Positions 1 to 64,000 of a DNA stretch of 64,000 nucleotides are shown piece by piece. Position numbers and translations under genes: made by a program. Every line of letters starts with the position of its first letter. Position 1 is the first letter of the stretch. The DNA comes from Thermoplasmata archaeon (GTDB lineage: Archaea > Thermoplasmatota > Thermoplasmata > GCA-020350865). The notes beneath the pieces were generated by a model. The model had not been told where the DNA came from. It ran no database searches and saw only the letters and a list, made by a program, of their open reading frames with translations. The DNA lies in assembly GCA_020348445.1 (NCBI GenBank), contig CP070751.1, positions 3,745,002 through 3,809,001 on the forward strand, given 5' to 3'.

Positions 1-1011
1 GGGCGATTGGATGGTGTAACCGAAGTTCTTCCGAATCCGGATCTTTTTGTAATAATGTATATAAAGAAAGAAGCGGTATTGTCGTCACAGATAGAAGGAA
101 CTCAAGCCTCATTAATGGACGTGTTGGAATTTGAAGCCAAGGCCCTTGACCCTTTTAAATCTAGGGATGTAAGGGAAGTTGTAAATTATATAAAAGGAAT
201 AAATTACGGTTTGGATCAAATAAAACAGGATAAGAATATCAGTATTTCCATGATCAGGAAAATACATGCTTATCTTCTTGAGGATACGAGAGGTGGAGAA
301 AGGGATTCGGGAAATTTAAGGAATATACAAAATTGGATAGGGCCGCCTGGTTGTGATATCTCAGAGGCCATATTCATCCCTCCTGAGATAAAAGATATGA
401 AGATCGCTTTGAAAGATCTTGAGGAATTCATAAAAAAAGATTATGAGTTACCACCATTGATTAAAGCTGGATTGGTCCATTCCCAATTTGAGACCATTCA
501 CCCATTCATTGATGGCAATGGAAGGATAGGCAGACTTCTTATAACCCTTATATTGACACAGAGTGGCTATCTATCCCGACCGCTTCTATATCCTTCTTAT
601 TATTTCAAACAAAATCGGGCAGAATACTATGATAGACTCCAGGCTGTTCGGGATATGGGAGAATGGGAATCGTGGTTGGTTTTCTTCCTAAATGGGATGT
701 ATAAAGCATCAACAGAAGCGATAAAAACTTCCATGAAGATACTTGAATTAAGAAAAAGTCAACAGGAGGTGATCACTGAAAAATTGGGTAAAAAGAGTGG
801 TTCGGCCCTGAGATTATTTGATGAACTCTATAATAATCCCTTGGTAACAGTAAATTCTATTGCTAAGATAACCGGCCTTTCCTATCCCAATTCCAATCGC
901 TTAGCATCAATATTTGAGGAGCTGGATATTTTAAAGGAGATCACAGGTCAAAAGCGGAATAGAATATTCGAGTTTATTAAATATATGGATATCTTGAATG
1001 AAGGAATATAG
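1..1011 (+). CDS. Fic family protein (5'-truncated by window edge), with C-terminal HTH-like region
   Basis: Canonical Fic motif HPFIDGNGRIGR; N-terminal KEAVLSSQIEG motif; frame open from base 1 (GRLDGV...). Confidence 0.92.
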   Translation, partial: GRLDGVTEVLPNPDLFVIMYIKKEAVLSSQIEGTQASLMDVLEFEAKALDPFKSRDVREVVNYIKGINYGLDQIKQDKNISISMIRKIHAYLLEDTRGGERDSGNLRNIQNWIGPPGCDISEAIFIPPEIKDMKIALKDLEEFIKKDYELPPLIKAGLVHSQFETIHPFIDGNGRIGRLLITLILTQSGYLSRPLLYPSYYFKQNRAEYYDRLQAVRDMGEWESWLVFFLNGMYKASTEAIKTSMKILELRKSQQEVITEKLGKKSGSALRLFDELYNNPLVTVNSIAKITGLSYPNSNRLASIFEELDILKEITGQKRNRIFEFIKYMDILNEGI

Positions 1012-1040
1012 TTCTATTATAATTAATGGAATGAGGGAAA

Positions 1041-1306
1041 GACAATCCTGTGCTGCTTTTTAGCGTGCTGAGGAAGAAGGGGGACGGCTTCACCGCAGGC
1101 ACAAAGACAGGTTTGGTGGAGGAAGAAGGTAAGAGCAAAAGACGCAGGCCTCCGTTAAGAAAGGAGCAATCCGAAAGAACAGAGAGGCAAAACCTTTATC
1201 CTCTTAGAGAGATAATGGTTTTAGGGGTAGGGCTTAGAAATGGGATATTGGCAATACCAAACCCCATTTCCAGGTCAAAGGCCATTTTTCAAAAGAAGAA
1301 AGGGAG
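1041..1306 (+). repeat. Intergenic structured repeat, copy A (left end, core hairpin, second hairpin)
   Basis: GACAATCC left end, GACGCAGGCCTC, GGAGCAATCC, AAAACCTTTATCCTC-loop-GAGATAATGGTTTT, GGGCTTAGAAATGGG...CCCATTTCC. Confidence 0.85.
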
Positions 1307-1343
1307 AAGTTTATGTATACAAACCATCAATAATTAAAAACAT

Positions 1344-2915
1344 TTGGAATTTGGTAAGAAAGATGCATCAAGTATATATTTAAATAATATCATTTTACCT
1401 TTAAAATCCCAATCTAGGTGGAAAAGCTTGAAAAAAGTTCTCTTGACGGCGGACAAATCTCTATTGAACGATTTTCATCTAAAACAGAATCTATCCCAAT
1501 TTTTTTATGGTTCTGGTGATTTATTGAACAATTGGATATTCAAACTTTTAGTTCCCGACCCAAAGATAGTAAATGGAATTACAAGATTTGCACCATATCC
1601 TTTAAGGAAAATCGAAGCAAAAATGATGGAACTAGGGTATGATGTTTCGACCATTAGTTACAAACAGATTCCCAGCTCCATCAAAGATGCCAAAGTATTG
1701 GGAATTCATACAGTAAATCCATTGGGGTTGGCATTCAATACTTATTTAAGAAACTTTATAAATGAGAGATACGAAAAACCGAGATATTATTTTTCTCAAT
1801 TGATTAAAAATAAACACATAAAAGAAGCAAAGAAAGATGGGTTAAAGATCATCGTTGGAGGCCAAGGTGCTTGGCAATTTGAATCCAATCAAGATTTACT
1901 TGACGAATATGGAATAGACTGTGTAATTATTGGTGAAAGCGAATTAGTAATTGATGAGATTCTATCTGCCGCTTTAAAAGATAAAGATATTCCCAGATTT
2001 GTAAGAGTTAAAAAAAATCAGATACCAAATATAGACCAGATATCAGATATTAAATATCCTTCTGTTTCTGGGTGTATCGAAGTAGGACGTGGATGTCCTA
2101 GACAGTGTAAATTTTGTGAAGTCACTCAGTCAAAATTGAGATGGTATCCATTATCAAAGATAGAAAATGAGCTTATTATTAACAATCAAGCTGATTTAAA
2201 GTATGGTATTTTACATGCAGAGGACATTTTTCTTTATGGTCAACAATCTGTAGTACCCAATAAAAAAAAGATACTAGATTTAATTCGATTATCTAAAAAA
2301 TATCATCGTAATATCCATTTTACACATGTTTCAATTGCTTCAAGTATAGCGATCCCGGATTTAATTGAACATGTAATGGAATTAATACTTCAAGACCAAG
2401 ATTATATGTTGGTCGAAGTTGGAATTGAAACAGGATCAGATAAACTGATAAAAATGAATATGGCCTCAAAAATGAAACCTTTTAAAGCAGAAATGTGGAG
2501 CGATTTAACTATTGAGGCGTTGGGAAAAATGCATGATAATATGATAATCCCTTTTTGTTCGATTATATTTGGATTACCAAATGAAACAATCCAAGATAAA
2601 GAAAAAACATTGGAATTGATTGAAAATCTAAGCGATTATAGATGTATATTCTTTCCTGTAAATTTTATACCCTTGGGAAAATTAAAAAACCACGATCGTC
2701 AATCGAAGAATCTCGAAGATTTAGACGACATTGAAAAAGAAACATGTTTCCGTTGCATAGATCATGATCTTAAATGGATTAAAAAAACAAAAAGATATTT
2801 TTATAAAGAATCGACGTACCATTTATTTATGGAAATATTTTCGAAGATATGGATTTTTCAATACAAAAGAAATGTATCTAAATATAAGAAGAAGTTAAAG
2901 ATTAATACAAAATAA
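1344..2915 (+). CDS. Radical SAM protein with B12-binding-like N-terminal region
   Basis: GRGCPRQCKFC (CxxxCxxC); IIVGGQGA motif upstream; TTG start about 30 nt after TTTATGTA (TATA-like), no RBS, consistent with a leaderless mRNA. Confidence 0.8.
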   Translation: MEFGKKDASSIYLNNIILPLKSQSRWKSLKKVLLTADKSLLNDFHLKQNLSQFFYGSGDLLNNWIFKLLVPDPKIVNGITRFAPYPLRKIEAKMMELGYDVSTISYKQIPSSIKDAKVLGIHTVNPLGLAFNTYLRNFINERYEKPRYYFSQLIKNKHIKEAKKDGLKIIVGGQGAWQFESNQDLLDEYGIDCVIIGESELVIDEILSAALKDKDIPRFVRVKKNQIPNIDQISDIKYPSVSGCIEVGRGCPRQCKFCEVTQSKLRWYPLSKIENELIINNQADLKYGILHAEDIFLYGQQSVVPNKKKILDLIRLSKKYHRNIHFTHVSIASSIAIPDLIEHVMELILQDQDYMLVEVGIETGSDKLIKMNMASKMKPFKAEMWSDLTIEALGKMHDNMIIPFCSIIFGLPNETIQDKEKTLELIENLSDYRCIFFPVNFIPLGKLKNHDRQSKNLEDLDDIEKETCFRCIDHDLKWIKKTKRYFYKESTYHLFMEIFSKIWIFQYKRNVSKYKKKLKINTK

Positions 2916-2984
2916 TACGACACTTAATAATGAAAGAAGAAATAGATTGGCGGACATGATTTAGCAATGAATAGATTACAAGCA

Positions 2985-3170
2985 GAAAGGACGGAGTACC
3001 AAAACCTTTATCCTCGTAAGGGCTACCAAAGGTGCCCAAAATTTACCCCAGGGCTTTTTAAGCAACAATGGGAAAGATTTAAAAAGGGCTGAGAGGGATA
3101 ATGGTTTTAGGGGTGGGGCTTAAGGAGACACCCGAAATAAAGCGAGGCTGGAGGCAAAAATAATAGTGAC
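2985..3170 (+). repeat. Intergenic structured repeat, copy B (core hairpin with ~70-nt loop insertion)
   Basis: AAAACCTTTATCCTC at 3001 and GAGAGGGATAATGGTTTTAGGGGTGGGGCTT at 3091, separated by extra sequence. Confidence 0.8.
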
Positions 3171-3244
3171 AATTGGAGAAACGTGCCAAAATAATAAAAT
3201 AATTGTTATTAATTGATGAAATCAAAGGAAAGAAGTTGAGAAAG

Positions 3245-5224
3245 ATGAGAAAAATCGTGGGGTTGATGTTATTTGGATTACTTGTTTTAAGTATGGCAGT
3301 TGGAGTCTTTACTATATTACCAAAAATGGTGAGTGCATACACTCCACACGACCCGATATATATAGATGGAAATGTTGATTTTACCGAAGAAAATGGCGTT
3401 TTAGAGGGATCTGGAACTGAAATCGAACCATACATCATCGAAGGATGGGAGATAGATGCCAAAGCCTCTGAGGGGATAAAAATAAAAAACACTACTGTGC
3501 ATTTTATAATAAAAAATTGTATGGTCCATGGAGGTAATACCTATAATGGTATTTCTTTCTATAATGTTACAAATGGTAAGATAGAGAGTTCAACTTGCCA
3601 TAATAACTCAAATGGGATCTATTTTGAAAAATCCTCAAATAATATGATAAGTGCTTCCAATATTCATAACAATTCCAATGCTGGTATATACCTCGCAGGA
3701 TGTTCGAATAATAACGTTGAACTCTCTACAATAGTGGACAATGACTATGGTGTTTATATCGTCAAGTTATTTGTTGACATTGAGCCCATAGGGTACTATG
3801 TTTCCTCATCAAATAATCGACTTGAGGGCTCCGATTTAATAAATAACTCACTGGGTATCCGACTCTATGATGATGTCTCCGGCACCTATATAAACAATAC
3901 TTATGTGTTTCAGGGTGATATTGGTATTGATATTTCTTCCTCTACAGGGACCGTGATTAGCAATTCAACGATATCTTTTTGTGATAAGGGGATTCATTTT
4001 TGGAGTTCATCTTATAATAGGGTGATAAATAGTAGCATTTCATGGAACGCGGAATACGGCATTAAATTTGGGTATACATCGTCAGATAATCTAGTTACTT
4101 ACTCTAATATATCACACAATAATGAGGGTATACTCATTGGAAGTAATAATGATCAGAATCCCACCGATATCTTTATCCATCACAATAATTTCATAAATAA
4201 TACTGTTCAGGCAGGTGACTGGGATATCGGCACCCACAATCATTGGGATGATGGGGCTGAAGGAAATTATTGGTCTGATTACAAAGGTAATGATACAAAC
4301 GATGATGGTGTTGGCGATGAACCCTATAACATAACACTCTTAATTATATATGGGGGTTCTAATCCACCTTGTAATAAGGATTACTTTCCATTGATTAATC
4401 CTATACAAATAGCGATAGTTAGTAATGAGCTTCCAATTCCTGATTTTGATTACTCACCCAAAACACCAACCGATTTAGAATTTGTATACTTTACTGATCT
4501 ATCTTATGACACTGATGGTACGATAGTATCAAGGCACTGGGAATTTGGCGATGGGAACATGAGCAACGATCAAGATCCATATCATAAATACATGGATAAT
4601 GGCACTTACACAATTACTTTGACTGTTACAGACAATACCGATGCAACCAATTCAAATTCCAAGGAGGTAATAGTAACCAACGTGGGACCAAACGCAACCG
4701 CTGGTTGTAATAAAACAAATATTACTGTGGGTGACGTGGTCTCATTTACAGGAACAGGATATGACAACGATGGTAGTATAACCAGTTGGTTTTGGGACTT
4801 TGGCGATGGCAATAATTCACAATTACAAAATCCAACCCATGTATATTCCATATCTGGCACATATACCGTGTCACTAACGGTTACAGATAACGATGATGCC
4901 ACAGCAACCGCTATACTAACGATTGTAGTTAATGAAGATACTGGTGGAGCAGCGTCGGATGATCAAGATGGTAACATCCTTGGCCTCGCCCCTTTTATTT
5001 TCTTTGTCCTGATCGCTGCAATCATAGTTATTTGCACTGTTGTACTTATCCTAAAAAAACAAGCTTTGTTGAGAGGTGATGATAAGCCGATCAAGGCTAA
5101 CGAGAAGAGAAAAAAAAGAAGGCAAAAAGATAATAAAAAAGAATGGACAAAGTGTCCAGAGTGCAAAGTACGCCTTAAAAAGAATAACCTTAAAAGCCAT
5201 ATCAAAAAAGTCCATAAAAAATAA
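3245..5224 (+). CDS. Secreted/surface protein: CASH/NosD beta-helix, two PKD domains, TM anchor, basic tail with C2H2 zinc-finger motif
   Basis: Signal-like N-terminus from ATG 3245; repeated NN.I.NN/GI motifs, GNYWSDY; PKD motifs HWEFGDG and FWDFGDG; hydrophobic LAPFIFFVLIAAIIVICTVVLIL; terminal CPECKVRLKKNNLKSHIKKVH. Confidence 0.8.
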   Translation: MRKIVGLMLFGLLVLSMAVGVFTILPKMVSAYTPHDPIYIDGNVDFTEENGVLEGSGTEIEPYIIEGWEIDAKASEGIKIKNTTVHFIIKNCMVHGGNTYNGISFYNVTNGKIESSTCHNNSNGIYFEKSSNNMISASNIHNNSNAGIYLAGCSNNNVELSTIVDNDYGVYIVKLFVDIEPIGYYVSSSNNRLEGSDLINNSLGIRLYDDVSGTYINNTYVFQGDIGIDISSSTGTVISNSTISFCDKGIHFWSSSYNRVINSSISWNAEYGIKFGYTSSDNLVTYSNISHNNEGILIGSNNDQNPTDIFIHHNNFINNTVQAGDWDIGTHNHWDDGAEGNYWSDYKGNDTNDDGVGDEPYNITLLIIYGGSNPPCNKDYFPLINPIQIAIVSNELPIPDFDYSPKTPTDLEFVYFTDLSYDTDGTIVSRHWEFGDGNMSNDQDPYHKYMDNGTYTITLTVTDNTDATNSNSKEVIVTNVGPNATAGCNKTNITVGDVVSFTGTGYDNDGSITSWFWDFGDGNNSQLQNPTHVYSISGTYTVSLTVTDNDDATATAILTIVVNEDTGGAASDDQDGNILGLAPFIFFVLIAAIIVICTVVLILKKQALLRGDDKPIKANEKRKKRRQKDNKKEWTKCPECKVRLKKNNLKSHIKKVHKK

Positions 5225-5235
5225 AATGATAATAG

Positions 5236-5352
5236 ACTACGATCTCTAGCGTGTCGAGCATAAGGGATAAGGCTTAGAAATGGCATATTGATGTATAGCT
5301 GAATGTCATTTCCGAGGCCTGCGTCCGTCTAAAAGTAAAAGGAGGGGATTGT
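5236..5352 (+). repeat. Intergenic structured repeat, copy C (mainly right half)
   Basis: AGCGTGTCGAG, GGCTTAGAAATGGCAT...ATGTCATTTCCGAGGCCTGCGTCCG...AAAAGGAGGGGATTGTC. Confidence 0.85.
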
Positions 5353-5401
5353 CCGAAAAATATATTGTGAAAAGCGATATATTGACTATAAAGTGAATTA
5401 A

Positions 5402-5926
5402 ATGATTGACAAAAAACTAAAGCTAATCGAACCATCTATTGATTATCAAAAAGAATATACACAATTTTTAGAAGATTTTAAATCCACTAAAGAGAAATTA
5501 GTACCTTTTATTTTGGAATATGATACATCTAAATTCCCGGGTTTTATTCAGAAGCTGAAGGATTCCTCCATGGGAATCGGCCTCCCTGAAGGATGGATTC
5601 CACATACGACCTTCTGGTTGGTTGATCCGAATAAAAATGTGATTGGTGTTGTAAATATCCGACATAAAATAAATGATAAATTAGAAAGAATTGGCGGCCA
5701 TATTGGGTTTAGTATTGCCCCATCGTATCGAAGGAAGGGGTATGGTAAAATAATACTTAAATTAGCATTAGACAAAGTTAGTAAATTTGGTTTAAAACAA
5801 GTATTACTGACCTGTGATAAAGAAAATATTGGCTCAGTTAAAGTAATCAAATATAACAATGGAGTATTAGACTCAGAAGACATTGTTGATGGAATGAGAA
5901 TCCAAAGATATTGGATAAAAATATGA
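5402..5926 (+). CDS. GNAT family N-acetyltransferase
   Basis: GGHIGFSIAPSYRRKGYGKIIL acetyl-CoA motif; VLLTCDKENIGSVKVI. Confidence 0.88.
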   Translation: MIDKKLKLIEPSIDYQKEYTQFLEDFKSTKEKLVPFILEYDTSKFPGFIQKLKDSSMGIGLPEGWIPHTTFWLVDPNKNVIGVVNIRHKINDKLERIGGHIGFSIAPSYRRKGYGKIILKLALDKVSKFGLKQVLLTCDKENIGSVKVIKYNNGVLDSEDIVDGMRIQRYWIKI

Positions 5927-5960
5927 GAATTGGTTGGCCTCGGTGAGGTTGAAAAATAAT

Positions 5961-6056
5961 ACAATCCCCTCCTTCAAAAAAGCGTGTTGAGGAAGAAGGT
6001 AGGAAGGTCCCAAGGAAGGCCGAATTATCTGATCCTGGAACCATACAACAAAGCAT
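5961..6056 (+). repeat. Intergenic structured repeat, copy D (left half)
   Basis: ACAATCCCCTCCTTCAAAAAAGCGTGTTGAGGAAGAAGG; GGAAGGCCGAA is shared with copy J. Confidence 0.75.
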
Positions 6057-6078
6057 ATATTTCACAACTGCATCTCAA

Positions 6079-6633
6079 ATGACTATGCAACAAAGTGATG
6101 ACCCGGGATCAGAGGAGGTAACGTGGCAGGAAAACGTATTTCCTGAGAAAATCGAAAGAACTAACAGAAAGTTCCTTTTGTTTGCTCCTCCCATTGCATT
6201 TGTCGTCCTCTTCACCGTATCGGTACTGATACAGATGGTTGTTCCACACCCCTTATTTCCTTTCTTGGATCTTAGTTTGGCTAGTATAGGAGCGCTGATT
6301 TTATTTTTTGGACCTTATACTGGCTCAAGAAAATTGATAGAAAGAATAGGTTTGACAGAAAATGGTTTTTATGTTGTTGATAGGGCTAAAAGAAAATGGT
6401 TCATCGGCTGGACAGACATATTTTCGATTGAAAAAAGTTATAACGAGATTTACGTTTTGCATTACTATAAAAAGGGAGAAGGGGTTGCATTTGCTCCCTT
6501 GGCTCTTATGGGATACATCGCTTTGGATTTAAAGGACCAATGGGAGGATCAATTGAAGGTTCTTGAGGAAACAACGATTAAGGAGTTAAAGGAAAATGAA
6601 AAGAGGAAAGCGCATATATCAGAGCTGGCTTAA
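6079..6633 (+). CDS. Hypothetical membrane protein (2 TM, then a soluble domain)
   Basis: 184-aa ORF with two hydrophobic segments; no recognised motif. Confidence 0.6.
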   Translation: MTMQQSDDPGSEEVTWQENVFPEKIERTNRKFLLFAPPIAFVVLFTVSVLIQMVVPHPLFPFLDLSLASIGALILFFGPYTGSRKLIERIGLTENGFYVVDRAKRKWFIGWTDIFSIEKSYNEIYVLHYYKKGEGVAFAPLALMGYIALDLKDQWEDQLKVLEETTIKELKENEKRKAHISELA

Positions 6634-7057
6634 GGAGCGAAAGAAAACTCAAACCTTTTCAAGACGATTTATTGCATTTTGTTGGATCGTATGTCCCGTC
6701 CTCGGAATTATCTCTATGCAAGGCAGCGGTTATTCATTTGTCACCATATTTTTTTCCTTGATGGCACTTGTTTATTTGACGGTAGGGACAATATTCGTTC
6801 TATATGGAAGTAAGGAGCTTTGTATCTATGAAAACGGCATCTTGATCCCATACGGTTTAACTAGGAAATTTTTAAAATTCTCGGTTATATCGAAAATAAA
6901 ACTTAACACCACCTCCCAGTCCTTTGTGCCGGAAATTGATATCGTCTTGGATGAGAGAGATGTGGTTAAATATAAAAAAACATTAATCCACGAGTGGAAA
7001 GCTTTCTACAAAACGATGTTGTTTGGGGTGGCTGACAAAGTACAGGTTGTGGAGTAA
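6596..7057 (+). CDS. Hypothetical membrane protein (2 TM, then a soluble domain)
   Basis: 153-aa ORF, AAGGAG upstream, two hydrophobic segments; overlaps the previous ORF by 38 nt. Confidence 0.6.
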   Translation: MKRGKRIYQSWLKERKKTQTFSRRFIAFCWIVCPVLGIISMQGSGYSFVTIFFSLMALVYLTVGTIFVLYGSKELCIYENGILIPYGLTRKFLKFSVISKIKLNTTSQSFVPEIDIVLDERDVVKYKKTLIHEWKAFYKTMLFGVADKVQVVE

Positions 7058-7060
7058 TTA

Positions 7061-7158
7061 CGAGGGTTTTTTAGGTGGGGCTTAGAAATAGCATGTGGAC
7101 AAAATCCTAACGTCATTTCCGAGGCCTGCGTACGTTTGAAAGTAAAAGGAGGGGATTG
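7061..7158 (+). repeat. Intergenic structured repeat, copy E (right half)
   Basis: GGTTTTTTAGGTGGGGCTTAGAAATAGCAT...GTCATTTCCGAGGCCTGCGTACG...AAAAGGAGGGGATTGGC. Confidence 0.85.
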
Positions 7159-7326
7159 GCGATCTAATATGTCAGAGAAGTATATAGAATTATATTATAC
7201 TATTATACTAACCTCCAAAAATAAATTGCCCTAATTGTCATAAGATAAAATACAATTGTAGAAAAATACTTATACATTAAGGTAGATATAAGTACTAGCG
7301 ATTTAAATAGAAAGGAGGAATTTCAT

Positions 7327-8172
7327 ATAATTTACTCCGAATATAATCCAGATAAAACTACCAATATCTCCGATCAAATTAGATATCTTGGAATACATAT
7401 TCTTGGCTTGATCACACTTTGCCTTTTAATAATCATTCCCTGGCATCTCTTCCTTAAACCACTTTATGAAGGGCCATATTTGTGGTTTTATGTGCTCAGC
7501 TTTTCAATAACGACCTATCTTGTCGGTGTTGAAGCTGAAAGTACAGGTAATCTTGATACAATTGGAGGGTTTTATATGTTATTGCTAATGACTATATCAT
7601 GGAGTTGTATTATAATAAGCGGTATTATCGAGCTCTGGATTTTGCAGTGGTTTGGAGTTGCATTGACTTTTCTAACCGTTGGTATAGGACTCATCATCAT
7701 TCAAAAGCTTTCCAATATTGGATTATATTCTGAAATTCCTACTATTTTCATAGCTGCATCTCGCTATAGCTATGGGGATAAAGGGGAATTTTCTAACATT
7801 CCTTTTGAAGCGGAGATAGGAAAATACAATATGGACGATATTAAAAAGTACACTAAAATTCTTTTAAAATATGGGATTGCATTAAGGGTTACAGAAGATG
7901 CAGATTCTATCACGATTTATATACGAAAACCTTCCAATCTAGTGCGAACGATTCTTTTACCTGGATCAGTGCTTTTTGGACAATCTTGGATTAAAATAAG
8001 ATCTGATGGACACATTATTATATCAGTATCAAAAAATGCTTATGAATACTTGGACTCACCAGGCTTATATAATGAATTATGTAAGGCAATTTCTCGTATT
8101 ATCGACGAGTCCATAAATCAATATTATGCAGGCGATGAGCAAGGAGCTTTAAGAAAATTAGGCATTAAATAA
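7327..8172 (+). CDS. Hypothetical multi-pass membrane protein (probable ATA start)
   Basis: Four hydrophobic segments; frame is open upstream of TTG 7408 to ATA 7327, which lies 8 nt after GGAGG (7314-7318). Confidence 0.6.
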   Translation: MIYSEYNPDKTTNISDQIRYLGIHILGLITLCLLIIIPWHLFLKPLYEGPYLWFYVLSFSITTYLVGVEAESTGNLDTIGGFYMLLLMTISWSCIIISGIIELWILQWFGVALTFLTVGIGLIIIQKLSNIGLYSEIPTIFIAASRYSYGDKGEFSNIPFEAEIGKYNMDDIKKYTKILLKYGIALRVTEDADSITIYIRKPSNLVRTILLPGSVLFGQSWIKIRSDGHIIISVSKNAYEYLDSPGLYNELCKAISRIIDESINQYYAGDEQGALRKLGIK

Positions 8173-8177
8173 AATGA

Positions 8178-8330
8178 GACAATCCCTTCCTTTAAAAAAG
8201 CGTTCCAAGGCAAGAGCAAAGGACGCAGGACTACATGGAAGTTAGATTTGTGAGCAATCGGTACACTGAGGGAGAGGCAAAACCTTTATCCTTATAGAGA
8301 GATAATGGTTTTAGGGGCGGGGCTTGCGAG
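8178..8330 (+). repeat. Intergenic structured repeat, copy F (left end and core hairpin)
   Basis: GACAATCCCTTCCTTTAAAAAAGCG, GGACGCAGG, GCAAAACCTTTATCCTT-ATAG-AGAGATAATGGTTTTAGGGGCGGGGCTT. Confidence 0.85.
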
Positions 8331-8363
8331 GAAAGCGATTGAACTAAATGGAGATGTGCCCGG

Positions 8364-8798
8364 ATGAACATAGTAATAGAATTATATAACAATAGTAAGC
8401 ACCGTGAGCAAGTAATTGAATTATGGGATTCGGTCTTTGCTCCCAAAGATGCAAGAAATAGACCACAGTTATCGATTGATAAAAAATTATCAGTCATGGA
8501 CGATTTGTTTTTTATCGCAAGGGATGGCGATCAAGTAATTGGAACGGTCATGGCTGGATATGATGGCCATCGTGGATGGATATATTCAATGGCAGTAATT
8601 CCTGAAAGACGAAATTTGAACGTTGGAACCACATTGTTGAAACACGCAGAAAATGAATTAAAGAAGCTTGGCTGTGTAAAAATCAACTTACAGATCTATA
8701 AAGATAATGATAGTGTAAAAAATTTCTACTTAAAAAATGGATATTCTATAGAAGAAAGAATTAGTATGGGAAAAGAAATCAAGGATAACATCCGATGA
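8364..8798 (+). CDS. GNAT family acetyltransferase (YpeA-like)
   Basis: GTVMAGYDGHRGWIYSMAV and GCVKINLQI motifs. Confidence 0.9.
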   Translation: MNIVIELYNNSKHREQVIELWDSVFAPKDARNRPQLSIDKKLSVMDDLFFIARDGDQVIGTVMAGYDGHRGWIYSMAVIPERRNLNVGTTLLKHAENELKKLGCVKINLQIYKDNDSVKNFYLKNGYSIEERISMGKEIKDNIR

Positions 8799-8800
8799 AA

Positions 8801-8998
8801 AAATCCCTGTTCCCAGAACAGGTAGGGGAAGGCTTCACTAGTCCGATAATAGATTCAGATAGGAGTAGCAATCCATGGTGAGCAAAATCTTTATCTCATA
8901 GAGGGATAATGGTTTTATGGATGGGATTTAGAAATGGCATGTGGACATTAACCCAACGCCATTTCCGAGGCTTGCATCCGTTTAAAAGGAGGGGATTG
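8801..8998 (+). repeat. Intergenic structured repeat, copy G (near complete)
   Basis: AAATCCC left end; GCAAAATCTTTATCTC...GGGATAATGGTTTT; GAAATGGC...GCCATTTCCGAGGCTTGC; AAAAGGAGGGGATTG right end. Confidence 0.85.
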
Positions 8999-9008
8999 TT
9001 GATTTTCT

Positions 9009-10346
9009 TTATTTTCCAGGGTCAATCACTCTAATCTCATCACTGTATCCCTCAAACGACGTTCCATCTGCTAATTCTCCAGTAACCTTCAGATTATAGG
9101 TACCAGGCGACAGCATATCCTCTACTTCGCTTCTTTCAAACTTGACCATGAGAGTATCGCCTTGGATGTCACCCCATTCAGCTGGAATTGTATCTTCAAG
9201 TAAAACACTATTAACGTCTATATCGTTAACATCATAACCAGTGGGTAAATCGATATAACAGGTAATCCAATTTCCCTTTGATTTGAGATTAAGAGTATCT
9301 GGATCAATATCAACAATAGCTTCAATTGTATCATTATAAGAAGATGATGGGTACCTAAGGATTGAACTTCCTCCTACAATCAGAGCATATTTGCCATCAG
9401 GTCTCCAATCGACATCCCTAAGAAAGTCGATGGTATCAGTTTTCAATTCTATTAAACCTTCTTCATCATATTTGTAAACTCGCCCATAACCTCCAGCAAT
9501 TAAAGCATAACTTCCATCAGGGTTCCAATCGACATCAAATAGTGGAACCTGCATCCATACCCCTGGTGATGCTTCATAAGATATATTGCTATATAATTCT
9601 GTCAATGAAATACCGTCATATTTCCAAATAGAGCCTCCGCTTACCAGGAGTGCATAACTGCCATCTGGTTTCCAAGACACACCAAAAAATTGTTTTGCTG
9701 GTGTATACAAATTTGAAAATGTTGTTCCGTCATATTTTATAACTTTTTTCCCTACTATTAAGGCGTAGCTACCATCGGGTTTCCATTCAACATCAGAAAG
9801 TACGTTATTTACTTTATGAGCAATATGGAAATTAGACCCATTATATGTAATTACCAGCCCCCGTGGGTCCATATGATACCGATCATATAATCCGACAATT
9901 ACAGCTTGACTTCCATCAGGTTTCCAATCAATTCCAGTAAAAGCGTAGAATCTATAAAGGGTTCTATTATCAATATGTGTGTAATTGAAGGTTGTTCCAT
10001 TATAAACGTAAATCCTCATATCGCTTCCGAGTAGAGCATAACTACCATCCGGATTCCATTGACTACTGTAAAACGAATACATTTGATATTTTGCCCATAC
10101 CTGTGTATAATCTTGACCATCGTATGTATATGAAGTTTCACCAGTCATACCCAATAAGGCTAGGCTGCTATTCGGGCTCCAAGATACACTGTATAAGACC
10201 GGGGGGCATGGATGAGATAAACTCTCGACCTCCAATTCTGATTCAGGTGAATTACTCATTACATTCTCGTTTCCAAAGGAAAAAAAAACAAAAGATAGCC
10301 CCAATATCAATGAAATTATGCCATGAATTTTTGCCAACATTATCAA
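9009..10346 (-). CDS. Secreted beta-propeller (WD40-like) protein with conserved 101-aa C-terminal module
   Basis: Repeated V.WKPDGSYALIVG blades; N-terminal signal-like hydrophobic stretch; C-terminal IDIDPDTLNLKSKG...RVIDPGK. Confidence 0.8.
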   Translation of the reverse strand: MIMLAKIHGIISLILGLSFVFFSFGNENVMSNSPESELEVESLSHPCPPVLYSVSWSPNSSLALLGMTGETSYTYDGQDYTQVWAKYQMYSFYSSQWNPDGSYALLGSDMRIYVYNGTTFNYTHIDNRTLYRFYAFTGIDWKPDGSQAVIVGLYDRYHMDPRGLVITYNGSNFHIAHKVNNVLSDVEWKPDGSYALIVGKKVIKYDGTTFSNLYTPAKQFFGVSWKPDGSYALLVSGGSIWKYDGISLTELYSNISYEASPGVWMQVPLFDVDWNPDGSYALIAGGYGRVYKYDEEGLIELKTDTIDFLRDVDWRPDGKYALIVGGSSILRYPSSSYNDTIEAIVDIDPDTLNLKSKGNWITCYIDLPTGYDVNDIDVNSVLLEDTIPAEWGDIQGDTLMVKFERSEVEDMLSPGTYNLKVTGELADGTSFEGYSDEIRVIDPGK

Positions 10347-10470
10347 CCTCCCGGATTTTTATGATTTAATTAATATATCTTTGTAATACGATTTTTAAAT
10401 TATCCTTTTTAGATATAAATATATTGGCACAATCATCAAAATGTCAGCGATTATAATCTATTATAGCCTA

Positions 10471-10688
10471 GAGAATCCCCTCCTTAAGAAAAAGCTTGCA
10501 GAAGAAAGGGGCCCCTTCACTATATTGATGATGGATTCAGGGAGGAACAATCCGAAACTTCGGAGTAGCAAAACCTTTATCTTCGCATGACAATGATGGT
10601 TTTGGGGCTTGGGCTTAGAAATGGCATATCGCGGATTACAAATGACATTTCCAAGGCATTTCCGTTAAACAACAAAATGAGGGGATTA
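10471..10688 (+). repeat. Intergenic structured repeat, copy H (complete, inverted ends)
   Basis: GAATCCCCTCCTT left end and TGAGGGGATT right end; core GCAAAACCTTTATC...ATGATGGTTTT; GAAATGGCAT...ATGACATTTCC. Confidence 0.85.
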
Positions 10689-10689
10689 A

Positions 10690-11898
10690 ATGAAACACAA
10701 TATCTTTAAGATAATGATGATCAACCTGTTAGTAATTACATTTGTTATTAACAGTGGTTGCATATCAGAAGATGATGACAAAGATGAGGGTAGTGTTCCA
10801 GATAATAGCGAAGAAGCGCTTTTCCCTGAAGTCGTTCCCGCAACAGATGGTCCTCTTGCCGTAAATGAAATCGATACTTGGGCCTATGTGATCCAGGATG
10901 TAGAGGGAAACGCAGATCTTTTGGAGCGGTCCCGCTATGGGATGCTTGTAATAGAACCCACCCGGACAGATTTTTCAGATGAATCTTCTCGTTCATATAA
11001 AACAAAGGATTTGGTAACCCGGCTCAAAGCCTCAGCCGGTAATAATGAGGTCAACCGTAAGCTTGTCATTGCCTATATCGACATAGGTCAGGCTGAAGAT
11101 TGGCGGTGGTATTGGGAGTGGTCTGTAGATAGCGACTGGGACCCTTCTGAAACAAGCAAGCAAAGCGACTGGCCTTCGTGGATAATTACTCACGACCCTG
11201 ATTGGATAGGATGTTTTCCTGTGTTATATTGGCATGAAGACTGGAAGAATATTGTCATCAATGGTGATTTTGTTTGGAATGATGATGTTGTGGAGGTTCC
11301 TTCCGGGGATGAATATGGGGGTGAAGGTTACAACAGCATCCTGGATGAGGTTATCATAGACGGGTTTGACGGCATTTATCTGGATTGGGTGGAAGCCTTC
11401 AGTGATGAATCTGTTGTTACAGCTGCGGAAGCAGCGGGTATCGACCCTGTCGAGACCATGTTCGATTTCATAGAAGAAATGAGAGATTATGGGCGCACTC
11501 GATTTCAGGAGATGGGTAGAGATCCCAACGAGTGGGTATTAATACAACAAAATGCACCAGATCTTGCTGAGAGTAACGATCCAAGGAAATTTACAGTCAT
11601 TGATGGCATTGCCCAAGAAGGTGTGTGGTGGGAAGGAACTGGTGATTCGGGTTGGGATGATCCCGAGGGTTATGATGTAAGTACTAAAGAGATATTGGGT
11701 GCCGATTGGTACAATGATGTTCTAAATGTATGGCTTCCGGCATACAAGGATGCGGGAATACCCGTATTTGCCTGTGAATATGCATTGGAAAACGCAGAAG
11801 ATGTCTATGAAAACTTGGCACCCGATGCTGGTTTCATCCCTTACTGCACAAGACGGTCACTTTCAAAATTAACAACTACTCCACCAAGTTTTGAATAG
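10690..11898 (+). CDS. GH114-like / endo-alpha-1,4-polygalactosaminidase-like TIM-barrel lipoprotein
   Basis: Lipobox-like SGC after a hydrophobic leader; IAYIDIGQAEDWRWYW and GFDGIYLDWV motifs of the MJ1477/TM1410-type family. Confidence 0.72.
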   Translation: MKHNIFKIMMINLLVITFVINSGCISEDDDKDEGSVPDNSEEALFPEVVPATDGPLAVNEIDTWAYVIQDVEGNADLLERSRYGMLVIEPTRTDFSDESSRSYKTKDLVTRLKASAGNNEVNRKLVIAYIDIGQAEDWRWYWEWSVDSDWDPSETSKQSDWPSWIITHDPDWIGCFPVLYWHEDWKNIVINGDFVWNDDVVEVPSGDEYGGEGYNSILDEVIIDGFDGIYLDWVEAFSDESVVTAAEAAGIDPVETMFDFIEEMRDYGRTRFQEMGRDPNEWVLIQQNAPDLAESNDPRKFTVIDGIAQEGVWWEGTGDSGWDDPEGYDVSTKEILGADWYNDVLNVWLPAYKDAGIPVFACEYALENAEDVYENLAPDAGFIPYCTRRSLSKLTTTPPSFE

Positions 11899-11928
11899 GT
11901 TCGAAGTTGAATTTACTTTGAGCAGTTT

Positions 11929-11976
11929 GTCATTTCCAAGGTGTGCATCCATCTATAAGCAAAAGGAGGGGATTGG
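11929..11976 (+). repeat. Intergenic structured repeat, copy I (right end)
   Basis: GTCATTTCCAAGGTGTGCATCC...AAAAGGAGGGGATTGGC. Confidence 0.75.
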
Positions 11977-11985
11977 CGATATTTT

Positions 11986-13338
11986 TCATTTTCCAGGATC
12001 AATGACCCTTATCTCATCGCTATATCCCTCAAACGATGTTCCATCTGCTAATTCCCCAGTAACCTTCAAATTGTAAGTCCCGGGTGATAACATATCCTCT
12101 ACTTCGCTTCTGTCGAATTTGACCATAAGCGTATCGCCTTGGATGTCACCCCATTTGGCTGGTAATGTATCCTCGAGTATCACAGTGCTGATATCTATAT
12201 CGTTGACATCATAACCATTTGGGAGGCCAATGTAACATGTGATCCATTTGCCCTTTGATTTAAGATTGAGCGTGTCAGGATCGATATCAATAAATGAAGT
12301 AATGATTGAGGCCCAAGGTCGCATAAGAGGATAATAATCATAATATCTATCGGGGTGAGGAATCAGAGTATCACCTATTCCATCACCTGCAATTGAATGT
12401 TTTCCTGTTCCGCTACCGTCATCTTCACCTGTATAATCTGACCAGTAATTGCCTTCTAAAAGAACAGGATGATACCAATTGTTTCTACTTCTCGAAGGAT
12501 CATCAACTCGGGCATTAAAGAAATTATTATGATATATGGTATTTCCCCTAGAACCATACCCTGTACATATACCCCAATCTCGACCTGAAATTGTATTATT
12601 CATTATTATATTATTATTGGAACGATCCCATAGATTAATATCAATGTCATTTGAGAGGATAATATCGGTGATTAAGTTGTAATTTGAATGATAAATCAAA
12701 GAAATACCTACAAAATTATCTATTACAGTATTATAGGCAACAGTATTGTTATTACTATAAAAATATATATCGATACCATAGTAATTATTGATTACTAGAT
12801 TATATGTTATAATGTTATTGTTAGAATATTGTAAAATAATTCCACATTTATAATTCCAGGCCGAGTAATTCAAAGAGATGATGTTGTTTGTAATAATATT
12901 ATATCTCGAATAGTACGCATAAATACCATAATTGCTGTCTAATAGCATGTTACTATAAATGTTGCATCTATCTGAATTTATTTGAATTCCTGCGTCACCA
13001 GTTAAAGAGCCACTTTTTTTGATAGTGAAACCAGAGACATTTACCCAATCTGCATTAATATTAATAACATCCCCATTTCCACCACCATCAATAACGGTAG
13101 TGATATTGTCTTCTCCTTGTAATGTAATAGTTTTATTTATGAATATATTCTCATGGTAATTTCCTGCCCTCACATATACGATGTCGCCATGATTTGCTGC
13201 ATCTATTGCCTCTTGAATCGTGAAATAATCATCAGGAACGACGATTAATGTTGCACTAACTATTGGGGTATATATTACAATAAAGAAGGATACAATCAAC
13301 AAAGCACATATTACAAAGCTTATTGCTTTTTTTCGCAT
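11986..13338 (-). CDS. Secreted CASH/NosD parallel beta-helix protein with the same 101-aa C-terminal module as 9009-10346
   Basis: ATG 13338 behind GGAGGGGG; TIQEAIDAANHGD, repeated NNIITYN motifs, GNYWSDY; C-terminal IDIDPDTLNLKSKG module. Confidence 0.82.
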   Translation of the reverse strand: MRKKAISFVICALLIVSFFIVIYTPIVSATLIVVPDDYFTIQEAIDAANHGDIVYVRAGNYHENIFINKTITLQGEDNITTVIDGGGNGDVININADWVNVSGFTIKKSGSLTGDAGIQINSDRCNIYSNMLLDSNYGIYAYYSRYNIITNNIISLNYSAWNYKCGIILQYSNNNIITYNLVINNYYGIDIYFYSNNNTVAYNTVIDNFVGISLIYHSNYNLITDIILSNDIDINLWDRSNNNIIMNNTISGRDWGICTGYGSRGNTIYHNNFFNARVDDPSRSRNNWYHPVLLEGNYWSDYTGEDDGSGTGKHSIAGDGIGDTLIPHPDRYYDYYPLMRPWASIITSFIDIDPDTLNLKSKGKWITCYIGLPNGYDVNDIDISTVILEDTLPAKWGDIQGDTLMVKFDRSEVEDMLSPGTYNLKVTGELADGTSFEGYSDEIRVIDPGK

Positions 13339-13398
13339 TCTTACTCCCCCTCCATGAAAAATAAATGTATCTAGAGACATATAAAACCTTCTTTAAAA

Positions 13399-13545
13399 GA
13401 CAATCCGCTCCAGCGTGTCGAGTATGTGTGGGAAGGCCGAAACACACAAACCTCTATAAAGCAAGGAGCAATCCGTGAGCACAGAGTAGTAAAACCTAAA
13501 CCCCCGTAGAGTGATAATGGTTTTAGGACTTAAAGCCGAGGAGTG
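13399..13545 (+). repeat. Intergenic structured repeat, copy J (left end and core hairpin)
   Basis: GACAATCCG, AGCGTGTCGAG, GGAGCAATCCG, AAAACC...GTGATAATGGTTTTAGG. Confidence 0.8.
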
Positions 13546-13587
13546 AAAAAAAGATAAGGTCACTGTATCCGATAATAATGGGCTTAA

Positions 13588-15057
13588 TTAAACACCTTTC
13601 CCATATAGTTTGATCATAGATGGTTCTTTAACAGATAATAACTTTATTAATGGTCTAAGAAATTGATGTCTTTGATAAAAATAATGCACCCCGGTTTTTA
13701 GGATGAATCCTTTAATGGATTTTCTTCTATATCTGTCTTTTACGATAAAAGATGTAAGTAAATATTTTCTTAAGTGAAATCGGAATATTTTATCTAGTAT
13801 ATCACTTACAAATTCACTATGGTCATACTCTTCGATGTCTATCACAGGATGAACATAATTCCAATTTTGGTAGTCCCAATCTTTTATCCATGCCTTGTTT
13901 TTCTTATAATATTGTGTCCATGGATAGGGGGTAAAAATATATGGCAATACCAAATCGGGATCCCATTTTTGAACAGTTTTAAATTTCATATTTAACGAAT
14001 TTTTTGTTTCATGTCTATCTCCTACAAGTAAGTTTACGATAGTCATGATATCGTGCTTTTTTAAGTAAGCGATGGCCTGTTTATTTTCATATACTGTTGT
14101 TCCTTTTCTTAATTCGTTTAGAAGATGTTGATCAGTTGCTTCAACTCCCAAATCAACAGTTACAATTCCAGATTTTTTATACAGGGGTAAATATTCTTTA
14201 TCTCGAACTACATCAGTTACCCTTAAGTTTAAAGTCATATGTATTTGGAGATTGCGATTCACTACATCTTTTAGCATCTGAAGCCATAATTTCTGGTCAA
14301 AAGACGGATTTTCATCAGCAAAGAAGAAATGGGTCACACCGAATTTTTTGTTTAATAGTTCCAATTCATCAACAAATAGTTTTGGATTCCTTGTCCTGTA
14401 CTTTTTCCAGAAATTCCATTGACCGCAAAACTCACAAAAAAATGGACATCCTCTTGAAAAACCAACCACAGCCATCTTTTCATTTGTGACTTTGTTTTTA
14501 TAAATTTCCCAGTCTTCTATTAGCTCCCAAGCTGCACGCACAGAATCTAGATCTTTTATGGGCTCTCTGTCAGGATTCACTACATAACCTTTTTCATTTC
14601 TCCAAACCAACCCATTGATTTTCTCCATGGAACGATTTCCATTTATAGCCTTTAACAATTCCTTGATAGTTATCTCACCTTCTCCTCTTATTATATAATC
14701 AACCTCTGGATGTTCCTTCATGATCTGATGAAATGTGAATGTTGGATGTATTCCCCCTAAAACCGTTATGATCTTACTGTTAACTTTCTTTGCATTTTTT
14801 AAGATAGCAAGTGATTTTTTAATGGTGGCAGTAGATGCACTACTGCCAGTGCACACCATATCAGGTCTTCCTTTTTTTAATATCGAAATAATATCCCTTA
14901 TTGAAAGGTTCTTTTTGGAAGCATCGATTAACTTCACATTATGATTATCATCAATCAATGCACCGCCGACATACAAAAGCCCCAAGGGAGTCATTGTGCC
15001 AACAGGAATCTCAGCCCCACCACAATGATAATTAGGATTTATAAGCAAGATTCGGAT
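13588..15057 (-). CDS. B12-binding radical SAM protein, BchE-like (probable ATC start)
   Basis: RILLINPNYHCGGAEI N-terminus and SRGCPFFCEFCGQWNFW (CxxxCxxC) resemble BchE as I recall it; GGTGAT 4 nt before ATC 15057. Confidence 0.75.
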   Translation of the reverse strand: MRILLINPNYHCGGAEIPVGTMTPLGLLYVGGALIDDNHNVKLIDASKKNLSIRDIISILKKGRPDMVCTGSSASTATIKKSLAILKNAKKVNSKIITVLGGIHPTFTFHQIMKEHPEVDYIIRGEGEITIKELLKAINGNRSMEKINGLVWRNEKGYVVNPDREPIKDLDSVRAAWELIEDWEIYKNKVTNEKMAVVGFSRGCPFFCEFCGQWNFWKKYRTRNPKLFVDELELLNKKFGVTHFFFADENPSFDQKLWLQMLKDVVNRNLQIHMTLNLRVTDVVRDKEYLPLYKKSGIVTVDLGVEATDQHLLNELRKGTTVYENKQAIAYLKKHDIMTIVNLLVGDRHETKNSLNMKFKTVQKWDPDLVLPYIFTPYPWTQYYKKNKAWIKDWDYQNWNYVHPVIDIEEYDHSEFVSDILDKIFRFHLRKYLLTSFIVKDRYRRKSIKGFILKTGVHYFYQRHQFLRPLIKLLSVKEPSMIKLYGKGV

Positions 15058-15139
15058 TTATATCACCTTTATTCCTTATAGAAATAATATATACTATAAT
15101 TAAGAATTTCTAAAAGTCTCTTTGAAAGTTCCGAATATA

Positions 15140-15320
15140 GGGCAGATGGCCTGCGTATAAGGGAGGAATATAGAAAGTGCAGATTCCGCAGGCCTTCGTG
15201 AAGTGAGGACCAGTTCGAGAGGATTGATTGGCAAAAACTTTATCTTCGTAGGGAGATATTGGTACAAGATGCGGGGCTGTTAATGCCATTCCATAATATA
15301 AGCGAGGTCGTAGGTATGCA
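15140..15320 (+). repeat. Intergenic structured repeat, copy K (degenerate)
   Basis: GGCCTGCG/CGCAGGCC inverted pair; GCAAAAACTTTATCTTC-GTAG-GGAGATATTGGT. Confidence 0.6.
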
Positions 15321-15357
15321 AGATAATAAATGAGGAGAATTAATCGTATGTGATGAA

Positions 15358-15750
15358 GTGGATATTAAGGATCTTAGAAGAATGAATCTTGTTGGGACAA
15401 TTTTTTTTGCTCTTTTCGGGAGTATCGGTGTAGCATCTATTTTTAATAGTTATTACAGTATTCAAAGACAATTTCCAAAATATGACTTTTCTGGAACTTT
15501 AAACCTTGCAATAATTTTACTTTGCATAGTAGTAATTTTTACAATTCTTTTATATAGATTTACAGTGATTGGTTTAGATCGAGGGAACTATAAAGGTGCC
15601 AAATTTTTCACATTGATAGGGATTCTTGTTGGATGGATAGGTTGGATCATTCCTTCAATTGTATTTATAAAATCCTTTCTCTCATTCGATGAAGCGATCG
15701 GACGTATTAAGAAAATTGAAAGCCCCAAAATGTCATTGAGAGATAAATAA
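15358..15750 (+). CDS. Hypothetical membrane protein (3-4 TM)
   Basis: Hydrophobic segments; C-terminal half homologous to ORF 21427-21792. Confidence 0.65.
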   Translation: MDIKDLRRMNLVGTIFFALFGSIGVASIFNSYYSIQRQFPKYDFSGTLNLAIILLCIVVIFTILLYRFTVIGLDRGNYKGAKFFTLIGILVGWIGWIIPSIVFIKSFLSFDEAIGRIKKIESPKMSLRDK

Positions 15751-15835
15751 AGAAGATCTTTAAAAATAAAGTTAGGGTAAGACGGAGGTGGAAGGGCGAA
15801 AAAGATAAAATACATTAAAGCGTTGAATAAGAGTA

Positions 15836-15868
15836 TTAAGCCAAGTTCATGGCTTAAAGGCGAAGGTG
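15836..15868 (+). repeat. Short hairpin repeat (second motif family), copy 1
   Basis: Perfect TTAAGCCA-agttca-TGGCTTAA hairpin followed by AGGCGAAGGT. Confidence 0.55.
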
Positions 15869-15889
15869 ATTAACAGTTGAGGGATTCAC

Positions 15890-16120
15890 ATGGGAAATTT
15901 GTTACATTTATTCCATCATCATAAACGAAAAAAATACGAAACGGAGAAGATGAAAGAATCGACAAAAGAGCAATATGATAAGGAATTGAAGAATCAACCG
16001 AAAAAATTTGATTATTATTGCCCATCTTGTCTTTTTCAAACAGATACATATTCTAAAATCTGTCCTAAATGTAACAAAGGAAAATTACAACAAACAACCG
16101 GGAATGTTACTTCAAAATAA
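15890..16120 (+). CDS. Small zinc-ribbon protein
   Basis: CPSC...CPKC; GAGGG upstream of ATG. Confidence 0.6.
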   Translation: MGNLLHLFHHHKRKKYETEKMKESTKEQYDKELKNQPKKFDYYCPSCLFQTDTYSKICPKCNKGKLQQTTGNVTSK

Positions 16121-16272
16121 TGTATAATTAATACACTATGTAAAATCGGAATAATGAGGAAATAATGAAAACTGTTAAAGTACTTAAATACAATAAAGGT
16201 GTGTAGGGAAGGGGTTAAAGCACGAGGCAAAAAGCTTCAAATATATCTGGAACTTAGGAGGAAAATGAAATA

Positions 16273-16554
16273 ATGGCAAGAAAATGCCCCCACTGTAAAG
16301 CCCGACTAGGGACATTAGCCACTTCATGTTGGAAATGTAAATCCCCCGTAGATTATTACAAATCTCAATCAAAAGAAGTTGATCATAAAGAGATAGAAGA
16401 GCCTAGAAATATCGGGAAACTAGTTATTGTTCCATATGTAATGGTCACGATTTTGGCAATTATTTTAGTATTGATTATTGCTGTTGGGGGGGGAATTATA
16501 TCTACTTATTCTTCTAGTATATATGGGCATAATAGTATTCGGATCATTATTTAA
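16273..16554 (+). CDS. Zinc-ribbon membrane protein, N-terminal part (frameshifted at G8 tract)
   Basis: GGAGG RBS; CPHC...CWKC then a TM segment; G8 run at 16486-16493. Confidence 0.55.
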   Translation: MARKCPHCKARLGTLATSCWKCKSPVDYYKSQSKEVDHKEIEEPRNIGKLVIVPYVMVTILAIILVLIIAVGGGIISTYSSSIYGHNSIRIII

Positions 16555-16918
16555 AAAATCTTGGAAAGCAGAAAAAGTGATGGAATTGAATAAGATGGAC
16601 CCTTGGGAAGATTTTCCTTTTTGTGCCCATGGTAACATAATAGAGAACATTTTTACGGCACAGAAACTACCAGAATGGGAAGTAAAAAAATCGGGGTTAG
16701 TCGTAGACACTACCATTTTGATATTCGACTTTATTTTATGGATATTATTGATAATACTAATGCGCTTTCAAGGTCCAGATTTACATTGGTGGTCACATTT
16801 TGGCCCAATAATCGAAATTTTTGCCATATATGTTCTTTATCCAATATTTCTATTTATACTCATATTAATTTATTACAAGGATATCAAGATCTATAAATCT
16901 AAAAAACTTCAGCTGTAG
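16478..16918 (+). CDS. Membrane protein, likely the C-terminal part of 16273-16554
   Basis: Three hydrophobic segments; joins the upstream ORF if the G8 tract were G7. Confidence 0.55.
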   Translation: MLLGGELYLLILLVYMGIIVFGSLFKKSWKAEKVMELNKMDPWEDFPFCAHGNIIENIFTAQKLPEWEVKKSGLVVDTTILIFDFILWILLIILMRFQGPDLHWWSHFGPIIEIFAIYVLYPIFLFILILIYYKDIKIYKSKKLQL

Positions 16919-17049
16919 TTATAAATATGAATTGCCATAAGGCATACTTTTTTTGCCCTTAGTATTTATATGCTGCACTGACATAAGCAGTGGGGGCTCC
17001 CAGGGCAATCCCACAAAAGGATAATAAGTATCCAATATACCATTTAATT

Positions 17050-17080
17050 TTAAGCCAAGATTTGAACTTAAGGCGAGGGT
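17050..17080 (+). repeat. Short repeat (second motif family), copy 2
   Basis: TTAAGCCAAGATTTGAACTTAAGGCGAGGGT, matching 15836-15868. Confidence 0.5.
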
Positions 17081-17134
17081 TTGCATCACATAATTGTATG
17101 AAAGGGTGCATTGAACATCCTGAGGCGATAGCTG

Positions 17135-17566
17135 ATGAATAAGAGAATGGAAATAAAAGAGGAAGTTATTAAATTATTGATCGAGCTCTCAAAGGATTTT
17201 TATCCGAGACAATATATTTGTAAATTAGTGAGATCAGATGAAATCATCGATGAAATCTCGATTTTATCGAATCTTAAAAAGAAAATACCAGAATTAAAAC
17301 CTGTTCTACTGAATTTATTGGGTCCCTTTTCGTACAGCCCCTTTCTTGAACAATTTGCAGTAAGCCCCGACATATTATTTGAACAGGATTTTGTTGGTTT
17401 TGCAATCAGCCATATTGATGACTCATCAACACCCACAGAATATGATAAAAAATTGTTTGCACATTGTGGTGATGTTCACATTATAATCGCTCATCCTTTT
17501 AATAATTGTTCTTGGGCTGCTTATGATAATAATGGAAATAAAATCAATTTAGAAATAATAAATTGA
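17135..17566 (+). CDS. MPN/JAMM-fold protein, archaeal type, degenerate metal site
   Basis: VGFAISHIDDSSTPTEYDKKLF and VHIIIAHPF...WAAYDNNG match the archaeal JAMM layout; HxH is reduced to IxH. Confidence 0.68.
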   Translation: MNKRMEIKEEVIKLLIELSKDFYPRQYICKLVRSDEIIDEISILSNLKKKIPELKPVLLNLLGPFSYSPFLEQFAVSPDILFEQDFVGFAISHIDDSSTPTEYDKKLFAHCGDVHIIIAHPFNNCSWAAYDNNGNKINLEIIN

Positions 17567-17701
17567 AATTAAAGTTGTATCCGACCAAAAGGAGCGGAGC
17601 CTAGAGGCTGGGAGTAAAAGAGTAAAACAGTATAGCCGTCATCTTCAATAGCGTCATAGAAAGTTTTAAATAGTTAAAATAACTATAATAGTTATGATAA
17701 C

Positions 17702-17929
17702 ATGGCATATAAAACAATTAATGTGACACCAGAAACATATGAAAAGCTGATACTCTATAAACATGCGGGAATGACTTTTGATGAAGTTATAAACGAAATG
17801 ATGGATATGATGTCAGAAGAGGAATTCTATAAGCATGTATTAGAGGAACACAAAAAGCGCCTCAAGAAAATAAAAGCGGGAGAATATATAGAATCTGATG
17901 ATCTTAGTAAGGCTTTAAATGAGGTCTGA
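17702..17929 (+). CDS. Antitoxin, ribbon-helix-helix-like
   Basis: KTINVTPETYEKL...TFDEVINEMM; lies directly upstream of a RelE-type gene. Confidence 0.7.
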   Translation: MAYKTINVTPETYEKLILYKHAGMTFDEVINEMMDMMSEEEFYKHVLEEHKKRLKKIKAGEYIESDDLSKALNEV

Positions 17930-17935
17930 GGTGCT

Positions 17936-18232
17936 TTGTTGCCTAAATATAAAATTATTTATGGTAAGGATTTTTTAAAAGACCTTAAGAAAATCATAAA
18001 AAGTGGTGAGAAAAAGATAAAAGATAAAGTTGAGCAAGTTGTTGAAAAATTATTAATTGATCCACACAAGAAAAGATCTGGGGTCGATATAAAACTAATA
18101 TCGTCAAGAAAAGAAGCGGTGTATCGCGTTCGAATAGGCAAATATCGAATTATATATCAAATTGATGAAAAAGAAAAGAAATTATACATCACCATGATTT
18201 TTCTAAAAACAAGTAAGCAAGATTATAGATAA
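17936..18232 (+). CDS. relE: RelE/ParE family toxin
   Basis: 98 aa, basic, YRVRIGKYRIIYQID motif. Confidence 0.85.
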   Translation: MLPKYKIIYGKDFLKDLKKIIKSGEKKIKDKVEQVVEKLLIDPHKKRSGVDIKLISSRKEAVYRVRIGKYRIIYQIDEKEKKLYITMIFLKTSKQDYR

Positions 18233-18370
18233 TCAATATACTCGGTGGTGTATAATTATGGTAACTATCATAATAGGAAATGGCAGATTGGTAAAATATC
18301 ATTAAAGTTAAATATATTCAGTTACATAGTAGCCATGGTTATTTAAAGGACACTAGGAGGTGTGCTAGTA

Positions 18371-21300
18371 ATGGGTGAAGATATTAAGCGTATATTAATG
18401 GTAATTTTAGGGATGATATTGATATTATCGGCGATATCAATAATCCCTTTAAAGGAGCCCATTCTTGATTGTGCATCTGCAGGCTCAATCTGGGTTCAAA
18501 CCACTGAGACAGATTTCAATGCAGGGACTTTAGAAAATGTGACTGTCACACCTGAGGGTAATGTGACGCTTGCATTACAGACCAAAAATATAGAAGAAGA
18601 TTTCACCGACGAATCTAATATCAGTTATAAAATAAATGTGATTGTAGATAGCGTATTAGGGGAAGCTAGGCTGGTAAAAGGTATCAATAAAACATTTGGC
18701 GGGCCAGATATAGATTGGGGTTGGTGGGTTCAACAAACCAGCGATTTTGGATATGCTCTTTTCAGCGAGACTGGATCTTTTGGGGCAGGTGATTTGGACG
18801 CATGGTTGATCAAGACCGACGAAAAAGGAAATGAAGAGATAAACAAAACATTTGGTGGTCCTGCAAAGGACGGAGCAAGATCAGGCCAGCAGACCAATGA
18901 TGGCGGATATATTCTTGGCGGATATGCCGATTCCTTTGGTTTTCCTGGTCATGACGGTTGGTTGATAAGGACAGATTCACTTGGAAATGAGCTATGGAAC
19001 TATACATACGGCGGTCCCGGAACAGATGCTTTCTACTCTGTTGTGCAAACCACAGATGGCGGTTTCGTTGCAACTGGATATGAGACTTCATATGGACCTC
19101 CAGGTTATAACGTTTGGCTGTATAGAACAGACGCAGTGGGATCTGAGCTATGGACTAGATATTACGGGGAGGGAGGTTCAGAATATGGAATGTCTGTTAA
19201 GCAGACATCTGATGATGGATATATTATTACAGGTACCACAGATTCTTTTGGAACTGGAGACACCGATTTATGGTTGATAAAGACAGATGTAATAGGAATT
19301 GAACAATGGAATCATACATTTGGAGGACTTGCTGATGATTGGGGTGGCTCGGTTTTTCAGACCTCTGATGGAGGATATATCGTCTCAGGCGATACAAGAT
19401 CCTACGGCTCTGGTGGTTATGACGTATGGCTGATTAAAACCGATGAATTTGGTAATGAAGAATGGAATATGACATATGGTGAAGCATTTGTCGATGACAC
19501 GGGATATTGTGTTCATCAGACTTTTGATGGGGGATACGTCATAGCTGCAAGCGCGACCAATTTATTTACCGGCTACACAGATATCTGGTTGATAAAGACT
19601 GATAGTAATGGTAATGAACAGTGGAGGAGGATTTTTGGAGGGGCAGCTTCTGATTGGGGATACTCTGTTGATCAAACCGTTGATGGAGGTTTCATTCTCA
19701 TTGGATATACAGCATCGTATGGAGCAGGAAGTATAGATGTGTGGTTGATTAAAACCGATACCCAAGGAAATATCAGTTCTGAAGGTGAACTGATTTCTGC
19801 CAACATGCTATCAGGGAAAAATGCATTTTCCATTGATACTTTTAATTGCACAGCATCCATTCCTCCTGGTACCCTTGTGCAAGTTCAATTTTCACAGGAC
19901 AAACTCGATTGGTATGATTCTGCCCGTGTACTAGATAGCTGGGATACTTTAACTGATGGCTTCAATTCCATTGACTTGTCTCTTCTTGGATGGGGTGGTT
20001 CTGAACTTTTCTACAAAATGTACTTTTTCTCAAATACTGTTGACATCCCTTCTGTAGAGAATGTTAATATTTCGTACAGTGTATATTCATCTTCGGGAGT
20101 GTTGACTTCGCAAACCTTTGATTGCGGTGAAACTAATGTTGACTGGAAGACTTTGAGTTGGATTGCATTAGAACCTCCGGGAACAGAAGTTAGATTTCAG
20201 TTAAGGGCTGCTGATACTCAAGCCAATTTATCGACAATGAATTTTTCGGGGCCAGACGGAAGCTCAGCAACTTATTACGATTTTTCACCTGCAAATACCT
20301 GGTCGGGTCTTGATGGTTACCCATGGGTGCAATTCAAGGCTTTTTTAATAGGAACAAGTGAACTTACACCTATTTTGCAGGAGGTTACCATATACTATGA
20401 TTTCATACCAGATGCGCCAACCAACCTCACAATAGAGATCTGGGGAAATAACCTCACCCTAAACTGGACGGCCCCACAAAGCAGTCCAAGCCCTGTAAAT
20501 CACTATTTGATTTATAGGGTTAACGATCCAAATAGTTTTACTTATTCAGATTCAGAGATAATCTACAATTCCTCCAACAATCCAGGACACGAACTAGACA
20601 CCATGTGGAATGATACCCAAGCTCTATTGGACCAAAGTAACAACTATTTTTATGTTGTCAGGGCAATATCTGATGATGGTGGTAACGACACCAATGAGAA
20701 TATCGTGGGGAAGTATGTGATTCAACTTTCTGCTGGCTGGAATTTGATCTCTTTACCTTTGACTCAAAAAGATACCAGTATCTCCGAGGTTCTAAGAACG
20801 ATAGATGGTCAATTTAATGTTGTTCAGTGGTATGATGCAAAAAATGGAATTTGGCGTTCTACTTCAACAGGTTTGACTGATATCAACAGAAGCATGGGTT
20901 TGTGGATTTATATGAAAAATAAACACAATTTAAGTGTGGTTGGCGCAGTTTCAGAGTCAACTGACATTGCTTTGTATAAAGGTTGGAATTTAGTTGGGTA
21001 TCCAAGTTTTACAATCAGAAATCTAAATGATGCTTTAATTGGAATAAATTGGCAGGCTGTGCAGCAGTATAACGCCTTTGATTCTAATGATCCTTGGAAG
21101 CACAATAGTGTTAGCAAGCCTGATAGATTCAATGACCTAAAGGAAATGAAACCAGGCTATGGATATTGGGTATATGCTGCAATAGATGATACCTGGGTGA
21201 CAACAAGATCATATGATGACGCAAGAAGTGAGATTTGGAGAGTATATGGATTAAAGGAAAAAGACAAAGGGCAGCATAATTTTGAATTAATAATTGAAGA

Positions 21301-21469
21301 TCCATTAGAAATAACGAATGAAGAATACCTTGAAAATAATATCCCTCCAGGGAATTCAAACGATAAAAAAGAAATCAAGAGAATAGATTTCTCTCTTCTC
21401 TCTTTTATGTTGCTTGTCATATTGGTTTGGATCGGGGGGATTATGAAGCTGCAAAGCATTGGACATTGA
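18371..21469 (+). CDS. Large cell-surface protein: seven ~52-aa beta-propeller repeats, FN3-like domain, GWNL repeats, C-terminal TM
   Basis: Seven WLIKTD..GNE.W..TFGG repeats; PDAPTNLTI...LNWTAP; GWNLISLP/GWNLVGYP; ATG 18371 after GGAGGTG. Confidence 0.82.
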   Translation: MGEDIKRILMVILGMILILSAISIIPLKEPILDCASAGSIWVQTTETDFNAGTLENVTVTPEGNVTLALQTKNIEEDFTDESNISYKINVIVDSVLGEARLVKGINKTFGGPDIDWGWWVQQTSDFGYALFSETGSFGAGDLDAWLIKTDEKGNEEINKTFGGPAKDGARSGQQTNDGGYILGGYADSFGFPGHDGWLIRTDSLGNELWNYTYGGPGTDAFYSVVQTTDGGFVATGYETSYGPPGYNVWLYRTDAVGSELWTRYYGEGGSEYGMSVKQTSDDGYIITGTTDSFGTGDTDLWLIKTDVIGIEQWNHTFGGLADDWGGSVFQTSDGGYIVSGDTRSYGSGGYDVWLIKTDEFGNEEWNMTYGEAFVDDTGYCVHQTFDGGYVIAASATNLFTGYTDIWLIKTDSNGNEQWRRIFGGAASDWGYSVDQTVDGGFILIGYTASYGAGSIDVWLIKTDTQGNISSEGELISANMLSGKNAFSIDTFNCTASIPPGTLVQVQFSQDKLDWYDSARVLDSWDTLTDGFNSIDLSLLGWGGSELFYKMYFFSNTVDIPSVENVNISYSVYSSSGVLTSQTFDCGETNVDWKTLSWIALEPPGTEVRFQLRAADTQANLSTMNFSGPDGSSATYYDFSPANTWSGLDGYPWVQFKAFLIGTSELTPILQEVTIYYDFIPDAPTNLTIEIWGNNLTLNWTAPQSSPSPVNHYLIYRVNDPNSFTYSDSEIIYNSSNNPGHELDTMWNDTQALLDQSNNYFYVVRAISDDGGNDTNENIVGKYVIQLSAGWNLISLPLTQKDTSISEVLRTIDGQFNVVQWYDAKNGIWRSTSTGLTDINRSMGLWIYMKNKHNLSVVGAVSESTDIALYKGWNLVGYPSFTIRNLNDALIGINWQAVQQYNAFDSNDPWKHNSVSKPDRFNDLKEMKPGYGYWVYAAIDDTWVTTRSYDDARSEIWRVYGLKEKDKGQHNFELIIEDPLEITNEEYLENNIPPGNSNDKKEIKRIDFSLLSFMLLVILVWIGGIMKLQSIGH

Positions 21470-21792
21470 TAGGGATTATTGTGGGATTTGCAGGAGGTAT
21501 TCTCCCTTTGATCATATTTATAATATCTTATATTTCGTTCGATGATGCGATCCGAACACCGCAGCATAGCCCAACTAATTATGGCATTTTTCAACAACCC
21601 AGTCCTATTAGATATTGTGATAGTTGTAGAAGACAGATTCCATTTGATAGTAAGCTTTGTCCTTATTGTGGTGTGCAACAATCCACTATTGATTCATTCG
21701 AAAAACCACCTCCACCACCTACAGAATCTAAAAAAACTATACCTGTGGAAGAACAACATCATAAACCGCCACCCCCACCTCCACCGAAGTAA
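21427..21792 (+). CDS. Membrane protein with zinc ribbon and Pro-rich tail; apparent N-truncated paralog of 15358-15750
   Basis: LDRGDYEAAKHWTLIGIIVG vs LDRGNYKGAKFFTLIGILVG; CDSC...CPYC; PPPPP tail. Confidence 0.55.
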   Translation: MDRGDYEAAKHWTLIGIIVGFAGGILPLIIFIISYISFDDAIRTPQHSPTNYGIFQQPSPIRYCDSCRRQIPFDSKLCPYCGVQQSTIDSFEKPPPPPTESKKTIPVEEQHHKPPPPPPPK

Positions 21793-21860
21793 AAACTACC
21801 ATTACAAAGGAGTATAAAAAAAACAAATATATTTATAACCCCCCACCCATTCAGCCCCCC

Positions 21861-22085
21861 ATGTGCCTTGCAGTTCCTGGTAAGATACTGAGTATAGACG
21901 AAGACCAAATCGCGAACGTGGATTTCGGGGGAGTAGAAAGACCTGTCAACGTCTCATTGGTGGATGTATATGAAGGAGACTATGTCATAGTTCATGCAGG
22001 ATATGCGATTCAGGTTTTAAGCGAGGAGGATGCACTCCAATCCTTGGAAATGTTCAGGCAGATTTTGGAGGAGCAAAATGCATGA
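21861..22085 (+). CDS. hypC: Hydrogenase maturation chaperone HypC
   Basis: MCLAVPGKI N-terminus; GDYVIVHAGYA. Confidence 0.96.
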   Translation: MCLAVPGKILSIDEDQIANVDFGGVERPVNVSLVDVYEGDYVIVHAGYAIQVLSEEDALQSLEMFRQILEEQNA

Positions 22086-22494
22086 GTACTCCATCATGGT
22101 GGACATCGTCAATGCAGCTCTGAAGTCCATTGAGAACTATGATGTGGAGAGTGTCCAGAAGATTTTTTTGGATGTGGGTGAATTGACCTTCTTAAACCCA
22201 GAGCAGCTCAAATTCTGCTTCACAGTGTTGATCAAGGACAATATACTAAAAGGTGCTGAGCTTGAGATACAACAAAAGAGGGCCGAAATAGAATGTAAAT
22301 CATGTGAATACAAAGGGCCCCTCGAAAAACAACCAGAAGAGGATCATTTCAGGATACCTAGAATCTCCTGCCCGAAATGCGAAGGTGAGATCAAGTTGCT
22401 GAGTGGAAGGGAGTGCATTTTAAGGAACATCAAGATGACGTTAAGGGATGAGAATCCAAAGGAGCAAAAAGAGCAGGTGAGCAACACGAGTTGA
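22078..22494 (+). CDS. hypA: Hydrogenase nickel metallochaperone HypA
   Basis: MHEYS start at 22078; CKSC...CPKC; SGREC. Confidence 0.95.
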   Translation: MHEYSIMVDIVNAALKSIENYDVESVQKIFLDVGELTFLNPEQLKFCFTVLIKDNILKGAELEIQQKRAEIECKSCEYKGPLEKQPEEDHFRIPRISCPKCEGEIKLLSGRECILRNIKMTLRDENPKEQKEQVSNTS

Positions 22495-22504
22495 GGGAAT
22501 TTAA

Positions 22505-23617
22505 ATGATGGAGAAGTTCAGATTCAGGGATAAGGACCTCGCAGATGAGATCTTTCAAAAATTAAAGGATATGAATTTGAATATCAGATTGATGCATGTC
22601 TGCGGAACACATCAGGACACACTTGTGAGGTTCGGATTGGAGGAGAATCTTAATAAAGTTGGTGTGGAGATCAGACAGGGCCCTGGGTGCCCGGTTTGTG
22701 TTACCACTCCAAAAGAGATAGAGGAGGCCATACTCCTTTCCAAAAAGGGCAAGAAGCTTGTTGTATTCGGTGACATGATCAAGGTCCCTGGAGCCTCAGG
22801 TTCACTTGCTGACGCAAGAGCCAGGGGAGGAGATATTCAGATCGCATACGGAGTGGACGATGCTGTGAACATAGCCTCCCAGGTAGATAAAGAAGTTGTT
22901 TTCATGGCAGTGGGCTTTGAAACCACCATACCAAGCATCGCCATGGCAATTAAAAGGGTGCATGAAAAAAAGGAGAGCCAGTCTTCCAATTTCTCGATTC
23001 TAAGCTGCCACAGAATCGTGCCTCCCGCATTGAAGACATTGATTGAACTTGGAGAGGTGAAGTTGCACGGATTAATCGAGCCGGGCCATGTGAGCACAAT
23101 AATAGGTGCTAGACCATACGAGTTCCTCTCGGAAAAGTACAACGTTCCCCAGGTAATCGCTGGCTTCGAACCACTGGATCTTCTTATGGGAATTTACATG
23201 CTAGCCAGGCAGATAGAAAAAGGGGAGGCCAAGGTGGAGATCGAGTATACACGAAGCGTGAAATACGAGGGTAATCCCAAGGCAGTCTCTGTTATAGACG
23301 AAGTTTTTGAGCCATTCGATATCAAATGGAGGGGATTTCCAGAAATTCCAGAAAGTGGACTTAGGCTTAAATCTGAATATGAGGATTATGACGCAAGACA
23401 ACTCTTTGCAGAGGATCTAAAGGATATTGAGGACATGGAATTCTCCGAACCTGCGGGCTGCAAGTGTGGGGATGTGTTAAGAGGTGTGATATATTCTGAT
23501 GAATGCCCATTATTTGGAAAGGCCTGCACACCCGAACACCCTGTGGGGCCATGTATGGTGAGTGCCGAGGGAAGCTGTAATATTCTTTTGAAGTACGGAA
23601 GAAGAGGTAAAGAATAA
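22505..23617 (+). CDS. hypD: Hydrogenase maturation protein HypD
   Basis: HVCGTH, GPGCPVCVT, GFETT, PGHVSTIIG, GPCMVSAEGSC motifs. Confidence 0.97.
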   Translation: MMEKFRFRDKDLADEIFQKLKDMNLNIRLMHVCGTHQDTLVRFGLEENLNKVGVEIRQGPGCPVCVTTPKEIEEAILLSKKGKKLVVFGDMIKVPGASGSLADARARGGDIQIAYGVDDAVNIASQVDKEVVFMAVGFETTIPSIAMAIKRVHEKKESQSSNFSILSCHRIVPPALKTLIELGEVKLHGLIEPGHVSTIIGARPYEFLSEKYNVPQVIAGFEPLDLLMGIYMLARQIEKGEAKVEIEYTRSVKYEGNPKAVSVIDEVFEPFDIKWRGFPEIPESGLRLKSEYEDYDARQLFAEDLKDIEDMEFSEPAGCKCGDVLRGVIYSDECPLFGKACTPEHPVGPCMVSAEGSCNILLKYGRRGKE

Positions 23618-23619
23618 AT

Positions 23620-23640
23620 ATCTGTTTTTTTTATCAAAAC
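23620..23640 (+). terminator. Possible archaeal oligo-T terminator after hypD
   Basis: CTGTTTTTTTT run just after the stop, in a convergent intergenic region. Confidence 0.4.
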
Positions 23641-23684
23641 TAATTAGGATCAATAACTCATACAGCATGGTAAATCAATGGCAT

Positions 23685-24422
23685 TTAAAAAAGACTGGCT
23701 TGCTGAAATTTCAATTCTTCATATTCTTGCTTCTCTATTATCTCAGGCACATTTGTATTTCCCTTTCTATATGAAATCATCTTAGATACAGTGTGCGCAT
23801 CCAAAACAGAATCGTCGATAGGCTCCAGCATCGAGTTGATATCGTCCCTGGTGATGTCAGAGTCCAGCCAACGTCTCTCATCATCCAGTCTTAATATCGC
23901 TGGCATCCTCTTTTTCTTGTTATGGATTTTTTCTAAAAGTGGGTTTGCTCTTGTGGTGATCACAGAAAAGGTATTGTATTTTTCATCTGTATCCTTGTTT
24001 GTCCATGTATCCCATATTCCGGCCATTGCGAAGGCTTCCTTGTCTGCCATTCTTATGTAATACGGATAATTCTTGCCCTTTACCTCTCTCCACTCGAAAA
24101 AGCCATCTGCGATCACAAGGCATCTTTTATTTTTTATGGGTCCTCTAAATGAGGGCTTTTCAAATAATGTTTCGGCCCTTGCATTGAATGTTTTTGTTCT
24201 TATTTCATTTGCCTTTTCTTCATTTTTTATCCAAAATGGAATCAATCCCCATTTTAAGAACTGAATCAAGTTGACATTTTCGTTGGTTATCACAGGAACA
24301 TCCGGAATGGAAAAAGCAGAAACATGATAGGCCGGCTCGTACAATTCAGGGGCATCGAACTTGGCATCAAAGCGCTCCTCAAGGCGATCGCTTTTTAAAG
24401 CAAATGAGATGTCGAAACACAT
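23685..24422 (-). CDS. SOS response-associated peptidase (SRAP/YedK/HMCES family)
   Basis: Cys at residue 2 (MCF, ATG 24422 after GGAGGT); WGLIPFW, TFNARAE, GFFEW, IHN...RMP. Confidence 0.92.
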   Translation of the reverse strand: MCFDISFALKSDRLEERFDAKFDAPELYEPAYHVSAFSIPDVPVITNENVNLIQFLKWGLIPFWIKNEEKANEIRTKTFNARAETLFEKPSFRGPIKNKRCLVIADGFFEWREVKGKNYPYYIRMADKEAFAMAGIWDTWTNKDTDEKYNTFSVITTRANPLLEKIHNKKKRMPAILRLDDERRWLDSDITRDDINSMLEPIDDSVLDAHTVSKMISYRKGNTNVPEIIEKQEYEELKFQQASLF

Positions 24423-24423
24423 T

Positions 24424-24792
24424 TTATTTACCTCCTTTTTTCTTCTTTTTTTCCTTTGGTGGCAGTGACGAGACATAGTTCACAGACCTGTTAAGCCAGA
24501 ATGAGAATTGCTTCTTATTATTAAAAAGGGACTTTGGAACAACGACATACTCCTTCATAAGCCTCCCGCTTACAGGCTCAAAGGGCACCACTTCATCATG
24601 CTCATTTTTAATTCTTTCCCTATCCTCTTCAGATAATCTGATAAACAAATTTTCCTCGAAGGTACCGCAGAACATGTTGTTGTTTATAAAATACGTTGGA
24701 AATCCGAACATTTTTCTCTTTTGGCATTCCACATCAGTTAAGCTCTTTTCGAGAAAGGAAGTCAATTCTTCAGGGGATTTTTTCCAGGCCAT
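24424..24792 (-). CDS. TfoX/Sxy family protein
   Basis: RKMFGFPTYFINNNMF, LFIRL, FEPVSGRLMKEYVVVP. Confidence 0.85.
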   Translation of the reverse strand: MAWKKSPEELTSFLEKSLTDVECQKRKMFGFPTYFINNNMFCGTFEENLFIRLSEEDRERIKNEHDEVVPFEPVSGRLMKEYVVVPKSLFNNKKQFSFWLNRSVNYVSSLPPKEKKKKKGGK

Positions 24793-24836
24793 GATATCAT
24801 ATTTCCTTAATTATAAAGTCATATTTAAGTTTATTT

Positions 24837-26447
24837 TTACCTGGCCACAAGCCAAACAATCCCGATTTCATAGCTGTAATCATTTCCACTATCCGTGGAT
24901 CCAGTTATCCCAAAGGGATCTTCTTGATCTCCTGCATCCTCAAGGCTTATTGTCACTGTAACTTCGTATTCATCGCCTTCATTTGCAATGACATTAGCAA
25001 TATCCTCTATGGTGAAAGAAAGTTCAGTAGAAACACTTCCCTCCTCTCCATGGGCATTGGAACCAGTATCCTCGGAAGAAGTATTGAGGCCGGATATGAT
25101 AACGTTAAATGTGTCTGGCTGGTTTTCATATGAAATTATAATACCTCCCCCATCAGGTTCATCTGTCCAAGTAACTGTTATCGTGACTTCTTTGAGGTAC
25201 CTATCTTTTTCAGATCTAAAAGACATTGTTTTTGATTGTCCTTCACCTAGAGAGCCGGAACCTGTTTCTAGCTCTGCGGACGCTATAAGTGATTCCAAAT
25301 ATCCAACATCTGCACCACCACCTCCTCCGCCATAATACATCTTGGAAAGGTCAGTTTCTCCAAAGGCATGTGTTATGCCCACAAAAGCGCTGCACACCAC
25401 CATACAAAAGGCAACCAAGATGGCTAAAGTTGTAGTTACTGGCTTTTTCTCAAAATCGTGATCATGTACAAAGTCTTGCAGGGATAGGAATATTCCCCCG
25501 AATGCAGGTTCACCCCGTCTGTGAGGCTGCCAATAATATTTGTGGATGAAATAGAAAAACAGAATCATAATTGCGTCGGCAATGAGGCTGGTTCCTATGT
25601 TTACCAATGAATAGGTTGCAGGGTCCATTGATGTTTCTGCACTTTGAAAATAGAAAACCGAAAGCTGCCAGTTGCCCATGCCGTGCATGACTATGCAGGC
25701 AAAGATATTTCTTGAATAGATATAAAGAACCCCGAACACGAAGCCAGCCGATATCCAACCCCAAAGGGCAGCCACAAATATATGGGGAGGAAGTTCATAG
25801 ACAAAAAGGGCGATTGGAATATGGCTGCATCCAAACAAAACAGAAGAGAAAAACAGGGCCTGCCAATTTGGTAAAACCCGGGCTGACTGGTCCTGGGCAA
25901 AGCTTCTAAATTCCAGCTCCTCCACAGGCCCAACTACAAAGAACTGGACGAAGGTCATTATACTGAACAATAATGGCGGGTCCAGTAAATTGAAGAATGT
26001 CATGGTTCCAGGTGCGGTTCCCCCTGCTGCACCTGCCAATGCATCGTATCCAAATTCCTCTAAAAGACGCCACATGATGGCCCCTATGAAGCCAACTATG
26101 ATTCCGCTCATAAGAAGTTTTTTCGTGAACTTAAATGGTAGGCCCCTTTCCTTTCTAACGTAGCGCCAGAAAACCAGAATCGGGATAAGATGTATCGTGG
26201 GTGAGAAAATGATATGGGCAATATAGAACTTAAGACTACCAAAGGGACTGATATAAGGTGCACTTATGTTTCTATATACTGCCCAAATACATATTTGGAC
26301 TATAATCACTCCTAAAATCAGCAATACATACTGCTGTTTTCCAGGAAGAGGCTTTTCACCTTTTGATGGTACACCATACCACTTGTTATCTTCCTGGATT
26401 TCTTCCTTAATATCTGTAGAACTAGTTTCTTCGGAGCCCTCCATCAA
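24837..26447 (-). CDS. CPBP family (CAAX/Abi) intramembrane metalloprotease with C-terminal extracellular domain
   Basis: EELEFR, FGCSH, HGMGN motifs; multiple TMs; acidic beta-rich C-terminus. Confidence 0.85.
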   Translation of the reverse strand: MMEGSEETSSTDIKEEIQEDNKWYGVPSKGEKPLPGKQQYVLLILGVIIVQICIWAVYRNISAPYISPFGSLKFYIAHIIFSPTIHLIPILVFWRYVRKERGLPFKFTKKLLMSGIIVGFIGAIMWRLLEEFGYDALAGAAGGTAPGTMTFFNLLDPPLLFSIMTFVQFFVVGPVEELEFRSFAQDQSARVLPNWQALFFSSVLFGCSHIPIALFVYELPPHIFVAALWGWISAGFVFGVLYIYSRNIFACIVMHGMGNWQLSVFYFQSAETSMDPATYSLVNIGTSLIADAIMILFFYFIHKYYWQPHRRGEPAFGGIFLSLQDFVHDHDFEKKPVTTTLAILVAFCMVVCSAFVGITHAFGETDLSKMYYGGGGGGADVGYLESLIASAELETGSGSLGEGQSKTMSFRSEKDRYLKEVTITVTWTDEPDGGGIIISYENQPDTFNVIISGLNTSSEDTGSNAHGEEGSVSTELSFTIEDIANVIANEGDEYEVTVTISLEDAGDQEDPFGITGSTDSGNDYSYEIGIVWLVAR

Positions 26448-26631
26448 CTGTGCCCCCGGAATTCAATATCCAAATTCATACTCAGCGCTCTCATCCTCAT
26501 AATAAGCGTTACTTGCCCATAAACTCTTCGCCATTCTTTTTCCGATGGACATCACCTTTTACATACAGTTTGTTAAGCCAAAAAATTGTTCTACCACCTC
26601 ATCCAACTCGTTATTTTCTCGCTAAACTGAT

Positions 26632-27192
26632 CTAACTTTTATCTAATCCCATGGCCTTTGCATTTGGACACATTATCTTTGCTCTGCAGTGGACACATGC
26701 TGTCTTTCTAAACACAACTAACATTCGGAACAAGAGCAACCCCACAACCATTATGAATACACCCAAAAGTAAGATCGAGAAGTCAATAATCAAGGCTGGG
26801 ATTATGGCAACGATGGGAATAAAAAGGGAAGCCATATACAGTTTGTTATGGCTGAACCCTCCAGCTCGTTTTGGGAAGTTCTTTAAGTCACCTTCCTTTG
26901 CAATTTTCCTTGAAACAAGGTTCAATCCCGATGTGCAAACCGAATTTTTAAGTTTGTAGTATATACAATTTGGGCACACGGTAAGGGGCATAATAACATA
27001 CATCTGGGTAAATGCAAATACGAGGTATATGATCCCCAATAAGATACCCAAACCTGTGAAGTGATAACCAAGTATTATGCCGATACTTCCAAGTGAATAA
27101 TGAAAAATCGTAACTCCATTGTATATTATTATATTTGGCAATGGATATCTCGTATAAAGCTCTGCTTTTGGAATATGTTCTGCCTCATTCAT
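26632..27192 (-). CDS. Hypothetical Cys-containing membrane protein
   Basis: Four TM segments; CPNC..Y...C and CVHC....MCP motifs. Confidence 0.6.
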   Translation of the reverse strand: MNEAEHIPKAELYTRYPLPNIIIYNGVTIFHYSLGSIGIILGYHFTGLGILLGIIYLVFAFTQMYVIMPLTVCPNCIYYKLKNSVCTSGLNLVSRKIAKEGDLKNFPKRAGGFSHNKLYMASLFIPIVAIIPALIIDFSILLLGVFIMVVGLLLFRMLVVFRKTACVHCRAKIMCPNAKAMGLDKS

Positions 27193-27349
27193 TTTTATTC
27201 CTGCAATCTAATTACTATATCACTCGGCACAGGCAAAGAGCTTTATTTTGTTTTCGCTCTTCTTTAAATAATTTAGTACACAACAAAATGCTAGATAAAA
27301 ATAGAATCCAAGTAAGTAAGAATTTATTTCCAACATATATAATCAAATA

Positions 27350-28414
27350 TCAGCATATCCTTGGAACAGGGTCCCCAATAGGCATATCCACTATTCTCTT
27401 CCCGCCTACCGAGGTATTTAAAATAACTATTTCCTCACCTTTTTTTACTTCACCAATTATTGAAGCATCCTTACCCTCTTGAGTTTTTTTCAAAACCTCC
27501 ACAACGTCCTCGGCCTTCTCAGAAACCACCGCCATCACGGCTTTCCCCTCATTTGCTATGTTCAGCACCTCGATTCCCAGCATCTCACATGCTGCAATAA
27601 CAGGTTCTTTAATTGGTATATCATTTTCGTTGATATCTATGTTCACCTTGGATTTTTGGCTCCATTCATTCAGGGTATTGGCAAGTCCACCTCTTGTTGG
27701 ATCTTTCATGGCAACGATGCCACCCACCTCCAAAGCCTTGGATATCATAAAGTTGAGTGGACATGAATCGCTCTCTAACTTGGTTTCATAACCATAACCT
27801 TCCCTTGTTGAGAGGACGGTAATGCCATGATCCCCGATACTTCCAGATATGATGATCTTATCCCCCTCTCTAAGATTAGAATCAAGGAGCCATTTTCCCT
27901 CAAACTCCCGAAACTTCTTTACCTCTTCTATATTGGAATCCAAATGTCGCGACCTTTTTCCAATGCCTGAGGTATTTATGCATATCTTATCCAAAGCTCC
28001 CTTCTCCATGACTTTTGTATCTCCAGTAATTATTGGGATACCTGTCTCCTTTGAGACTTTTCCCACACTATCAAGTATCTTATCAAGATCAGAAATTAAA
28101 AGTCCCTCTTCAAGAATCAGGCCTAGGGATAGAGCAAGAGGTTGTGCACCCATGACTGATATATCGTTAATGGTGCCTGAAACAGCCAAATGGCCGATAT
28201 CCCCTCCTGGAAAAAAGATGGGCTTTACAACGTAAGAGTCGGTGGTAAAGATGATCCCCTCGATAATTCCAGCATCTTCCAAATCCTCGAGGGGAATTTC
28301 AATATCCCCATCTGATTTTACACCTGAAACCCGGTTTAAAATATTCTTTGCAATCAACTTCTGCATCACGGCCCCGCCGGCACCATGGGACAGTGTTATA
28401 CGGTCTTCACCCAT
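27350..28414 (-). CDS. hypE: Hydrogenase maturation carbamoyl dehydratase HypE
   Basis: LSHGAGG, TTDSYVVKPIFFPGGDIG, DPTRGG, ANEG, C-terminal PRIC. Confidence 0.97.
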   Translation of the reverse strand: MGEDRITLSHGAGGAVMQKLIAKNILNRVSGVKSDGDIEIPLEDLEDAGIIEGIIFTTDSYVVKPIFFPGGDIGHLAVSGTINDISVMGAQPLALSLGLILEEGLLISDLDKILDSVGKVSKETGIPIITGDTKVMEKGALDKICINTSGIGKRSRHLDSNIEEVKKFREFEGKWLLDSNLREGDKIIISGSIGDHGITVLSTREGYGYETKLESDSCPLNFMISKALEVGGIVAMKDPTRGGLANTLNEWSQKSKVNIDINENDIPIKEPVIAACEMLGIEVLNIANEGKAVMAVVSEKAEDVVEVLKKTQEGKDASIIGEVKKGEEIVILNTSVGGKRIVDMPIGDPVPRIC

Positions 28415-28484
28415 TTAAACCACTCGCATAAAGGATTTTTATGTTCTTTGCCCAATGGAAGAAAAGGTAAGAAGAAATTAGGAA

Positions 28485-28697
28485 CTAAGCTGGTGGGGCT
28501 TCTCCCTCAACCACGACCTCGGTTACCACCCTTCGGGTATACACGTGAGGCTTTCCCCCTTCATCCTCGATTATCATTGCCTCGAAATTATCTTTTTTAT
28601 ATGCCTCTTCCGCTTTTTTTGCGTGTTCCATACCCTCGTAATCTTCTCCGTCCCACATGAATTTCTTTCCGTCTATGATTTTGAAGCTGTCGGGCAT
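28485..28697 (-). CDS. Small hypothetical protein with a KKFMWDG motif
   Basis: About 70 aa, between the maturation protease and hypE on the same strand; GGGGATGA upstream of ATG 28697 (28706 is an alternative start). Confidence 0.7.
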   Translation of the reverse strand: MPDSFKIIDGKKFMWDGEDYEGMEHAKKAEEAYKKDNFEAMIIEDEGGKPHVYTRRVVTEVVVEGEAPPA

Positions 28698-28778
28698 TAC
28701 TCTCATCCCCCAGTTGAATTTTCGGCCGTGTATTATCTTCATCATATATCATTTTTGCTGACTTTTAAGTGTAAAATA

Positions 28779-29267
28779 TTAAAAGAATTTTTCCTCGATT
28801 AATTTACACATCTCACCAACTTTTTCTTCCAAGGTTTTTGATAATCCGGGCTCAACCTCTTCTGGTATCTTCTCCACCTGACAAGAGAGTATCCTCACAT
28901 CCACATTACAAAGATCCCTAAGCTCCCTTAAAAGATTGGATGTTGGCATTTGATGCATGGAGAAATCATCGATTTTATTCTCAGGAAGCTCCTCCAAATC
29001 GATTTCAAATATCTCTCCGTAAGGCCTTCCAAAATCCACTGCATCAACTATGATTATGGTATCGGGTCTTTGTTCGTCCAAGGTGATGTTGAACAACAAT
29101 TCCCTCACAGAAAGACCTGCATTGATCACATACACATTCTCTGGGATTTTGTAGTTCTTTTGAAGCTCCTCTACAACTGCAGACCCGAAACCATCATCTC
29201 CAAATAGGATGTTTCCGCACCCAAAGATCACTATAGATTTTCCCTTGTATTCTGGCATATCATCCAA
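28779..29267 (-). CDS. Hydrogenase maturation protease (FrhD/HycI-like)
   Basis: GCGNILFGDDGFG, IIVDAVD, SMHQ motifs; TTG 29267 after GGAGGT. Confidence 0.92.
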   Translation of the reverse strand: MDDMPEYKGKSIVIFGCGNILFGDDGFGSAVVEELQKNYKIPENVYVINAGLSVRELLFNITLDEQRPDTIIIVDAVDFGRPYGEIFEIDLEELPENKIDDFSMHQMPTSNLLRELRDLCNVDVRILSCQVEKIPEEVEPGLSKTLEEKVGEMCKLIEEKFF

Positions 29268-29514
29268 ATAAGGAACCTCCCAGCTCCGACACATCTGTAC
29301 TTCTAATAAAGTTTATGGTCGATTCAAGGATTTTTATAGGTTTCTATTTTCCCCCGTTCTGAAGGATAACAAACATAATAAAGCCATAATGAAACGATTT
29401 CAGTTAGTTTATCAAATATTTATACCATATTTCGTCAGTAATATATCGGTATGCGTAGTAGCTTTTATATACTTTCAAGCTATACCCATTCCTACCTTCG
29501 GAAGGAGGGAGATG

Positions 29515-30465
29515 ATGGTAAAAGTAGCAGAAGAATGGCTAAACATTTGTGGCGGTTGTGAAGTGACTGTTTTGGACATCGGCGAACCCTTGCTGGATTT
29601 GCTTCCATCCTTGGATTTCGTTCACATACCAGTGCTCATGGACCATAAGTACTTTGGACAGACTGGTGAGGATGATCCCAATGTGATACAGATTCCAGAG
29701 GCAGACGTAGGGATTATCTCCGGCGGCATTAGAAATGAGAAGGAAAAGCATGTTGCCGAAGCCATGCGTAAAAGCTGTAAGACCTTGATTGCTCTGGGCT
29801 CTTGTGCATGCTTTGGTGGTATCCCTGCATTGGCAAACATGTATACCTTAGATGATCTGACCAACAAAGTGTACAGAGAATCAATGACTACTGAGTCAGC
29901 TGATACCCCCTCGGACAACTTACCTCCTCTTTTAGACAGGGTTTATGCAGTGGACGAAGTCGTAAAAGTGGACCTTCAAATCCCAGGGTGTCCAACAAAT
30001 CCGGGACTTCTCGTTGAAGCTTTGACTGCGCTTTTAGAGGGTAAACCCTTCACTTTGCCAGAAAGGAGCGTATGCGATGATTGCCCTGTAAAAAGGGAGA
30101 AGAAGGCTGAAGTGGCAATAAAACGGCCCTTGCAGGATGCACAGTTCACCCCAGGTCAGTACGAGAGCATGAGATGCTTTAACGAACAGGGAATACTATG
30201 CTTAGGTCCAGTGACAAAATCAGGATGCGGCAAGCCCTACGAAGAAGGGGATGCCATGGTTCCACGCTGTGTCAAGGGTTACATGCCCTGTAGAGGTTGC
30301 TTCGGACCCATAAGAAAAGGCGCAAATCCACTTGTGGATATGATGAGCGCAATGTCAAGCATTGGTTTGGATGCCAAACAGGTAGATGACAGACGAGCAC
30401 TCCTAAACAGATATATTGGAGGACAGAAGAGATTAAGGCCCTTACCTGCGAGGCCACCGAGGTGA
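29515..30465 (+). CDS. mvhG: [NiFe]-hydrogenase small subunit, MvhG-type
   Basis: CGGCE, GSCACFGGIP, PGCP, CLGPVT..GC, PCRGCFGP; ATG after GGAGG. Confidence 0.92.
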   Translation: MVKVAEEWLNICGGCEVTVLDIGEPLLDLLPSLDFVHIPVLMDHKYFGQTGEDDPNVIQIPEADVGIISGGIRNEKEKHVAEAMRKSCKTLIALGSCACFGGIPALANMYTLDDLTNKVYRESMTTESADTPSDNLPPLLDRVYAVDEVVKVDLQIPGCPTNPGLLVEALTALLEGKPFTLPERSVCDDCPVKREKKAEVAIKRPLQDAQFTPGQYESMRCFNEQGILCLGPVTKSGCGKPYEEGDAMVPRCVKGYMPCRGCFGPIRKGANPLVDMMSAMSSIGLDAKQVDDRRALLNRYIGGQKRLRPLPARPPR

Positions 30466-30470
30466 TATGA

Positions 30471-31916
30471 ATGGGAAAAACACTAACAATAGCACCGGTT
30501 TCAAGACTTGAAGGACACGCAAAAGTGACCATAAATTTGGATGATGCAGGCAATGTTGCAGACACCTTCGTAAATGTGGTGGAATTAAGAGGATTCGAGA
30601 AGTTCTGCATTGGAAGACCAGTGGAGGAGCTGCCCAGAATAACCACCAGTATATGCGGTGTCTGCCCGTGGTCCCATCATCTTGCCTCGGCAAAGGCAAA
30701 TGATGCGGTATTCGGGGTTCAGCCACCACCTGCAGGCGCGAAACTAAGAGACCTTTGCAACAGTATAGCCTATACAGAAGAGCATATCCTGCACTTCTAT
30801 TTCCTGGCAGGTGCGGACTTTGTCATGGGCCCGTCAGCTGCATATGCGGTAAGGAATGTGATAGGCATTGCAGGGCAACATCCAGATATCGCGAAGACGG
30901 TGGTTCGTAATCGTCATCTTGGGGCAAGGATGCTTGAGATTATCTCGGGCAAGGCTATACATCCAGTAACTGCCGTGCCTGGAGGTTATAGCAAACCGCT
31001 CACCGAGGATGAGAGACAGAAAGTGCTACCCATGGCGGAAGAGGTACTGGAATTTGCCAAGTTCACAATCAAGTATGCAAAGGAGAACATCTTCCCCAAG
31101 TACTTGGATACAGTGAAAACATTGGGTGTGATCAAAACCGGTTTTCTGGGTACCATTGCCGAGGACGGTTCTTTGAACTGTTATGATGGAAAACTACGCA
31201 TGATGAAACCTGACGGTAGCTACGAGGACTTCACTTACGAGGAGTACACAGATCATATTGGCGAGAAGGTTCTTCCCTGGAGCTACCTGAAATTCCCGTA
31301 TGCTAAAAAATGGGGTGAAGGCTTCGACATGAATCTGGAAGCTCCAAAGGGTATCTATCGAACCAATACGTTGGCAAGAATAAACGTAGCAGACAAGATG
31401 GCAACACCACTGGCACAGGAAGAATTCACAGAATTTAGGAACCAGTTCGGAAGACCAGCCCAATTGACCCTACTCTATCACTGGGCCAGGCTCATTGAGC
31501 TACTGTATCATGCAGAGCACATGGTAGAGCTACTAAACGACCCAGAGATTACAAGCACTGAAACAAGAGTTGCGGTCACTCCAAGAGCTGCAAGAGGTAT
31601 AGGTTGCACTGAGGCACCAAGAGGAACACTCATCCATGATTACGAGACTGACGAAAAGGGTATGATAAAGAACGTGAACCTTATCGTCGGTACAACCCAC
31701 AACAACGCACCGATAAACATGTCAGTGAAACAAGCAGCTACAACCCTGATAAAGGGCGGTGCTTACGACGAGGGCATACTGAATCAGGTGGAAATGAGCA
31801 TAAGGGCTTATGACCCGTGTCTCTCGTGCGCCACCCACAACCTTGACGGCACCATACCAGTAAAACTGGATATAATCGACCACAAGGGAAAACTCATAAA
31901 AACCTTTAAAAACTAA
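30471..31916 (+). CDS. mvhA: [NiFe]-hydrogenase large subunit, group 3c MvhA-type
   Basis: SRLEGH, ICGVCPWSH (L1), EAPRGTLIHDY, RAYDPCLSCATH (L2) plus a cleavable C-terminal tail. Confidence 0.94.
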   Translation: MGKTLTIAPVSRLEGHAKVTINLDDAGNVADTFVNVVELRGFEKFCIGRPVEELPRITTSICGVCPWSHHLASAKANDAVFGVQPPPAGAKLRDLCNSIAYTEEHILHFYFLAGADFVMGPSAAYAVRNVIGIAGQHPDIAKTVVRNRHLGARMLEIISGKAIHPVTAVPGGYSKPLTEDERQKVLPMAEEVLEFAKFTIKYAKENIFPKYLDTVKTLGVIKTGFLGTIAEDGSLNCYDGKLRMMKPDGSYEDFTYEEYTDHIGEKVLPWSYLKFPYAKKWGEGFDMNLEAPKGIYRTNTLARINVADKMATPLAQEEFTEFRNQFGRPAQLTLLYHWARLIELLYHAEHMVELLNDPEITSTETRVAVTPRAARGIGCTEAPRGTLIHDYETDEKGMIKNVNLIVGTTHNNAPINMSVKQAATTLIKGGAYDEGILNQVEMSIRAYDPCLSCATHNLDGTIPVKLDIIDHKGKLIKTFKN

Positions 31917-31919
31917 ACT

Positions 31920-31950
31920 CCAATCTTTTTTCTTTTTTTTATTTTTCTCT
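31920..31950. terminator. T-rich terminator region between mvhA and the convergent FKBP gene
   Basis: TCTTTTTTCTTTTTTTTATTTTTC immediately after the mvhA stop. Confidence 0.45.
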
Positions 31951-31963
31951 AATTATACCCTAT

Positions 31964-32389
31964 TTAGGAGGCTATATCAACGATCTTTACTTTAAAGTTC
32001 AAAACCTTTCCTGCTAATGGATGGTTTATATCCACAGTTATCCATTGCTCTGTTACATCCAATATCTTCACAGGTATCTGCATACCCGCGGGTAGGGTGG
32101 TAATCAGAATCATTCCCGGCCTGATATGTTCTGGAACCCGCTCTCTTGGAGCTTTTAGAATTAACTGAGGATTATGTTCACCATATGCATCCTCTGGTTT
32201 TATTTTGAATTCCTTTTCTTCCCCATTTTCCATTCCTATCACGGCTTTTTCAAAGCCAGGTAGCATATACCCTATACCAACTTCAAATTCCAATGGTTCT
32301 CCATTTATTTTGGAGCTATCAAATACAACTCCATCATCGAACCTTCCTTCAAATTCGACCCTGATAATATCTCCTTTTTTAATGGACAT
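31964..32389 (-). CDS. slyD: FKBP-type peptidyl-prolyl isomerase (short SlyD-like), copy 1
   Basis: VFDSS...PLEFEVG...PGFEKA...PEDAYGE...DINHPLAGK. Confidence 0.9.
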   Translation of the reverse strand: MSIKKGDIIRVEFEGRFDDGVVFDSSKINGEPLEFEVGIGYMLPGFEKAVIGMENGEEKEFKIKPEDAYGEHNPQLILKAPRERVPEHIRPGMILITTLPAGMQIPVKILDVTEQWITVDINHPLAGKVLNFKVKIVDIAS

Positions 32390-32651
32390 TTTACCGACTC
32401 CTTAAGGGTAAAAATGGAAAATACCCTTTTTTCAACATCAGTTACTGTTTTCATTTGATGTTATATAATTATTTGTTCCCCATTTCCATTTTCGAATATC
32501 AATTTTAAAAATATCATTGGAATCATGAGATTATAAGTGAAAATTTTAAAAACCTTCAAAAACCAAATCCAAACCTTATTTTTTTTAAATCTTTATCTAT
32601 CTTGAAGTAAAGATTCTATTGATTTAAATCGTATATTCGGTCAAAAGAAAA

Positions 32652-33077
32652 TTAAGACGAAATATCCACAACCTTGATTTTAAAGTTCAGGCTCTCTCCT
32701 GCCAAAGGATGATTCATATCTATTGTTACCATTTCCTCTGTTACTTCTGATACCCGAACTGGCATCTGCAGGCCATTTGGAAGGGCCACAACCAACATCA
32801 TCCCGCAAACCACACCGGGTGGCACTTGGTCTTTTGGGACCTTCTGGACAAGCTGAGGATTTCTGTCGCCGTACGCTTCGGACGGCCCAAGCTTGAATTC
32901 CTTTTCCTCCCCAGTTTCCATTCCAATTACAGCATTTTCAAAACCAGGGATTATTTGCCCCGTCCCCACCTCAAATTCTAAAGGTTCGCCGTGTTTTTTG
33001 GAACTATCAAATACGGTTCCATCGTCCAAGGTCCCTTCATATTCCACTTTTACTTTATCCCCATTTTTTACTGGCAT
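32652..33077 (-). CDS. slyD: FKBP-type peptidyl-prolyl isomerase (short SlyD-like), copy 2
   Basis: GTVFDSS...PLEFEVGTGQIIPGFE...DMNHPLAGE; ATG 33077 after GGAGATGA. Confidence 0.9.
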   Translation of the reverse strand: MPVKNGDKVKVEYEGTLDDGTVFDSSKKHGEPLEFEVGTGQIIPGFENAVIGMETGEEKEFKLGPSEAYGDRNPQLVQKVPKDQVPPGVVCGMMLVVALPNGLQMPVRVSEVTEEMVTIDMNHPLAGESLNFKIKVVDISS

Positions 33078-33245
33078 AAAGTCATCTCCATAATCGCAAA
33101 ACAAGTAAAAAACCAATTTTACGATCTTTTAGACCTACAGGTTAATTTTATTTAAGCCTTTGGTTACAATTATCGGCCAGGGGAAAAATAGGAATAATCT
33201 GTCTATAATCCGGTAATTAGCCTGGAGTTCTATATAAAGTGACTT

Positions 33246-33692
33246 TCAGTACATCTTATACGGGCTCGGTCCCAGAGATTTAATGGTATCAGTGAAATCC
33301 TTCATCAGCTCAGCAAATCTCTGTCCCTCGGAGGCAGATACCCATTCCAGGCGGTATCGCTCGGGCTCGATTCCAAGGTCCTCTAACATTAGAAAGAGGG
33401 CATCTGCCCTTTTTTCTGCCTTAAGGTTACCCTCTAGGTAATGGCAATCCCCTGGGTGGCAGCCGCACATGAGCACTCCGTCGGCACCTTTTGAGAGTGC
33501 ATCGATAACAAGGTTTGGATGCACCATGCCAGAGCACATTACACGAATTATACGTATATTGTGGGGGTATTGCAGTCTAGAAGTACCTGCCAAATCAGCC
33601 CCTGTATATGAACACCAATTGCAGCATATTGCCAGTATTAACGGCTCGAATTCCTCTTCTTGCGTTACACCCTCAGCAGCCCCTTCTTCCAT
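33246..33692 (-). CDS. mvhD: MvhD [2Fe-2S] subunit (stand-alone, short)
   Basis: CCNWCSYTGAD, MCSG, GCHPGDCHY, EWVSASEG. Confidence 0.94.
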   Translation of the reverse strand: MEEGAAEGVTQEEEFEPLILAICCNWCSYTGADLAGTSRLQYPHNIRIIRVMCSGMVHPNLVIDALSKGADGVLMCGCHPGDCHYLEGNLKAEKRADALFLMLEDLGIEPERYRLEWVSASEGQRFAELMKDFTDTIKSLGPSPYKMY

Positions 33693-36600
33693 TTATACCA
33701 CCTCCAGTGCAGCTCCAATCATTGCAGATATTTGATCCAGTGTAAAACCTTTGACCATAACGCCCCTCTTCGGGCATGTGGCCATGCACACACCGCAGCC
33801 CTTACAAGCAGCCTCGTTTCGCTCCACAGTCTTCTTCACATTTCCGTTTCTCATGTACTCTATCAACGTCAGAGCATTGAATGGGCAGGGATCAATACAA
33901 TATGCACATCCATCACAGTTTTCGTCGATGATCTCCGATATCGTTGGCTCAAGCTCCATGATCTCATCAGAAAGAATCGTGCATGCCCTGGATACAGCTC
34001 CACAAGCCTGGGATATACTCTCATCAATGAATTTTGGGCTGTGTGCCAGGCCACATAAAAACACCCCTTCGGTTGCGAAGTCCACGGGCCGAAGTTTCAT
34101 ATGGGCCTCCAGGAAGAACTTGTCCTTTGAGAGCGGGATCTTGAGCATCTTAGCCAATTCTTCATTATCTGGCTGCGGCAAAGTGGCTGCTGAAAGCACC
34201 ACATATTCTGGTTTTATTTTGATATGCTCTCCTAGGATCGGATCGTTTATAGATACTACCAGATCATCGCCTTCTTTGGTAACCTCAGGTTTGTTTTCGT
34301 CATCGTACCTAATGAACCTCACTCCCTTGTCAGCAGCTTCCCTGTAGTAGTCCTCCCTGAAACCATAAGATCTGATGTCCTTGTAGAGTACGATTATTTG
34401 AGCATCTGGATTCTTTTCCTTGATCTTCAAGGCATTTTTAATGGCATCTGCACAGCATATCCTGCTGCAGTAAGGTCTTTCCTCTATCCTTGAGCCAACG
34501 CATTGGATCATTACAACACTGTTTGGTTTGATTTCATCCTTAGCAAGTTTCCCCTCAAGGTCCATTTGGGTAAGAACGCGGCTATCTTCCCTGTATAAAT
34601 ATTCAGTAGGTTTGTATTCTTGACCTCCTGTAGCTACAATAACAACTCCATGCTCGATTTTTGTGTCATCGGAAAGTTCGGTTGTGAAGCTGCCCATGAA
34701 TCCTTCTATGCTTTTTACAGTGGTTTCAAGATGTAACTTTATTTTATCGTCATTTTTAACCTTCTCGATAATCTCCTTTAACATCTTCTGCGGATCCTCA
34801 CCTTTCTCGCTTAACACATGGTAAATATTTCTGAGATTTCCCCCGAGCTCCTTCTCCCTTTCCACAAGATGAACTTCAAATCCCTGCTTTGCCATCTCAA
34901 GTGCTGCGGTCATGCCAGAAAGTCCACCACCTATGACAAGTCCAGATTGGAATACATTCAGTTCCAGTTTATACAATGGCTCAAGCAGTCTTGATTTTGC
35001 TACAGCCATTCTAACGAGGTCCTTTGCCTTTTTAGTAGCGTTATCAGCATCATGCATGTGCACCCATGAGCACTGGTCCCTGATATTTGCCATTTCAAAG
35101 AGATAGGGATTCAATCCACCTTCCTTTGTGGTGCTCCTGAAAAGAGGCTCATGGGTTCTTGGTGTGCATGATGCCACGATTACTCTGTTCAGGTTGTGCT
35201 CCACAATTTTCTCCTTGATTCCCTTTTGGGTGTCCTCGGAACAGGTATAGAGGTTGTGTTCGGCATGTTCAACATTTGGTAACGTTTTTGCATATTCCAC
35301 GACATCTGGAACGTTCACCACACCACCGATGTTGATTCCACAGTGGCAGATAAAGACTCCGATTCTGGGATCCTCACCTAAAACATCCCTTTCTGGTGGG
35401 TACTCCTTGGGAGTGATCATCTTCCCTCTCTCAGAGGAGATAATGGATGATGCTTTGGCTGCTGCTCCACTTGCCTGGGCCACCGTATCTGGGATGTCCT
35501 TGGGACCGTTGAAAACACCGCTCACATAAACTCCTTCCCTTGATGTTTCCAAGGGTGAGAAAACTCCAGTTGAGCAGAAGTCATACTTGTTCAAATCAAT
35601 ACCCAGTGTCTCTGCAAATTCCTTCACGTTTTCAGGGGGTCTGAAACCTGTGGATAAAACAACCATGTTGAATTCTTCTTCCTTAACCTCCCCATCTTCT
35701 ACATATTTGATTATGAGGTTGTTAGTTTCAGGTACCTCACGAACCTCGGCCACCCTGCATCGTGTGAACTTGATCTTGTGCTCCTCCTGGGCTCTCGTGT
35801 AGTAATCATCGAATTCCTTACCAAAGGCTCTCAGGTCCATGAAGAAAATATGGGATTTCAAGCCCTCTGAATGCTCCTGAGCAATTATCGCCTCTTTCAT
35901 TGCGAACATGCAACATACTGAGGAACAATATTCGCTTCCTGCTTGGCTGTCTCTGCTTCCCACGCATTGTAAGAACGCCACCTTTTCTGGAATGTCCCCG
36001 TCAGAAGGTCGCATCACTGTACCTGCGAAGGGTCCTGTTGCAGAAAGGAATCTTTCAAATTCCATACTCGATACTACATTCTTGTATCTGCCGTAGCCAT
36101 ATTCGGTTTTCAGAGAAGGATCGAACATACTATATCCCGGGGATAAAACGATGGAACCCACATTCAAATCGAACTTCTGCTCCTCTTGGTCGTACTCCAC
36201 TGCCTCGGCCTTGCATTCCTCCTGGCAGATGCCGCATCCTATGCATTTTTCCTTGTCTATCATGAATTTCAGAGGAACTGATTGAGGGTAACGAATAAAG
36301 GTCGCCCCCCTTCTAGTCAATCCCCAGTTGTACTCATCTATTGCTTCAACGGGACATTTTGCACCACAGACTCCGCATCCTGTACATTTTTCTTCATTGA
36401 TCCTCCTTGGCCTTCTTACGAGATTAACGTTGAAATTTCCTGCCTCACCTTCAATTGATTCGATCTCTGTGTTGCTGATGACCTCGATATTATGATGTCT
36501 TCCCGTTCCCACGAGCTTTGGAGCCATGATGCACATGGCGCAGTCGTTTGTTGGAAAGGTTTTATCCAACTGGGACATCACACCTCCTATTGAGGGGAGC

Positions 36601-36710
36601 TTATCTATTAGATAAACCTTGAATCCTGCATCTGCAAGATCAAGTGATGATTGCATTCCGGAAATTCCACCCCCGACAACAAGAACCGCTCCCACCTTAT
36701 CATTGCTCAT
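33693..36710 (-). CDS. hdrA: HdrA-family protein, ~1000-aa tandem two-flavin-domain type
   Basis: Two GGGxxG Rossmann motifs, KTFPTNDCAMC, inserted 2x[4Fe-4S], CSSVCC, CHCG/ASCTP, CSRICC, C-terminal 2x[4Fe-4S]. Confidence 0.93.
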   Translation of the reverse strand: MSNDKVGAVLVVGGGISGMQSSLDLADAGFKVYLIDKLPSIGGVMSQLDKTFPTNDCAMCIMAPKLVGTGRHHNIEVISNTEIESIEGEAGNFNVNLVRRPRRINEEKCTGCGVCGAKCPVEAIDEYNWGLTRRGATFIRYPQSVPLKFMIDKEKCIGCGICQEECKAEAVEYDQEEQKFDLNVGSIVLSPGYSMFDPSLKTEYGYGRYKNVVSSMEFERFLSATGPFAGTVMRPSDGDIPEKVAFLQCVGSRDSQAGSEYCSSVCCMFAMKEAIIAQEHSEGLKSHIFFMDLRAFGKEFDDYYTRAQEEHKIKFTRCRVAEVREVPETNNLIIKYVEDGEVKEEEFNMVVLSTGFRPPENVKEFAETLGIDLNKYDFCSTGVFSPLETSREGVYVSGVFNGPKDIPDTVAQASGAAAKASSIISSERGKMITPKEYPPERDVLGEDPRIGVFICHCGINIGGVVNVPDVVEYAKTLPNVEHAEHNLYTCSEDTQKGIKEKIVEHNLNRVIVASCTPRTHEPLFRSTTKEGGLNPYLFEMANIRDQCSWVHMHDADNATKKAKDLVRMAVAKSRLLEPLYKLELNVFQSGLVIGGGLSGMTAALEMAKQGFEVHLVEREKELGGNLRNIYHVLSEKGEDPQKMLKEIIEKVKNDDKIKLHLETTVKSIEGFMGSFTTELSDDTKIEHGVVIVATGGQEYKPTEYLYREDSRVLTQMDLEGKLAKDEIKPNSVVMIQCVGSRIEERPYCSRICCADAIKNALKIKEKNPDAQIIVLYKDIRSYGFREDYYREAADKGVRFIRYDDENKPEVTKEGDDLVVSINDPILGEHIKIKPEYVVLSAATLPQPDNEELAKMLKIPLSKDKFFLEAHMKLRPVDFATEGVFLCGLAHSPKFIDESISQACGAVSRACTILSDEIMELEPTISEIIDENCDGCAYCIDPCPFNALTLIEYMRNGNVKKTVERNEAACKGCGVCMATCPKRGVMVKGFTLDQISAMIGAALEVV

Positions 36711-37498
36711 GCTTTCACCTCCGGTACAATGGAGATGTATTTGGGTGTAAATCCTTCGATTGAGTCCAGTGCAAGCTGATTTCTCTTTCTAAGAAAGACC
36801 ACATGATCCAGAATTCTGTCTGTAGGAAGATCAATCTCAGAGGCGAGCTCCTTTACTGACATTGGTTTTTCGGTAATTAGGCCAAGTAGTCTCTTCCTTT
36901 CAAACTCGGCCTCGATGGCGTCCTCCATAAACTCGTCCCACTCCTCCTGACTCTTGGTTTCATTATATACATTACCCTGTTCCACTATCTTTCTCTCTTT
37001 TGAAACAATGGCTCTGAGTCTGAAATCCAGTGCTGCGAGCTTGGCCGCATTTATATTGGCCATTAGTTTCTCATCCGGTTTCTCTCCAGATAACGGGCTC
37101 GGCCCCAATTCCTGAATTTGCTTGGGAAATTCTCTCATGAGTATAGCAAATCTTTCACCTTCTGATGCTGCAACCCATTCCATTCTGAGCCTTTCAGGCT
37201 CCAATCCAGCTTTCTTAACAAGCTGTCTCGTCATCTTTATCTTTCTTTCAGCCTGGTAGTTGCCCTCAAGGTAATGGCAGTCTCCAGGGTGGCATCCACC
37301 TATAAACACACCATCCACACCCTGGGTAAAGGCTTCGAGGACGATATAGGGATCGATTCTTCCTGAACACATGACTCTGATGATCCTGATGTTTGGAGGA
37401 TACTGGAATCTGGAAACACCTGCCAAATCGGCTCCTGCATATGAACACCAGTTGCATAAGAAGCCAACAATTTTCGGTTCAAATTCAGTCTCAGCCAT
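36707..37498 (-). CDS. mvhD: MvhD with C-terminal extension ending in a winged-helix-like segment
   Basis: MvhD motifs in the first ~135 aa; then SVKELASEIDLPTDRILDHVVFLRKRNQL. Confidence 0.88.
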   Translation of the reverse strand: MAETEFEPKIVGFLCNWCSYAGADLAGVSRFQYPPNIRIIRVMCSGRIDPYIVLEAFTQGVDGVFIGGCHPGDCHYLEGNYQAERKIKMTRQLVKKAGLEPERLRMEWVAASEGERFAILMREFPKQIQELGPSPLSGEKPDEKLMANINAAKLAALDFRLRAIVSKERKIVEQGNVYNETKSQEEWDEFMEDAIEAEFERKRLLGLITEKPMSVKELASEIDLPTDRILDHVVFLRKRNQLALDSIEGFTPKYISIVPEVKA

Positions 37499-40400
37499 CT
37501 AGTTCACCTCCTTTACAGCAGCAACAACCTGTGCAATAAGTTGCTCGTCAGTGAACTGTTTAATAGAGGCTGCCTTCTCGGGACAACTTGCAGCGCATGT
37601 CCCACAGCCTTTGCAGAGCACTTCGGTTACCCTTGCTATACCATTTTCATCTTTTTCGATTGCATTGAAGGGACATATGACCACGCACGTTCCGCATCCT
37701 GAACATATATCTTCATCTATACTGGAAACCATTCCTTCAGCTTCCAAGGTTTTCTTGGAAAGTATTGTTGCGGCTCTGGAAACAGCTGCACTTGCCTGGG
37801 ATACACATTCCTCAAAGAATTTCGGTGAATGGGCAAGCCCGCATAGGAATATACCCTCTGTTGCAAATTCAACTGGACGAAGTTTCATGTGGGCTTCCAA
37901 GAAGAATTTATGTTTGGAAAGGGGCACCTTCAACATCTGTGCCAAATCAGCATTATCTGGGTGAGGGATAGTGGCTGCACTCAAAACTAAAACGTCGGGT
38001 TTGATTGTTATTTCCTCTCCTAAAAAGGGCTCCCAGATCTTCACCTCCAATCCCTTCTTATCAGCAACCTTTGGCTTGGTTTCGTCATCGTATCTTATGA
38101 ACTTGACTCCATTTTTTGCAGCCTCCTCGTAGAATACCTCGCTGAATCCATATGTTCTTATATCCTTGAATAAGACATAAACACTCGTTGCTGGATTCAT
38201 TTCCTTGACCTTCAAGGCGTTCTTCACGGCCTCGGTGCAGCATACCCTGCTGCAATATGGTCTCTCATCATTTCTGCAGCCAACGCATTGAATCATCACA
38301 ACTGTGTCTGCATCCATCTTCTTCTTTGCCAGCTTTCCTTCAAATTCCAGTTGAGTCATTACGTTGTCGTTCTCCCCGTAAAGGTACTCTTTTGGTTTGT
38401 GCTCCATCCCTCCCGTGGCAACTATCACTATACCATGCTCGATTTCCTTTTCTTCGCCATTTTGGTCGATTGTTGTCTTGAAGTTTCCGATGTAACCAGA
38501 TATATCCTTTACTGTGCTGTTTGTAAACACATGAATCTTCTTATCTGAATTTACGTTTTTAATCAATTCCTTCAGTTTTTTCTGGACATCCTTTTTTTCA
38601 CCCACCATTTCATAGTGGACCCTCTTCATGAGGCCTCCAAGTTCGTTTTCTCTTTCCACAATGAACGCCTCGAAACCTTGTTTTGAAAGCTCCTGTGCCG
38701 CTGTGATACCAGAAAGACCACCGCCTATAACAAGACCTGATGGTTTGACTTCAATTGGGACCCTTGTGAGAGGTTCTAATAATCCTGCCTTTGCCACCAC
38801 CATTCGAACCAGGTCTTTTGCCTTCTGTGTGGCTTTTGCAGGTTCATGCATGTGAACCCATGAGCATTGGTCACGAATATTTGCCATCTCGAATAAATAA
38901 GGATTCAGGCCCGCTTCTGCACACGTATTTTGGAATAAGGGTTGATGGGTTCTTGGAGTACAGGAAGCCACAATAACCCTGTTTAGATTGTTCTCTTCAA
39001 TTTTCTCTCGTATTTTTTTCTGGGTATCCTGTGAACATGTATACAAATTGTTCTCTGCATAAGCAACATTCGGTAGGGTCTTTGCATATTCCACGACACC
39101 AGGCACATCCACAACCCCGCCTATGTTGATTCCGCAGTGGCATATGAAGACACCTATGCGCGGCTCCTCACCACTTACTTCTTTTTCAGGGGGGTATTCC
39201 TTTACTGTAACCAGTTTCCCCCTCTCGGAAGCGATGACAGAAGATGCTTTAGCCGCAGCACCACTAGCCTCTGATACACTATCGGGAATGTCCTTTGGAG
39301 CCCCGAATGCTCCACCCACAAATATACCAGGTTTGGAGGTTTCCAGTGGTGAGAACAGAATGTCTGTTGAGCAAAAATCATATGGATTTAATTGTACCCC
39401 AAGTTTTTCTGAAAGGTCCTTTGCATCCTTTGGTGCCGTCATGCCAACGGCAAGGGCAACCATATCGAAGACCTCCGAGACAAGGTTACCCTTGTCTATA
39501 AAGGTCACCAGCAGATTATTTGTGATAGGATCCTCTGCAATGGATGATATTCTATTGTTTTTAACAAATCTAATGCCGTGTTCTTTTTCTGCCCTCACAT
39601 AATAATCGTCGAACTCCTTTCCAAAGGCTCTCATATCCATGAAGAATATGGTGGCTTCCAAACCTGGATTATGCTCTTGAGCAATAACAGCCTCCTTTAT
39701 CGCGAACATACAGCATACTGAAGAACAGTAGGGATTACCTATGCTTCTATCCCTGGAACCAACACATTGAACGAAGGCTATCTTCTTTACCACTTCACCG
39801 TCTGAGGGTCTTAATACTAATCCGCCAAACGGACCCGTTGCAGAAAGCATTCTCTCAAGTTCAAGGCTTGATACAACGTTTGGAAATCGACCATAACCGT
39901 ATTCTTTTCTTTTTTGAACTAAATCGAACTCGTCAAAACCAGGGGAAAGAATGATTGATCCCACTTCCAATACCTTTGTTTCGGGCTCCTGGCTGTAAAC
40001 TATGGCCCCGGCTTTGCAAAGTCTCTCACAGTTACCGCAACCAATGCAGTAATCCTTGTCTATTGAAAAAATCAGTGGTACGGCTTGGGGGTATTTGACA
40101 AATATGGCTTTGCGGACTTTTAATCCTTTATTGTATTCGTCCACCACCTCCACAGGGCATTTTTGTGTACAAATGCCGCACCCTGTACATTTGCTTTCAT
40201 CTATGAATCTCGACTTTTTGGAAACAGTGACCTTGAAATTTCCTGCTTTTCCCTCGATTTTGTCGATGGTTGAATTGGTAATCAAATCTATGTTCCTATG
40301 TCGTCCAGTTTCCACCAATTTTGGGGCCATTATACACATTGCACAGTCATTTGTTGGGAATGTTTTGTCAAGCTGGGCCATGGCTCCACCAATACTAGGA

Positions 40401-40510
40401 CTCTTGTCCACAAGATAGACTCGATATCCTGAATCCGCCAGATCCAATGAGGACTGCATCCCTGCAATACCGCCTCCGACGACCATAACTGCTCCAACAG
40501 AGTCTGTCAT
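37499..40510 (-). CDS. hdrA: HdrA-family protein, ~1000-aa tandem type
   Basis: Same motif set as 33693-36710. Confidence 0.93.
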   Translation of the reverse strand: MTDSVGAVMVVGGGIAGMQSSLDLADSGYRVYLVDKSPSIGGAMAQLDKTFPTNDCAMCIMAPKLVETGRHRNIDLITNSTIDKIEGKAGNFKVTVSKKSRFIDESKCTGCGICTQKCPVEVVDEYNKGLKVRKAIFVKYPQAVPLIFSIDKDYCIGCGNCERLCKAGAIVYSQEPETKVLEVGSIILSPGFDEFDLVQKRKEYGYGRFPNVVSSLELERMLSATGPFGGLVLRPSDGEVVKKIAFVQCVGSRDRSIGNPYCSSVCCMFAIKEAVIAQEHNPGLEATIFFMDMRAFGKEFDDYYVRAEKEHGIRFVKNNRISSIAEDPITNNLLVTFIDKGNLVSEVFDMVALAVGMTAPKDAKDLSEKLGVQLNPYDFCSTDILFSPLETSKPGIFVGGAFGAPKDIPDSVSEASGAAAKASSVIASERGKLVTVKEYPPEKEVSGEEPRIGVFICHCGINIGGVVDVPGVVEYAKTLPNVAYAENNLYTCSQDTQKKIREKIEENNLNRVIVASCTPRTHQPLFQNTCAEAGLNPYLFEMANIRDQCSWVHMHEPAKATQKAKDLVRMVVAKAGLLEPLTRVPIEVKPSGLVIGGGLSGITAAQELSKQGFEAFIVERENELGGLMKRVHYEMVGEKKDVQKKLKELIKNVNSDKKIHVFTNSTVKDISGYIGNFKTTIDQNGEEKEIEHGIVIVATGGMEHKPKEYLYGENDNVMTQLEFEGKLAKKKMDADTVVMIQCVGCRNDERPYCSRVCCTEAVKNALKVKEMNPATSVYVLFKDIRTYGFSEVFYEEAAKNGVKFIRYDDETKPKVADKKGLEVKIWEPFLGEEITIKPDVLVLSAATIPHPDNADLAQMLKVPLSKHKFFLEAHMKLRPVEFATEGIFLCGLAHSPKFFEECVSQASAAVSRAATILSKKTLEAEGMVSSIDEDICSGCGTCVVICPFNAIEKDENGIARVTEVLCKGCGTCAASCPEKAASIKQFTDEQLIAQVVAAVKEVN

Positions 40511-41292
40511 GCCTCCACCTCCTGGGTTTGAGCTAGGTACATTGGTGTTGTACCTTCGATACCCTCTAGTCTAATCAGATTCCTGTCCCTCAATGTAACG
40601 ATATGTTTAAGAATGTCCCTTGAAGGGACTTTCATCTTATCAGCAAGCCCTTTGACAGATTGTGGTTTGTCTTTAGCTAGAAGAAGGATTCTTGTACGTA
40701 CGAGCTCTTCATCGATTGCATTTTCCATCAACTCATCTATCCTTTCCTGGGGTATTTTTTCATCATAGACGTTTTCCTTTTCAACCAGAGCAAGCTCTTT
40801 GCCAACAAGTGTTCTTAACCTGAAATCTTCTACAGCGTTTCTTGCGGCATAAAGGGATTCCATGATTAGCAAATTGGGTTTCTCTCCAGCTACTGGATTT
40901 GGTCCCAAGGATCTGACCTGTTCTGTGAAATCCCTCATGGTCTTGGCAAATCTCTCACCTTCGGAGGCGGCTATCCATTCAAGGCTTAATCTCTCTGGTT
41001 CGAGACCGGACTTTGCAAGGACCTTCTTCAGCATTTTCACTCTCCTCTCAGTATGATAATTCCCCTCCATGTAATGGCAATCACCTGGGTGACATCCGCC
41101 AATGAGCACCCCGTCAGCACCTTGGATGAACATCTCGATAACAAACAGGGGATCAACCCTACCGGAGCACATCACCCTCACGATTCTGATATTGGGTGGA
41201 TACTGAAATCTGCTAACACCTGCCAAATCTGCTCCTGCGTAACTACACCAATTGCACAAGAAACCAACAATCTTCGGTTCAAATGCCTTCAT
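40507..41292 (-). CDS. mvhD: MvhD with C-terminal winged-helix-like extension
   Basis: CNWCSYAGAD, MCSGR, GCHPGDCHY; SVKGLADKMKVPSRDILKHIVTLRDRNL. Confidence 0.88.
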   Translation of the reverse strand: MKAFEPKIVGFLCNWCSYAGADLAGVSRFQYPPNIRIVRVMCSGRVDPLFVIEMFIQGADGVLIGGCHPGDCHYMEGNYHTERRVKMLKKVLAKSGLEPERLSLEWIAASEGERFAKTMRDFTEQVRSLGPNPVAGEKPNLLIMESLYAARNAVEDFRLRTLVGKELALVEKENVYDEKIPQERIDELMENAIDEELVRTRILLLAKDKPQSVKGLADKMKVPSRDILKHIVTLRDRNLIRLEGIEGTTPMYLAQTQEVEA

Positions 41293-41315
41293 CTTCTACA
41301 CCCCTATTTTTATTA

Positions 41316-41600
41316 TCACTCATCCTCCACTCCCGACATCAATCCTCTTACACAAACTGAGAAATTACATGAATCTGATCTTGCCCTCTCACAGTAATGA
41401 CATCTTAAAGTCAGAAGCACTTCTCTTACGATCCATTCCTTTGTCTCGTCATCAACATCTGGAAGGTTCTTTTTAATCTCCATAATACTTTTACTCTGTA
41501 CATCCTTCCATTTTGGTTGTGTTGATAGGTGCATTCTCTTTTTCCATGCATTCCTCATCTCTTCGATCTTCTTTTGTTCTTCTTCGTTTAATTCACTCAA
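41316..41600 (-). CDS. Uncharacterised small Cys-motif protein, paralog 1
   Basis: LLTLRCHYCERARSDSCNFSVCVRGLMSG; start overlaps the upstream hdrA stop. Confidence 0.8.
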   Translation of the reverse strand: MSELNEEEQKKIEEMRNAWKKRMHLSTQPKWKDVQSKSIMEIKKNLPDVDDETKEWIVREVLLTLRCHYCERARSDSCNFSVCVRGLMSGVEDE

Positions 41601-44600
41601 GTTGATCCCTCCTTTAGGGCAGCAATGGCCTGAGAGAGAAGTTGAATGTCGGTGAAATGTGCAATATCTATGGCCTTCTCAGGGCATGCTGCGCCACAAG
41701 TCCCGCATCCCTTGCATAGAACCTCGGCTACCTTTGCCTTCAATTCTTCCATATCAACTCTAATTGCACCATATGGACATACCATCTCGCAGGTTCCACA
41801 CCCTGTACATTTATCCTCGTTAACTGAAGATACAGTGCCTTCCACAAAGAGTTTTTCCTTGGATAGGATGGTGGCTGCTCTTGATACTGCTGCACTTGAT
41901 TGAGCAACACATTCCTCGAAGAATTTTGGTGAATGAGCAAGACCACAAAGGAATATACCTTCTGTTGCAAATTCTACTGGGCGAAGTTTCATATGTGCTT
42001 CCAAAAAGAATTTGTGCTTGCTGAGGGGGACCTTCAATATCTGTGCCAAATCTGTATTATCCGTGTGAGGGATCGTTGCTGCACTCAGAATTAATAGGTC
42101 TGGTCGAAGCACCAGGTCCTCGTTAAGGAATTGCTCTTTGATCTTTACCTCAATTCCTTTTTTATCGCTTACCTTGGGCTTTGTTTCATCATCGTATCTA
42201 ATGAACTTTATACCCTTTCTCGCTGCTTCCTCATAAAATATCTCGCTGAATCCATAGGTTCTGATGTCCTTGAATAGAACATATATGTTTGCATCTGGTT
42301 TTAATTCCTTTATGTTCAAGGCGTTTTTCACCGCCTCGGTACAGCAAACCCTGCTGCAATAAGGTCTCTCTGGCGTTCTGGAACCTACACATTGAATCAT
42401 CACTATCGTGTTTGCATCGATTTTTTGCTCTTTAGCCATTTTTTCTTCCAGCTCGAGCTGAGTTAGAACGTTTTCGTTTTTACCATAGAGGTATTCAGAG
42501 GGCTTGTACTCCTCCCCTCCAGTAGAGACTATGACGATTCCATGTTCGATTTCCTTATCTTCACCGTTATGATCTATTATTGTTTTGAAGTTGCCAATAT
42601 ATCCGGATACATCTTTTACAGTGCTATTTGTGAATACATGGATTCTTTCATCAGAATCGATGTTCATGACGATTTCTTTCAATTTCTTTTGTATGTCTTT
42701 TTGCTCGCCCATTAATTCGTGATGTATTCTCTTCATGAGTCCTCCAAGCTCATTCTCTCTCTCAACGATAAAGGCTTCATAACCTTGTTTGGATAGTTCC
42801 AAGGCTGAATTCATACCGCTTATCCCACCACCTATGACCAAGGCAGATGGTTTTACTTCAATGGGAACCTTTGGCAATGGTGAATTCAATCTTGCCTTGG
42901 TTACAGCCATTCTAACTAAATCCTTTGCTTTCTCTGTAGCGGCATCAGGTTCTCGCATATGAACCCATGAGCACTGATCACGAATATTAGCCATCTCGAA
43001 AAGATACGGATTTAATCCTGCTTCTGCCACCGTATTTTGGAACAATGGTTGATGGGTCCTTGGGGTGCAAGAAGCCACTATCACCCTATTCAGCCCATGC
43101 TCCTCGATTTTTTCTTTTATCTTTTGTTGAGTATCCTGTGAGCAGGTGTAAAGGTTATTCTCAGCATATGCTACGTTCGGCATAGTTTTTGCATACTCAA
43201 CCACATCGGGTACATCCACTACACCGCCGATGTTGATGCCACAATGACAAACAAAAACGCCTATACGAGGTTCCTCCTCACCTATCTCTCTCTCAGGCGG
43301 GTACTCCTTTACAGTTACCAATTTCCCCCGCTCAGAGGAAATAACTGACGATGCTTTTGCTGCCGCGCCACTTGCCTCTGATACACTGTCGGGAATGTCC
43401 TTTGGTGCCCCAAATGCCCCACCAACAAATATTCCTGGGCGTGAGGTCTCTAACGGGGAAAATAAAATATCTGTTGAGCAAAAATTATATTCATTCAAAT
43501 CTACATTAAGCTTCTCGCTGAGGTTCTTTGCATCTTTAGGTGCCGTCATCCCAACTGCAAGTGTTACGAGGTCGAACTCTTCTGTGACAAGTTCCCCCTC
43601 TTCGATATAGTTTATAATCAAATTATTGGTATTTGGATTTTCAGCGATTGCGGATATCCTATTGTTCTTTACGAACCTTATACCGTGCTCTTTCTCAGCT
43701 CTGATATAATAATCATCGAACTCCTTACCAAAGGCTCGCATGTCCATGAAGAATATAGTGGCTTCCAACCCAGGGTTATGTTCCTGAGCTATCACCGCCT
43801 CTTTTATTGCGAACATACAGCATACAGAGGAGCAGTATGGATTGCCAATTGATCTATCGCGGGAACCAACGCACTGGATGAACGCCATCTTCTTTGAGAC
43901 CTTTCCGTCAGAAGGTCTTAGAACCAGTCCCCCATAAGGACCTGTTGCGCTCAACATGCGCTCTAGCTCAAGACTTGATACCACATTCAGATATTTTCCA
44001 TAACCGTACTCTTTGCGTTTTTTGGTGAGGTCGAACTCATCGAAGCCTGGCGTGACGATAATAGAGCCCACCTCCAGTTGCATTTTTTCCTCGGTTTGAT
44101 CATACGCAATGGCCCCTGCTCCACAAACCTCGGAGCAGACGCCGCATCCGATACATATATCCTTATCGATAGCATACACTGACGGCACAGCTTGGGGATA
44201 CCTAACAAAAATTGCTTTTCTAAGTTTGAATCCTTTATTGTACTCATCTGGCACCTCAACGGGGCATCTTTGGGTACATATTCCACAACCCGTACATTTT
44301 GTCTCATCCACTCGTCGAGAGTGTTTTGATATAGTGACCGTAAAATGCCCTGCATCACCCACAACCTCTTCCATATCTGCGTTGGTTATCAACTTAATAT
44401 TTTGATGTCTTCCCGTCTCTACCAATTTTGGAGCCATTATACACATGGCACAATCGTTGGTAGGGAAAGTTTTATCCAATTGGGACATAGCCCCTCCGAT
44501 GGTTGGTGATTTTTCCAATAAATATACTTTAAATCCTGAATCCGCTAGATCAAGAGATGATTGCATGCCGGAAATTCCTCCTCCGATGACCAAGACCGCA

Positions 44601-44620
44601 CCAACTTTGTCGTTGCTCAT
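41597..44620 (-). CDS. hdrA: HdrA-family protein, ~1000-aa tandem type
   Basis: Same motif set as the other copies. Confidence 0.93.
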   Translation of the reverse strand: MSNDKVGAVLVIGGGISGMQSSLDLADSGFKVYLLEKSPTIGGAMSQLDKTFPTNDCAMCIMAPKLVETGRHQNIKLITNADMEEVVGDAGHFTVTISKHSRRVDETKCTGCGICTQRCPVEVPDEYNKGFKLRKAIFVRYPQAVPSVYAIDKDICIGCGVCSEVCGAGAIAYDQTEEKMQLEVGSIIVTPGFDEFDLTKKRKEYGYGKYLNVVSSLELERMLSATGPYGGLVLRPSDGKVSKKMAFIQCVGSRDRSIGNPYCSSVCCMFAIKEAVIAQEHNPGLEATIFFMDMRAFGKEFDDYYIRAEKEHGIRFVKNNRISAIAENPNTNNLIINYIEEGELVTEEFDLVTLAVGMTAPKDAKNLSEKLNVDLNEYNFCSTDILFSPLETSRPGIFVGGAFGAPKDIPDSVSEASGAAAKASSVISSERGKLVTVKEYPPEREIGEEEPRIGVFVCHCGINIGGVVDVPDVVEYAKTMPNVAYAENNLYTCSQDTQQKIKEKIEEHGLNRVIVASCTPRTHQPLFQNTVAEAGLNPYLFEMANIRDQCSWVHMREPDAATEKAKDLVRMAVTKARLNSPLPKVPIEVKPSALVIGGGISGMNSALELSKQGYEAFIVERENELGGLMKRIHHELMGEQKDIQKKLKEIVMNIDSDERIHVFTNSTVKDVSGYIGNFKTIIDHNGEDKEIEHGIVIVSTGGEEYKPSEYLYGKNENVLTQLELEEKMAKEQKIDANTIVMIQCVGSRTPERPYCSRVCCTEAVKNALNIKELKPDANIYVLFKDIRTYGFSEIFYEEAARKGIKFIRYDDETKPKVSDKKGIEVKIKEQFLNEDLVLRPDLLILSAATIPHTDNTDLAQILKVPLSKHKFFLEAHMKLRPVEFATEGIFLCGLAHSPKFFEECVAQSSAAVSRAATILSKEKLFVEGTVSSVNEDKCTGCGTCEMVCPYGAIRVDMEELKAKVAEVLCKGCGTCGAACPEKAIDIAHFTDIQLLSQAIAALKEGST

Positions 44621-44928
44621 TAATAAATCCCCCCTATTTCTCTTCCTGACATAAGTCCTCGGATACAGATTGAGAAGTTACATTGATCTGTTCTTGCCCG
44701 CTCGCAACTATGGCATCTTAAAGTTAACAAAAGTTCTCGGGTTATCTTTTTCTTTGTTTCCTCGTCGATGTCTGGGAGACTTGTTTTACAAAGTTGTATG
44801 ATCTTATTTTGTGTTTGTCCCCAACTTGGTATGGTGGATATACGGCTTTTGTAATCCCATCTGCTTCTTATTTCATCAACAGTTTTCTTATCCTTTTTGC
44901 TCAATTCGCTTTTAGTGTTCTTGGTCAC
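44620..44928 (-). CDS. Uncharacterised small Cys-motif protein, paralog 2
   Basis: LLTLRCHSCERARTDQCNFSICIRGLMSG; overlaps both neighbours. Confidence 0.8.
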   Translation of the reverse strand: MTKNTKSELSKKDKKTVDEIRSRWDYKSRISTIPSWGQTQNKIIQLCKTSLPDIDEETKKKITRELLLTLRCHSCERARTDQCNFSICIRGLMSGREIGGIY

Positions 44929-45710
44929 TTTATCCCCTCCTCTACTGCTAAATATAAAGGAGTATCATTGTCAATCCTGTCAAGCATCACCAGACCTCGG
45001 TCCCTTAACGTCACAATATGTTGTAATACTCGATTGGGGGGAAGTTCTAGGCGCTGAGCCAGTTCATCTACTGATAACGCTTCATCCCTAACTTCAAAAA
45101 TAATACTACATCTATCTAATTCATAATTGATGGCGGCGTCAAGTACGGTGTCTATTTCCTCCTGAGGAACTTTCTCATTGTATACATTTCCTTCCATAAC
45201 CAAATCCAATTCTCTTGAAACAAGTAACTTCAATCTAAAGTCCTTCACAGCATTTTTTGCTGCAAATAATGCCTTAAGAATATCAACGTTAGGTGTTGTT
45301 CCGCTAACGGGTGATGGCCCAATTTCTTTTATTTGCTTTGTGAATTCTCGGATAGTTTCTGCAAATCGTTCGCCTTCGGAAGCAGAAATCCATTCTAGTC
45401 TGAGTCGCTCCTCTTCAAACCCTATCCTCTTCAATAATTTCTTTGTCAGTTTTACCCTCTTTTCAGCAAAATAATTACCTGTTTGATAATGGCAATCTCC
45501 AAAATGACATCCACCAACAAGGATCCCATCTGCACCTTGGATGAACATTTCCAAGATAAGAGATGGTTCGACCCTACCACTACACATTACCCTTACTATC
45601 CTAAGATTTGCAGGATATTGATATCTGCTCACACCTGCCAGATCAGCACCTGCATATGAGCACCAGTTGCATAAAAATCCCAGAATTTTAGGTTCGAATT
45701 TTGTTGCCAT
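44925..45710 (-). CDS. mvhD: MvhD with C-terminal winged-helix-like extension
   Basis: MvhD motifs; SVDELAQRLELPPNRVLQHIVTLRDRGL. Confidence 0.88.
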   Translation of the reverse strand: MATKFEPKILGFLCNWCSYAGADLAGVSRYQYPANLRIVRVMCSGRVEPSLILEMFIQGADGILVGGCHFGDCHYQTGNYFAEKRVKLTKKLLKRIGFEEERLRLEWISASEGERFAETIREFTKQIKEIGPSPVSGTTPNVDILKALFAAKNAVKDFRLKLLVSRELDLVMEGNVYNEKVPQEEIDTVLDAAINYELDRCSIIFEVRDEALSVDELAQRLELPPNRVLQHIVTLRDRGLVMLDRIDNDTPLYLAVEEGIK

Positions 45711-48700
45711 TAGATCGCCTCCCTTAAAGCGGCCATGGCTTGTGCAGTAAGTTGTGTTTCAGTGTAGTTCCGAATTGTAATTGCGTTCTCTGGACATGAA
45801 CCTGCACAAATACCACAACCCTTACATAGCACTTCCATAACCTTTGCCACCAATTCCTCTTCATCTTTGCGGACAGCACCGTATGGACAAACGAACTCGC
45901 AGGTTCTGCACCCTATACACAGTTCCTCATCCACGGAGGATACCATTCCTTCGACGAATAGTTTCTCCTTCGAGAGAATTGTGGCGGCTCTTGAAACTGC
46001 TGCACTGGATTGTGAAATGCACTCATTAAAGAATTTTGGTGAATGGGCCAAACCACAAACGAAGATACCATCGGTTGCGAACTCCACAGGACGCAGTTTC
46101 ATATGTGCTTCCAAGAAGAATCCGTCTTTTGTCAATGGAACCTTTAATATCTTTGCTAAATCATAATTATCAGGATTAGGTACTGTTGCAGCGCTCAATA
46201 CCAGGTAATCTGGCTTTATAACTACATCCTCATTTAGGAAATGATCATAGACCTTAACTTCCAAGCCATTATCATCCGTAACAACGGGTTTTGTATTGTC
46301 AAAGAATCTAATGAACTGGATACCCTGTCTTGCAGCTTCCTCGTAATATATTTCCCGAAATCCATATGTTCTCATATCCTTGAACAGGACGAACACGCTG
46401 ATTTGGGGATTCTTCTCTTTGGCCTTCAACGCATTTTTTACAGCCTCGACACAGCATACCCTACTGCAATACGTTCTGATTTCATCTCTGCACCCAACAC
46501 ATTGGATCATAACAACAGTCTTGGCATTGGGATCCAATTCATTGTTATAAAGTATATTGTCGAATTCGAGCTGGGTGAGCACTTTATCATTTTTTCCGTA
46601 TAGGAACTCTTTTGGTTGGTATTCGGCACCACCTGAAGCAACGATTATTGCTCCATGTTCAATTTCCTTTTCCTCTCCATTTTGATCTAAGGTTGTGACG
46701 AAGTTACCAACGTAACCGTTTACATCCTTCACCGTTGTATTTTTATAGATTTTGATCTTATCATTTGAATTAACGTTTTCTATGGTCTTATTAAGCCATG
46801 TGGGTATATCCTCTCCTTTCAAACCATAATGCAATCTATTTACCAAACCTCCTAACTCGCTCTCCTTCTCAACAATATGGGCCTCGAAACCTTGACTTGC
46901 CAGCTCCAAAGCCGCATTCATACCTGAGATCCCACCTCCTATAACCAATGCAGATGGTTTTACATCAATGGGCACCTTGGGTAATGCAGTGCTCAATCTG
47001 GCCTTTGCTAAAGCCATTCTTACCAGATCCTTAGCCTTCTCTGTTGCTCTTTCTGGCTCTTCCATATGCACCCATGAGCATTGGTCACGAATATTGGCCA
47101 TCTCGAAAAGATAGGGATTAAGCCCACTTTCTGCCACCGTGTTTTGGAACAGGGGTCCATGGGTTCTAGGAGTGCAGCTTGCCACCATTACGCGGTTGAG
47201 GTTGTGCTCTTTGATCTTCTCTTTTATATGCTCCTGGGTATCTTGGGAACACGTGTACAGGTTCTCCTCTGCAAATATAACATTGGGCAAGGTCTTTGCA
47301 TATTCTACGACCTTAGGAACATTCACAACTCCGCCAATATTTATTCCGCAATGACAGATGAAAGCTCCAATGCGCGGTTCCTCCTCACCAACCTCTTTTT
47401 CAGGAGGATACTCCTTTACTGTTGTGAGGGTATTTCTTTGGGATGCGATTATACTGGATACTTTGGTTGCGGCACCGCTTGCCTGAGCCACGCTATCTGG
47501 AATATCCTTTGGATCCTGAAATACCCCGCAGACATATATCCCTGGTTTGTTGGTGCTTATGGGGGAGAATATTGTTGTATTGCAGAAATCGAAGTCGTTA
47601 AGTTCTATTCCCAATTTCTCTCCTAATTCATGGGCTCCCTTTGGTTTTTCCATACCCACAGAAAGAACCACCAAATCAAATTCTTCCTCCTTTAATTCCC
47701 CTCCAAAGATGTATACTATCTTCAGATTCTTTGTTTTGGGCATCTCCTCAACAGAGGAAATGCGATTGTTTGAAACAAACCTAACCTTATGCTCTTTAGC
47801 AGCCCGAATGTAATAATCGTCGAACTCCTTGCCAAAGGCACGCATGTCCATGAAGAATATAGTTGAGCTTAATTCGGGGGTATGCTCCTGGGCAATCACA
47901 GCTTCCTTTATGGCGAACATGCAGCATACTGAGGAGCAGTATGGATTGCCGATGCTTCTGTCCCTTGATCCAACACATTGTATAAAAGCGATTTTTTGGG
48001 CAACTTTTCCATCTGAAGGTCGAAGAACCACACCACCATATGGTCCTGTTGCAGAAAGCATTCTCTCCAGTTCAAGGCTTGATACGACGTTGGGAAATCT
48101 ACCGTAGCCGTACTCCCTTCGCATCGTCCTCAAATCGAACTCTTCAAAACCAGGAGAGACAATAATCGAGCCTACATTCAGATCGATTTTTTCCTGTGTT
48201 TGTGAGTATTTTATGGCTCCTGCCCTGCATTGGGTCTCACAGATTCCACAACCTATGCAATGGTCTTGGTCTATGCAATGGATAGGCGGCACAGCCTGTG
48301 GATATTTTATATAAACCGCTTTTCTGATCTTAAAGCCCCTGTTATACTCGTCTTTGACCTCCACGGGGCAGCGCTGTGTACAGAGACCACAACCTGTACA
48401 TTTGCTTTCGTCCACATATCTTGGTCTCTTATTGATGGTGACCTTGAAGTTTCCTGCTTCACCTTCCACATTCTCCACATTGGCATTGGTGATGAGCTTG
48501 ATATTCTGATGTCTTCCTGTTTCCACAAGTTTGGGAGCCATTATGCACATTGCGCAGTCATTTGTTGGGAAGGTTTTATCCAACTGGGCCATAGCACCCC
48601 CTATACTTGGAGAGTAATCAACGATATAAACATAGAATCCCGAATCAGCCAGATCCAGTGCGGATTGCATACCGGCTATTCCTCCTCCAATGACCAGTGC

Positions 48701-48721
48701 GGCTCCTATAGTTTCATCCAT
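45710..48721 (-). CDS. hdrA: HdrA-family protein, ~1000-aa tandem type
   Basis: ATG 48721 overlaps the upstream TGA after GGAGGTGAT; full motif set. Confidence 0.93.
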   Translation of the reverse strand: MDETIGAALVIGGGIAGMQSALDLADSGFYVYIVDYSPSIGGAMAQLDKTFPTNDCAMCIMAPKLVETGRHQNIKLITNANVENVEGEAGNFKVTINKRPRYVDESKCTGCGLCTQRCPVEVKDEYNRGFKIRKAVYIKYPQAVPPIHCIDQDHCIGCGICETQCRAGAIKYSQTQEKIDLNVGSIIVSPGFEEFDLRTMRREYGYGRFPNVVSSLELERMLSATGPYGGVVLRPSDGKVAQKIAFIQCVGSRDRSIGNPYCSSVCCMFAIKEAVIAQEHTPELSSTIFFMDMRAFGKEFDDYYIRAAKEHKVRFVSNNRISSVEEMPKTKNLKIVYIFGGELKEEEFDLVVLSVGMEKPKGAHELGEKLGIELNDFDFCNTTIFSPISTNKPGIYVCGVFQDPKDIPDSVAQASGAATKVSSIIASQRNTLTTVKEYPPEKEVGEEEPRIGAFICHCGINIGGVVNVPKVVEYAKTLPNVIFAEENLYTCSQDTQEHIKEKIKEHNLNRVMVASCTPRTHGPLFQNTVAESGLNPYLFEMANIRDQCSWVHMEEPERATEKAKDLVRMALAKARLSTALPKVPIDVKPSALVIGGGISGMNAALELASQGFEAHIVEKESELGGLVNRLHYGLKGEDIPTWLNKTIENVNSNDKIKIYKNTTVKDVNGYVGNFVTTLDQNGEEKEIEHGAIIVASGGAEYQPKEFLYGKNDKVLTQLEFDNILYNNELDPNAKTVVMIQCVGCRDEIRTYCSRVCCVEAVKNALKAKEKNPQISVFVLFKDMRTYGFREIYYEEAARQGIQFIRFFDNTKPVVTDDNGLEVKVYDHFLNEDVVIKPDYLVLSAATVPNPDNYDLAKILKVPLTKDGFFLEAHMKLRPVEFATDGIFVCGLAHSPKFFNECISQSSAAVSRAATILSKEKLFVEGMVSSVDEELCIGCRTCEFVCPYGAVRKDEEELVAKVMEVLCKGCGICAGSCPENAITIRNYTETQLTAQAMAALREAI

Positions 48722-49026
48722 CAGATCACCTCCTGACCAGAAAGAAGACCGCGAATACAAACTGAGAAGTTGCATTCATCGCTACGGGCTCTTTCGCAAC
48801 TGTGACATCTAAGTGTTAGAAGCATATTTCTTGTGATTTTCTTCTTTGTCTCTTCATCGATATCAGGTAACGAGCTCAGGCATTCCTGGATGATCTTTGT
48901 TTGAACCTGTCCCCATCTGGGAAGTGTGGATATTCTATCCTGGTTTCGCCATGAATCCTTTATCATCCTGACCTTAGCCTCTGAACCTTTTTTAGATGTT
49001 TTTGAAGGAGCCTTTTCTTTCTTCAT
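48721..49026 (-). CDS. Uncharacterised small Cys-motif protein, paralog 3
   Basis: LLTLRCHSCERARSDECNFSVCIRGLLSG. Confidence 0.8.
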   Translation of the reverse strand: MKKEKAPSKTSKKGSEAKVRMIKDSWRNQDRISTLPRWGQVQTKIIQECLSSLPDIDEETKKKITRNMLLTLRCHSCERARSDECNFSVCIRGLLSGQEVI

Positions 49027-49829
49027 CTAAGCACCTCCTCTTTTGGAGTTATGTAAAGGGGCATCACACCGTCGAATCTATCCACCACGACAAGGCCTCT
49101 GTCTTTGAGGGTAACAATATGCTGCAATACTATTTCAGGGGATAGATTAATCTGTGAGGCGATGTCCAAAACTGAATAAGGCCCGTCTATGGTCATCAAT
49201 AGTATTTTCTGCCTGGCCATCTCCTCATCAATGGCAGAGTCCATGAGATTATCGAACTCCTCTTGTGAAATTGTTTTGTCGTAGACATTGCCTTTTTCTG
49301 TTAGGTTGATTTCTCGGGCCACCAAGGACCTCAATCTAAAATCTCTTGCTGCATTTTTGGCAACAAAAAGACCTTCCAGTTTATCAACATCAGGATTCTT
49401 CCCAGCAACAGGGCTTGGCCCTAAAGTTTTTACCTCGTTTACAAAATCCTCCACAACCTTGGAAAACCTCTCACCCTCAGATGCTGATACCCATTCCAGG
49501 CGCAATCTGTTAGGATTAAGACCAGACTTTTCGATTAATTTCTTTGCGAGTTTTATTTTCTTCTCAGTGTAGTAATTACCAGTAATATAATGGCAGTCAC
49601 CAAGGTGACAACCACCTACAAGTACTCCATCTGCACCATGTATCAACATCTCGATTATGAGAACTGGATCCACTCTTGAACTGCACATGACCCTGACAGT
49701 TCTTGTGTTTGTCGGGTACTGGTACCTGGAAACTCCAGCCAAATCAGCTCCTGCATATGAGCACCAGTTGCATAGAAATGCAATGATCTTGGGTTCGAAT
49801 CCAGATGCTGTTGCTTCTTCTTCACTCAT
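49023..49829 (-). CDS. mvhD: MvhD with C-terminal winged-helix-like extension
   Basis: MvhD motifs; SVLDIASQINLSPEIVLQHIVTLKDRGL. Confidence 0.88.
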   Translation of the reverse strand: MSEEEATASGFEPKIIAFLCNWCSYAGADLAGVSRYQYPTNTRTVRVMCSSRVDPVLIIEMLIHGADGVLVGGCHLGDCHYITGNYYTEKKIKLAKKLIEKSGLNPNRLRLEWVSASEGERFSKVVEDFVNEVKTLGPSPVAGKNPDVDKLEGLFVAKNAARDFRLRSLVAREINLTEKGNVYDKTISQEEFDNLMDSAIDEEMARQKILLMTIDGPYSVLDIASQINLSPEIVLQHIVTLKDRGLVVVDRFDGVMPLYITPKEEVLR

Positions 49830-51730
49830 GTCCCTACCTCCTCCAACGCCGCAAGGGCCTCAGCCGTGAGCTGCTCATCTGTATAGTGAGTCATTGTAAT
49901 GGCCTTCTCAGGACATATGGAGCCGCAAGTTCCGCAGCCTTTGCATGCCGCTACAATGACCTCTGCAAGCCCTTCCTCATCAAATTGAATCGCACCATAT
50001 GGGCATACCACTTCACATGACTTGCACCCCGAGCAGCGCTCCCTGTCCACATAGGAAACTATGGCCTCAGCCTGAACATAACCCAGGCTCATGGGTATTG
50101 AAGCACGGGATGCGGCACCATATGCTTGGGCAACGGCCTCGGTGATGTTTGCAGGTCCGTGAGCAGTCCCGCAAAGGAAAATACCGTCAGTAGCAAAATC
50201 AACTGGACGAAGTTTAACATGGGCCTCCAAGAAGAATTCATCTCTACCCAAGGGAACCTTGAGCATCTTTGAAAGTTCCTGGGCATCTGGTCTCTGGGTA
50301 AGAGGTGTTGCCAATATTATCAGATCAGGATTCATCTTTCTGTCGGCCTTCAATGTCTCGTGGTAATAGGATACTGTGAGTTTTCCATCCTCCATTGAGA
50401 CCTTTGGTGGATTCTCAGGGACGAAGCGAACGAACTTTACCCTCTGCTCCCTGGATTTATTGTATAGCAGCTCCTGCTCTATACCATATGTTGTGATTCC
50501 TCTGTTGAAGACCGTGACATCCACTGCTGCCCCTCTTTCTTTGGGTCTTTCCTCGCCTCTTTCTGCACCCCTTCTTCTTCCACCTCTCCTTCCCCTTCTG
50601 TCCCTTCTGCTTCTTCTTCTGGATTCACCCTCCTCCTCCTCTGGTTCCTCTGCTTTTTCCTCTTCTTTATCCGAAACCGCCTTTTCATCCACACTGGCTT
50701 CCTCTACTTTAGCTTCTGCATCACCGCCCTTTGAGGCCATCTCCATGACCTTCATTGCGTTCTTGACTGTAACAGTGCAGCATATTCTAGAGCAGTATTC
50801 CTTGTCCTGACCCCTTGCTCCCGAACATGTTATGAAGGCAACACTCTTTAAATCCGCGGGGACTTTGTCTTCCTTTACCATCTTCTCAAAGTCCGTTAAT
50901 GTTATTATATTGTCGTGTTCTCCAAGACCATAGAGTCCCTTTGGTCTGTATTCATCGGCACCTGTTGCAACGATGATGGTTCCCACACCAATTTCCTTGT
51001 CCTCCCCATTCACATTTAAAACGGCATCGTACTTGCCGATGTAACCGGTAAGTGATTTTAAGGTGGTATTCTTGTAAAGTTGAATCTTGTCATTTGCCTC
51101 CACTTTTTTAATCAATCCCTCATAGGCTTTTGCACTGCTTTCTTGGGTTTGATAAAGGGTGCTCAATTTTCTTAGAAATCCTCCGAGTTCAGGTTCTTTT
51201 TCTATCAAATGTGTTTCAAAACCCTGATTGGCCAGATTGAGGGCCGCTGTCATACCTGCTATACCACCACCTATCACCAGAGAAGAGGGTCTAACATCGA
51301 TTTTCACCTCCTCTTGAGGCTCCAAGAGCACGGCCCTTGCCACACCCATTTTTATCAGATCCTTGGACTTTGCCGTGGCTTTCTCCTGCTCTTTCATATG
51401 AACCCATGAGCAGTGCTCCCTGATGTTCACGAATGTGAAAAGGTATTTGTTCAGTCCTGCCTCCTCGCAGATTCTCATAAAAAGTGGAGCATGTGTTCTG
51501 GGTGTGCATGATGCCACAATCACCCTGGTAAGATTCTTCTCCTTAATCGCATTTTTTATGGCTGTCAAACCATCATCAGCACATGTATAAAGATTGTTCT
51601 CGGCGTGAACCACATTTGGCAATGTTTTTGCGTACTCTGCAACGTCCGGTACATCAACAAATCCCCCGATGTTCACACCGCAGTGACATACGAATACACC
51701 GATTCTGGGCTCTTTTATCTCCATGGCCAT
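49826..51730 (-). CDS. hdrA: HdrA-family protein equivalent to the C-terminal part of the tandem type, with a charged low-complexity insertion
   Basis: PRIGVFVCHCG, ASCTPRTH, GGGIAG, CSRICC, C-terminal ferredoxin; E-rich then R-rich insert. Confidence 0.9.
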   Translation of the reverse strand: MAMEIKEPRIGVFVCHCGVNIGGFVDVPDVAEYAKTLPNVVHAENNLYTCADDGLTAIKNAIKEKNLTRVIVASCTPRTHAPLFMRICEEAGLNKYLFTFVNIREHCSWVHMKEQEKATAKSKDLIKMGVARAVLLEPQEEVKIDVRPSSLVIGGGIAGMTAALNLANQGFETHLIEKEPELGGFLRKLSTLYQTQESSAKAYEGLIKKVEANDKIQLYKNTTLKSLTGYIGKYDAVLNVNGEDKEIGVGTIIVATGADEYRPKGLYGLGEHDNIITLTDFEKMVKEDKVPADLKSVAFITCSGARGQDKEYCSRICCTVTVKNAMKVMEMASKGGDAEAKVEEASVDEKAVSDKEEEKAEEPEEEEGESRRRSRRDRRGRRGGRRRGAERGEERPKERGAAVDVTVFNRGITTYGIEQELLYNKSREQRVKFVRFVPENPPKVSMEDGKLTVSYYHETLKADRKMNPDLIILATPLTQRPDAQELSKMLKVPLGRDEFFLEAHVKLRPVDFATDGIFLCGTAHGPANITEAVAQAYGAASRASIPMSLGYVQAEAIVSYVDRERCSGCKSCEVVCPYGAIQFDEEGLAEVIVAACKGCGTCGSICPEKAITMTHYTDEQLTAEALAALEEVGT

Positions 51731-53037
51731 CAGCTCACCCCCTTTGTCGAAAGGAGCTCTGCCGCCCTTGCCGCAGCTCCAGATGCCTGGGCAACTGCCT
51801 CGGGTATATCCATGGGCTCATGACAGTATCCTGCAATGAAGATGCCGGGACGTTTGGTATCCACGGGATTGAGCAACTTATCAGCTGATTCGTAGAAGCC
51901 GAACTCATCCACATCAATATCAAGGAGCTTGGCCAGTTCTTTTGCACCCTTACGGGGCACAAGTGTAGTGGCAAGAATAACCATGTCTACCTCCATTTTC
52001 TCCTGTTTGCCAGCAACATCGTAAACAACTATTGGATTTTGGTTGGCAGGATTTTCCTGCACTGTGGCATCTGAATTGATGTAGGTGATTCCATATTCGC
52101 TTTTTCCTCGCTCCATATATTCATTGAAACCTTTTCCAAATGTCCTCATATCTTTGTAGAAAATGAATGATTCCATATCATCGTGATGTTCCCTTGCCAA
52201 AATCGCCTCCTTGGTTGAATGCATGCAGCATACACTGCAGCAGTACGGATGATCCAGCTGGGGATTTCTTGAGCCAACGCATTGTATAAATCCTATCTTC
52301 TTTGGCCTTTCCCCGTCTGAACGTCTTTGGATATGACCTCCCGTGGGACCTGCAGCATTTATCATACGCTCGAATTCCATGGCAGTGAAGACGTTCTGAA
52401 CCTTTTTATAACCATATTCCTTGGCTGGGGTCGGGTCCCATACATCGTAGCCTGTGGCAACGATTATTGATCCAACATTAAGCTTCAATTCCTCAGGACC
52501 CTTGTCGAATTCTATTGCACCAATTTTACACGCCTTCTCGCAGAGCCTGCACTTTCCTTTTGTATAAAAAATGCAGTTCTCTTCGTCGATGGTCATGACC
52601 CTGGGCACTGCTTGAAGAAAGGGAAGGTAAATCGCTTTTCGCATCCCAAGTTCCATATCAAATTCGTTGGGGACCTTAACTGGACATTTGGCATTACAAT
52701 CACCGCATCCAGTGCAGACATCTTCGTTCACATGTCTGGCTTTTCTTGTTACCGTTGCATTATAGTTACCCGCATCCCCGGCAATTTCAGAGACCTCTGA
52801 GTAGGTCATTACATTTATGTTATCATGGCCAAAACAATCCGCCATTTTCGGGGCTAAGATACAAATGGAGCAGTCATTTGTGGGGAAGGTCTTATCCAAT
52901 TGTGCCATTCTTCCCCCGATAGAGGGTTCCCTCTCAACAAGATAGACCTGCATACCTTTATCAGCCAAATCCAAGGATGCCTGGATTCCTGCGATGCCTC
53001 CACCAATTACTAAGACATTTTTCTTTTCCATTTTCAT
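51730..53037 (-). CDS. hdrA: HdrA-family protein equivalent to the N-terminal part of the tandem type
   Basis: GGGIAG, KTFPTNDCSIC, inserted ferredoxin, CCSVCCMHSTK; its stop overlaps the next ATG. Confidence 0.9.
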   Translation of the reverse strand: MKMEKKNVLVIGGGIAGIQASLDLADKGMQVYLVEREPSIGGRMAQLDKTFPTNDCSICILAPKMADCFGHDNINVMTYSEVSEIAGDAGNYNATVTRKARHVNEDVCTGCGDCNAKCPVKVPNEFDMELGMRKAIYLPFLQAVPRVMTIDEENCIFYTKGKCRLCEKACKIGAIEFDKGPEELKLNVGSIIVATGYDVWDPTPAKEYGYKKVQNVFTAMEFERMINAAGPTGGHIQRRSDGERPKKIGFIQCVGSRNPQLDHPYCCSVCCMHSTKEAILAREHHDDMESFIFYKDMRTFGKGFNEYMERGKSEYGITYINSDATVQENPANQNPIVVYDVAGKQEKMEVDMVILATTLVPRKGAKELAKLLDIDVDEFGFYESADKLLNPVDTKRPGIFIAGYCHEPMDIPEAVAQASGAAARAAELLSTKGVS

Positions 53038-53236
53038 GCCCCCTTAAGGATCGAACATGATTACATATTACCTTCCCTTTATACACTGTACATAGGGGAG
53101 GAGGGAATTGCTCTTTTATGATATATATTTTATGACGATATATAACACTTTTTAGATGGTATTCGCCGAAATACCACTGGTATTTTTCCATATCTCGTCA
53201 TGGATATCTGCGGTATATTTTTCAATAGTTATGGTA

Positions 53237-54364
53237 TCATTTTTCATTATCATCCATATTTTTATTTTTCAATGCCCTTTCTCTCTTCATATTTGCAAAT
53301 TCTGAAATTTTTTCTAATTGTTCCTGGGCAAGATTATCGGATCCTCCTTGGCTTTTATCTAACTCTTCTATGAACCTGTGGCGAATTGCATCTTGATAAA
53401 TCGCCTCTCCCAAATCTGTTCTGATCAATACAGTGGTCCATCCCTCAGGTGAACCCAAACCGCCAAAAGAAAGGTCTGCAAAGTCGTTTGCAAAATCTGA
53501 GCAGGCAAGACAGGCAGAGCGGGCAAATTCCTCCATTTTTTCCAAGGGAATGTGTTTTGTATCACCATTTTTTTGCTTGATTATGAAATCCTCCCTGATA
53601 TTCATATTCTCGATGTCATCAAAATTCACGCCAAGGATTTTTTCCATATCTCTTTTTTTAGATACATCAAAGGAAAAATTCTCGGTGCAAAAAAGGCCGA
53701 AAACGAACTTCACTACATGGGAGGGTACAACATGCAAACTTTGCATCTTTCTCAGGGTATGTACTTGACACGGTGTGCTCACAACAACTATTTTCACCAA
53801 ATCCATATTGGTAATTTCTTTTATTGCAAACATGGTTGGAGAATATGTGGAGAACCTGCTAAGCTCCTCGACACCACAAATTCCCGTGAATCTCGAGCCG
53901 GCAGCAGAGAGAACCTCTTCGTAGGAGGTGGCTATCATGGGCTCTCTGGCAAATTGCGCAGTCTTCTTGGATACCACAGCACCATCGATCATTTTTTTTT
54001 CCAATAAGAAATGTAGAATTGAAGTGACAACTCCACCATCTGTTGCATTTTTTCGAATCTCTGGGTTTGTACTTCTGGCAGATACAATATTTTTAAACCT
54101 ACCAACGGGTGAAACCCAATGATAAGTGTCTTTTAGATCCTGGTCAAGAATACTAATCTGTGGGCAGATAATATAGCAGATACCACATTCAAGGCAGCTT
54201 TCTTCATCCAAATATTTTGGCCTTCCATCCTCGCCAAAACCGATGGCCATAAGCTCTCCTGCAGAGCAAAACGAGACACACCCTCCACAGGATCCGCATA
54301 ATCCAGGTTCATGAACTTCTTTGACCAGGTCCTTGAATGTCTTTGTCTCATCAATTTCGTCCAA
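53237..54364 (-). CDS. frhB: Coenzyme F420 hydrogenase/dehydrogenase beta-subunit family protein (FrhB/FdhB-like) with N-terminal ferredoxin
   Basis: CGSCGGCVSFC, CLECGICYIICP, TDGGVVT, AAGSRF, TPCQ, GLFCTENF, CLACSDF, ADLSFGG...GWTTVLIRT. Confidence 0.88.
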   Translation of the reverse strand: MDEIDETKTFKDLVKEVHEPGLCGSCGGCVSFCSAGELMAIGFGEDGRPKYLDEESCLECGICYIICPQISILDQDLKDTYHWVSPVGRFKNIVSARSTNPEIRKNATDGGVVTSILHFLLEKKMIDGAVVSKKTAQFAREPMIATSYEEVLSAAGSRFTGICGVEELSRFSTYSPTMFAIKEITNMDLVKIVVVSTPCQVHTLRKMQSLHVVPSHVVKFVFGLFCTENFSFDVSKKRDMEKILGVNFDDIENMNIREDFIIKQKNGDTKHIPLEKMEEFARSACLACSDFANDFADLSFGGLGSPEGWTTVLIRTDLGEAIYQDAIRHRFIEELDKSQGGSDNLAQEQLEKISEFANMKRERALKNKNMDDNEK

Positions 54365-54496
54365 AACCCCAATGCCCCCAATCCCAGGTATAAAATTGGA
54401 GATTAAAAAACTTATTATTATCCGAAAGCTATGAATTTTGAAAGCAAGTAATAGTTAAAATAGTTCGTAACAAATAAGAAAATATTTTAAAGGAAC

Positions 54497-54913
54497 TTAT
54501 TTCGAAGATCCGAGGGGATTTGGACCAAGAGCCTTTATTTGCTCAACAAATTCGTTCATGGTCTGTGCAAACTTCTCTGCTTCAGAAGCAGAAAGCCATT
54601 CACCCCTCAATCTCCCAGAGCCCAAACCCAGCATGTCAAGTATTTGCTGTGTGGTTTCAATCCTCTCTTTTGCACGAAGATTGCCAGATATGTAATGGCA
54701 ATCGTCCAACTTGCATCCAGTCACCATTACACCGTCGGCCCCGTACTCAAAGGCCTTCATAATGAATTCAGGTTCGATTCTTCCTGAGCACATGAACCTT
54801 ATGATATTGACACAGGAAGGATATTTATATCGATTGATACCTGCTAAATCAGCGGATGTGTAAGAGCACCAATTACAGGAGAATGCAATTATCTTTGGTT
54901 CGAACTCAGTCAG
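54497..54913 (-). CDS. mvhD: MvhD (stand-alone, probable CTG start)
   Basis: CNWCSY, MCSGR, GCKLDDCHY; GGAGGTG then 5 nt then CTG-ACT-GAG-TTC-GAA-CCA (xTEFEP, as in paralogs). Confidence 0.88.
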   Translation of the reverse strand: MTEFEPKIIAFSCNWCSYTSADLAGINRYKYPSCVNIIRFMCSGRIEPEFIMKAFEYGADGVMVTGCKLDDCHYISGNLRAKERIETTQQILDMLGLGSGRLRGEWLSASEAEKFAQTMNEFVEQIKALGPNPLGSSK

Positions 54914-55241
54914 TCTCCCACCTCCTAATCGCCGAAGGAGCATTAATATCATATGTAAAATTCGAGCAGGTGAGGGCGAGTTTCTTTTTCCCCCATGTTC
55001 CGATGAAAAACTGATGTTTTTCAAGGCCTCGGGAAATCTTTGATTTCCCAAGGTTTCTTTGCGAGCCCGAGCCATCGTGGTGGACAGAAATTGAATCTAA
55101 ACACTTACTGTCCTCCACTGTGTAGTGGAAAACATATTTAGTATTAGGGGTATTGTTTTCCACGACAGCAGAGAATTTTACCTCAAAGAAAAAGGCGGGT
55201 TCGAAATCAGTCAATTATGGTACCCCCTTTTTTTGAGCAGG

Positions 55242-57008
55242 TCACCCCTCCACCTCCATCTTATATTCTAAAATCGCTTTGATCATTGGAAGTATCTGCT
55301 CTCTTTTGAAGTGGCGAATTGAAATGGCCTTGTTACAGCATCCTGCCGAGCATTTACCATCCCCTTGACAAAGAATGGGGTCCACATGGGATACTTTTCT
55401 CCCATCCTTGACTACAATCACTGCGGCATTGAATTCGCAATTTTCTGCACATTTACCGCAGCCAACACACATTTCTTCATCAACAACTGCAACCCCGCCT
55501 CCAATGTATGTTGAGCCCTTTTGAAGCAGTTTTATGGCATTGGATGCAGAAAGCCTGGCATCCTCGATTGAATATCTGATTCCCTTTGGTCCCTGGGCGC
55601 AGCCCGCAATGAAAATTCCCCTACGCTCTTCAGGAGTGAGCATGGGATTCATGTATTTTATAAAACCGTCTATGTCCAATGGCAGGTGTAAAGTTTCAGC
55701 CAATTTTGTGGTTGCATCTCTTGCCTCCTGACCCACAGAGAGCACGACAAGATCACTTTCGATCTCAAGGGGTGTTCCGGCATCCACATCCTCACATCTT
55801 AGAATTACCTTGCCCTCCTTCTCGAAAATCTCTCCAACCCTTCCCCTAACGAAATTTACTCCCGCAGCTTTAGCTTCCTCATAGAATTCCTCAAAGCCCC
55901 TGTAAGGGCCCCTTAAGTCCATGTAGTGAATGTAAACTTCAGTACCAGGATAGCGTTTTTTGATTTCCATGGCCTGGCCAATTGCGTATGTGCAGCATAC
56001 CAGTGAGCAGTGGGGATTTCCCTTGTTGGCATCTCTTGAGCCCACACATTGAATGAAGTTAACGGTCTTGGGTATCTTGCCGTCCGAGGGTCGGTGAAGT
56101 TTTCCCCCTTTATCTCTTTGGGCCATGATCATCCTTTCGAGTTCGATTGTGGAAATAACATTCTTGTGGTCATAGCTGTATTCCTTCAATTTTGAGGGAT
56201 CGAAGATCTGGGAACCAGTAGCAATTATTATCGTGCCAACATCGATTTCCTTTTCCCCATCAGGAGTTTTTATTTTCACATGTCGGTTTCCCAAACCACC
56301 TGTGATTTCGGTAACTTCCGAGGATAGGAGGACCTCTATTTTATCATGCTGATTAACATCCTCGATCTTCGGTGTTAGGACGCAGCTTTTACAGGATTGA
56401 ATGCAGCATATCCCGCAGTTGTGCGTGGGAAAAGTCATGGAGAGCTCGTATGCCCTTCCACCGAGTTTTTCAGTTTTTTCCACGAGGTACACCTGATACC
56501 CTGCGTTTGCGATATCCAAGGCGGCCTGCATTCCCGCCACACCACCACCGATCACCAATGTTGATGGAATTATGTCCACCTTTGTATCCTCAAGTGCTTC
56601 AAGAGTATTTGCTCTGGCAACTGAACCTGCGATTATGCGCTTTGCCTTTTGTGTAGCTTCGTTTTTATCCTCGTGTATCCATGCACATTGTTCTCTTATA
56701 TTTGCCTGCTCATATTGATATTTGTTAAGGCCTCCTTCAACAACTCCTCCCCCGATCGTGGATTCGTAAATCTTTGGAGTACAGGCAGCAACAACCACCG
56801 CATCAAAATTTTCTTTTTCACATTCCTCAGAAAGAAACTTCTGGCCGGAAACCGAGCATAGGGAATCATGCTTCTTTACAACTTCTACTCCCGGTAATGC
56901 CTCAGCAAATTTAATGATTTCATCAAAATCGATTTTATCTGTGATGTTATCATAACAACTGCATATAAAGAGTCCAACTTTTTTCTCTTTTTTTTGGTCC
57001 AAGACCAT
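55242..57008 (-). CDS. hdrA: Divergent HdrA-family protein lacking the inserted ferredoxin domain
   Basis: VGLFICSC, AACTPK, GGGVAG, CSLVCC, C-terminal ferredoxin; ATG 57008 after GGGGTG. Confidence 0.85.
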   Translation of the reverse strand: MVLDQKKEKKVGLFICSCYDNITDKIDFDEIIKFAEALPGVEVVKKHDSLCSVSGQKFLSEECEKENFDAVVVAACTPKIYESTIGGGVVEGGLNKYQYEQANIREQCAWIHEDKNEATQKAKRIIAGSVARANTLEALEDTKVDIIPSTLVIGGGVAGMQAALDIANAGYQVYLVEKTEKLGGRAYELSMTFPTHNCGICCIQSCKSCVLTPKIEDVNQHDKIEVLLSSEVTEITGGLGNRHVKIKTPDGEKEIDVGTIIIATGSQIFDPSKLKEYSYDHKNVISTIELERMIMAQRDKGGKLHRPSDGKIPKTVNFIQCVGSRDANKGNPHCSLVCCTYAIGQAMEIKKRYPGTEVYIHYMDLRGPYRGFEEFYEEAKAAGVNFVRGRVGEIFEKEGKVILRCEDVDAGTPLEIESDLVVLSVGQEARDATTKLAETLHLPLDIDGFIKYMNPMLTPEERRGIFIAGCAQGPKGIRYSIEDARLSASNAIKLLQKGSTYIGGGVAVVDEEMCVGCGKCAENCEFNAAVIVVKDGRKVSHVDPILCQGDGKCSAGCCNKAISIRHFKREQILPMIKAILEYKMEVEG

Positions 57009-57061
57009 ACACCCCTTCAGCAATCGCAGCATCTTATGGTCATATTACCAATATCACTTCT

Positions 57062-58207
57062 TTACTTTATTCTTTCTATTATAGCCGATATCAGATCACC
57101 AACAGGAATATCCACTTTCTCCTTCTCAACAGGTATCTCCTTCCATGTGGCACAAGTGAAGTGAATCACACATTTAGGACAAGTTGTAATGAGCTTATCG
57201 GCCCCTGTATTTTTCGCCTCCATTAACCGATCTATCTGCATTATCTTAGAGAGGGATTCACAGGTTGCAAAGGCATTTACTCCGCAGCATGCACTGTTCT
57301 CCTTTATGTTCTCCATTTCAATCAATTCAAATCCCGCAGCTTCAATGAGTTCCCTGGGGCTGTCGTAGATCTCCAAATGCCTTCCAAGTCTGCACGGGTC
57401 ATGGTATGTAACTTTCTCATTTCCATCGCTTTTAAATTCCAGTTTCCCGTCATCCACCAAATCCATTAGATAATCTGTGATGTAAACCAGCTCAAAATCC
57501 AGATCACCTGCAATATCCTGATAATCGAAATCAAATGTTCTCATCCCTTCTGGGCAGGAAAAAACCACGGTCTTTGCACCAGCTTCCTTTATTGCCTTGA
57601 TATTGAGATTCATTAATTTGTCAAAATTATCTTCATCCCCTGTCCAATTGAGATCGTGACCGCAGCATACCTCGTTTTTGCTCATTGCTGGTGTGATACC
57701 GGCTTTGTTCAACACCCTTACATTGTTTTTAGCAATATCAAGGATACCGGCCTTCCTTTCCTCGAAAATCTTATCTAGATGAGCCTGGCAGCCAGAGAAA
57801 TAGTACACATCACCCTTTTCTGCAACCTTTAAATCATCGGTAACCCAGCTTAACCTGTTCTGTGGTAACTGGTGAGATTGGATTCTGGCAATTGTCTGCA
57901 TCAATCCTCCCTGGGAGCACGTGGGCTCAAATCCGTCTAAAACAGATTCACTTCTAAGTCCTCTGATGAACTCGGTGTAATCCACTTTGTAAGGACACAT
58001 CTGACTGCACATGGCACATGTAGTACAGCGCCATATGTCCATGTTCTGGGCAAGGCCCCCCTCCACACCCTCCAATGCCTTAACCACTATCAGTCTTGGA
58101 GCAAAGTTCTGGTCCAGTTTGGCAACGGGACATACAGTCGTGCATTTACCGCATTCAACACAATCATATGCTCCTGTGTCATCGATGAGATCATCTATTG
58201 CGGACAT
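57062..58207 (-). CDS. hdrD: HdrD-like Fe-S protein (2x[4Fe-4S] plus two CCG domains)
   Basis: CVECGKCTTVCP, CTTCAMCSQMCP, VCCG, YHDPCRLGRH, ACCG, TCPKC. Confidence 0.82.
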   Translation of the reverse strand: MSAIDDLIDDTGAYDCVECGKCTTVCPVAKLDQNFAPRLIVVKALEGVEGGLAQNMDIWRCTTCAMCSQMCPYKVDYTEFIRGLRSESVLDGFEPTCSQGGLMQTIARIQSHQLPQNRLSWVTDDLKVAEKGDVYYFSGCQAHLDKIFEERKAGILDIAKNNVRVLNKAGITPAMSKNEVCCGHDLNWTGDEDNFDKLMNLNIKAIKEAGAKTVVFSCPEGMRTFDFDYQDIAGDLDFELVYITDYLMDLVDDGKLEFKSDGNEKVTYHDPCRLGRHLEIYDSPRELIEAAGFELIEMENIKENSACCGVNAFATCESLSKIMQIDRLMEAKNTGADKLITTCPKCVIHFTCATWKEIPVEKEKVDIPVGDLISAIIERIK

Positions 58208-61200
58208 TCGATTTCCTCCTTCTGAGGTTTAATGGATTGTTCTATCGGATTCAATGGATTGGGCCCGAGCTCTTTGACCTTGTTTACGAACTCTGTCATG
58301 ACCTCTGCAAATCTTTTTCCTTCGGATGCAGAGATCCATTCTAATCGAACACGCCTTTCATCCATACCCAACAATCCTATAAGTTCTTTTACGTTTTTGA
58401 CCCTAATTTCCGCCTTCTCATTTCCTGATATATAATGGCAGTCGCCGATATGACAGCCTGCAACCAGTATACCATCCACTCCTTTATGAAGTGCTTCCAT
58501 AATAAATGATGGGGAGATTCTTCCCGAGCACATCACCCTTATCACCCTGATATTTGGCGGGTACTGAAATCTGGAAACACCTGCCAAATCAGCCCCGGCA
58601 TAGGCACACCAATTGCAGCAGAATGCTAGTATGAAGGGTTCAAATTCCTCCCTCAATTTATGCCCTTCAAGTGCAGAGTCTATCATGGTATGAATCTGAT
58701 CATTTTTGAAATGCTTTGTAATGATGGCGTTATTGCAGCAACTTGCAGCACATGCTCCGCAGCCCTTGCATAAAGCCTCATTGATTTTCGAATGCTTTTT
58801 CCCTTCATCATCTGTAATGAGCTCGGGGGCGCCGAACTCACAGATATCGACGCATTCTCCACATCCTCGACATTTTGACTCGTCAACAACAGAGATTACA
58901 GCATTTGCTTCAAAGAATTTTTTAGAAAGCAAAGTTGCAGCCCTTGATACCGTCCCCTTAGCCTGTGAAATACATTCCTCCAAGAATTTTGGTGAATGCG
59001 CAAGCCCGCACAAAAAGACCCCCTCGGTTGCGAAATCCAAAGGACGTAATTTCATATGAGCCTCCAGGAAAAATCCATCCTTGGAGAGGGGAACCTTAAG
59101 CATCTTGGCGATTTTTTCATTGTCGACACTGGGTATTGTGGCTGTGCTTAGAACCAAAAGATCTGGATTGATATCGATATTTTCACCTAGAAAATGATCG
59201 AAAATTGATACAGAAAGCTCACCACCTGCAAGCTGAACATCGGGCTTTGAATCGTCATAGTACCTGATGAATATTATACCTGATCTTGCAGCCTCTTCAT
59301 AGAAGATCTCGCGAAAGCCGTATGTTCTCATGTCCTTGTATAGGATGTATATATTTGCTTCGGGATTCAATTCCTTCAACTTCAAAGCATTTTTCACGGC
59401 CTCTGAGCAGCAGACCCTGCTGCAATATGTCCGTGTCTCATCCCTGCTTCCCACACACTGAATCATAACTACTGTCTTTGCATCCACTTGGCCTTTTCCT
59501 AATCTCTCTTCAAAATCCAGTTGGGTGATGATCCTCTCATCCTGGCCGTATAGGTACTCTTTAGGCTCGTAACTGATGCCGCCGGTAGCAACGATAACGG
59601 CTCCATGTTCCAATGTCTTCTCCTCGCCGTTTTCAGAAATAGTGGTTTTAAAATCTCCCACACAACCCTCGATATTCTTGATTTCAGAATTTACATACAC
59701 ATTTATCTTATCATTGGAATTGATCTTGTCTATGGTTTCCTTTAAAAATTCCTGAAGATTTTCTCCGGTGAGCATATAATGCAGCCGCTTGAGATTTCCT
59801 CCAAGTTCCTTCTCTTTTTCAACGATATGAGCAGCAAATCCATGCTCAGCCAATTCCAAGACAGCCATCATACCCGATATTCCACCGCCTATGACAAGGG
59901 CCGATTGATTTATGGGAATTTCCACTTTATACAATGGTTCAAGCAATCTCGTTTTTGAAATGGCCATTCTCACAAGGTCCTTAGCCTTCCTTGTTGCAGC
60001 CTCTGGCTCGTGCATGTGAACCCATGAGCACTGATCGCGGATATTAGCCATTTCAAAGAAGTATGGATTCAACCCCGCCTCTCTTACAGTATTCTGAAAA
60101 AGCGGTTCATGGGTTCGGGGTGTACAGCTGGCCACGACAACGCGGTTGAGATTATGCTCCTCTATTTTTGATTTGATTTTTTGCTGCGTGTCCTGTGAAC
60201 ATGTGTAGGGGTTACTCTCTGCATAAACAACATTAGGTAGGTTTTTAACGTACTCCACAACCTCTGGAACCTTAACTACACCACCTATGTTGATTCCGCA
60301 GTGGCAAATGAATACTCCCAAACGGGGCTCCTCCTGGGCTACCTCTTTTTCAGGTGGATACTCCTTTACTTCAACAAGTTTGTCCCTCTCGGACGCAATC
60401 AAGGACGAAGCACATGCAGCAGCACCGCTTGCTTGGGCCACAGTATCTGGAATATCCTTTGGAGCCGAAAATGCCCCTGAGACGAAAACCCCTTTCCTGT
60501 TTGTCTCAAGAGGTGAAGTAACACTTGTTTCGCAAAAGTTGTAATCATTTAACTCAACACCCAATTTCTCGGCGAGCTCCAAGGCAGTATCTGGTGAGTC
60601 CATGCCAACAGAAAGAACAACCAGATCGAACTCTTCTTCCTTTAACTCCCCCTCGTCAACATAATTCAATATTAAATTGTTGGTGTTTTTATCCTCTTTT
60701 ACTCCCGAGACCCTGTTGTTCTTCACAAACCCGATTCCATGCTCCTCTTCTGCTCTAATGTAATAATCATCAAATTCCTTGCCAAATGCCCGCATGTCCA
60801 TAAAGAATATGGTTGATTTTAACCCAGGTGCATGCTCCTGTGCTATTACAGCCTCCTTGATTGCGAACATGCAACATACAGATGAGCAATATGGATTTCC
60901 AGACGTCCTATCTCTGGAACCAACACATTGAATAAATGCAACTTTTTTTGGAATCTCGCCGTCAGAGGGTCGCAGAACCAATCCATTGAAGGGTCCTGTG
61001 GCACTGAGCATGCGCTCCATTTCCAAACTTGAGATCACATTTGGGAATTTTCCATAACCATATTCCTTGCGTTTTGATAGAATGTCAAATTCCTTAAATC
61101 CAGGTGACATGATGATGGAGCCAACTTGTATATTGATCTCCTTTTTTTCCTGGGAATATTTTATGGCCTCTGCCTCACACTGGGTCTCGCAGAGCCCGCA

Positions 61201-61728
61201 GCCAATGCATATCTCCTGGTCAATACAATGAACAGGTGGAACAGCTTGAGGATACTTTACATGGATGGCTTTTCTTCTCTTTAGGCCCTTGTTGTACTCG
61301 TCCTTTACTTCAATGGGGCATCTTTGTGTACAAATACCGCATCCCGTACAACGACTTTCATCCACATATCTCGGCCTCTTGGTGAGGGTGACCTTGAAAT
61401 TTCCTGCTCCTCCTTCTACATTCTCCAAATCTGCATTTGTGATGAGCTGGATATTGTGATGGCGTCCAGTCTCCACAAGTTTGGGAGCCATGATGCACAT
61501 TGCACAATCATTTGTAGGGAAGGTCTTATCAAGCTGGGACATTGCCCCACCGATGCTGGGGCTGTTATCGAGGACATAGACTTTGAATCCTGAATCTGCC
61601 AGATCCAGTGCAGACTGCATGCCTGAGATTCCGCCACCTATTATGAGAATCGCGCCTACCTTTTTTGATTCAGCTTCCTTAATGACTGAAGCAGCTTCTA
61701 CCTCGACCTGTCCATCCTTTGCCTCTAT
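58195..61728 (-). CDS. hdrA: HdrA (tandem type) fused to a C-terminal MvhD; start uncertain (ATA 61728 or frameshifted ATG 61715)
   Basis: The Rossmann motif KVGAILIIGGGISG is encoded in frame upstream of ATG 61620; C-terminal CCNWCAYAGAD...GCHIGDCHY. Confidence 0.88.
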   Translation of the reverse strand: MEAKDGQVEVEAASVIKEAESKKVGAILIIGGGISGMQSALDLADSGFKVYVLDNSPSIGGAMSQLDKTFPTNDCAMCIMAPKLVETGRHHNIQLITNADLENVEGGAGNFKVTLTKRPRYVDESRCTGCGICTQRCPIEVKDEYNKGLKRRKAIHVKYPQAVPPVHCIDQEICIGCGLCETQCEAEAIKYSQEKKEINIQVGSIIMSPGFKEFDILSKRKEYGYGKFPNVISSLEMERMLSATGPFNGLVLRPSDGEIPKKVAFIQCVGSRDRTSGNPYCSSVCCMFAIKEAVIAQEHAPGLKSTIFFMDMRAFGKEFDDYYIRAEEEHGIGFVKNNRVSGVKEDKNTNNLILNYVDEGELKEEEFDLVVLSVGMDSPDTALELAEKLGVELNDYNFCETSVTSPLETNRKGVFVSGAFSAPKDIPDTVAQASGAAACASSLIASERDKLVEVKEYPPEKEVAQEEPRLGVFICHCGINIGGVVKVPEVVEYVKNLPNVVYAESNPYTCSQDTQQKIKSKIEEHNLNRVVVASCTPRTHEPLFQNTVREAGLNPYFFEMANIRDQCSWVHMHEPEAATRKAKDLVRMAISKTRLLEPLYKVEIPINQSALVIGGGISGMMAVLELAEHGFAAHIVEKEKELGGNLKRLHYMLTGENLQEFLKETIDKINSNDKINVYVNSEIKNIEGCVGDFKTTISENGEEKTLEHGAVIVATGGISYEPKEYLYGQDERIITQLDFEERLGKGQVDAKTVVMIQCVGSRDETRTYCSRVCCSEAVKNALKLKELNPEANIYILYKDMRTYGFREIFYEEAARSGIIFIRYYDDSKPDVQLAGGELSVSIFDHFLGENIDINPDLLVLSTATIPSVDNEKIAKMLKVPLSKDGFFLEAHMKLRPLDFATEGVFLCGLAHSPKFLEECISQAKGTVSRAATLLSKKFFEANAVISVVDESKCRGCGECVDICEFGAPELITDDEGKKHSKINEALCKGCGACAASCCNNAIITKHFKNDQIHTMIDSALEGHKLREEFEPFILAFCCNWCAYAGADLAGVSRFQYPPNIRVIRVMCSGRISPSFIMEALHKGVDGILVAGCHIGDCHYISGNEKAEIRVKNVKELIGLLGMDERRVRLEWISASEGKRFAEVMTEFVNKVKELGPNPLNPIEQSIKPQKEEIECPQ

Positions 61729-62030
61729 CCCACCACCCCCTTCCCTGAAAGCAATCCTCTAATGCACACCGAGAAATGACAGGCATCGCTTCTTGCCCTC
61801 TCGCAGCTGTGGCATCTTAACGTGAGAAGTAATTCTCTTGTGATTTTCTTTCTTGTCTCTTCATCTATATCGGGGAGGTTTTCCTTGCAATCCTGAATGA
61901 TCTTATTTTGAACCTGAGCCCAGGCGGGTAAGGTGGAGACCTTGTATTTTTTTCTCCAAGAGTTGCGAATATTTTTGATCTTGTCCAACTCTTCTTCTTT
62001 TATTTCCTTGTCACCATTATTAATTTCCAT
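61725..62030 (-). CDS. Uncharacterised small Cys-motif protein, paralog 4
   Basis: LLTLRCHSCERARSDACHFSVCIRGLLSG; ATG 62030 after AGGGG. Confidence 0.8.
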   Translation of the reverse strand: MEINNGDKEIKEEELDKIKNIRNSWRKKYKVSTLPAWAQVQNKIIQDCKENLPDIDEETRKKITRELLLTLRCHSCERARSDACHFSVCIRGLLSGKGVVG

Positions 62031-62044
62031 TTTTGTTCCCCTAT

Positions 62045-62839
62045 TCAATCACTTTGGACATAGTTATATATTGGAGATGAGCCTTCGATTTTCTCCAGGC
62101 CCACCAATCCCCTGTCCCGAAGTACCACCAGGTGTTCTAGGACCTCTCTTGAGGGGGTTTTAATGTCCTGGGCTATATCTTTGACTGACCTGGACTTTTT
62201 CATAAGTGACCTCAGAATTCTTTGTCTGAGCATCTCCTCCTCAATAATTTCATCCAGTATCCCATCAAATCGTTCATCTTCGATTTTGTTGTTGTAGACA
62301 TTCCCCTTTTCAATTATGTTGTATGCTTTTGCGCAAAGTAATCTCAACCTGAAATCGTTGGCTGCATCCCTTGCTATTAACAATTGCTCCATAATTTTCA
62401 GGTCAGGGGATTTGCCCGAGATCGGGCTTGGCCCAAGTTCCTTAATTTTGTTGGTCATGTCCTTCATTATTTCGGCAAATCTAACAGATTCTGATGCAGA
62501 GACCCATTCCAATCTTAGCCTCTCTGGGTTCAACCCTACCCTTTGAAGCAGACTCTTGGTCATTTCTATCCTATACACTGTATGATAATTACCCTCCATG
62601 TAGTGACAGTCCCCGGGATGGCACCCGCCAATAAATACTCCATCAATACCCTGTATGAACATCTCCAGTATTATGGAAGGCTCGATTCTGGAACTGCACA
62701 TGACCCTAACGATTCTGATATTATGGGGGTACTGTATCCTGCTCACACCTGCCAAATCGGCTCCGGCATAACAGCACCAATTACAAAGGTAGCCTATTAT
62801 CTTTGGATCGAACTCATCCAATGCCCCATCCCCATTCAC
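62045..62839 (-). CDS. mvhD: MvhD with C-terminal winged-helix-like extension
   Basis: CNWCCYAGAD, MCSSR, GCHPGDCHY; SVKDIAQDIKTPSREVLEHLVVLRDRGL. Confidence 0.88.
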   Translation of the reverse strand: MNGDGALDEFDPKIIGYLCNWCCYAGADLAGVSRIQYPHNIRIVRVMCSSRIEPSIILEMFIQGIDGVFIGGCHPGDCHYMEGNYHTVYRIEMTKSLLQRVGLNPERLRLEWVSASESVRFAEIMKDMTNKIKELGPSPISGKSPDLKIMEQLLIARDAANDFRLRLLCAKAYNIIEKGNVYNNKIEDERFDGILDEIIEEEMLRQRILRSLMKKSRSVKDIAQDIKTPSREVLEHLVVLRDRGLVGLEKIEGSSPIYNYVQSD

Positions 62840-64000
62840 TTGATCTCCTCCTCAAGCAATGGCAACCCTTGAGCTATTAGCTGGTCCAAGGTGTAATGAT
62901 TCATGGTAATTGCCCGCTCGGGACACGCGGCGGCACAAGAACCACAACCTTGGCAAAGGGCCTCCATGGTTCTCATTTTCTTCTTCCCTTCCACTGGCTG
63001 TATGGCTCCATAAGGGCATACCTGCTCGCATGTTTTACATCCAATACACCTTTCCTCATCTATCCATGAGGTGATGGGTTCGTTTTGGGCAAATCCTCTA
63101 ATCATTGGAATTGCCGCCTTCATTGCGGCTCCACTTCCCTGTACAAGGGACTCGGCTATATTCTTGGGGCTCTGAAGGCATCCTGCAAGATAAATTCCCT
63201 CGACACTGGCCTCGATGGGTGCCAGTTTGATGTGCTTTTCCATACAAAAGCCGCTTCCGCATTGAGTCACCTTAAAATGTCGAAGCAAATCAGAAGTATC
63301 AGGATGATGTGCAACCATTCCCAAAACGAGAATAACTGTGTCCACATTGAGCTCCAATTCCTCTTCTGAGAGTTCATCGAAAACGAGAATCCTGGCTGAT
63401 CCCTTCAGATCTTCAACCTTTGGTTTGTTATTGAATTCATATTTTATGAACTGGACACCGAGCTCACAGGCCTTCCTGTACATCTCCTCCCCGCCTTTAC
63501 CATAGGTTCTGATATCTCGGTAAAGAACCATCACATTGATTCCCATCTTTTTCAGCTGGATTGCCTGTTTCATGGTGGTTTTACAGCAGTATCTCGAGCA
63601 ATCACCAATTCCTTCAGTGCCCTTGCGATCAAAGAGCCGCTCGCACAAAGGATCTCGGGAGCCTACACACATGATAAATGCTATGCTTTTTGGCTCTCTA
63701 TCGTTGATTACGATCTCGCCCTTTGTGGGGCCTTCGGGATTCAGTAACCTCTCAAGGCCAATATTGCTGATTACGGTGATTGCCTCAAGGCTATCTGGGC
63801 TGTCCTCGTAACAGTATTCCCCCTGTGGATCGTATACATCAGAGCCGATCGCCAAGACAACTGTTCCGGCCTTAAGCCGTTTAAAGTCGTTATCAAGGTA
63901 CTTGATTGATTCTGGGGTTATGGCTCCTGTGGGACATACTTCGGCACATTTACCACATTGATTGCAATCCCTGACCACGATGTTGTAAGACTTGGGCCAT
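62836..64000 (-). CDS. hdrA: HdrA-family protein (5'-truncated by window edge)
   Basis: Frame open to base 64000; CNQCGKCAEVCP, CVGSR, CSRYCC, HIKLAP, C-terminal ferredoxin. Confidence 0.88.
   Translation of the reverse strand, partial: WPKSYNIVVRDCNQCGKCAEVCPTGAITPESIKYLDNDFKRLKAGTVVLAIGSDVYDPQGEYCYEDSPDSLEAITVISNIGLERLLNPEGPTKGEIVINDREPKSIAFIMCVGSRDPLCERLFDRKGTEGIGDCSRYCCKTTMKQAIQLKKMGINVMVLYRDIRTYGKGGEEMYRKACELGVQFIKYEFNNKPKVEDLKGSARILVFDELSEEELELNVDTVILVLGMVAHHPDTSDLLRHFKVTQCGSGFCMEKHIKLAPIEASVEGIYLAGCLQSPKNIAESLVQGSGAAMKAAIPMIRGFAQNEPITSWIDEERCIGCKTCEQVCPYGAIQPVEGKKKMRTMEALCQGCGSCAAACPERAITMNHYTLDQLIAQGLPLLEEEIK

Follow-up and report, generated by a model that had tools for sequence, protein, structure and literature searches.

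What maintains a row of unrelated single genes in a Thermoplasmata archaeon, in which oriented palindromic elements of one family fill the intergenic gaps? This question is raised by the window (the whole 64,000-nucleotide [nt] stretch of DNA analyzed here), for which a preliminary description, made from the sequence alone, had placed eleven such sites (A to K) and had inferred either a repeat-delimited platform for gene capture and shuffling that is distinct from integrons or a MITE-like element concentrated in such a region. Integrons are the sole well-understood system for stockpiling and shuffling single genes at one place in the chromosome, and they rely on one tyrosine recombinase family. 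Archaeal integrons and CALINs have reportedly been described by Ghaly et al. 2022.

Architecture of the element and its course through the window

All eleven sites held at the positions first given, and all lie on the + strand as copies or part-copies (nhmmer E values of 1e-61 to 1e-3; covariance model [CM] scores of 28 to 136 bits), element D being found by motif, with just its first ~40 nt, and element K being degenerate. Their earlier characterization as "copies or half-copies" was only partly correct: A, G, and H alone are near-complete, and the rest are defined sub-modules (left only, center only, or right only). The claim that no copies occur after about 18 kb also held, as nhmmer, the CM, and the motif found none elsewhere in the window.

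More specifically, the element (150 to 360 nt) is a composite junction, in which a left module abuts one of two kinds of right module. The left module consists of a hairpin and then a G-rich run ending in CTT, whereas the right module is either R, in which a second hairpin (m6) is accompanied by two arms that base-pair with the left module, or the "tail," which is short and conserved. Every m5 hairpin leads through the G-rich CTT run to R (13 copies) or to the tail (at least 20 copies). Four left types (m5, m5b, C2, and tnpA-flank) and two right types were distinguished, with 7 of the 8 combinations being seen, and each junction carries a core of 4-5 nt, CTT(A/G), situated 9-22 nt past a hairpin (m5-GGGGCTTA; C2-GTCACTTA). 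The switch of modules at this core falls after the central hairpin and before the right arm, in mid-element and not at the 3' end. Left and right modules assort freely at the core CTT(A/G). As a separate observation, copy C and G003:C17 hint at a possible further crossover site (S1), with a motif that varies between copies (GGCGCC in some), behind the first two modules.

In the window (+ strand, Pfam support for genes, and nhmmer support for elements, unless indicated otherwise), a Fic/DOC cassette gene (1..1011; Fic_N and Fic), with an R module immediately 5' to it and outside the window, precedes element A (1041..1316; nhmmer 1e-61, CM 135.8 bits), in which a left module and the central hairpin m5 lead to core CTTA (1233-1236) and a variant right module, R2. 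A radical SAM cassette gene (1344..2915) is followed by element B (2979..3170), which has an m5 with a loop insertion, core CTTA (3119-3122), and a long "tail," and then by a cassette gene for a surface protein with beta-helix/NosD and PKD domains (3203..5224). Element C (5236..5353) combines degenerate m1-m2 and a G-rich run with core CTTA (5273-5276) and a direct R (m6 hairpin, m7, and m8); beyond it lie a GNAT acetyltransferase cassette gene (5402..5926), element D (5959..6040; m1-m2 only, by motif), and two overlapping open reading frames (ORFs) of 184 and 153 aa without a family match (6079..7057). Element E (7063..7161) has a ~20-nt m5/G-run remnant before core CTTA (7081-7084) and R, and a 254-aa ORF without a family match (7408..8172) separates it from element F (8177..8340), in which left module and m5 lead through core CTTG (8323-8326) to a short tail variant (GCGAGG). 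After a further GNAT acetyltransferase cassette gene (8364..8798) comes element G (8801..9003; nhmmer and CM), with a variant left module, m5, core TTTA (8927-8930), and R; this R module is abutted by the conserved C-terminal domain of a WD40 surface protein encoded on the - strand (9009..10346). The same domain, corresponding to a 300-nt repeat (D1), recurs in a beta-helix/NosD surface protein (11986..13380, - strand). Between these two genes lie element H (10470..10688; nhmmer and CM), a compact full copy with core CTTA (10614-10617) whose last module doubles as the Shine-Dalgarno (SD) sequence of the next gene; that gene, a GH114-like glycoside hydrolase cassette (10690..11898); and element I (11929..11981), which retains just the 3' portion of R (3' arm of m6, m7, and m8). 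Element J (13398..13545) consists of left module and m5, core ACTTA (13528-13532), and tail AAGCCGAGG, and a B12-binding radical SAM cassette gene (13588..15048, - strand) separates it from element K (15140..15320), which has degenerate m3-m5 plus long-tail-like sequence and is the last recognizable element. A distal inserted block of small ORFs without recognizable elements (15358..21830), within which lie the genes for a ParE toxin (17936-18232) and an fn3 protein of 1035 aa (18362-21469), extends toward the conserved right flank, hypC-hypA-hypD (21861..23617).

Fold of the element

The preliminary description had noted inverted ends and an inner inverted pair, and both were confirmed. The end pair GACAATCCCCTCCTT / AAGGAGGGGATTG (15-nt inverted ends in full copies) and the inner pair GGACGCAGGCCTC / GAGGCCTGCGTCC form the outer two helices of a folded full copy, which at 363 nt folds at -68 kcal/mol (z = -5.6). 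Most copies lack one of the two inverted ends. For this array, we rejected the existence of cassette-specific ("private") inverted repeats, since its long inverted pairs are family-wide sequences. In the covariation analysis, 93% of cells were paired and 13 of 21 pairs displayed compensatory change, whereas none of 500 shuffles reached the observed level and slid controls were only 37-60% paired. The hairpins are maintained by compensatory changes, and m5 and m6, which flank the core, both covary and are dissimilar to each other. Wobble counts (G:T 24 versus A:C 19) were uninformative on the folding strand and on DNA versus RNA. A CM search of 151 Thermoplasmata genomes recovered the element only in this genus, together with one match in another family, and the covariation evidence thus rests on shallow diversity.

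Such a fold might also belong to a structured cis-acting non-coding RNA involved in transcript processing, stability, or translation control, in which case the array would be a set of genes with a common regulator. In favor of this alternative, the hairpins covary, the last module is a near-perfect SD sequence and the first module mimics the 16S 3' end, and the SD-like module of copy H lies 4 nt before a start codon; moreover, large RNAs typically have optional modules at their periphery. However, the SD-like module of most copies lies 50-250 nt away from the nearest start codon, the orientation of the elements is constant regardless of the strand of neighboring genes, no Rfam family was matched, and neither the exchange of modules at the core nor the empty site nor the link to Y1 genes (see below) would be explained. 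We regard an RNA of this kind as highly improbable. Likewise, the elements could be remnants of group II introns, as a full-length match of 24.5 bits to the Rfam family group-II-D1D4-3 was obtained in copy A. That score falls short of the gathering score of 32, non-canonical pairs are numerous in the alignment, no such match came from U1 and U2, copies that are better preserved, or from another 56 kb of arrays, and neither a reverse transcriptase nor a domain V/VI match was found. We rejected this identity for copy A, as the match is sub-threshold and unreproduced in better copies, and an intron origin is as good as ruled out. An Rfam search of the whole window returned no family at gathering score.

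Chromosomal setting and recurrence of cassettes

The window holds only part of a 36-kb array, of which the A-K region is the central 15 kb. This array starts 14.2 kb upstream of window base 1, its first gene (170 aa) having no family match, and ends near 21,830, both ends lying within a 141-kb contig. It occupies a single intergenic gap, with glutamine synthetase, GatE, and aminotransferase genes as its left flank, the last adjoining the array, and hypCAD on the right. Mapping the element genome-wide with nhmmer revealed 38 copies, of which 20 are in the 36-kb array and nearly all fall in at least five clusters, each with a single orientation. The pattern that the preliminary description had named as refuting its inference, i.e., copies scattered in both orientations with conserved gene order between relatives, was not observed.

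We compared the locus with those of related genomes, all of which are fragmentary metagenome assemblies (the source genome itself is ~82% complete). In congener G001, the aminotransferase gene directly adjoins hypC with a gap of ~110 nt and no inserted block, the entire 36 kb being missing at this empty site, genes included. Comparison with this site sets the right boundary of the block ~30 nt before hypC, and the gaps between 15.3 and 21.8 kb (the last 6.5 kb), without a recognizable element, are part of the same inserted block. In congeners G002, G003, and G004, the aminotransferase-hypC gap contains other genes and the same element. One trait of integrons, a one-orientation array whose content varies among relatives at a fixed site, is accordingly present. 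Apart from this, we observed that a BNR-protein cassette gene occurs in G001 without any element beside it.

Whole genes and their flanks recur behind different left modules across genomes, with homology starting at the core. A toxin-antitoxin cassette of the RelE/ParE type is shared by G000 and G002 (89% identity over 577 nt), and its homology begins exactly at CTTA, which is preceded by the C2 module in one genome and by m5 in the other. Its 3' elements differ (a long left module in one genome, a 20-nt remnant in the other), and for this reason the moving unit is not cleanly defined. The Fic cassette was found in three contexts, with homologues of 73-81% identity in G003 and G001; a TATA-like box lies where homology starts, and therefore the cassette may carry its own promoter. 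Taken together, the arrays, the gap contents in congeners, and the cassette breaks exactly at the core support the inferred capture and shuffling platform distinct from integrons.

The same observations bear on a rival explanation, according to which non-autonomous IS200-type or MITE-like repeats have piled up in a variable island while ordinary homologous recombination turned over the genes. The 15-nt inverted ends of full copies, the many partial or mosaic copies, the BNR cassette gene without an element in G001, and the absence of an enzyme gene within the 36-kb array are consistent with this explanation. In contrast, the copies are almost all arrayed rather than dispersed, and the G001 empty site lacks the genes as well as the repeats. 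Furthermore, the switch from unrelated left modules to shared right modules falls at a single 4-nt core, exactly where cassette homology starts, whereas homologous recombination needs common sequence on both sides. We consider a repeat pile-up unlikely.

Candidate enzymes and the standing of the cassette reading

The preliminary description had suggested that a recombinase could lie upstream of base 1; the sole transposase found there is of the IS110 type and is inserted into one of the elements. Its suggestion of an HUH-type enzyme outside the window held in part: Y1 genes occur in sister arrays and in the arrays of relatives, but none flanks the array studied here, the nearest being on other contigs and none being in or beside the 36 kb. 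An intact Y1 gene, P0003 (a full Y1_Tnp match of 111 bits, with HUH and catalytic Tyr), sits in a sister array of the source genome, and Y1 paralogs are located on array contigs in G003 (11 of ~13 strong matches) and in G004. The P0003 clade lies 1-6 kb from other repeat arrays at five loci in four other families, and several families keep one or two genes of the Y1 clade per genome. The flanking DNA of the Y1 genes themselves terminates with the same core and then the tail; this tnpA-adjacent site, ACGT-GACTT(A/G)(A/G) plus the GACGACCG tail, is conserved across Thermoplasmata families, with hardly any difference over ~45 nt between two of them, f1 and f23.

A genuine integron or CALIN whose attC sites are unusually long and whose IntI was missed by the assembly would show a comparable layout (one-orientation folded sites, single-gene cassettes, and toxin-antitoxin modules), and the incompleteness of the genome leaves room for such an omission. 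However, R-box pairs are no more frequent than expected by chance (7 in the 36 kb versus 7.3 ± 3.7 in shuffles), and none of these core pairs overlaps an element, in keeping with the earlier remark that clear attC cores are lacking; the crossover is inside the element and not at its 3' end; no IntI integrase was detected among the array ORFs scanned; and a genome search with PF00589 gave two fragments only, on small contigs without element copies. This possibility can be dismissed almost entirely.

Our best reading, to which we assign a probability of roughly 0.6, is an integron-like cassette platform that is run in trans by Y1 enzymes. The array resembles integrons in its long one-orientation row of mostly single-gene cassettes; in its unrelated accessory, toxin-antitoxin, and defense-like cargo; in having a folded site at each junction; in contents that vary among close relatives at a fixed chromosomal site; in that some arrays have no adjoining enzyme gene; and in its conserved enzyme-proximal site, which is attI-like in role. 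It differs from them in lacking an IntI tyrosine recombinase and R''/R' cores, in having modular sites of 150-360 nt (attC sites being 57-141 bp with RYYYAAC ... GTTRRRY cores), and in the possible promoter of the Fic cassette. Its crossover is also mid-fold, so that each site is split between two neighboring cassettes, and its candidate enzyme is a Y1 HUH transposase with two paralogs, sometimes in several copies inside an array. With the IS200/IS605 family (IS608, ISDra2, and the gene-less PATEs), it has in common a candidate Y1 enzyme with HUH and catalytic Tyr, near-end hairpins kept by pairing, a constant short joint sequence ~10 nt past a hairpin, strict single orientation, and a joint that itself needs no terminal inverted repeats. 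In contrast to that family, its units carry cargo genes rather than tnpA/tnpB, lack tnpB and guide RNA, stack head to tail instead of dispersing, and have two extra long-range helices that bridge the joint; in addition, the LE and RE hairpins of IS608 are alike, whereas m5 and m6 are not. REPIN-RAYT systems likewise have a Y1 clade of one or two copies per genome beside hairpin repeats that are presumably handled in trans, but REPs are 20-40 nt long and are dispersed intergenically in hundreds of copies, whereas the array elements number a few dozen, are far longer, and are clustered around cargo genes.

According to the cassette reading, IS200-type Y1 (HUH) paralogs would cut and rejoin cassettes at the core as folded single strands, cleavage being inferred. 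The enzymes would act here in trans, making this array the equivalent of a CALIN, the integron-type attC cluster that lacks a neighboring integrase. Incoming cassettes would join behind a resident CTT end, such that single orientation is kept and the row lengthens, and excision as a circle would bring the left and right modules together, closing the long outer helices. The public data, which comprise assembled contigs only, from two DNA runs (two samples) of one study, with no RNA run being listed for this stretch, showed neither an excision product nor a circle junction, nor an empty site corresponding precisely to a single cassette. Apparent "joints" in these contigs proved to be cross-matches between repeat copies and are evidence neither for nor against excision.

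A bolder reading, which we consider slightly less likely than not, is that of a class-wide Thermoplasmata gene-capture platform that would resemble the integron in function without being related to it. In this scenario, a pair of Y1 HUH paralogs and an enzyme-proximal site (ACGT-GACTT plus tail) would insert and excise promoter-bearing cassettes at the CTT core, handling them as folded single strands and yielding arrays of tens of kb, some of them far from the enzyme genes. The full-text literature that we searched contained no description of HUH-linked cassette arrays in archaea. If the reading is true, cassette arrays would be a convergent solution, reached here by a second, independently built platform that uses single-strand HUH chemistry. 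It would also provide a new pair of enzyme and site whose core is short and defined, for which that core and the conserved enzyme-proximal site make an in vitro test concrete, and it would account for some of the extensive pool of accessory genes in uncultured archaea.

Anatomy of the element and the conserved hairpins

The preliminary description had proposed eleven sites (A to K) in the window, all on the + strand, and this claim held: direct repeats, the sequences themselves, nhmmer searches (best E-value among these sites, 1e-61) and a covariance model (28-136 bits for the window copies) define a single repeat family. No element copy was detected in the remainder of the window by nhmmer, covariance model or motif search. 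The element is modular, being composed in a fixed 5'-to-3' order from m1 to m8. More specifically, m1 (GACAATCCCCTCCTT) forms the 5' end and is followed by m2 (AGCGTGYYGAG), a G-rich run, m3 (GGACGCAGGCCTCC), m4 (GGAGCAATCC), the m5 hairpin (GGCAAAACCTTTATC ... GATAATGGTTTTAGG), a second G-rich run ending GGGGCTT, the m6 hairpin (GAAATGGC ... GCCATTTC), m7, which pairs with m3, and m8, which pairs with m1. The two inverted pairs described earlier likewise held: when a full copy folds, they make up the outer two helices of a closed structure with several branches (363 nt, -68 kcal/mol, z = -5.6). Near-complete copies are limited to A, G and H; the remaining window copies are defined subsets of modules.

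The m5 and m6 hairpins are conserved. When 49 distinct copies were aligned to the model and the pairing of these two helices was assessed, standard pairs occupied 93% of cells at the true register (versus 37-60% in slid controls), both-sided changes were found in 13 of 21 pairs, and none of 500 shuffles reached the observed pairing values. The covariation support is moderate rather than strong, because the model itself guided the alignment, whose diversity lies mostly within one genus. Counts of G:T (24) versus A:C (19) do not discriminate the folding strand.

We also observed that m1 (AATCCCCTCCTT; e.g., window positions 1041-1055) shows one mismatch in 10 relative to the 3' end of 16S rRNA (GATCACCTCCT; read at about 692,110 of the genome record G000:C1, - strand), and that m8 (AAGGAGGGGAT; e.g., window positions 5340-5352) is a near-perfect Shine-Dalgarno sequence. 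Because of these two resemblances, the outer helix mimics SD:anti-SD pairing. In copy H, m8 lies 4 nt upstream of the GH114 start codon.

Turnover at a fixed locus and reassortment at a short core

The source genome (G000) was assembled from a metagenome as 354 contigs linked by runs of N, and the window sits within a 141-kb contig. Searches by nhmmer returned 38 element copies in this genome, 20 of which form one + strand run (G000:3,731,498-3,760,264) flanked on the left by glutamine synthetase, GatE and aminotransferase genes and on the right by hypC, hypA and hypD; the others form smaller single-orientation runs on contigs 19, 262, 338 and 339, with a few singletons. The block containing the main run spans ~36 kb, starting 14,241 nt before window base 1 and ending at ~21,830, and its last 6.5 kb (15.3-21.8 kb) holds no recognizable element. 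In the congener G001, the aminotransferase gene lies ~110 nt from hypC, and the whole block is thus an insertion in one intergenic gap. In three other congeners (G002, G003 and G004), the gap beside the aminotransferase gene contains other genes, again accompanied by copies of this element, showing turnover at a fixed locus.

Junctions were surveyed across all loci examined by anchoring on the m5 hairpin and then on the right module R (m6-m7-m8), and proved to be composite. Downstream of every m5 hairpin is a G-rich run ending CTT, after which comes either R or a short conserved tail (A.GGCGAGG; long form, GGCGACGACCG ... AGCGAGGC..GAGGCA) and then unique DNA. Upstream of every R is CTTA, preceded by variable sequence, namely, the m5 module, an optional module m5b, a C2 hairpin module ending GAACGAGGTCGTCACTT, or unrelated DNA; resulting forms include m5-GGGGCTTA-R and C2-GTCACTTA-tail. 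After loose matches had been removed by eye, m5 was followed by R in 13 cases and by the tail in at least 20, m5b by each in 3, C2 by R once and by the tail in 10, and the tnpA flank by the tail in 3 and never by R. Left and right modules therefore assort freely at the core, with seven of the eight combinations present, as would be expected if modules were broken and rejoined at a single short core.

Cassettes (a gene plus its flanks between elements) are likewise homologous from the core onward. G000 (contig 339) and G002 share a two-gene toxin-antitoxin cassette with 89% identity over 577 nt, and this homology begins exactly at CTTA and extends to the toxin stop codon; its left neighbor is a C2 module in one genome and an m5 module in the other, and its 3' modules also differ. 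The Fic cassette of the window has counterparts of 73-81% identity in different contexts in G003 and G001: a degenerate R-like remnant precedes it and m1-m2 follow in the former, and in the latter it directly adjoins a Y1 gene. As a separate observation, a solitary R module lacking any left module occurs on contig 333 (G000:C1:3967551-3967634), preceded by ...TAGTCACTTA, which is also the pre-core sequence of the C2 module. Such a solitary module could have been left by one insertion event outside any array.

Y1 enzymes and a putative route of cassette movement

Matches to PF01797 (Y1_Tnp) occur at five places in G000. Two of these are divergently oriented genes on contig 338, encoding the paralogs P0003 and P0002; a hydantoinase operon lies to one side of the pair and, at the contig end, an element copy to the other. 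P0003 retains the HUH motif and catalytic Tyr; P0002 is intact in G003, and is truncated with one His lost in G000 and G001. The truncated paralog (L020:7531-7875 in G000; L015:6116-6466 in G001) is shortened at its C terminus, so that the catalytic Tyr is missing, and its HUH decay differs between the two species (HVR and RVH); the intact counterpart (L011:6440-6859 in G003) occurs twice in one array.

Arrays of this kind are linked to Y1 genes and to the site beside them. In relatives, Y1 paralogs lie inside arrays, mostly in opposite orientation to the elements, and in G003, 11 of ~13 strong matches are on element-bearing contigs. The 3' flank of P0003 carries an AT-rich palindrome, then GTACGTGACTT, then the long tail, and its core and right module are those of the arrays. 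The P0003 clade extends to five other Thermoplasmata families, with one or two copies per genome. At five loci, in four of those families, other arrays, of repeats spaced 0.6-1.5 kb apart, occur within 1-6 kb of a P0003-clade gene. Beside that gene, the site ACGT-GACTT(A/G)(A/G) plus a GACGACCG tail is conserved, and families f1 and f23 agree almost completely over ~45 nt of the enzyme-proximal site. That enzyme and site are conserved together is our main argument for inferring that Y1 proteins act on the core.

By analogy with IS608 TnpA at its ends, the Y1 enzymes would cut single-stranded DNA at CTT(A/G), 9-22 nt past a hairpin. A cassette would then exit as a circle in which its own left-type end meets its own right-type start, the m1/m8 and m3/m7 helices would close the circle junction, and the cassette could re-enter behind any resident CTT end. 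The present array, which has no Y1 gene, would be served in trans. Weak points of this mechanism are that no excision or rejoining product was seen (only assembled contigs of two samples were available for this), that the m5 and m6 hairpins are unlike each other, and that the 3' modules of the common cassette differ.

The array resembles an integron in layout and turnover, but fails on IntI, attC cores and crossover position: neither the array nor its flanks yielded an IntI-like gene, PF00589 matched only two fragments genome-wide, on small contigs without an element copy, and attC-type core pairs occurred at chance frequency and never within an element. With IS200/IS605 it has in common a fixed joint sequence; the proposed enzyme would also be of that family, though no Y1 gene lies in this array, and hairpins flank the core, though m5 and m6 are unlike. 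In contrast to insertion sequences, which are dispersed and self-contained, its copies cluster in arrays and carry cargo genes. The low-copy Y1 gene recalls REPIN-RAYT systems, although their short dispersed repeats are absent. The element matched no Rfam family; a single sub-threshold group II intron match, in copy A, was not reproduced. We found no description of such a system in the full-text literature searched.

Cargo of the array

The cargo genes are mutually unrelated and encode Fic, two GNATs, two radical SAM enzymes and a GH114-like hydrolase, surface proteins (BNR, WD40, beta-helix and PKD), two proteins with TIR-like effector domains, PIN and ParE toxin modules, and several products without a family match. 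Relative to the elements, ~17 genes point along and 4 against.

Three - strand surface-protein genes (WD40, beta-helix and BNR) have in common a C-terminal domain of ~100 aa, the coding DNA of which is continuous with the R module as a 300-nt repeat of 82% identity (window positions 8984-9283 and 11961-12260, and L001:6587-6909 in the stretch upstream of window base 1). The same domain follows the aminotransferase gene in G003, and relatives also preserve the 5' ends of the three genes along with the adjoining m1. Elsewhere in the window (33693-49829, - strand), four tandem paralogous gene pairs, each of ~1005 aa then ~262 aa, are evident from the ORF list only.

An IS110-family transposase gene (DEDD_Tnp_IS110 plus Transposase_20; L001:16155-17138, 2.9-3.8 kb before window base 1) interrupts one element between its m2/G-run part and its m3-m4 part, recalling how integron attC sites serve as targets for IS1111-type insertion sequences. 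Two cassette proteins (L001:10885-11946 and L001:13862-14746) match a PADLOC TIR effector model (E = 4e-13 and 5e-11, respectively), and from these model matches we infer that the array may carry anti-phage cargo.

Follow-up and report, generated by a model that had tools for sequence, protein, structure and literature searches.

Organization of the HdrA-MvhD array

The 64,000-nucleotide window analyzed here carries an array of genes on its minus strand, from 33246 to 66189, the last 2.2 kb of which lie beyond the window end (ORF list and Pfam). The array is 33 kb in size and comprises eight HdrA-plus-MvhD units, with nine HdrA ORFs, eight MvhD domains, four small proteins, and a single HdrD-like and a single FrhB-like protein. 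Its genes are given in order of transcription, followed by the neighboring hydrogenase genes.

62836..64000 (minus strand): A1, C-terminal part of a fused HdrA; the full gene (1117 aa) extends to 66189
62045..62839 (minus strand): D1, long MvhD, 264 aa; MvhD core plus winged-helix extension
61725..62048 (minus strand): S1, small Cx2Cx7Cx4C protein, 107 aa
58195..61620 (minus strand): A2, fused HdrA with a short MvhD at its C terminus, 1141 aa as called
57062..58207 (minus strand): HdrD-like protein, 381 aa; 4Fe-4S dicluster domain and two CCG domains
55242..57032 (minus strand): A3, single-TrxR HdrA of the C-half type, 596 aa
54497..55075 (minus strand): D3, short MvhD, 192-aa ORF, with the domain at residues 62-184
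53237..54364 (minus strand): FrhB/FdhB-like flavin iron-sulfur protein, 375 aa
51730..53037 (minus strand): A4N, N-half-type HdrA, 435 aa; TrxR core, inserted ferredoxin, Cys194/197
49826..51730 (minus strand): A4C, C-half-type HdrA, 634 aa; N-terminal FeS, TrxR core, C-terminal ferredoxin
49023..49829 (minus strand): D4, long MvhD, 268 aa
48721..49026 (minus strand): S4, small Cx2Cx7Cx4C protein, 101 aa
45710..48775 (minus strand): A5, fused type II HdrA, 1021 aa as called
44925..45710 (minus strand): D5, long MvhD, 261 aa
44620..44928 (minus strand): S5, small Cx2Cx7Cx4C protein, 102 aa
41597..44620 (minus strand): A6, fused type II HdrA, 1007 aa
41316..41600 (minus strand): S6, small Cx2Cx7Cx4C protein, 94 aa
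40507..41292 (minus strand): D6, long MvhD, 261 aa
37499..40510 (minus strand): A7, fused type II HdrA, 1003 aa
36707..37498 (minus strand): D7, long MvhD, 263 aa
33693..36710 (minus strand): A8, fused type II HdrA, 1005 aa; terminal unit of the array
33246..33692 (minus strand): D8, short MvhD, 148 aa; terminal adaptor
29389..31916 (plus strand): MvhG-like (358 aa) and MvhA-like (481 aa) [NiFe] hydrogenase subunits, convergent with the array
28779-29294 (minus strand): HycI protease, hydrogenase maturation, flanking MvhGA
27350-28414 (minus strand): HypE-like, hydrogenase maturation, flanking MvhGA
22505-23617 (plus strand): HypD, hydrogenase maturation, flanking MvhGA

Gene order, strand, and domain content all match the original prediction for this locus (ORFs, Pfam). 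That prediction had counted five fused, double-flavin HdrAs; such forms are indeed present, but their number rises to six once A1 is read whole. The HdrD-like protein is the sole CCG protein within the array, where no hdrB or hdrC was found with Pfam. BLASTP detected a single genome-wide copy of the FrhB/FdhB-like protein, and the VhuG-/VhuA-like MvhG/MvhA pair is the sole such pair detected in the genome. Five array units are tightly coupled translationally, with gaps of -55 to +23 nt.

Several HdrA genes have features of their own. A1 is a deep paralog whose two halves each contain an inserted ferredoxin domain; A3 has a Cys-rich insert and no inserted ferredoxin; and A4C contains a charged low-complexity insert of ~70 aa. 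The true start of A5 is probably ~17 codons downstream of the called start. In A2 of this genome, there is no ATG, GTG, or TTG upstream of the first GxGxxG motif, and the open frame extends upstream to an in-frame TAG near 61757.

Fused HdrAs contain two complementary halves

Pyr_redox_2 and GxGxxG each occur twice in every fused HdrA (Pfam), in agreement with a half-versus-half alignment; these proteins are of type II, with two thioredoxin-reductase-like (TrxR) FAD domains in one polypeptide. When A6 is mapped onto the HdrA of 5ODC, residues 9-371 correspond to HdrA 146-508, residues 449-607 to 2-160, and residues 858-998 to 504-646. The two halves differ: the N-half has an NDCxxC motif and lacks the N-terminal FeS domain, whereas the C-half has the N-terminal FeS domain and lacks Cys197. 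All 31 of 31 cofactor cysteines are invariant across the seven fused or split units. The Glu and Lys at the bifurcating FAD had been predicted to be retained in both halves, and the alignment agrees: equivalents of Glu356 and Lys409 (5ODC numbering) are present in every half of A1, A2, A4, and A5-A8 except A5-C, where Asp replaces the Glu. The single-domain A3, in which Gly occupies the Lys409 position, is the other exception. Judged from sequence, one type II HdrA polypeptide appears to mimic an asymmetric HdrA dimer, and from its conserved ligands we predict 2 FAD and 7 [4Fe-4S] clusters per polypeptide. In the PDB copy searched, no solved chain of at least 1000 aa turned up.

The array is a selectively maintained tandem expansion

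The HdrA paralogs are 47-79% identical at the protein level, and the DNA copies, which recur with a period of 3.8-4.1 kb, are 60-85% identical. The array genes are under purifying selection, with dN/dS of 0.02-0.18 for every one of them and dS saturated. Two congeners have 1:1 orthologs in the same order; G002, an independent assembly, is missing D5-S5-A6, and the array of G001 is in two pieces, with A1 and A4C truncated. These truncations and the anomalous 5' end of A2 are what might be expected of an assembly artifact, of recent amplification, or of a gene family in decay. Misassembly is excluded, however, because the DNA copies are merely 60-85% identical and the same order is found in the independent G002 assembly; the low dN/dS of every gene and the retention of all the cofactor cysteines likewise speak against this reading. 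We regard it as extremely improbable and effectively refuted already. The array is real and selectively maintained, and its paralogs are, as had been proposed, well diverged yet intact.

A phylogenetic tree bears out the predicted tandem expansion. A2, A5, A6, and A7 group in a clade confined to Thermoplasmata (support, 100), and the HdrAs of Asgard and Bathyarchaeia each fall in their own clades; serial duplications took place within Thermoplasmata, with A6 and A7 splitting at the genus level. Each genome of the genus has 17-27 HdrA N-terminal domains, compared with 0-11 in ~250 genomes from the rest of the class, and the array is the most expanded natural module set among the ~250 Thermoplasmata genomes sampled. 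It appears to be a genus-specific elongation of an older operon with 2-4 HdrA units.

Long MvhDs carry a winged-helix extension

Five of the eight MvhD domains belong to long proteins (261-268 aa) that end in an ArsR-like winged helix. The FlpD domains of the array MvhDs are matched by Pfam at E = 1e-51 to 1e-56. An AF2 model of D5 (pLDDT 92.8, pTM 0.89) consists of the MvhD core, three helices, and the winged helix; its core can be overlaid on the MvhD chain of 5ODH/5ODC with an rmsd of 1.0 Å at 61% identity (Foldseek). The C-terminal extension of ~125 aa has a winged helix-turn-helix (wHTH) fold in the predicted structure, and in the genome G004 a natural fusion joins HdrA, the MvhD core, and the wHTH.

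Such a domain could belong to a redox-sensing transcription regulator, in which the [2Fe-2S] cluster senses redox state and the ArsR-like wHTH binds DNA. There are weak matches to ArsR, HTH_5, and HTH_20 (Pfam, NCBIfam) and weak Foldseek similarity to HlyU, NolR, and SmtB, and the recognition helix is often basic. We nevertheless consider this function improbable: a single operon holds five copies, every one translationally coupled and flanked by enzyme genes; among homologs the wHTH has pI values anywhere from 4.4 to 10.5, with acidic values for three of the five array copies; the extension packs rigidly on the MvhD core in the model; a natural fusion with HdrA exists; and the wHTH of BamF (see below) is a protein-docking element.

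The four small proteins, of 94-107 aa, share the conserved Cx2Cx7Cx4C motif. They gave no Pfam match, and the model of one has a pLDDT of 59. This ~100-aa, four-Cys junction protein appears to be confined to Thermoplasmata.

Position of long and short MvhDs is conserved across phyla

We examined 79 loci from several phyla, picked for an A6-like HdrA and many of them phylogenetically related. HdrA comes after a long MvhD in 67 of 74 cases, and after a short MvhD in 4 of 69. The long MvhD thus sits between flavoproteins and the short MvhD before the terminal module, a rule that is conserved across phyla and to which the array conforms. No earlier statement of it was found in the literature searched. 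The rule predicts which subunits touch.

In other phyla the fused HdrA-MvhD pair is normally found beside HdrB (53/79 loci) and HdrC (52/79); MvhG is present in 38/79 and MvhA in 32/79. Four Thermoplasmata loci (L004, L041, L043, and L050) have a shorter form ending in MvhG-MvhA-HycI, which is the ancestral form. AOR genes lie near some of the Bathyarchaeia loci.

Candidate electron acceptors elsewhere in the genome

The original prediction of almost no HdrBC holds at the array but not genome-wide, since there are ~21 CCG-domain proteins for ~23 HdrA units, and nine of the CCG proteins are orphans with no HdrA within 8 kb. Matching hdrBC sets elsewhere, which would have accounted for the stoichiometry, were thus found in part. 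The genome also encodes three ETFs and five GcvH-like carriers away from the array. An acceptor other than CoM-S-S-CoB had been proposed, and a search for mcrA was in keeping with this: the single-contig genome, of which 35.3 kb is masked as N, gave no match to PF02249 (MCR_alpha), and CoM-S-S-CoB is therefore an unlikely acceptor.

A canonical methanogen-type Hdr-Mvh system reducing CoM-S-S-CoB is accordingly a reading to which we attach almost no probability. It would account for the MvhAGD and HdrA homologs and for an MvhD core 61% identical to the methanogen protein; against it stand the negative mcrA search, the lack of HdrB and HdrC in the array, the fused type II form of HdrA, and a lineage that corresponds to the non-methanogenic Thermoplasmata of 10.1101/2020.03.09.984617.

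A model for the array

The array is probably an elongation, specific to this genus, in which serial tandem duplication multiplied the repeat found inside an old and widely conserved multi-flavoprotein Hdr/Mvh operon. This repeat would consist of a type II HdrA, a long MvhD, and, in Thermoplasmata only, the ~100-aa four-Cys protein at the junction. The N-half of HdrA would supply a TrxR-FAD core, Cys194/197, and the inserted ferredoxin domain. The [2Fe-2S] core of the long MvhD would bind the C-terminal ferredoxin domain of the HdrA whose gene lies upstream, and its winged-helix extension may dock a neighboring redox module. Taking short MvhDs as the ends of runs, each handing over to a terminal module, one can divide the array into three putative runs: A1-D1-S1-A2::MvhD-HdrD; A3-D3-FrhB-like; and A4N/A4C-D4-S4-A5-D5-S5-A6-S6-D6-A7-D7-A8-D8, ending beside MvhGA. 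For the path of the electrons, their acceptors, and the physical coupling between modules, we propose the following. MvhAG would oxidize H2, with electrons entering via the short MvhD D8; high-potential electrons would exit via the cluster of the TrxR domain, bound for HdrD or for acceptors whose genes lie elsewhere in the genome, for which the orphan CCG proteins, ETF, and lipoyl carriers, rather than CoM-S-S-CoB, are candidates.

In a stronger version of this model, which we offer tentatively and think rather unlikely, the tightly coupled run from A4N/A4C to D8 is one daisy-chained, multistage bifurcation assembly. Each long MvhD would stay attached to HdrA unit n through that unit's C-terminal ferredoxin domain, and the winged helix of the MvhD, with the junction four-Cys protein, would dock unit n+1. 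As many as five fused HdrA units would then be connected in series, with the MvhAG hydrogenase at one end and the terminal acceptors at the other. The positional rule, the G004 fusion of HdrA to a long MvhD, and the BamF precedent lend this version indirect support.

Alternatively, each HdrA-MvhD pair may be a separate soluble bifurcating or confurcating enzyme, one of a combinatorial set of independent paralogous complexes with its own CCG partner and substrate encoded elsewhere, and clustered through tandem duplication only. The original prediction had offered both an oligomeric chain and such a set; the latter we consider possible, if on the whole doubtful. The nine orphan CCG proteins, three ETFs, and five GcvH-like carriers could serve as such partners, and the position-specific ortholog groups are old and diverged, as expected after subfunctionalization. 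Modules have also been gained and lost singly between the congeners (the absence of D5-S5-A6 from G002, the split array of G001); they look individually dispensable, and independent modules fit these losses at least as well as an obligate chain does. Separate enzymes leave unexplained, however, the pattern of long MvhDs between flavoproteins and short ones at the ends, the tight coupling of the five units, and the presence of one hydrogenase and one HdrD for eight units.

The locus bears on the role and acceptor of HdrA-type bifurcating enzymes outside methanogens, as well as on energy metabolism in Asgard and Bathyarchaeia, whose genomes have the shorter form. The simpler, two-HdrA version of the proposed cascade seems to be widespread, with representatives in Asgard, Bathyarchaeia, Thermoplasmata, and some bacteria.

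Comparison with known systems

Several parts of the array are known. Compared with methanogen HdrABC-MvhAGD (5ODC), the HdrA domains and cluster ligands are all recognizable, as are the MvhD [2Fe-2S] adaptor and an adjacent MvhAG-type hydrogenase, but HdrA is fused and asymmetric here rather than a homodimer. The best NCBIfam model for the fused HdrAs is HdrA2 (NF040770, Methanosarcina acetivorans type), although A6 scores below its cutoff (1002.6 versus 1100 bits); Methanosarcina HdrA2 is an HdrA-MvhD fusion, as is A2::MvhD. A4N/A4C-D4 and A2::MvhD presumably also resemble QmoA plus QmoB, an N-half HdrA with an MvhD-bearing C-half HdrA. QmoAB of sulfate reducers goes together with QmoC, APS reductase, and dsr genes; here no QmoC is apparent, and no dsrA was found in the genome.

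HdrAs of ~1000 aa with two TrxR domains are already published as type II HdrA (PMC12054007), which corresponds to the fused HdrA3 and HdrA4 described for ANME (Chadwick et al. 2022, PMC9012536); there is no biochemistry for them in methane-metabolizing archaea (PMC12054007). The array proteins are alike in having two TrxR-FAD cores, both with the flavin-based electron bifurcation (FBEB) Glu and Lys, and a complementary Cys197 and N-terminal FeS domain that would make a self-heterodimer. A surplus of HdrA over HdrBC, as found here, is likewise on record for ANME. In contrast to ANME HdrA3/4 (PMC9012536), the order is permuted, with the Cys197 half, which lacks the N-terminal domain, coming first; the host is a non-methane-metabolizing Thermoplasmata archaeon; and eight units lie in one array, with 17-27 copies per genome.

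The structure of class II benzoyl-CoA reductase (Appel et al. 2026, bioRxiv 10.64898/2026.04.10.717634) offers a precedent: BamE is a fused HdrA dimer, BamF is a long MvhD that docks the input module through its wHTH, and electrons pass from the HdrD-like BamD to ETF. The array shares with BamDEF a fused HdrA, an MvhD-like adaptor more than 100 aa longer and bearing a wHTH (BamF being compared by description only), a presumed HdrD-like high-potential exit that would not reduce heterodisulfide, and, as a principle, the potential for hierarchical assembly of FBEB modules. It differs in lacking BamBC, of which BamB is a tungsten AOR, and BamGHI. The analogy to BamE is not exact, because the second FAD of BamE is non-bifurcating, with Gln768 where the Lys is kept in the array. 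BamF is described with two Rossmann-fold domains, whereas the model here has one MvhD core plus helices, and the neighboring module here is another HdrA rather than a HydABC-type unit. If true, the daisy chain would extend the two-module coupling of benzoyl-CoA reductase to a homotypic HdrA cascade; together, the array and the 2026 structure make series coupling of bifurcation modules directly testable.

Organization of the HdrA-MvhD array

ORF calling placed every large ORF from position 33246 to the end of the window on the minus strand, and the gene order of the original prediction was borne out by Pfam domain matches. Sequence beyond the window edge gave the first HdrA unit, A1, its full length of 1117 aa and set the end of the array at window coordinate 66189. 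With A for HdrA units, D for MvhD adaptors and S for small cysteine-motif proteins, the features are as follows, the array being listed in order of transcription.

Minus strand, first part: A1 (partial within the window), D1 (MvhD plus HTH), S1
Minus strand, second part: A2 (double HdrA with a C-terminal MvhD fusion), HdrD-like protein with two CCG domains
Minus strand, third part: A3, D3, FrhB-like protein
Minus strand, fourth part: A4N, A4C, D4, S4, A5, D5, S5, A6, S6, D6, A7, D7, A8, D8
29389-31916, convergent with the array: MvhG/MvhA pair (VhuG-/VhuA-like)

The predicted counts of nine HdrA ORFs (six fused, one split pair, and one single form), eight MvhD domains, and one CCG protein were upheld after extension past the window edge; the array also encodes four small proteins and one FrhB-like protein. 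Five HdrAs of ~1000 aa with two flavin domains had been proposed; the double-flavin form was confirmed, but the number was not, as there are six fused HdrAs with A1 complete. The single mvhGA pair of the prediction is the only MvhAG pair genome-wide by BLASTP, and it is flanked by HycI, HypE-like, and HypD genes. The FrhB-like gene is likewise the only one in the genome by the same method. F420 was considered as its substrate and rejected: no CofH was found above the cut-off in the genome, so the FrhB label is one of homology only.

Between D8 and MvhGA, on the minus strand (31964-33116), are two FKBP-type peptidyl-prolyl isomerase genes in tandem, encoding 141 and 154 aa. Positions 1-24500 hold content unrelated to the array: surface-type proteins (NosD/beta-helix plus PKD domains, fn3, WD40), two radical-SAM proteins, one of them B12-binding, a GH114-like protein, and an SRAP peptidase. 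No tRNA or Rfam RNA gene matches were found within the 64-kb window. A promoter and terminator scan was set aside; its sigma-70-type models are uninformative for an archaeon, and it returned fewer promoter-like sites than shuffled sequence did.

The 5' end of A2 (61621-61760, minus strand) is anomalous. Its first GxGxxG motif precedes the first ATG of the frame. Going upstream from the motif, the frame reaches a TAG near 61757 without passing an ATG, GTG, or TTG; the orthologs have ATG where A2 has CTG, and Ser where A2 has TAG, a codon that serves as an ordinary stop in this genome and ends 362 of 1,549 long ORFs. The anomaly could reflect a sequencing error, truncation at the N-terminus, or use of a non-canonical start.

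Authenticity of the copies and selection

The paralogs had been described as well diverged yet intact, and both halves of that description stood. Protein identity is 47-79% among the fused HdrAs, 50-62% among the MvhDs, and 55-70% among the small proteins. At the DNA level the copies, which recur with a period of 3.8-4.1 kb, are just 60-85% identical, so repeat-driven misassembly is of no concern. The independent, fragmented assembly of a congener (G002) has identical genes in identical order, lacking D5-S5-A6 only. Thirty-one cysteines are invariant across the seven fused or split units: Cys194/197, eight in the inserted ferredoxin, four in each of two TrxR-domain clusters, five in the N-terminal domain, and eight in the C-terminal ferredoxin.

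Every paralog has a one-to-one ortholog in congeners at 79-95% identity. Against these orthologs dN was 0.03-0.19 and dS was at or beyond saturation; dN/dS, where computable, was 0.02-0.18, the small proteins included. In another congener, G001, two distant pieces make up the array, one near 1.689-1.702 Mb and the other near 3.114-3.132 Mb (loci L084-L086). A4C and A1 each contain a breakpoint and are truncated there; the other genes are intact with low dN/dS.

Anatomy of the fused HdrA proteins

Aligned with solved HdrA (5ODC chain A), A6 has its TrxR-FAD core and inserted ferredoxin in residues 9-371 (HdrA 146-508), its N-terminal FeS domain in residues 449-607 (HdrA 2-160), and its C-terminal ferredoxin in residues 858-998 (HdrA 504-646), with a divergent second TrxR-like core between the last two. 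Motif scans and alignment of the halves located GxGxxG and the TrxR-cluster cysteines in both halves. The predicted retention of the Glu and Lys of the FAD site in both halves holds generally, with two departures: in the alignment of halves, the C-half of A5 has Asp in place of the Glu356 equivalent (5ODC numbering), and A3, a single-domain protein of C-half type, has Gly in place of the Lys409 equivalent; the two residues are otherwise kept throughout. Cys194/197 and the inserted ferredoxin are restricted to N-halves, except that both halves of A1 have an inserted ferredoxin. Self-BLAST of N- against C-halves gave no match below 1e-5; the halves are related at the profile level only.

A4C (49826-51730) differs from the other paralogs by a low-complexity insert of ~70 aa within its second TrxR-like core, at about residues 330-400; the insert is charged, with abundant Glu, Lys, and Arg.

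The long MvhD adaptors and the small protein

An AF2 model of the long MvhD, built on a 38-sequence alignment, is a confident single body (pLDDT 92.8, pTM 0.89) in which the MvhD core is followed by three helices and then a winged helix. In a Foldseek search, the core superimposed on MvhD of 5ODH/5ODC at 1.0 Å rmsd and 61% identity, and the extension matched ArsR/SmtB-type proteins weakly (E ~0.01). The idea that the long MvhD is a DNA-binding regulator acting through its winged helix is weakened by the unconserved charge of that domain, a test that is suggestive only: the homologs span pI 4.4 to 10.5, with three acidic copies among the five in the array. A natural fusion points to the partner of the adaptor. 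In the congener G004 (locus L088, contig C73, minus-strand ORF 2186-6259), a 1357-aa protein joins an A1-type fused HdrA to an MvhD core and winged helix, with HdrC-HdrB before it and another fused HdrA after it, which shows the long MvhD to be the adaptor of the HdrA encoded upstream, with the winged helix at its free end.

The small protein has 86 homologs, all of ~100 aa, labeled "hypothetical" or, dubiously, "L44E", and from Thermoplasmata MAGs wherever a source is named. Its invariant core includes C72, C75, C83, and C88, and wherever it occurs it sits between two HdrAs beside a long MvhD, as D-S-A or A-S-D-A. No Pfam family matched, and ESM Atlas scores were all below 0.9 and named no family. 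The JGI label "ribosomal protein L44E" was rejected; it arises from a sub-threshold NCBIfam L44e match (E = 0.0025). The AF2 model of the small protein (pLDDT 59, below 50 in the Cys-rich tail) was excluded from fold searches.

A conserved operon plan at related loci

We grouped the 1,253 ORFs of 79 related loci into clusters, which we named by Pfam; all of the loci were selected for an A6-like HdrA, and many are mutually related. The fused HdrA-MvhD pair has these neighbors.

Neighbors of the fused HdrA-MvhD pair (loci of 79)
HdrB, 53; HdrC, 52
MvhG, 38; MvhA, 32
HdrD-like, 19; GcvH-like, 19
GltD/NfnB-like, 18; NfnA-like, 18
FrhB-like, 14

The recurrent order is an upstream element (a split HdrA, another fused or type III HdrA, or a GltD-like protein), a long MvhD, a fused HdrA, a short MvhD, and a terminal module, either HdrC-HdrB-MvhG-MvhA or a Flx-like set. 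Four Thermoplasmata loci (L004, L041, L043, and L050) are a shorter version of the array, in this order:

Fused HdrA - HdrD - ... - A4N-like - A4C-like - long MvhD - fused HdrA - MvhD - (fused HdrA - MvhD) - MvhG - MvhA - HycI

The length of the MvhD follows its position. Among these loci, chosen for A6-like HdrA and many of them related, 67 of 74 long MvhDs (at least 220 aa) precede an HdrA, and they come after an HdrA in 47 and after a GltD-like protein in 14. Short MvhDs (at most 200 aa; n = 69) precede an HdrA four times, and otherwise HdrC (28), a Flx-like Fe-S protein (14), HdrD (4), or MvhG (3). The array follows the same rule: the long D1, D4, D5, D6, and D7 each precede an HdrA, with a small protein alongside, and the short D8 precedes the end of the array, D3 the FrhB-like gene, and the MvhD fused to A2 the HdrD-like gene. 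The intergenic gaps of the run from A4N to D8 (-55 to +23 nt) agree with this parse.

The GcvH-like lipoyl-carrier genes of the 19 loci (L005, L009, L019, L021, L022, and L031 among them), often paired, lie directly upstream of GltD-like - long MvhD - fused HdrA - short MvhD - HdrCB - MvhGA operons, mainly in Bathyarchaeia.

Origin of the expansion

HdrA N-terminal domains are matched 17-27 times per genome in the congeners and at most 11 times per genome among ~250 other members of the class, for which up to 15 were scored per genome. In a FastTree phylogeny of 84 fused HdrAs, A2, A5, A6, and A7 group in a single clade restricted to Thermoplasmata (support 100), inside which orthologs from other Thermoplasmata families are interleaved, and the A6/A7 split falls within the genus. 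A8 is on a separate Thermoplasmata branch, A1 is in a deep clade with another paralog of the same genome, and Asgard and Bathyarchaeia fused HdrAs form their own clades. The topology indicates that the HdrA family is old and mostly vertically inherited, and that the array grew by serial duplication.

Genome and organism

The genome is a single contig (C1) of 5,156,303 bp, of which the window covers 3745002-3809001; it is the largest among the ~250 class members sampled (5.16 Mb; others, 1.0-3.7 Mb), with a CheckM completeness of 81.7% and 35,300 bases masked as N; of the SSU rRNA, just a 123-nt 3' fragment is visible (C1:692126-692248). Neither mcrA nor dsrA was found in this contig, masked bases aside, and CODH/ACS is present. 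The closest locus is CP070739.1, from a "Methanomassiliicoccales archaeon" MAG (90% identity). Together with the Thermoplasmata sources of the small protein, these features fit the clades basal to Methanomassiliicoccales that are non-methanogenic; "an unknown heterodisulphide" has been proposed for them (10.1101/2020.03.09.984617).

Genome-wide there are 27 HdrA-like ORFs, 13 of them at least 1000 aa, 22 FlpD matches, and 41 CCG-domain matches representing ~21 proteins. By positional clustering the array has nine HdrA ORFs to one CCG protein, and nine CCG proteins outside it have no HdrA within 8 kb. The prediction of almost no HdrBC thus holds in the array but may not hold for the genome, and the shortage is local. 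Three HdrA-like ORFs of 1470-1565 aa (C1 1249572-1254044, 3844686-3849098, and 4571486-4576183) fit, by length and domain matches, the published "type III" (GltD-inserted) class (PMC12054007); one of them lies 36 kb beyond the window end with its own MvhD. Elsewhere in the genome are three ETF-alpha and five GcvH-like genes, four of the latter at or near Hdr islands (1.247 Mb and 4.56-4.59 Mb).

Interpretation and comparison with known systems

The best-supported reading is that the array is a genus-specific elongation of an internal repeat in a conserved multi-HdrA operon. Single modules have been gained or lost between congeners, which argues that the units are at least semi-autonomous. The long MvhDs may physically chain the HdrA units. 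As we infer the direction of electron flow through the array, MvhAG would be the likely donor, with entry via the short terminal MvhD; ferredoxin would be reduced through the inserted ferredoxin domain; and high-potential electrons may exit via HdrD or partners encoded elsewhere in the genome.

The ~1000-aa proteins of the array are the "type II HdrA" of PMC12054007, which reports flavin-based electron bifurcation residues in both TrxR domains and no biochemistry for the type. The profile-level kinship of their halves fits the published proposal that type II originated by fusion of two distinct HdrA classes. They share the "self-heterodimer" logic of the fused ANME HdrA3/4 (Chadwick et al., PMC9012536), but the order of the halves is reversed. 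Structural precedent for a fused HdrA with a long, winged-helix MvhD comes from class II benzoyl-CoA reductase, described in a 2026 preprint (10.64898/2026.04.10.717634). There BamE is a fused HdrA dimer with a bifurcating FAD in TrxR1 (Lys280) and a non-bifurcating FAD in TrxR2 (Gln768); BamF, an MvhD-like adaptor that exceeds the usual length by >100 aa, docks on the input module through its winged HTH; and the HdrD-like BamD passes the high-potential electron to ETF.
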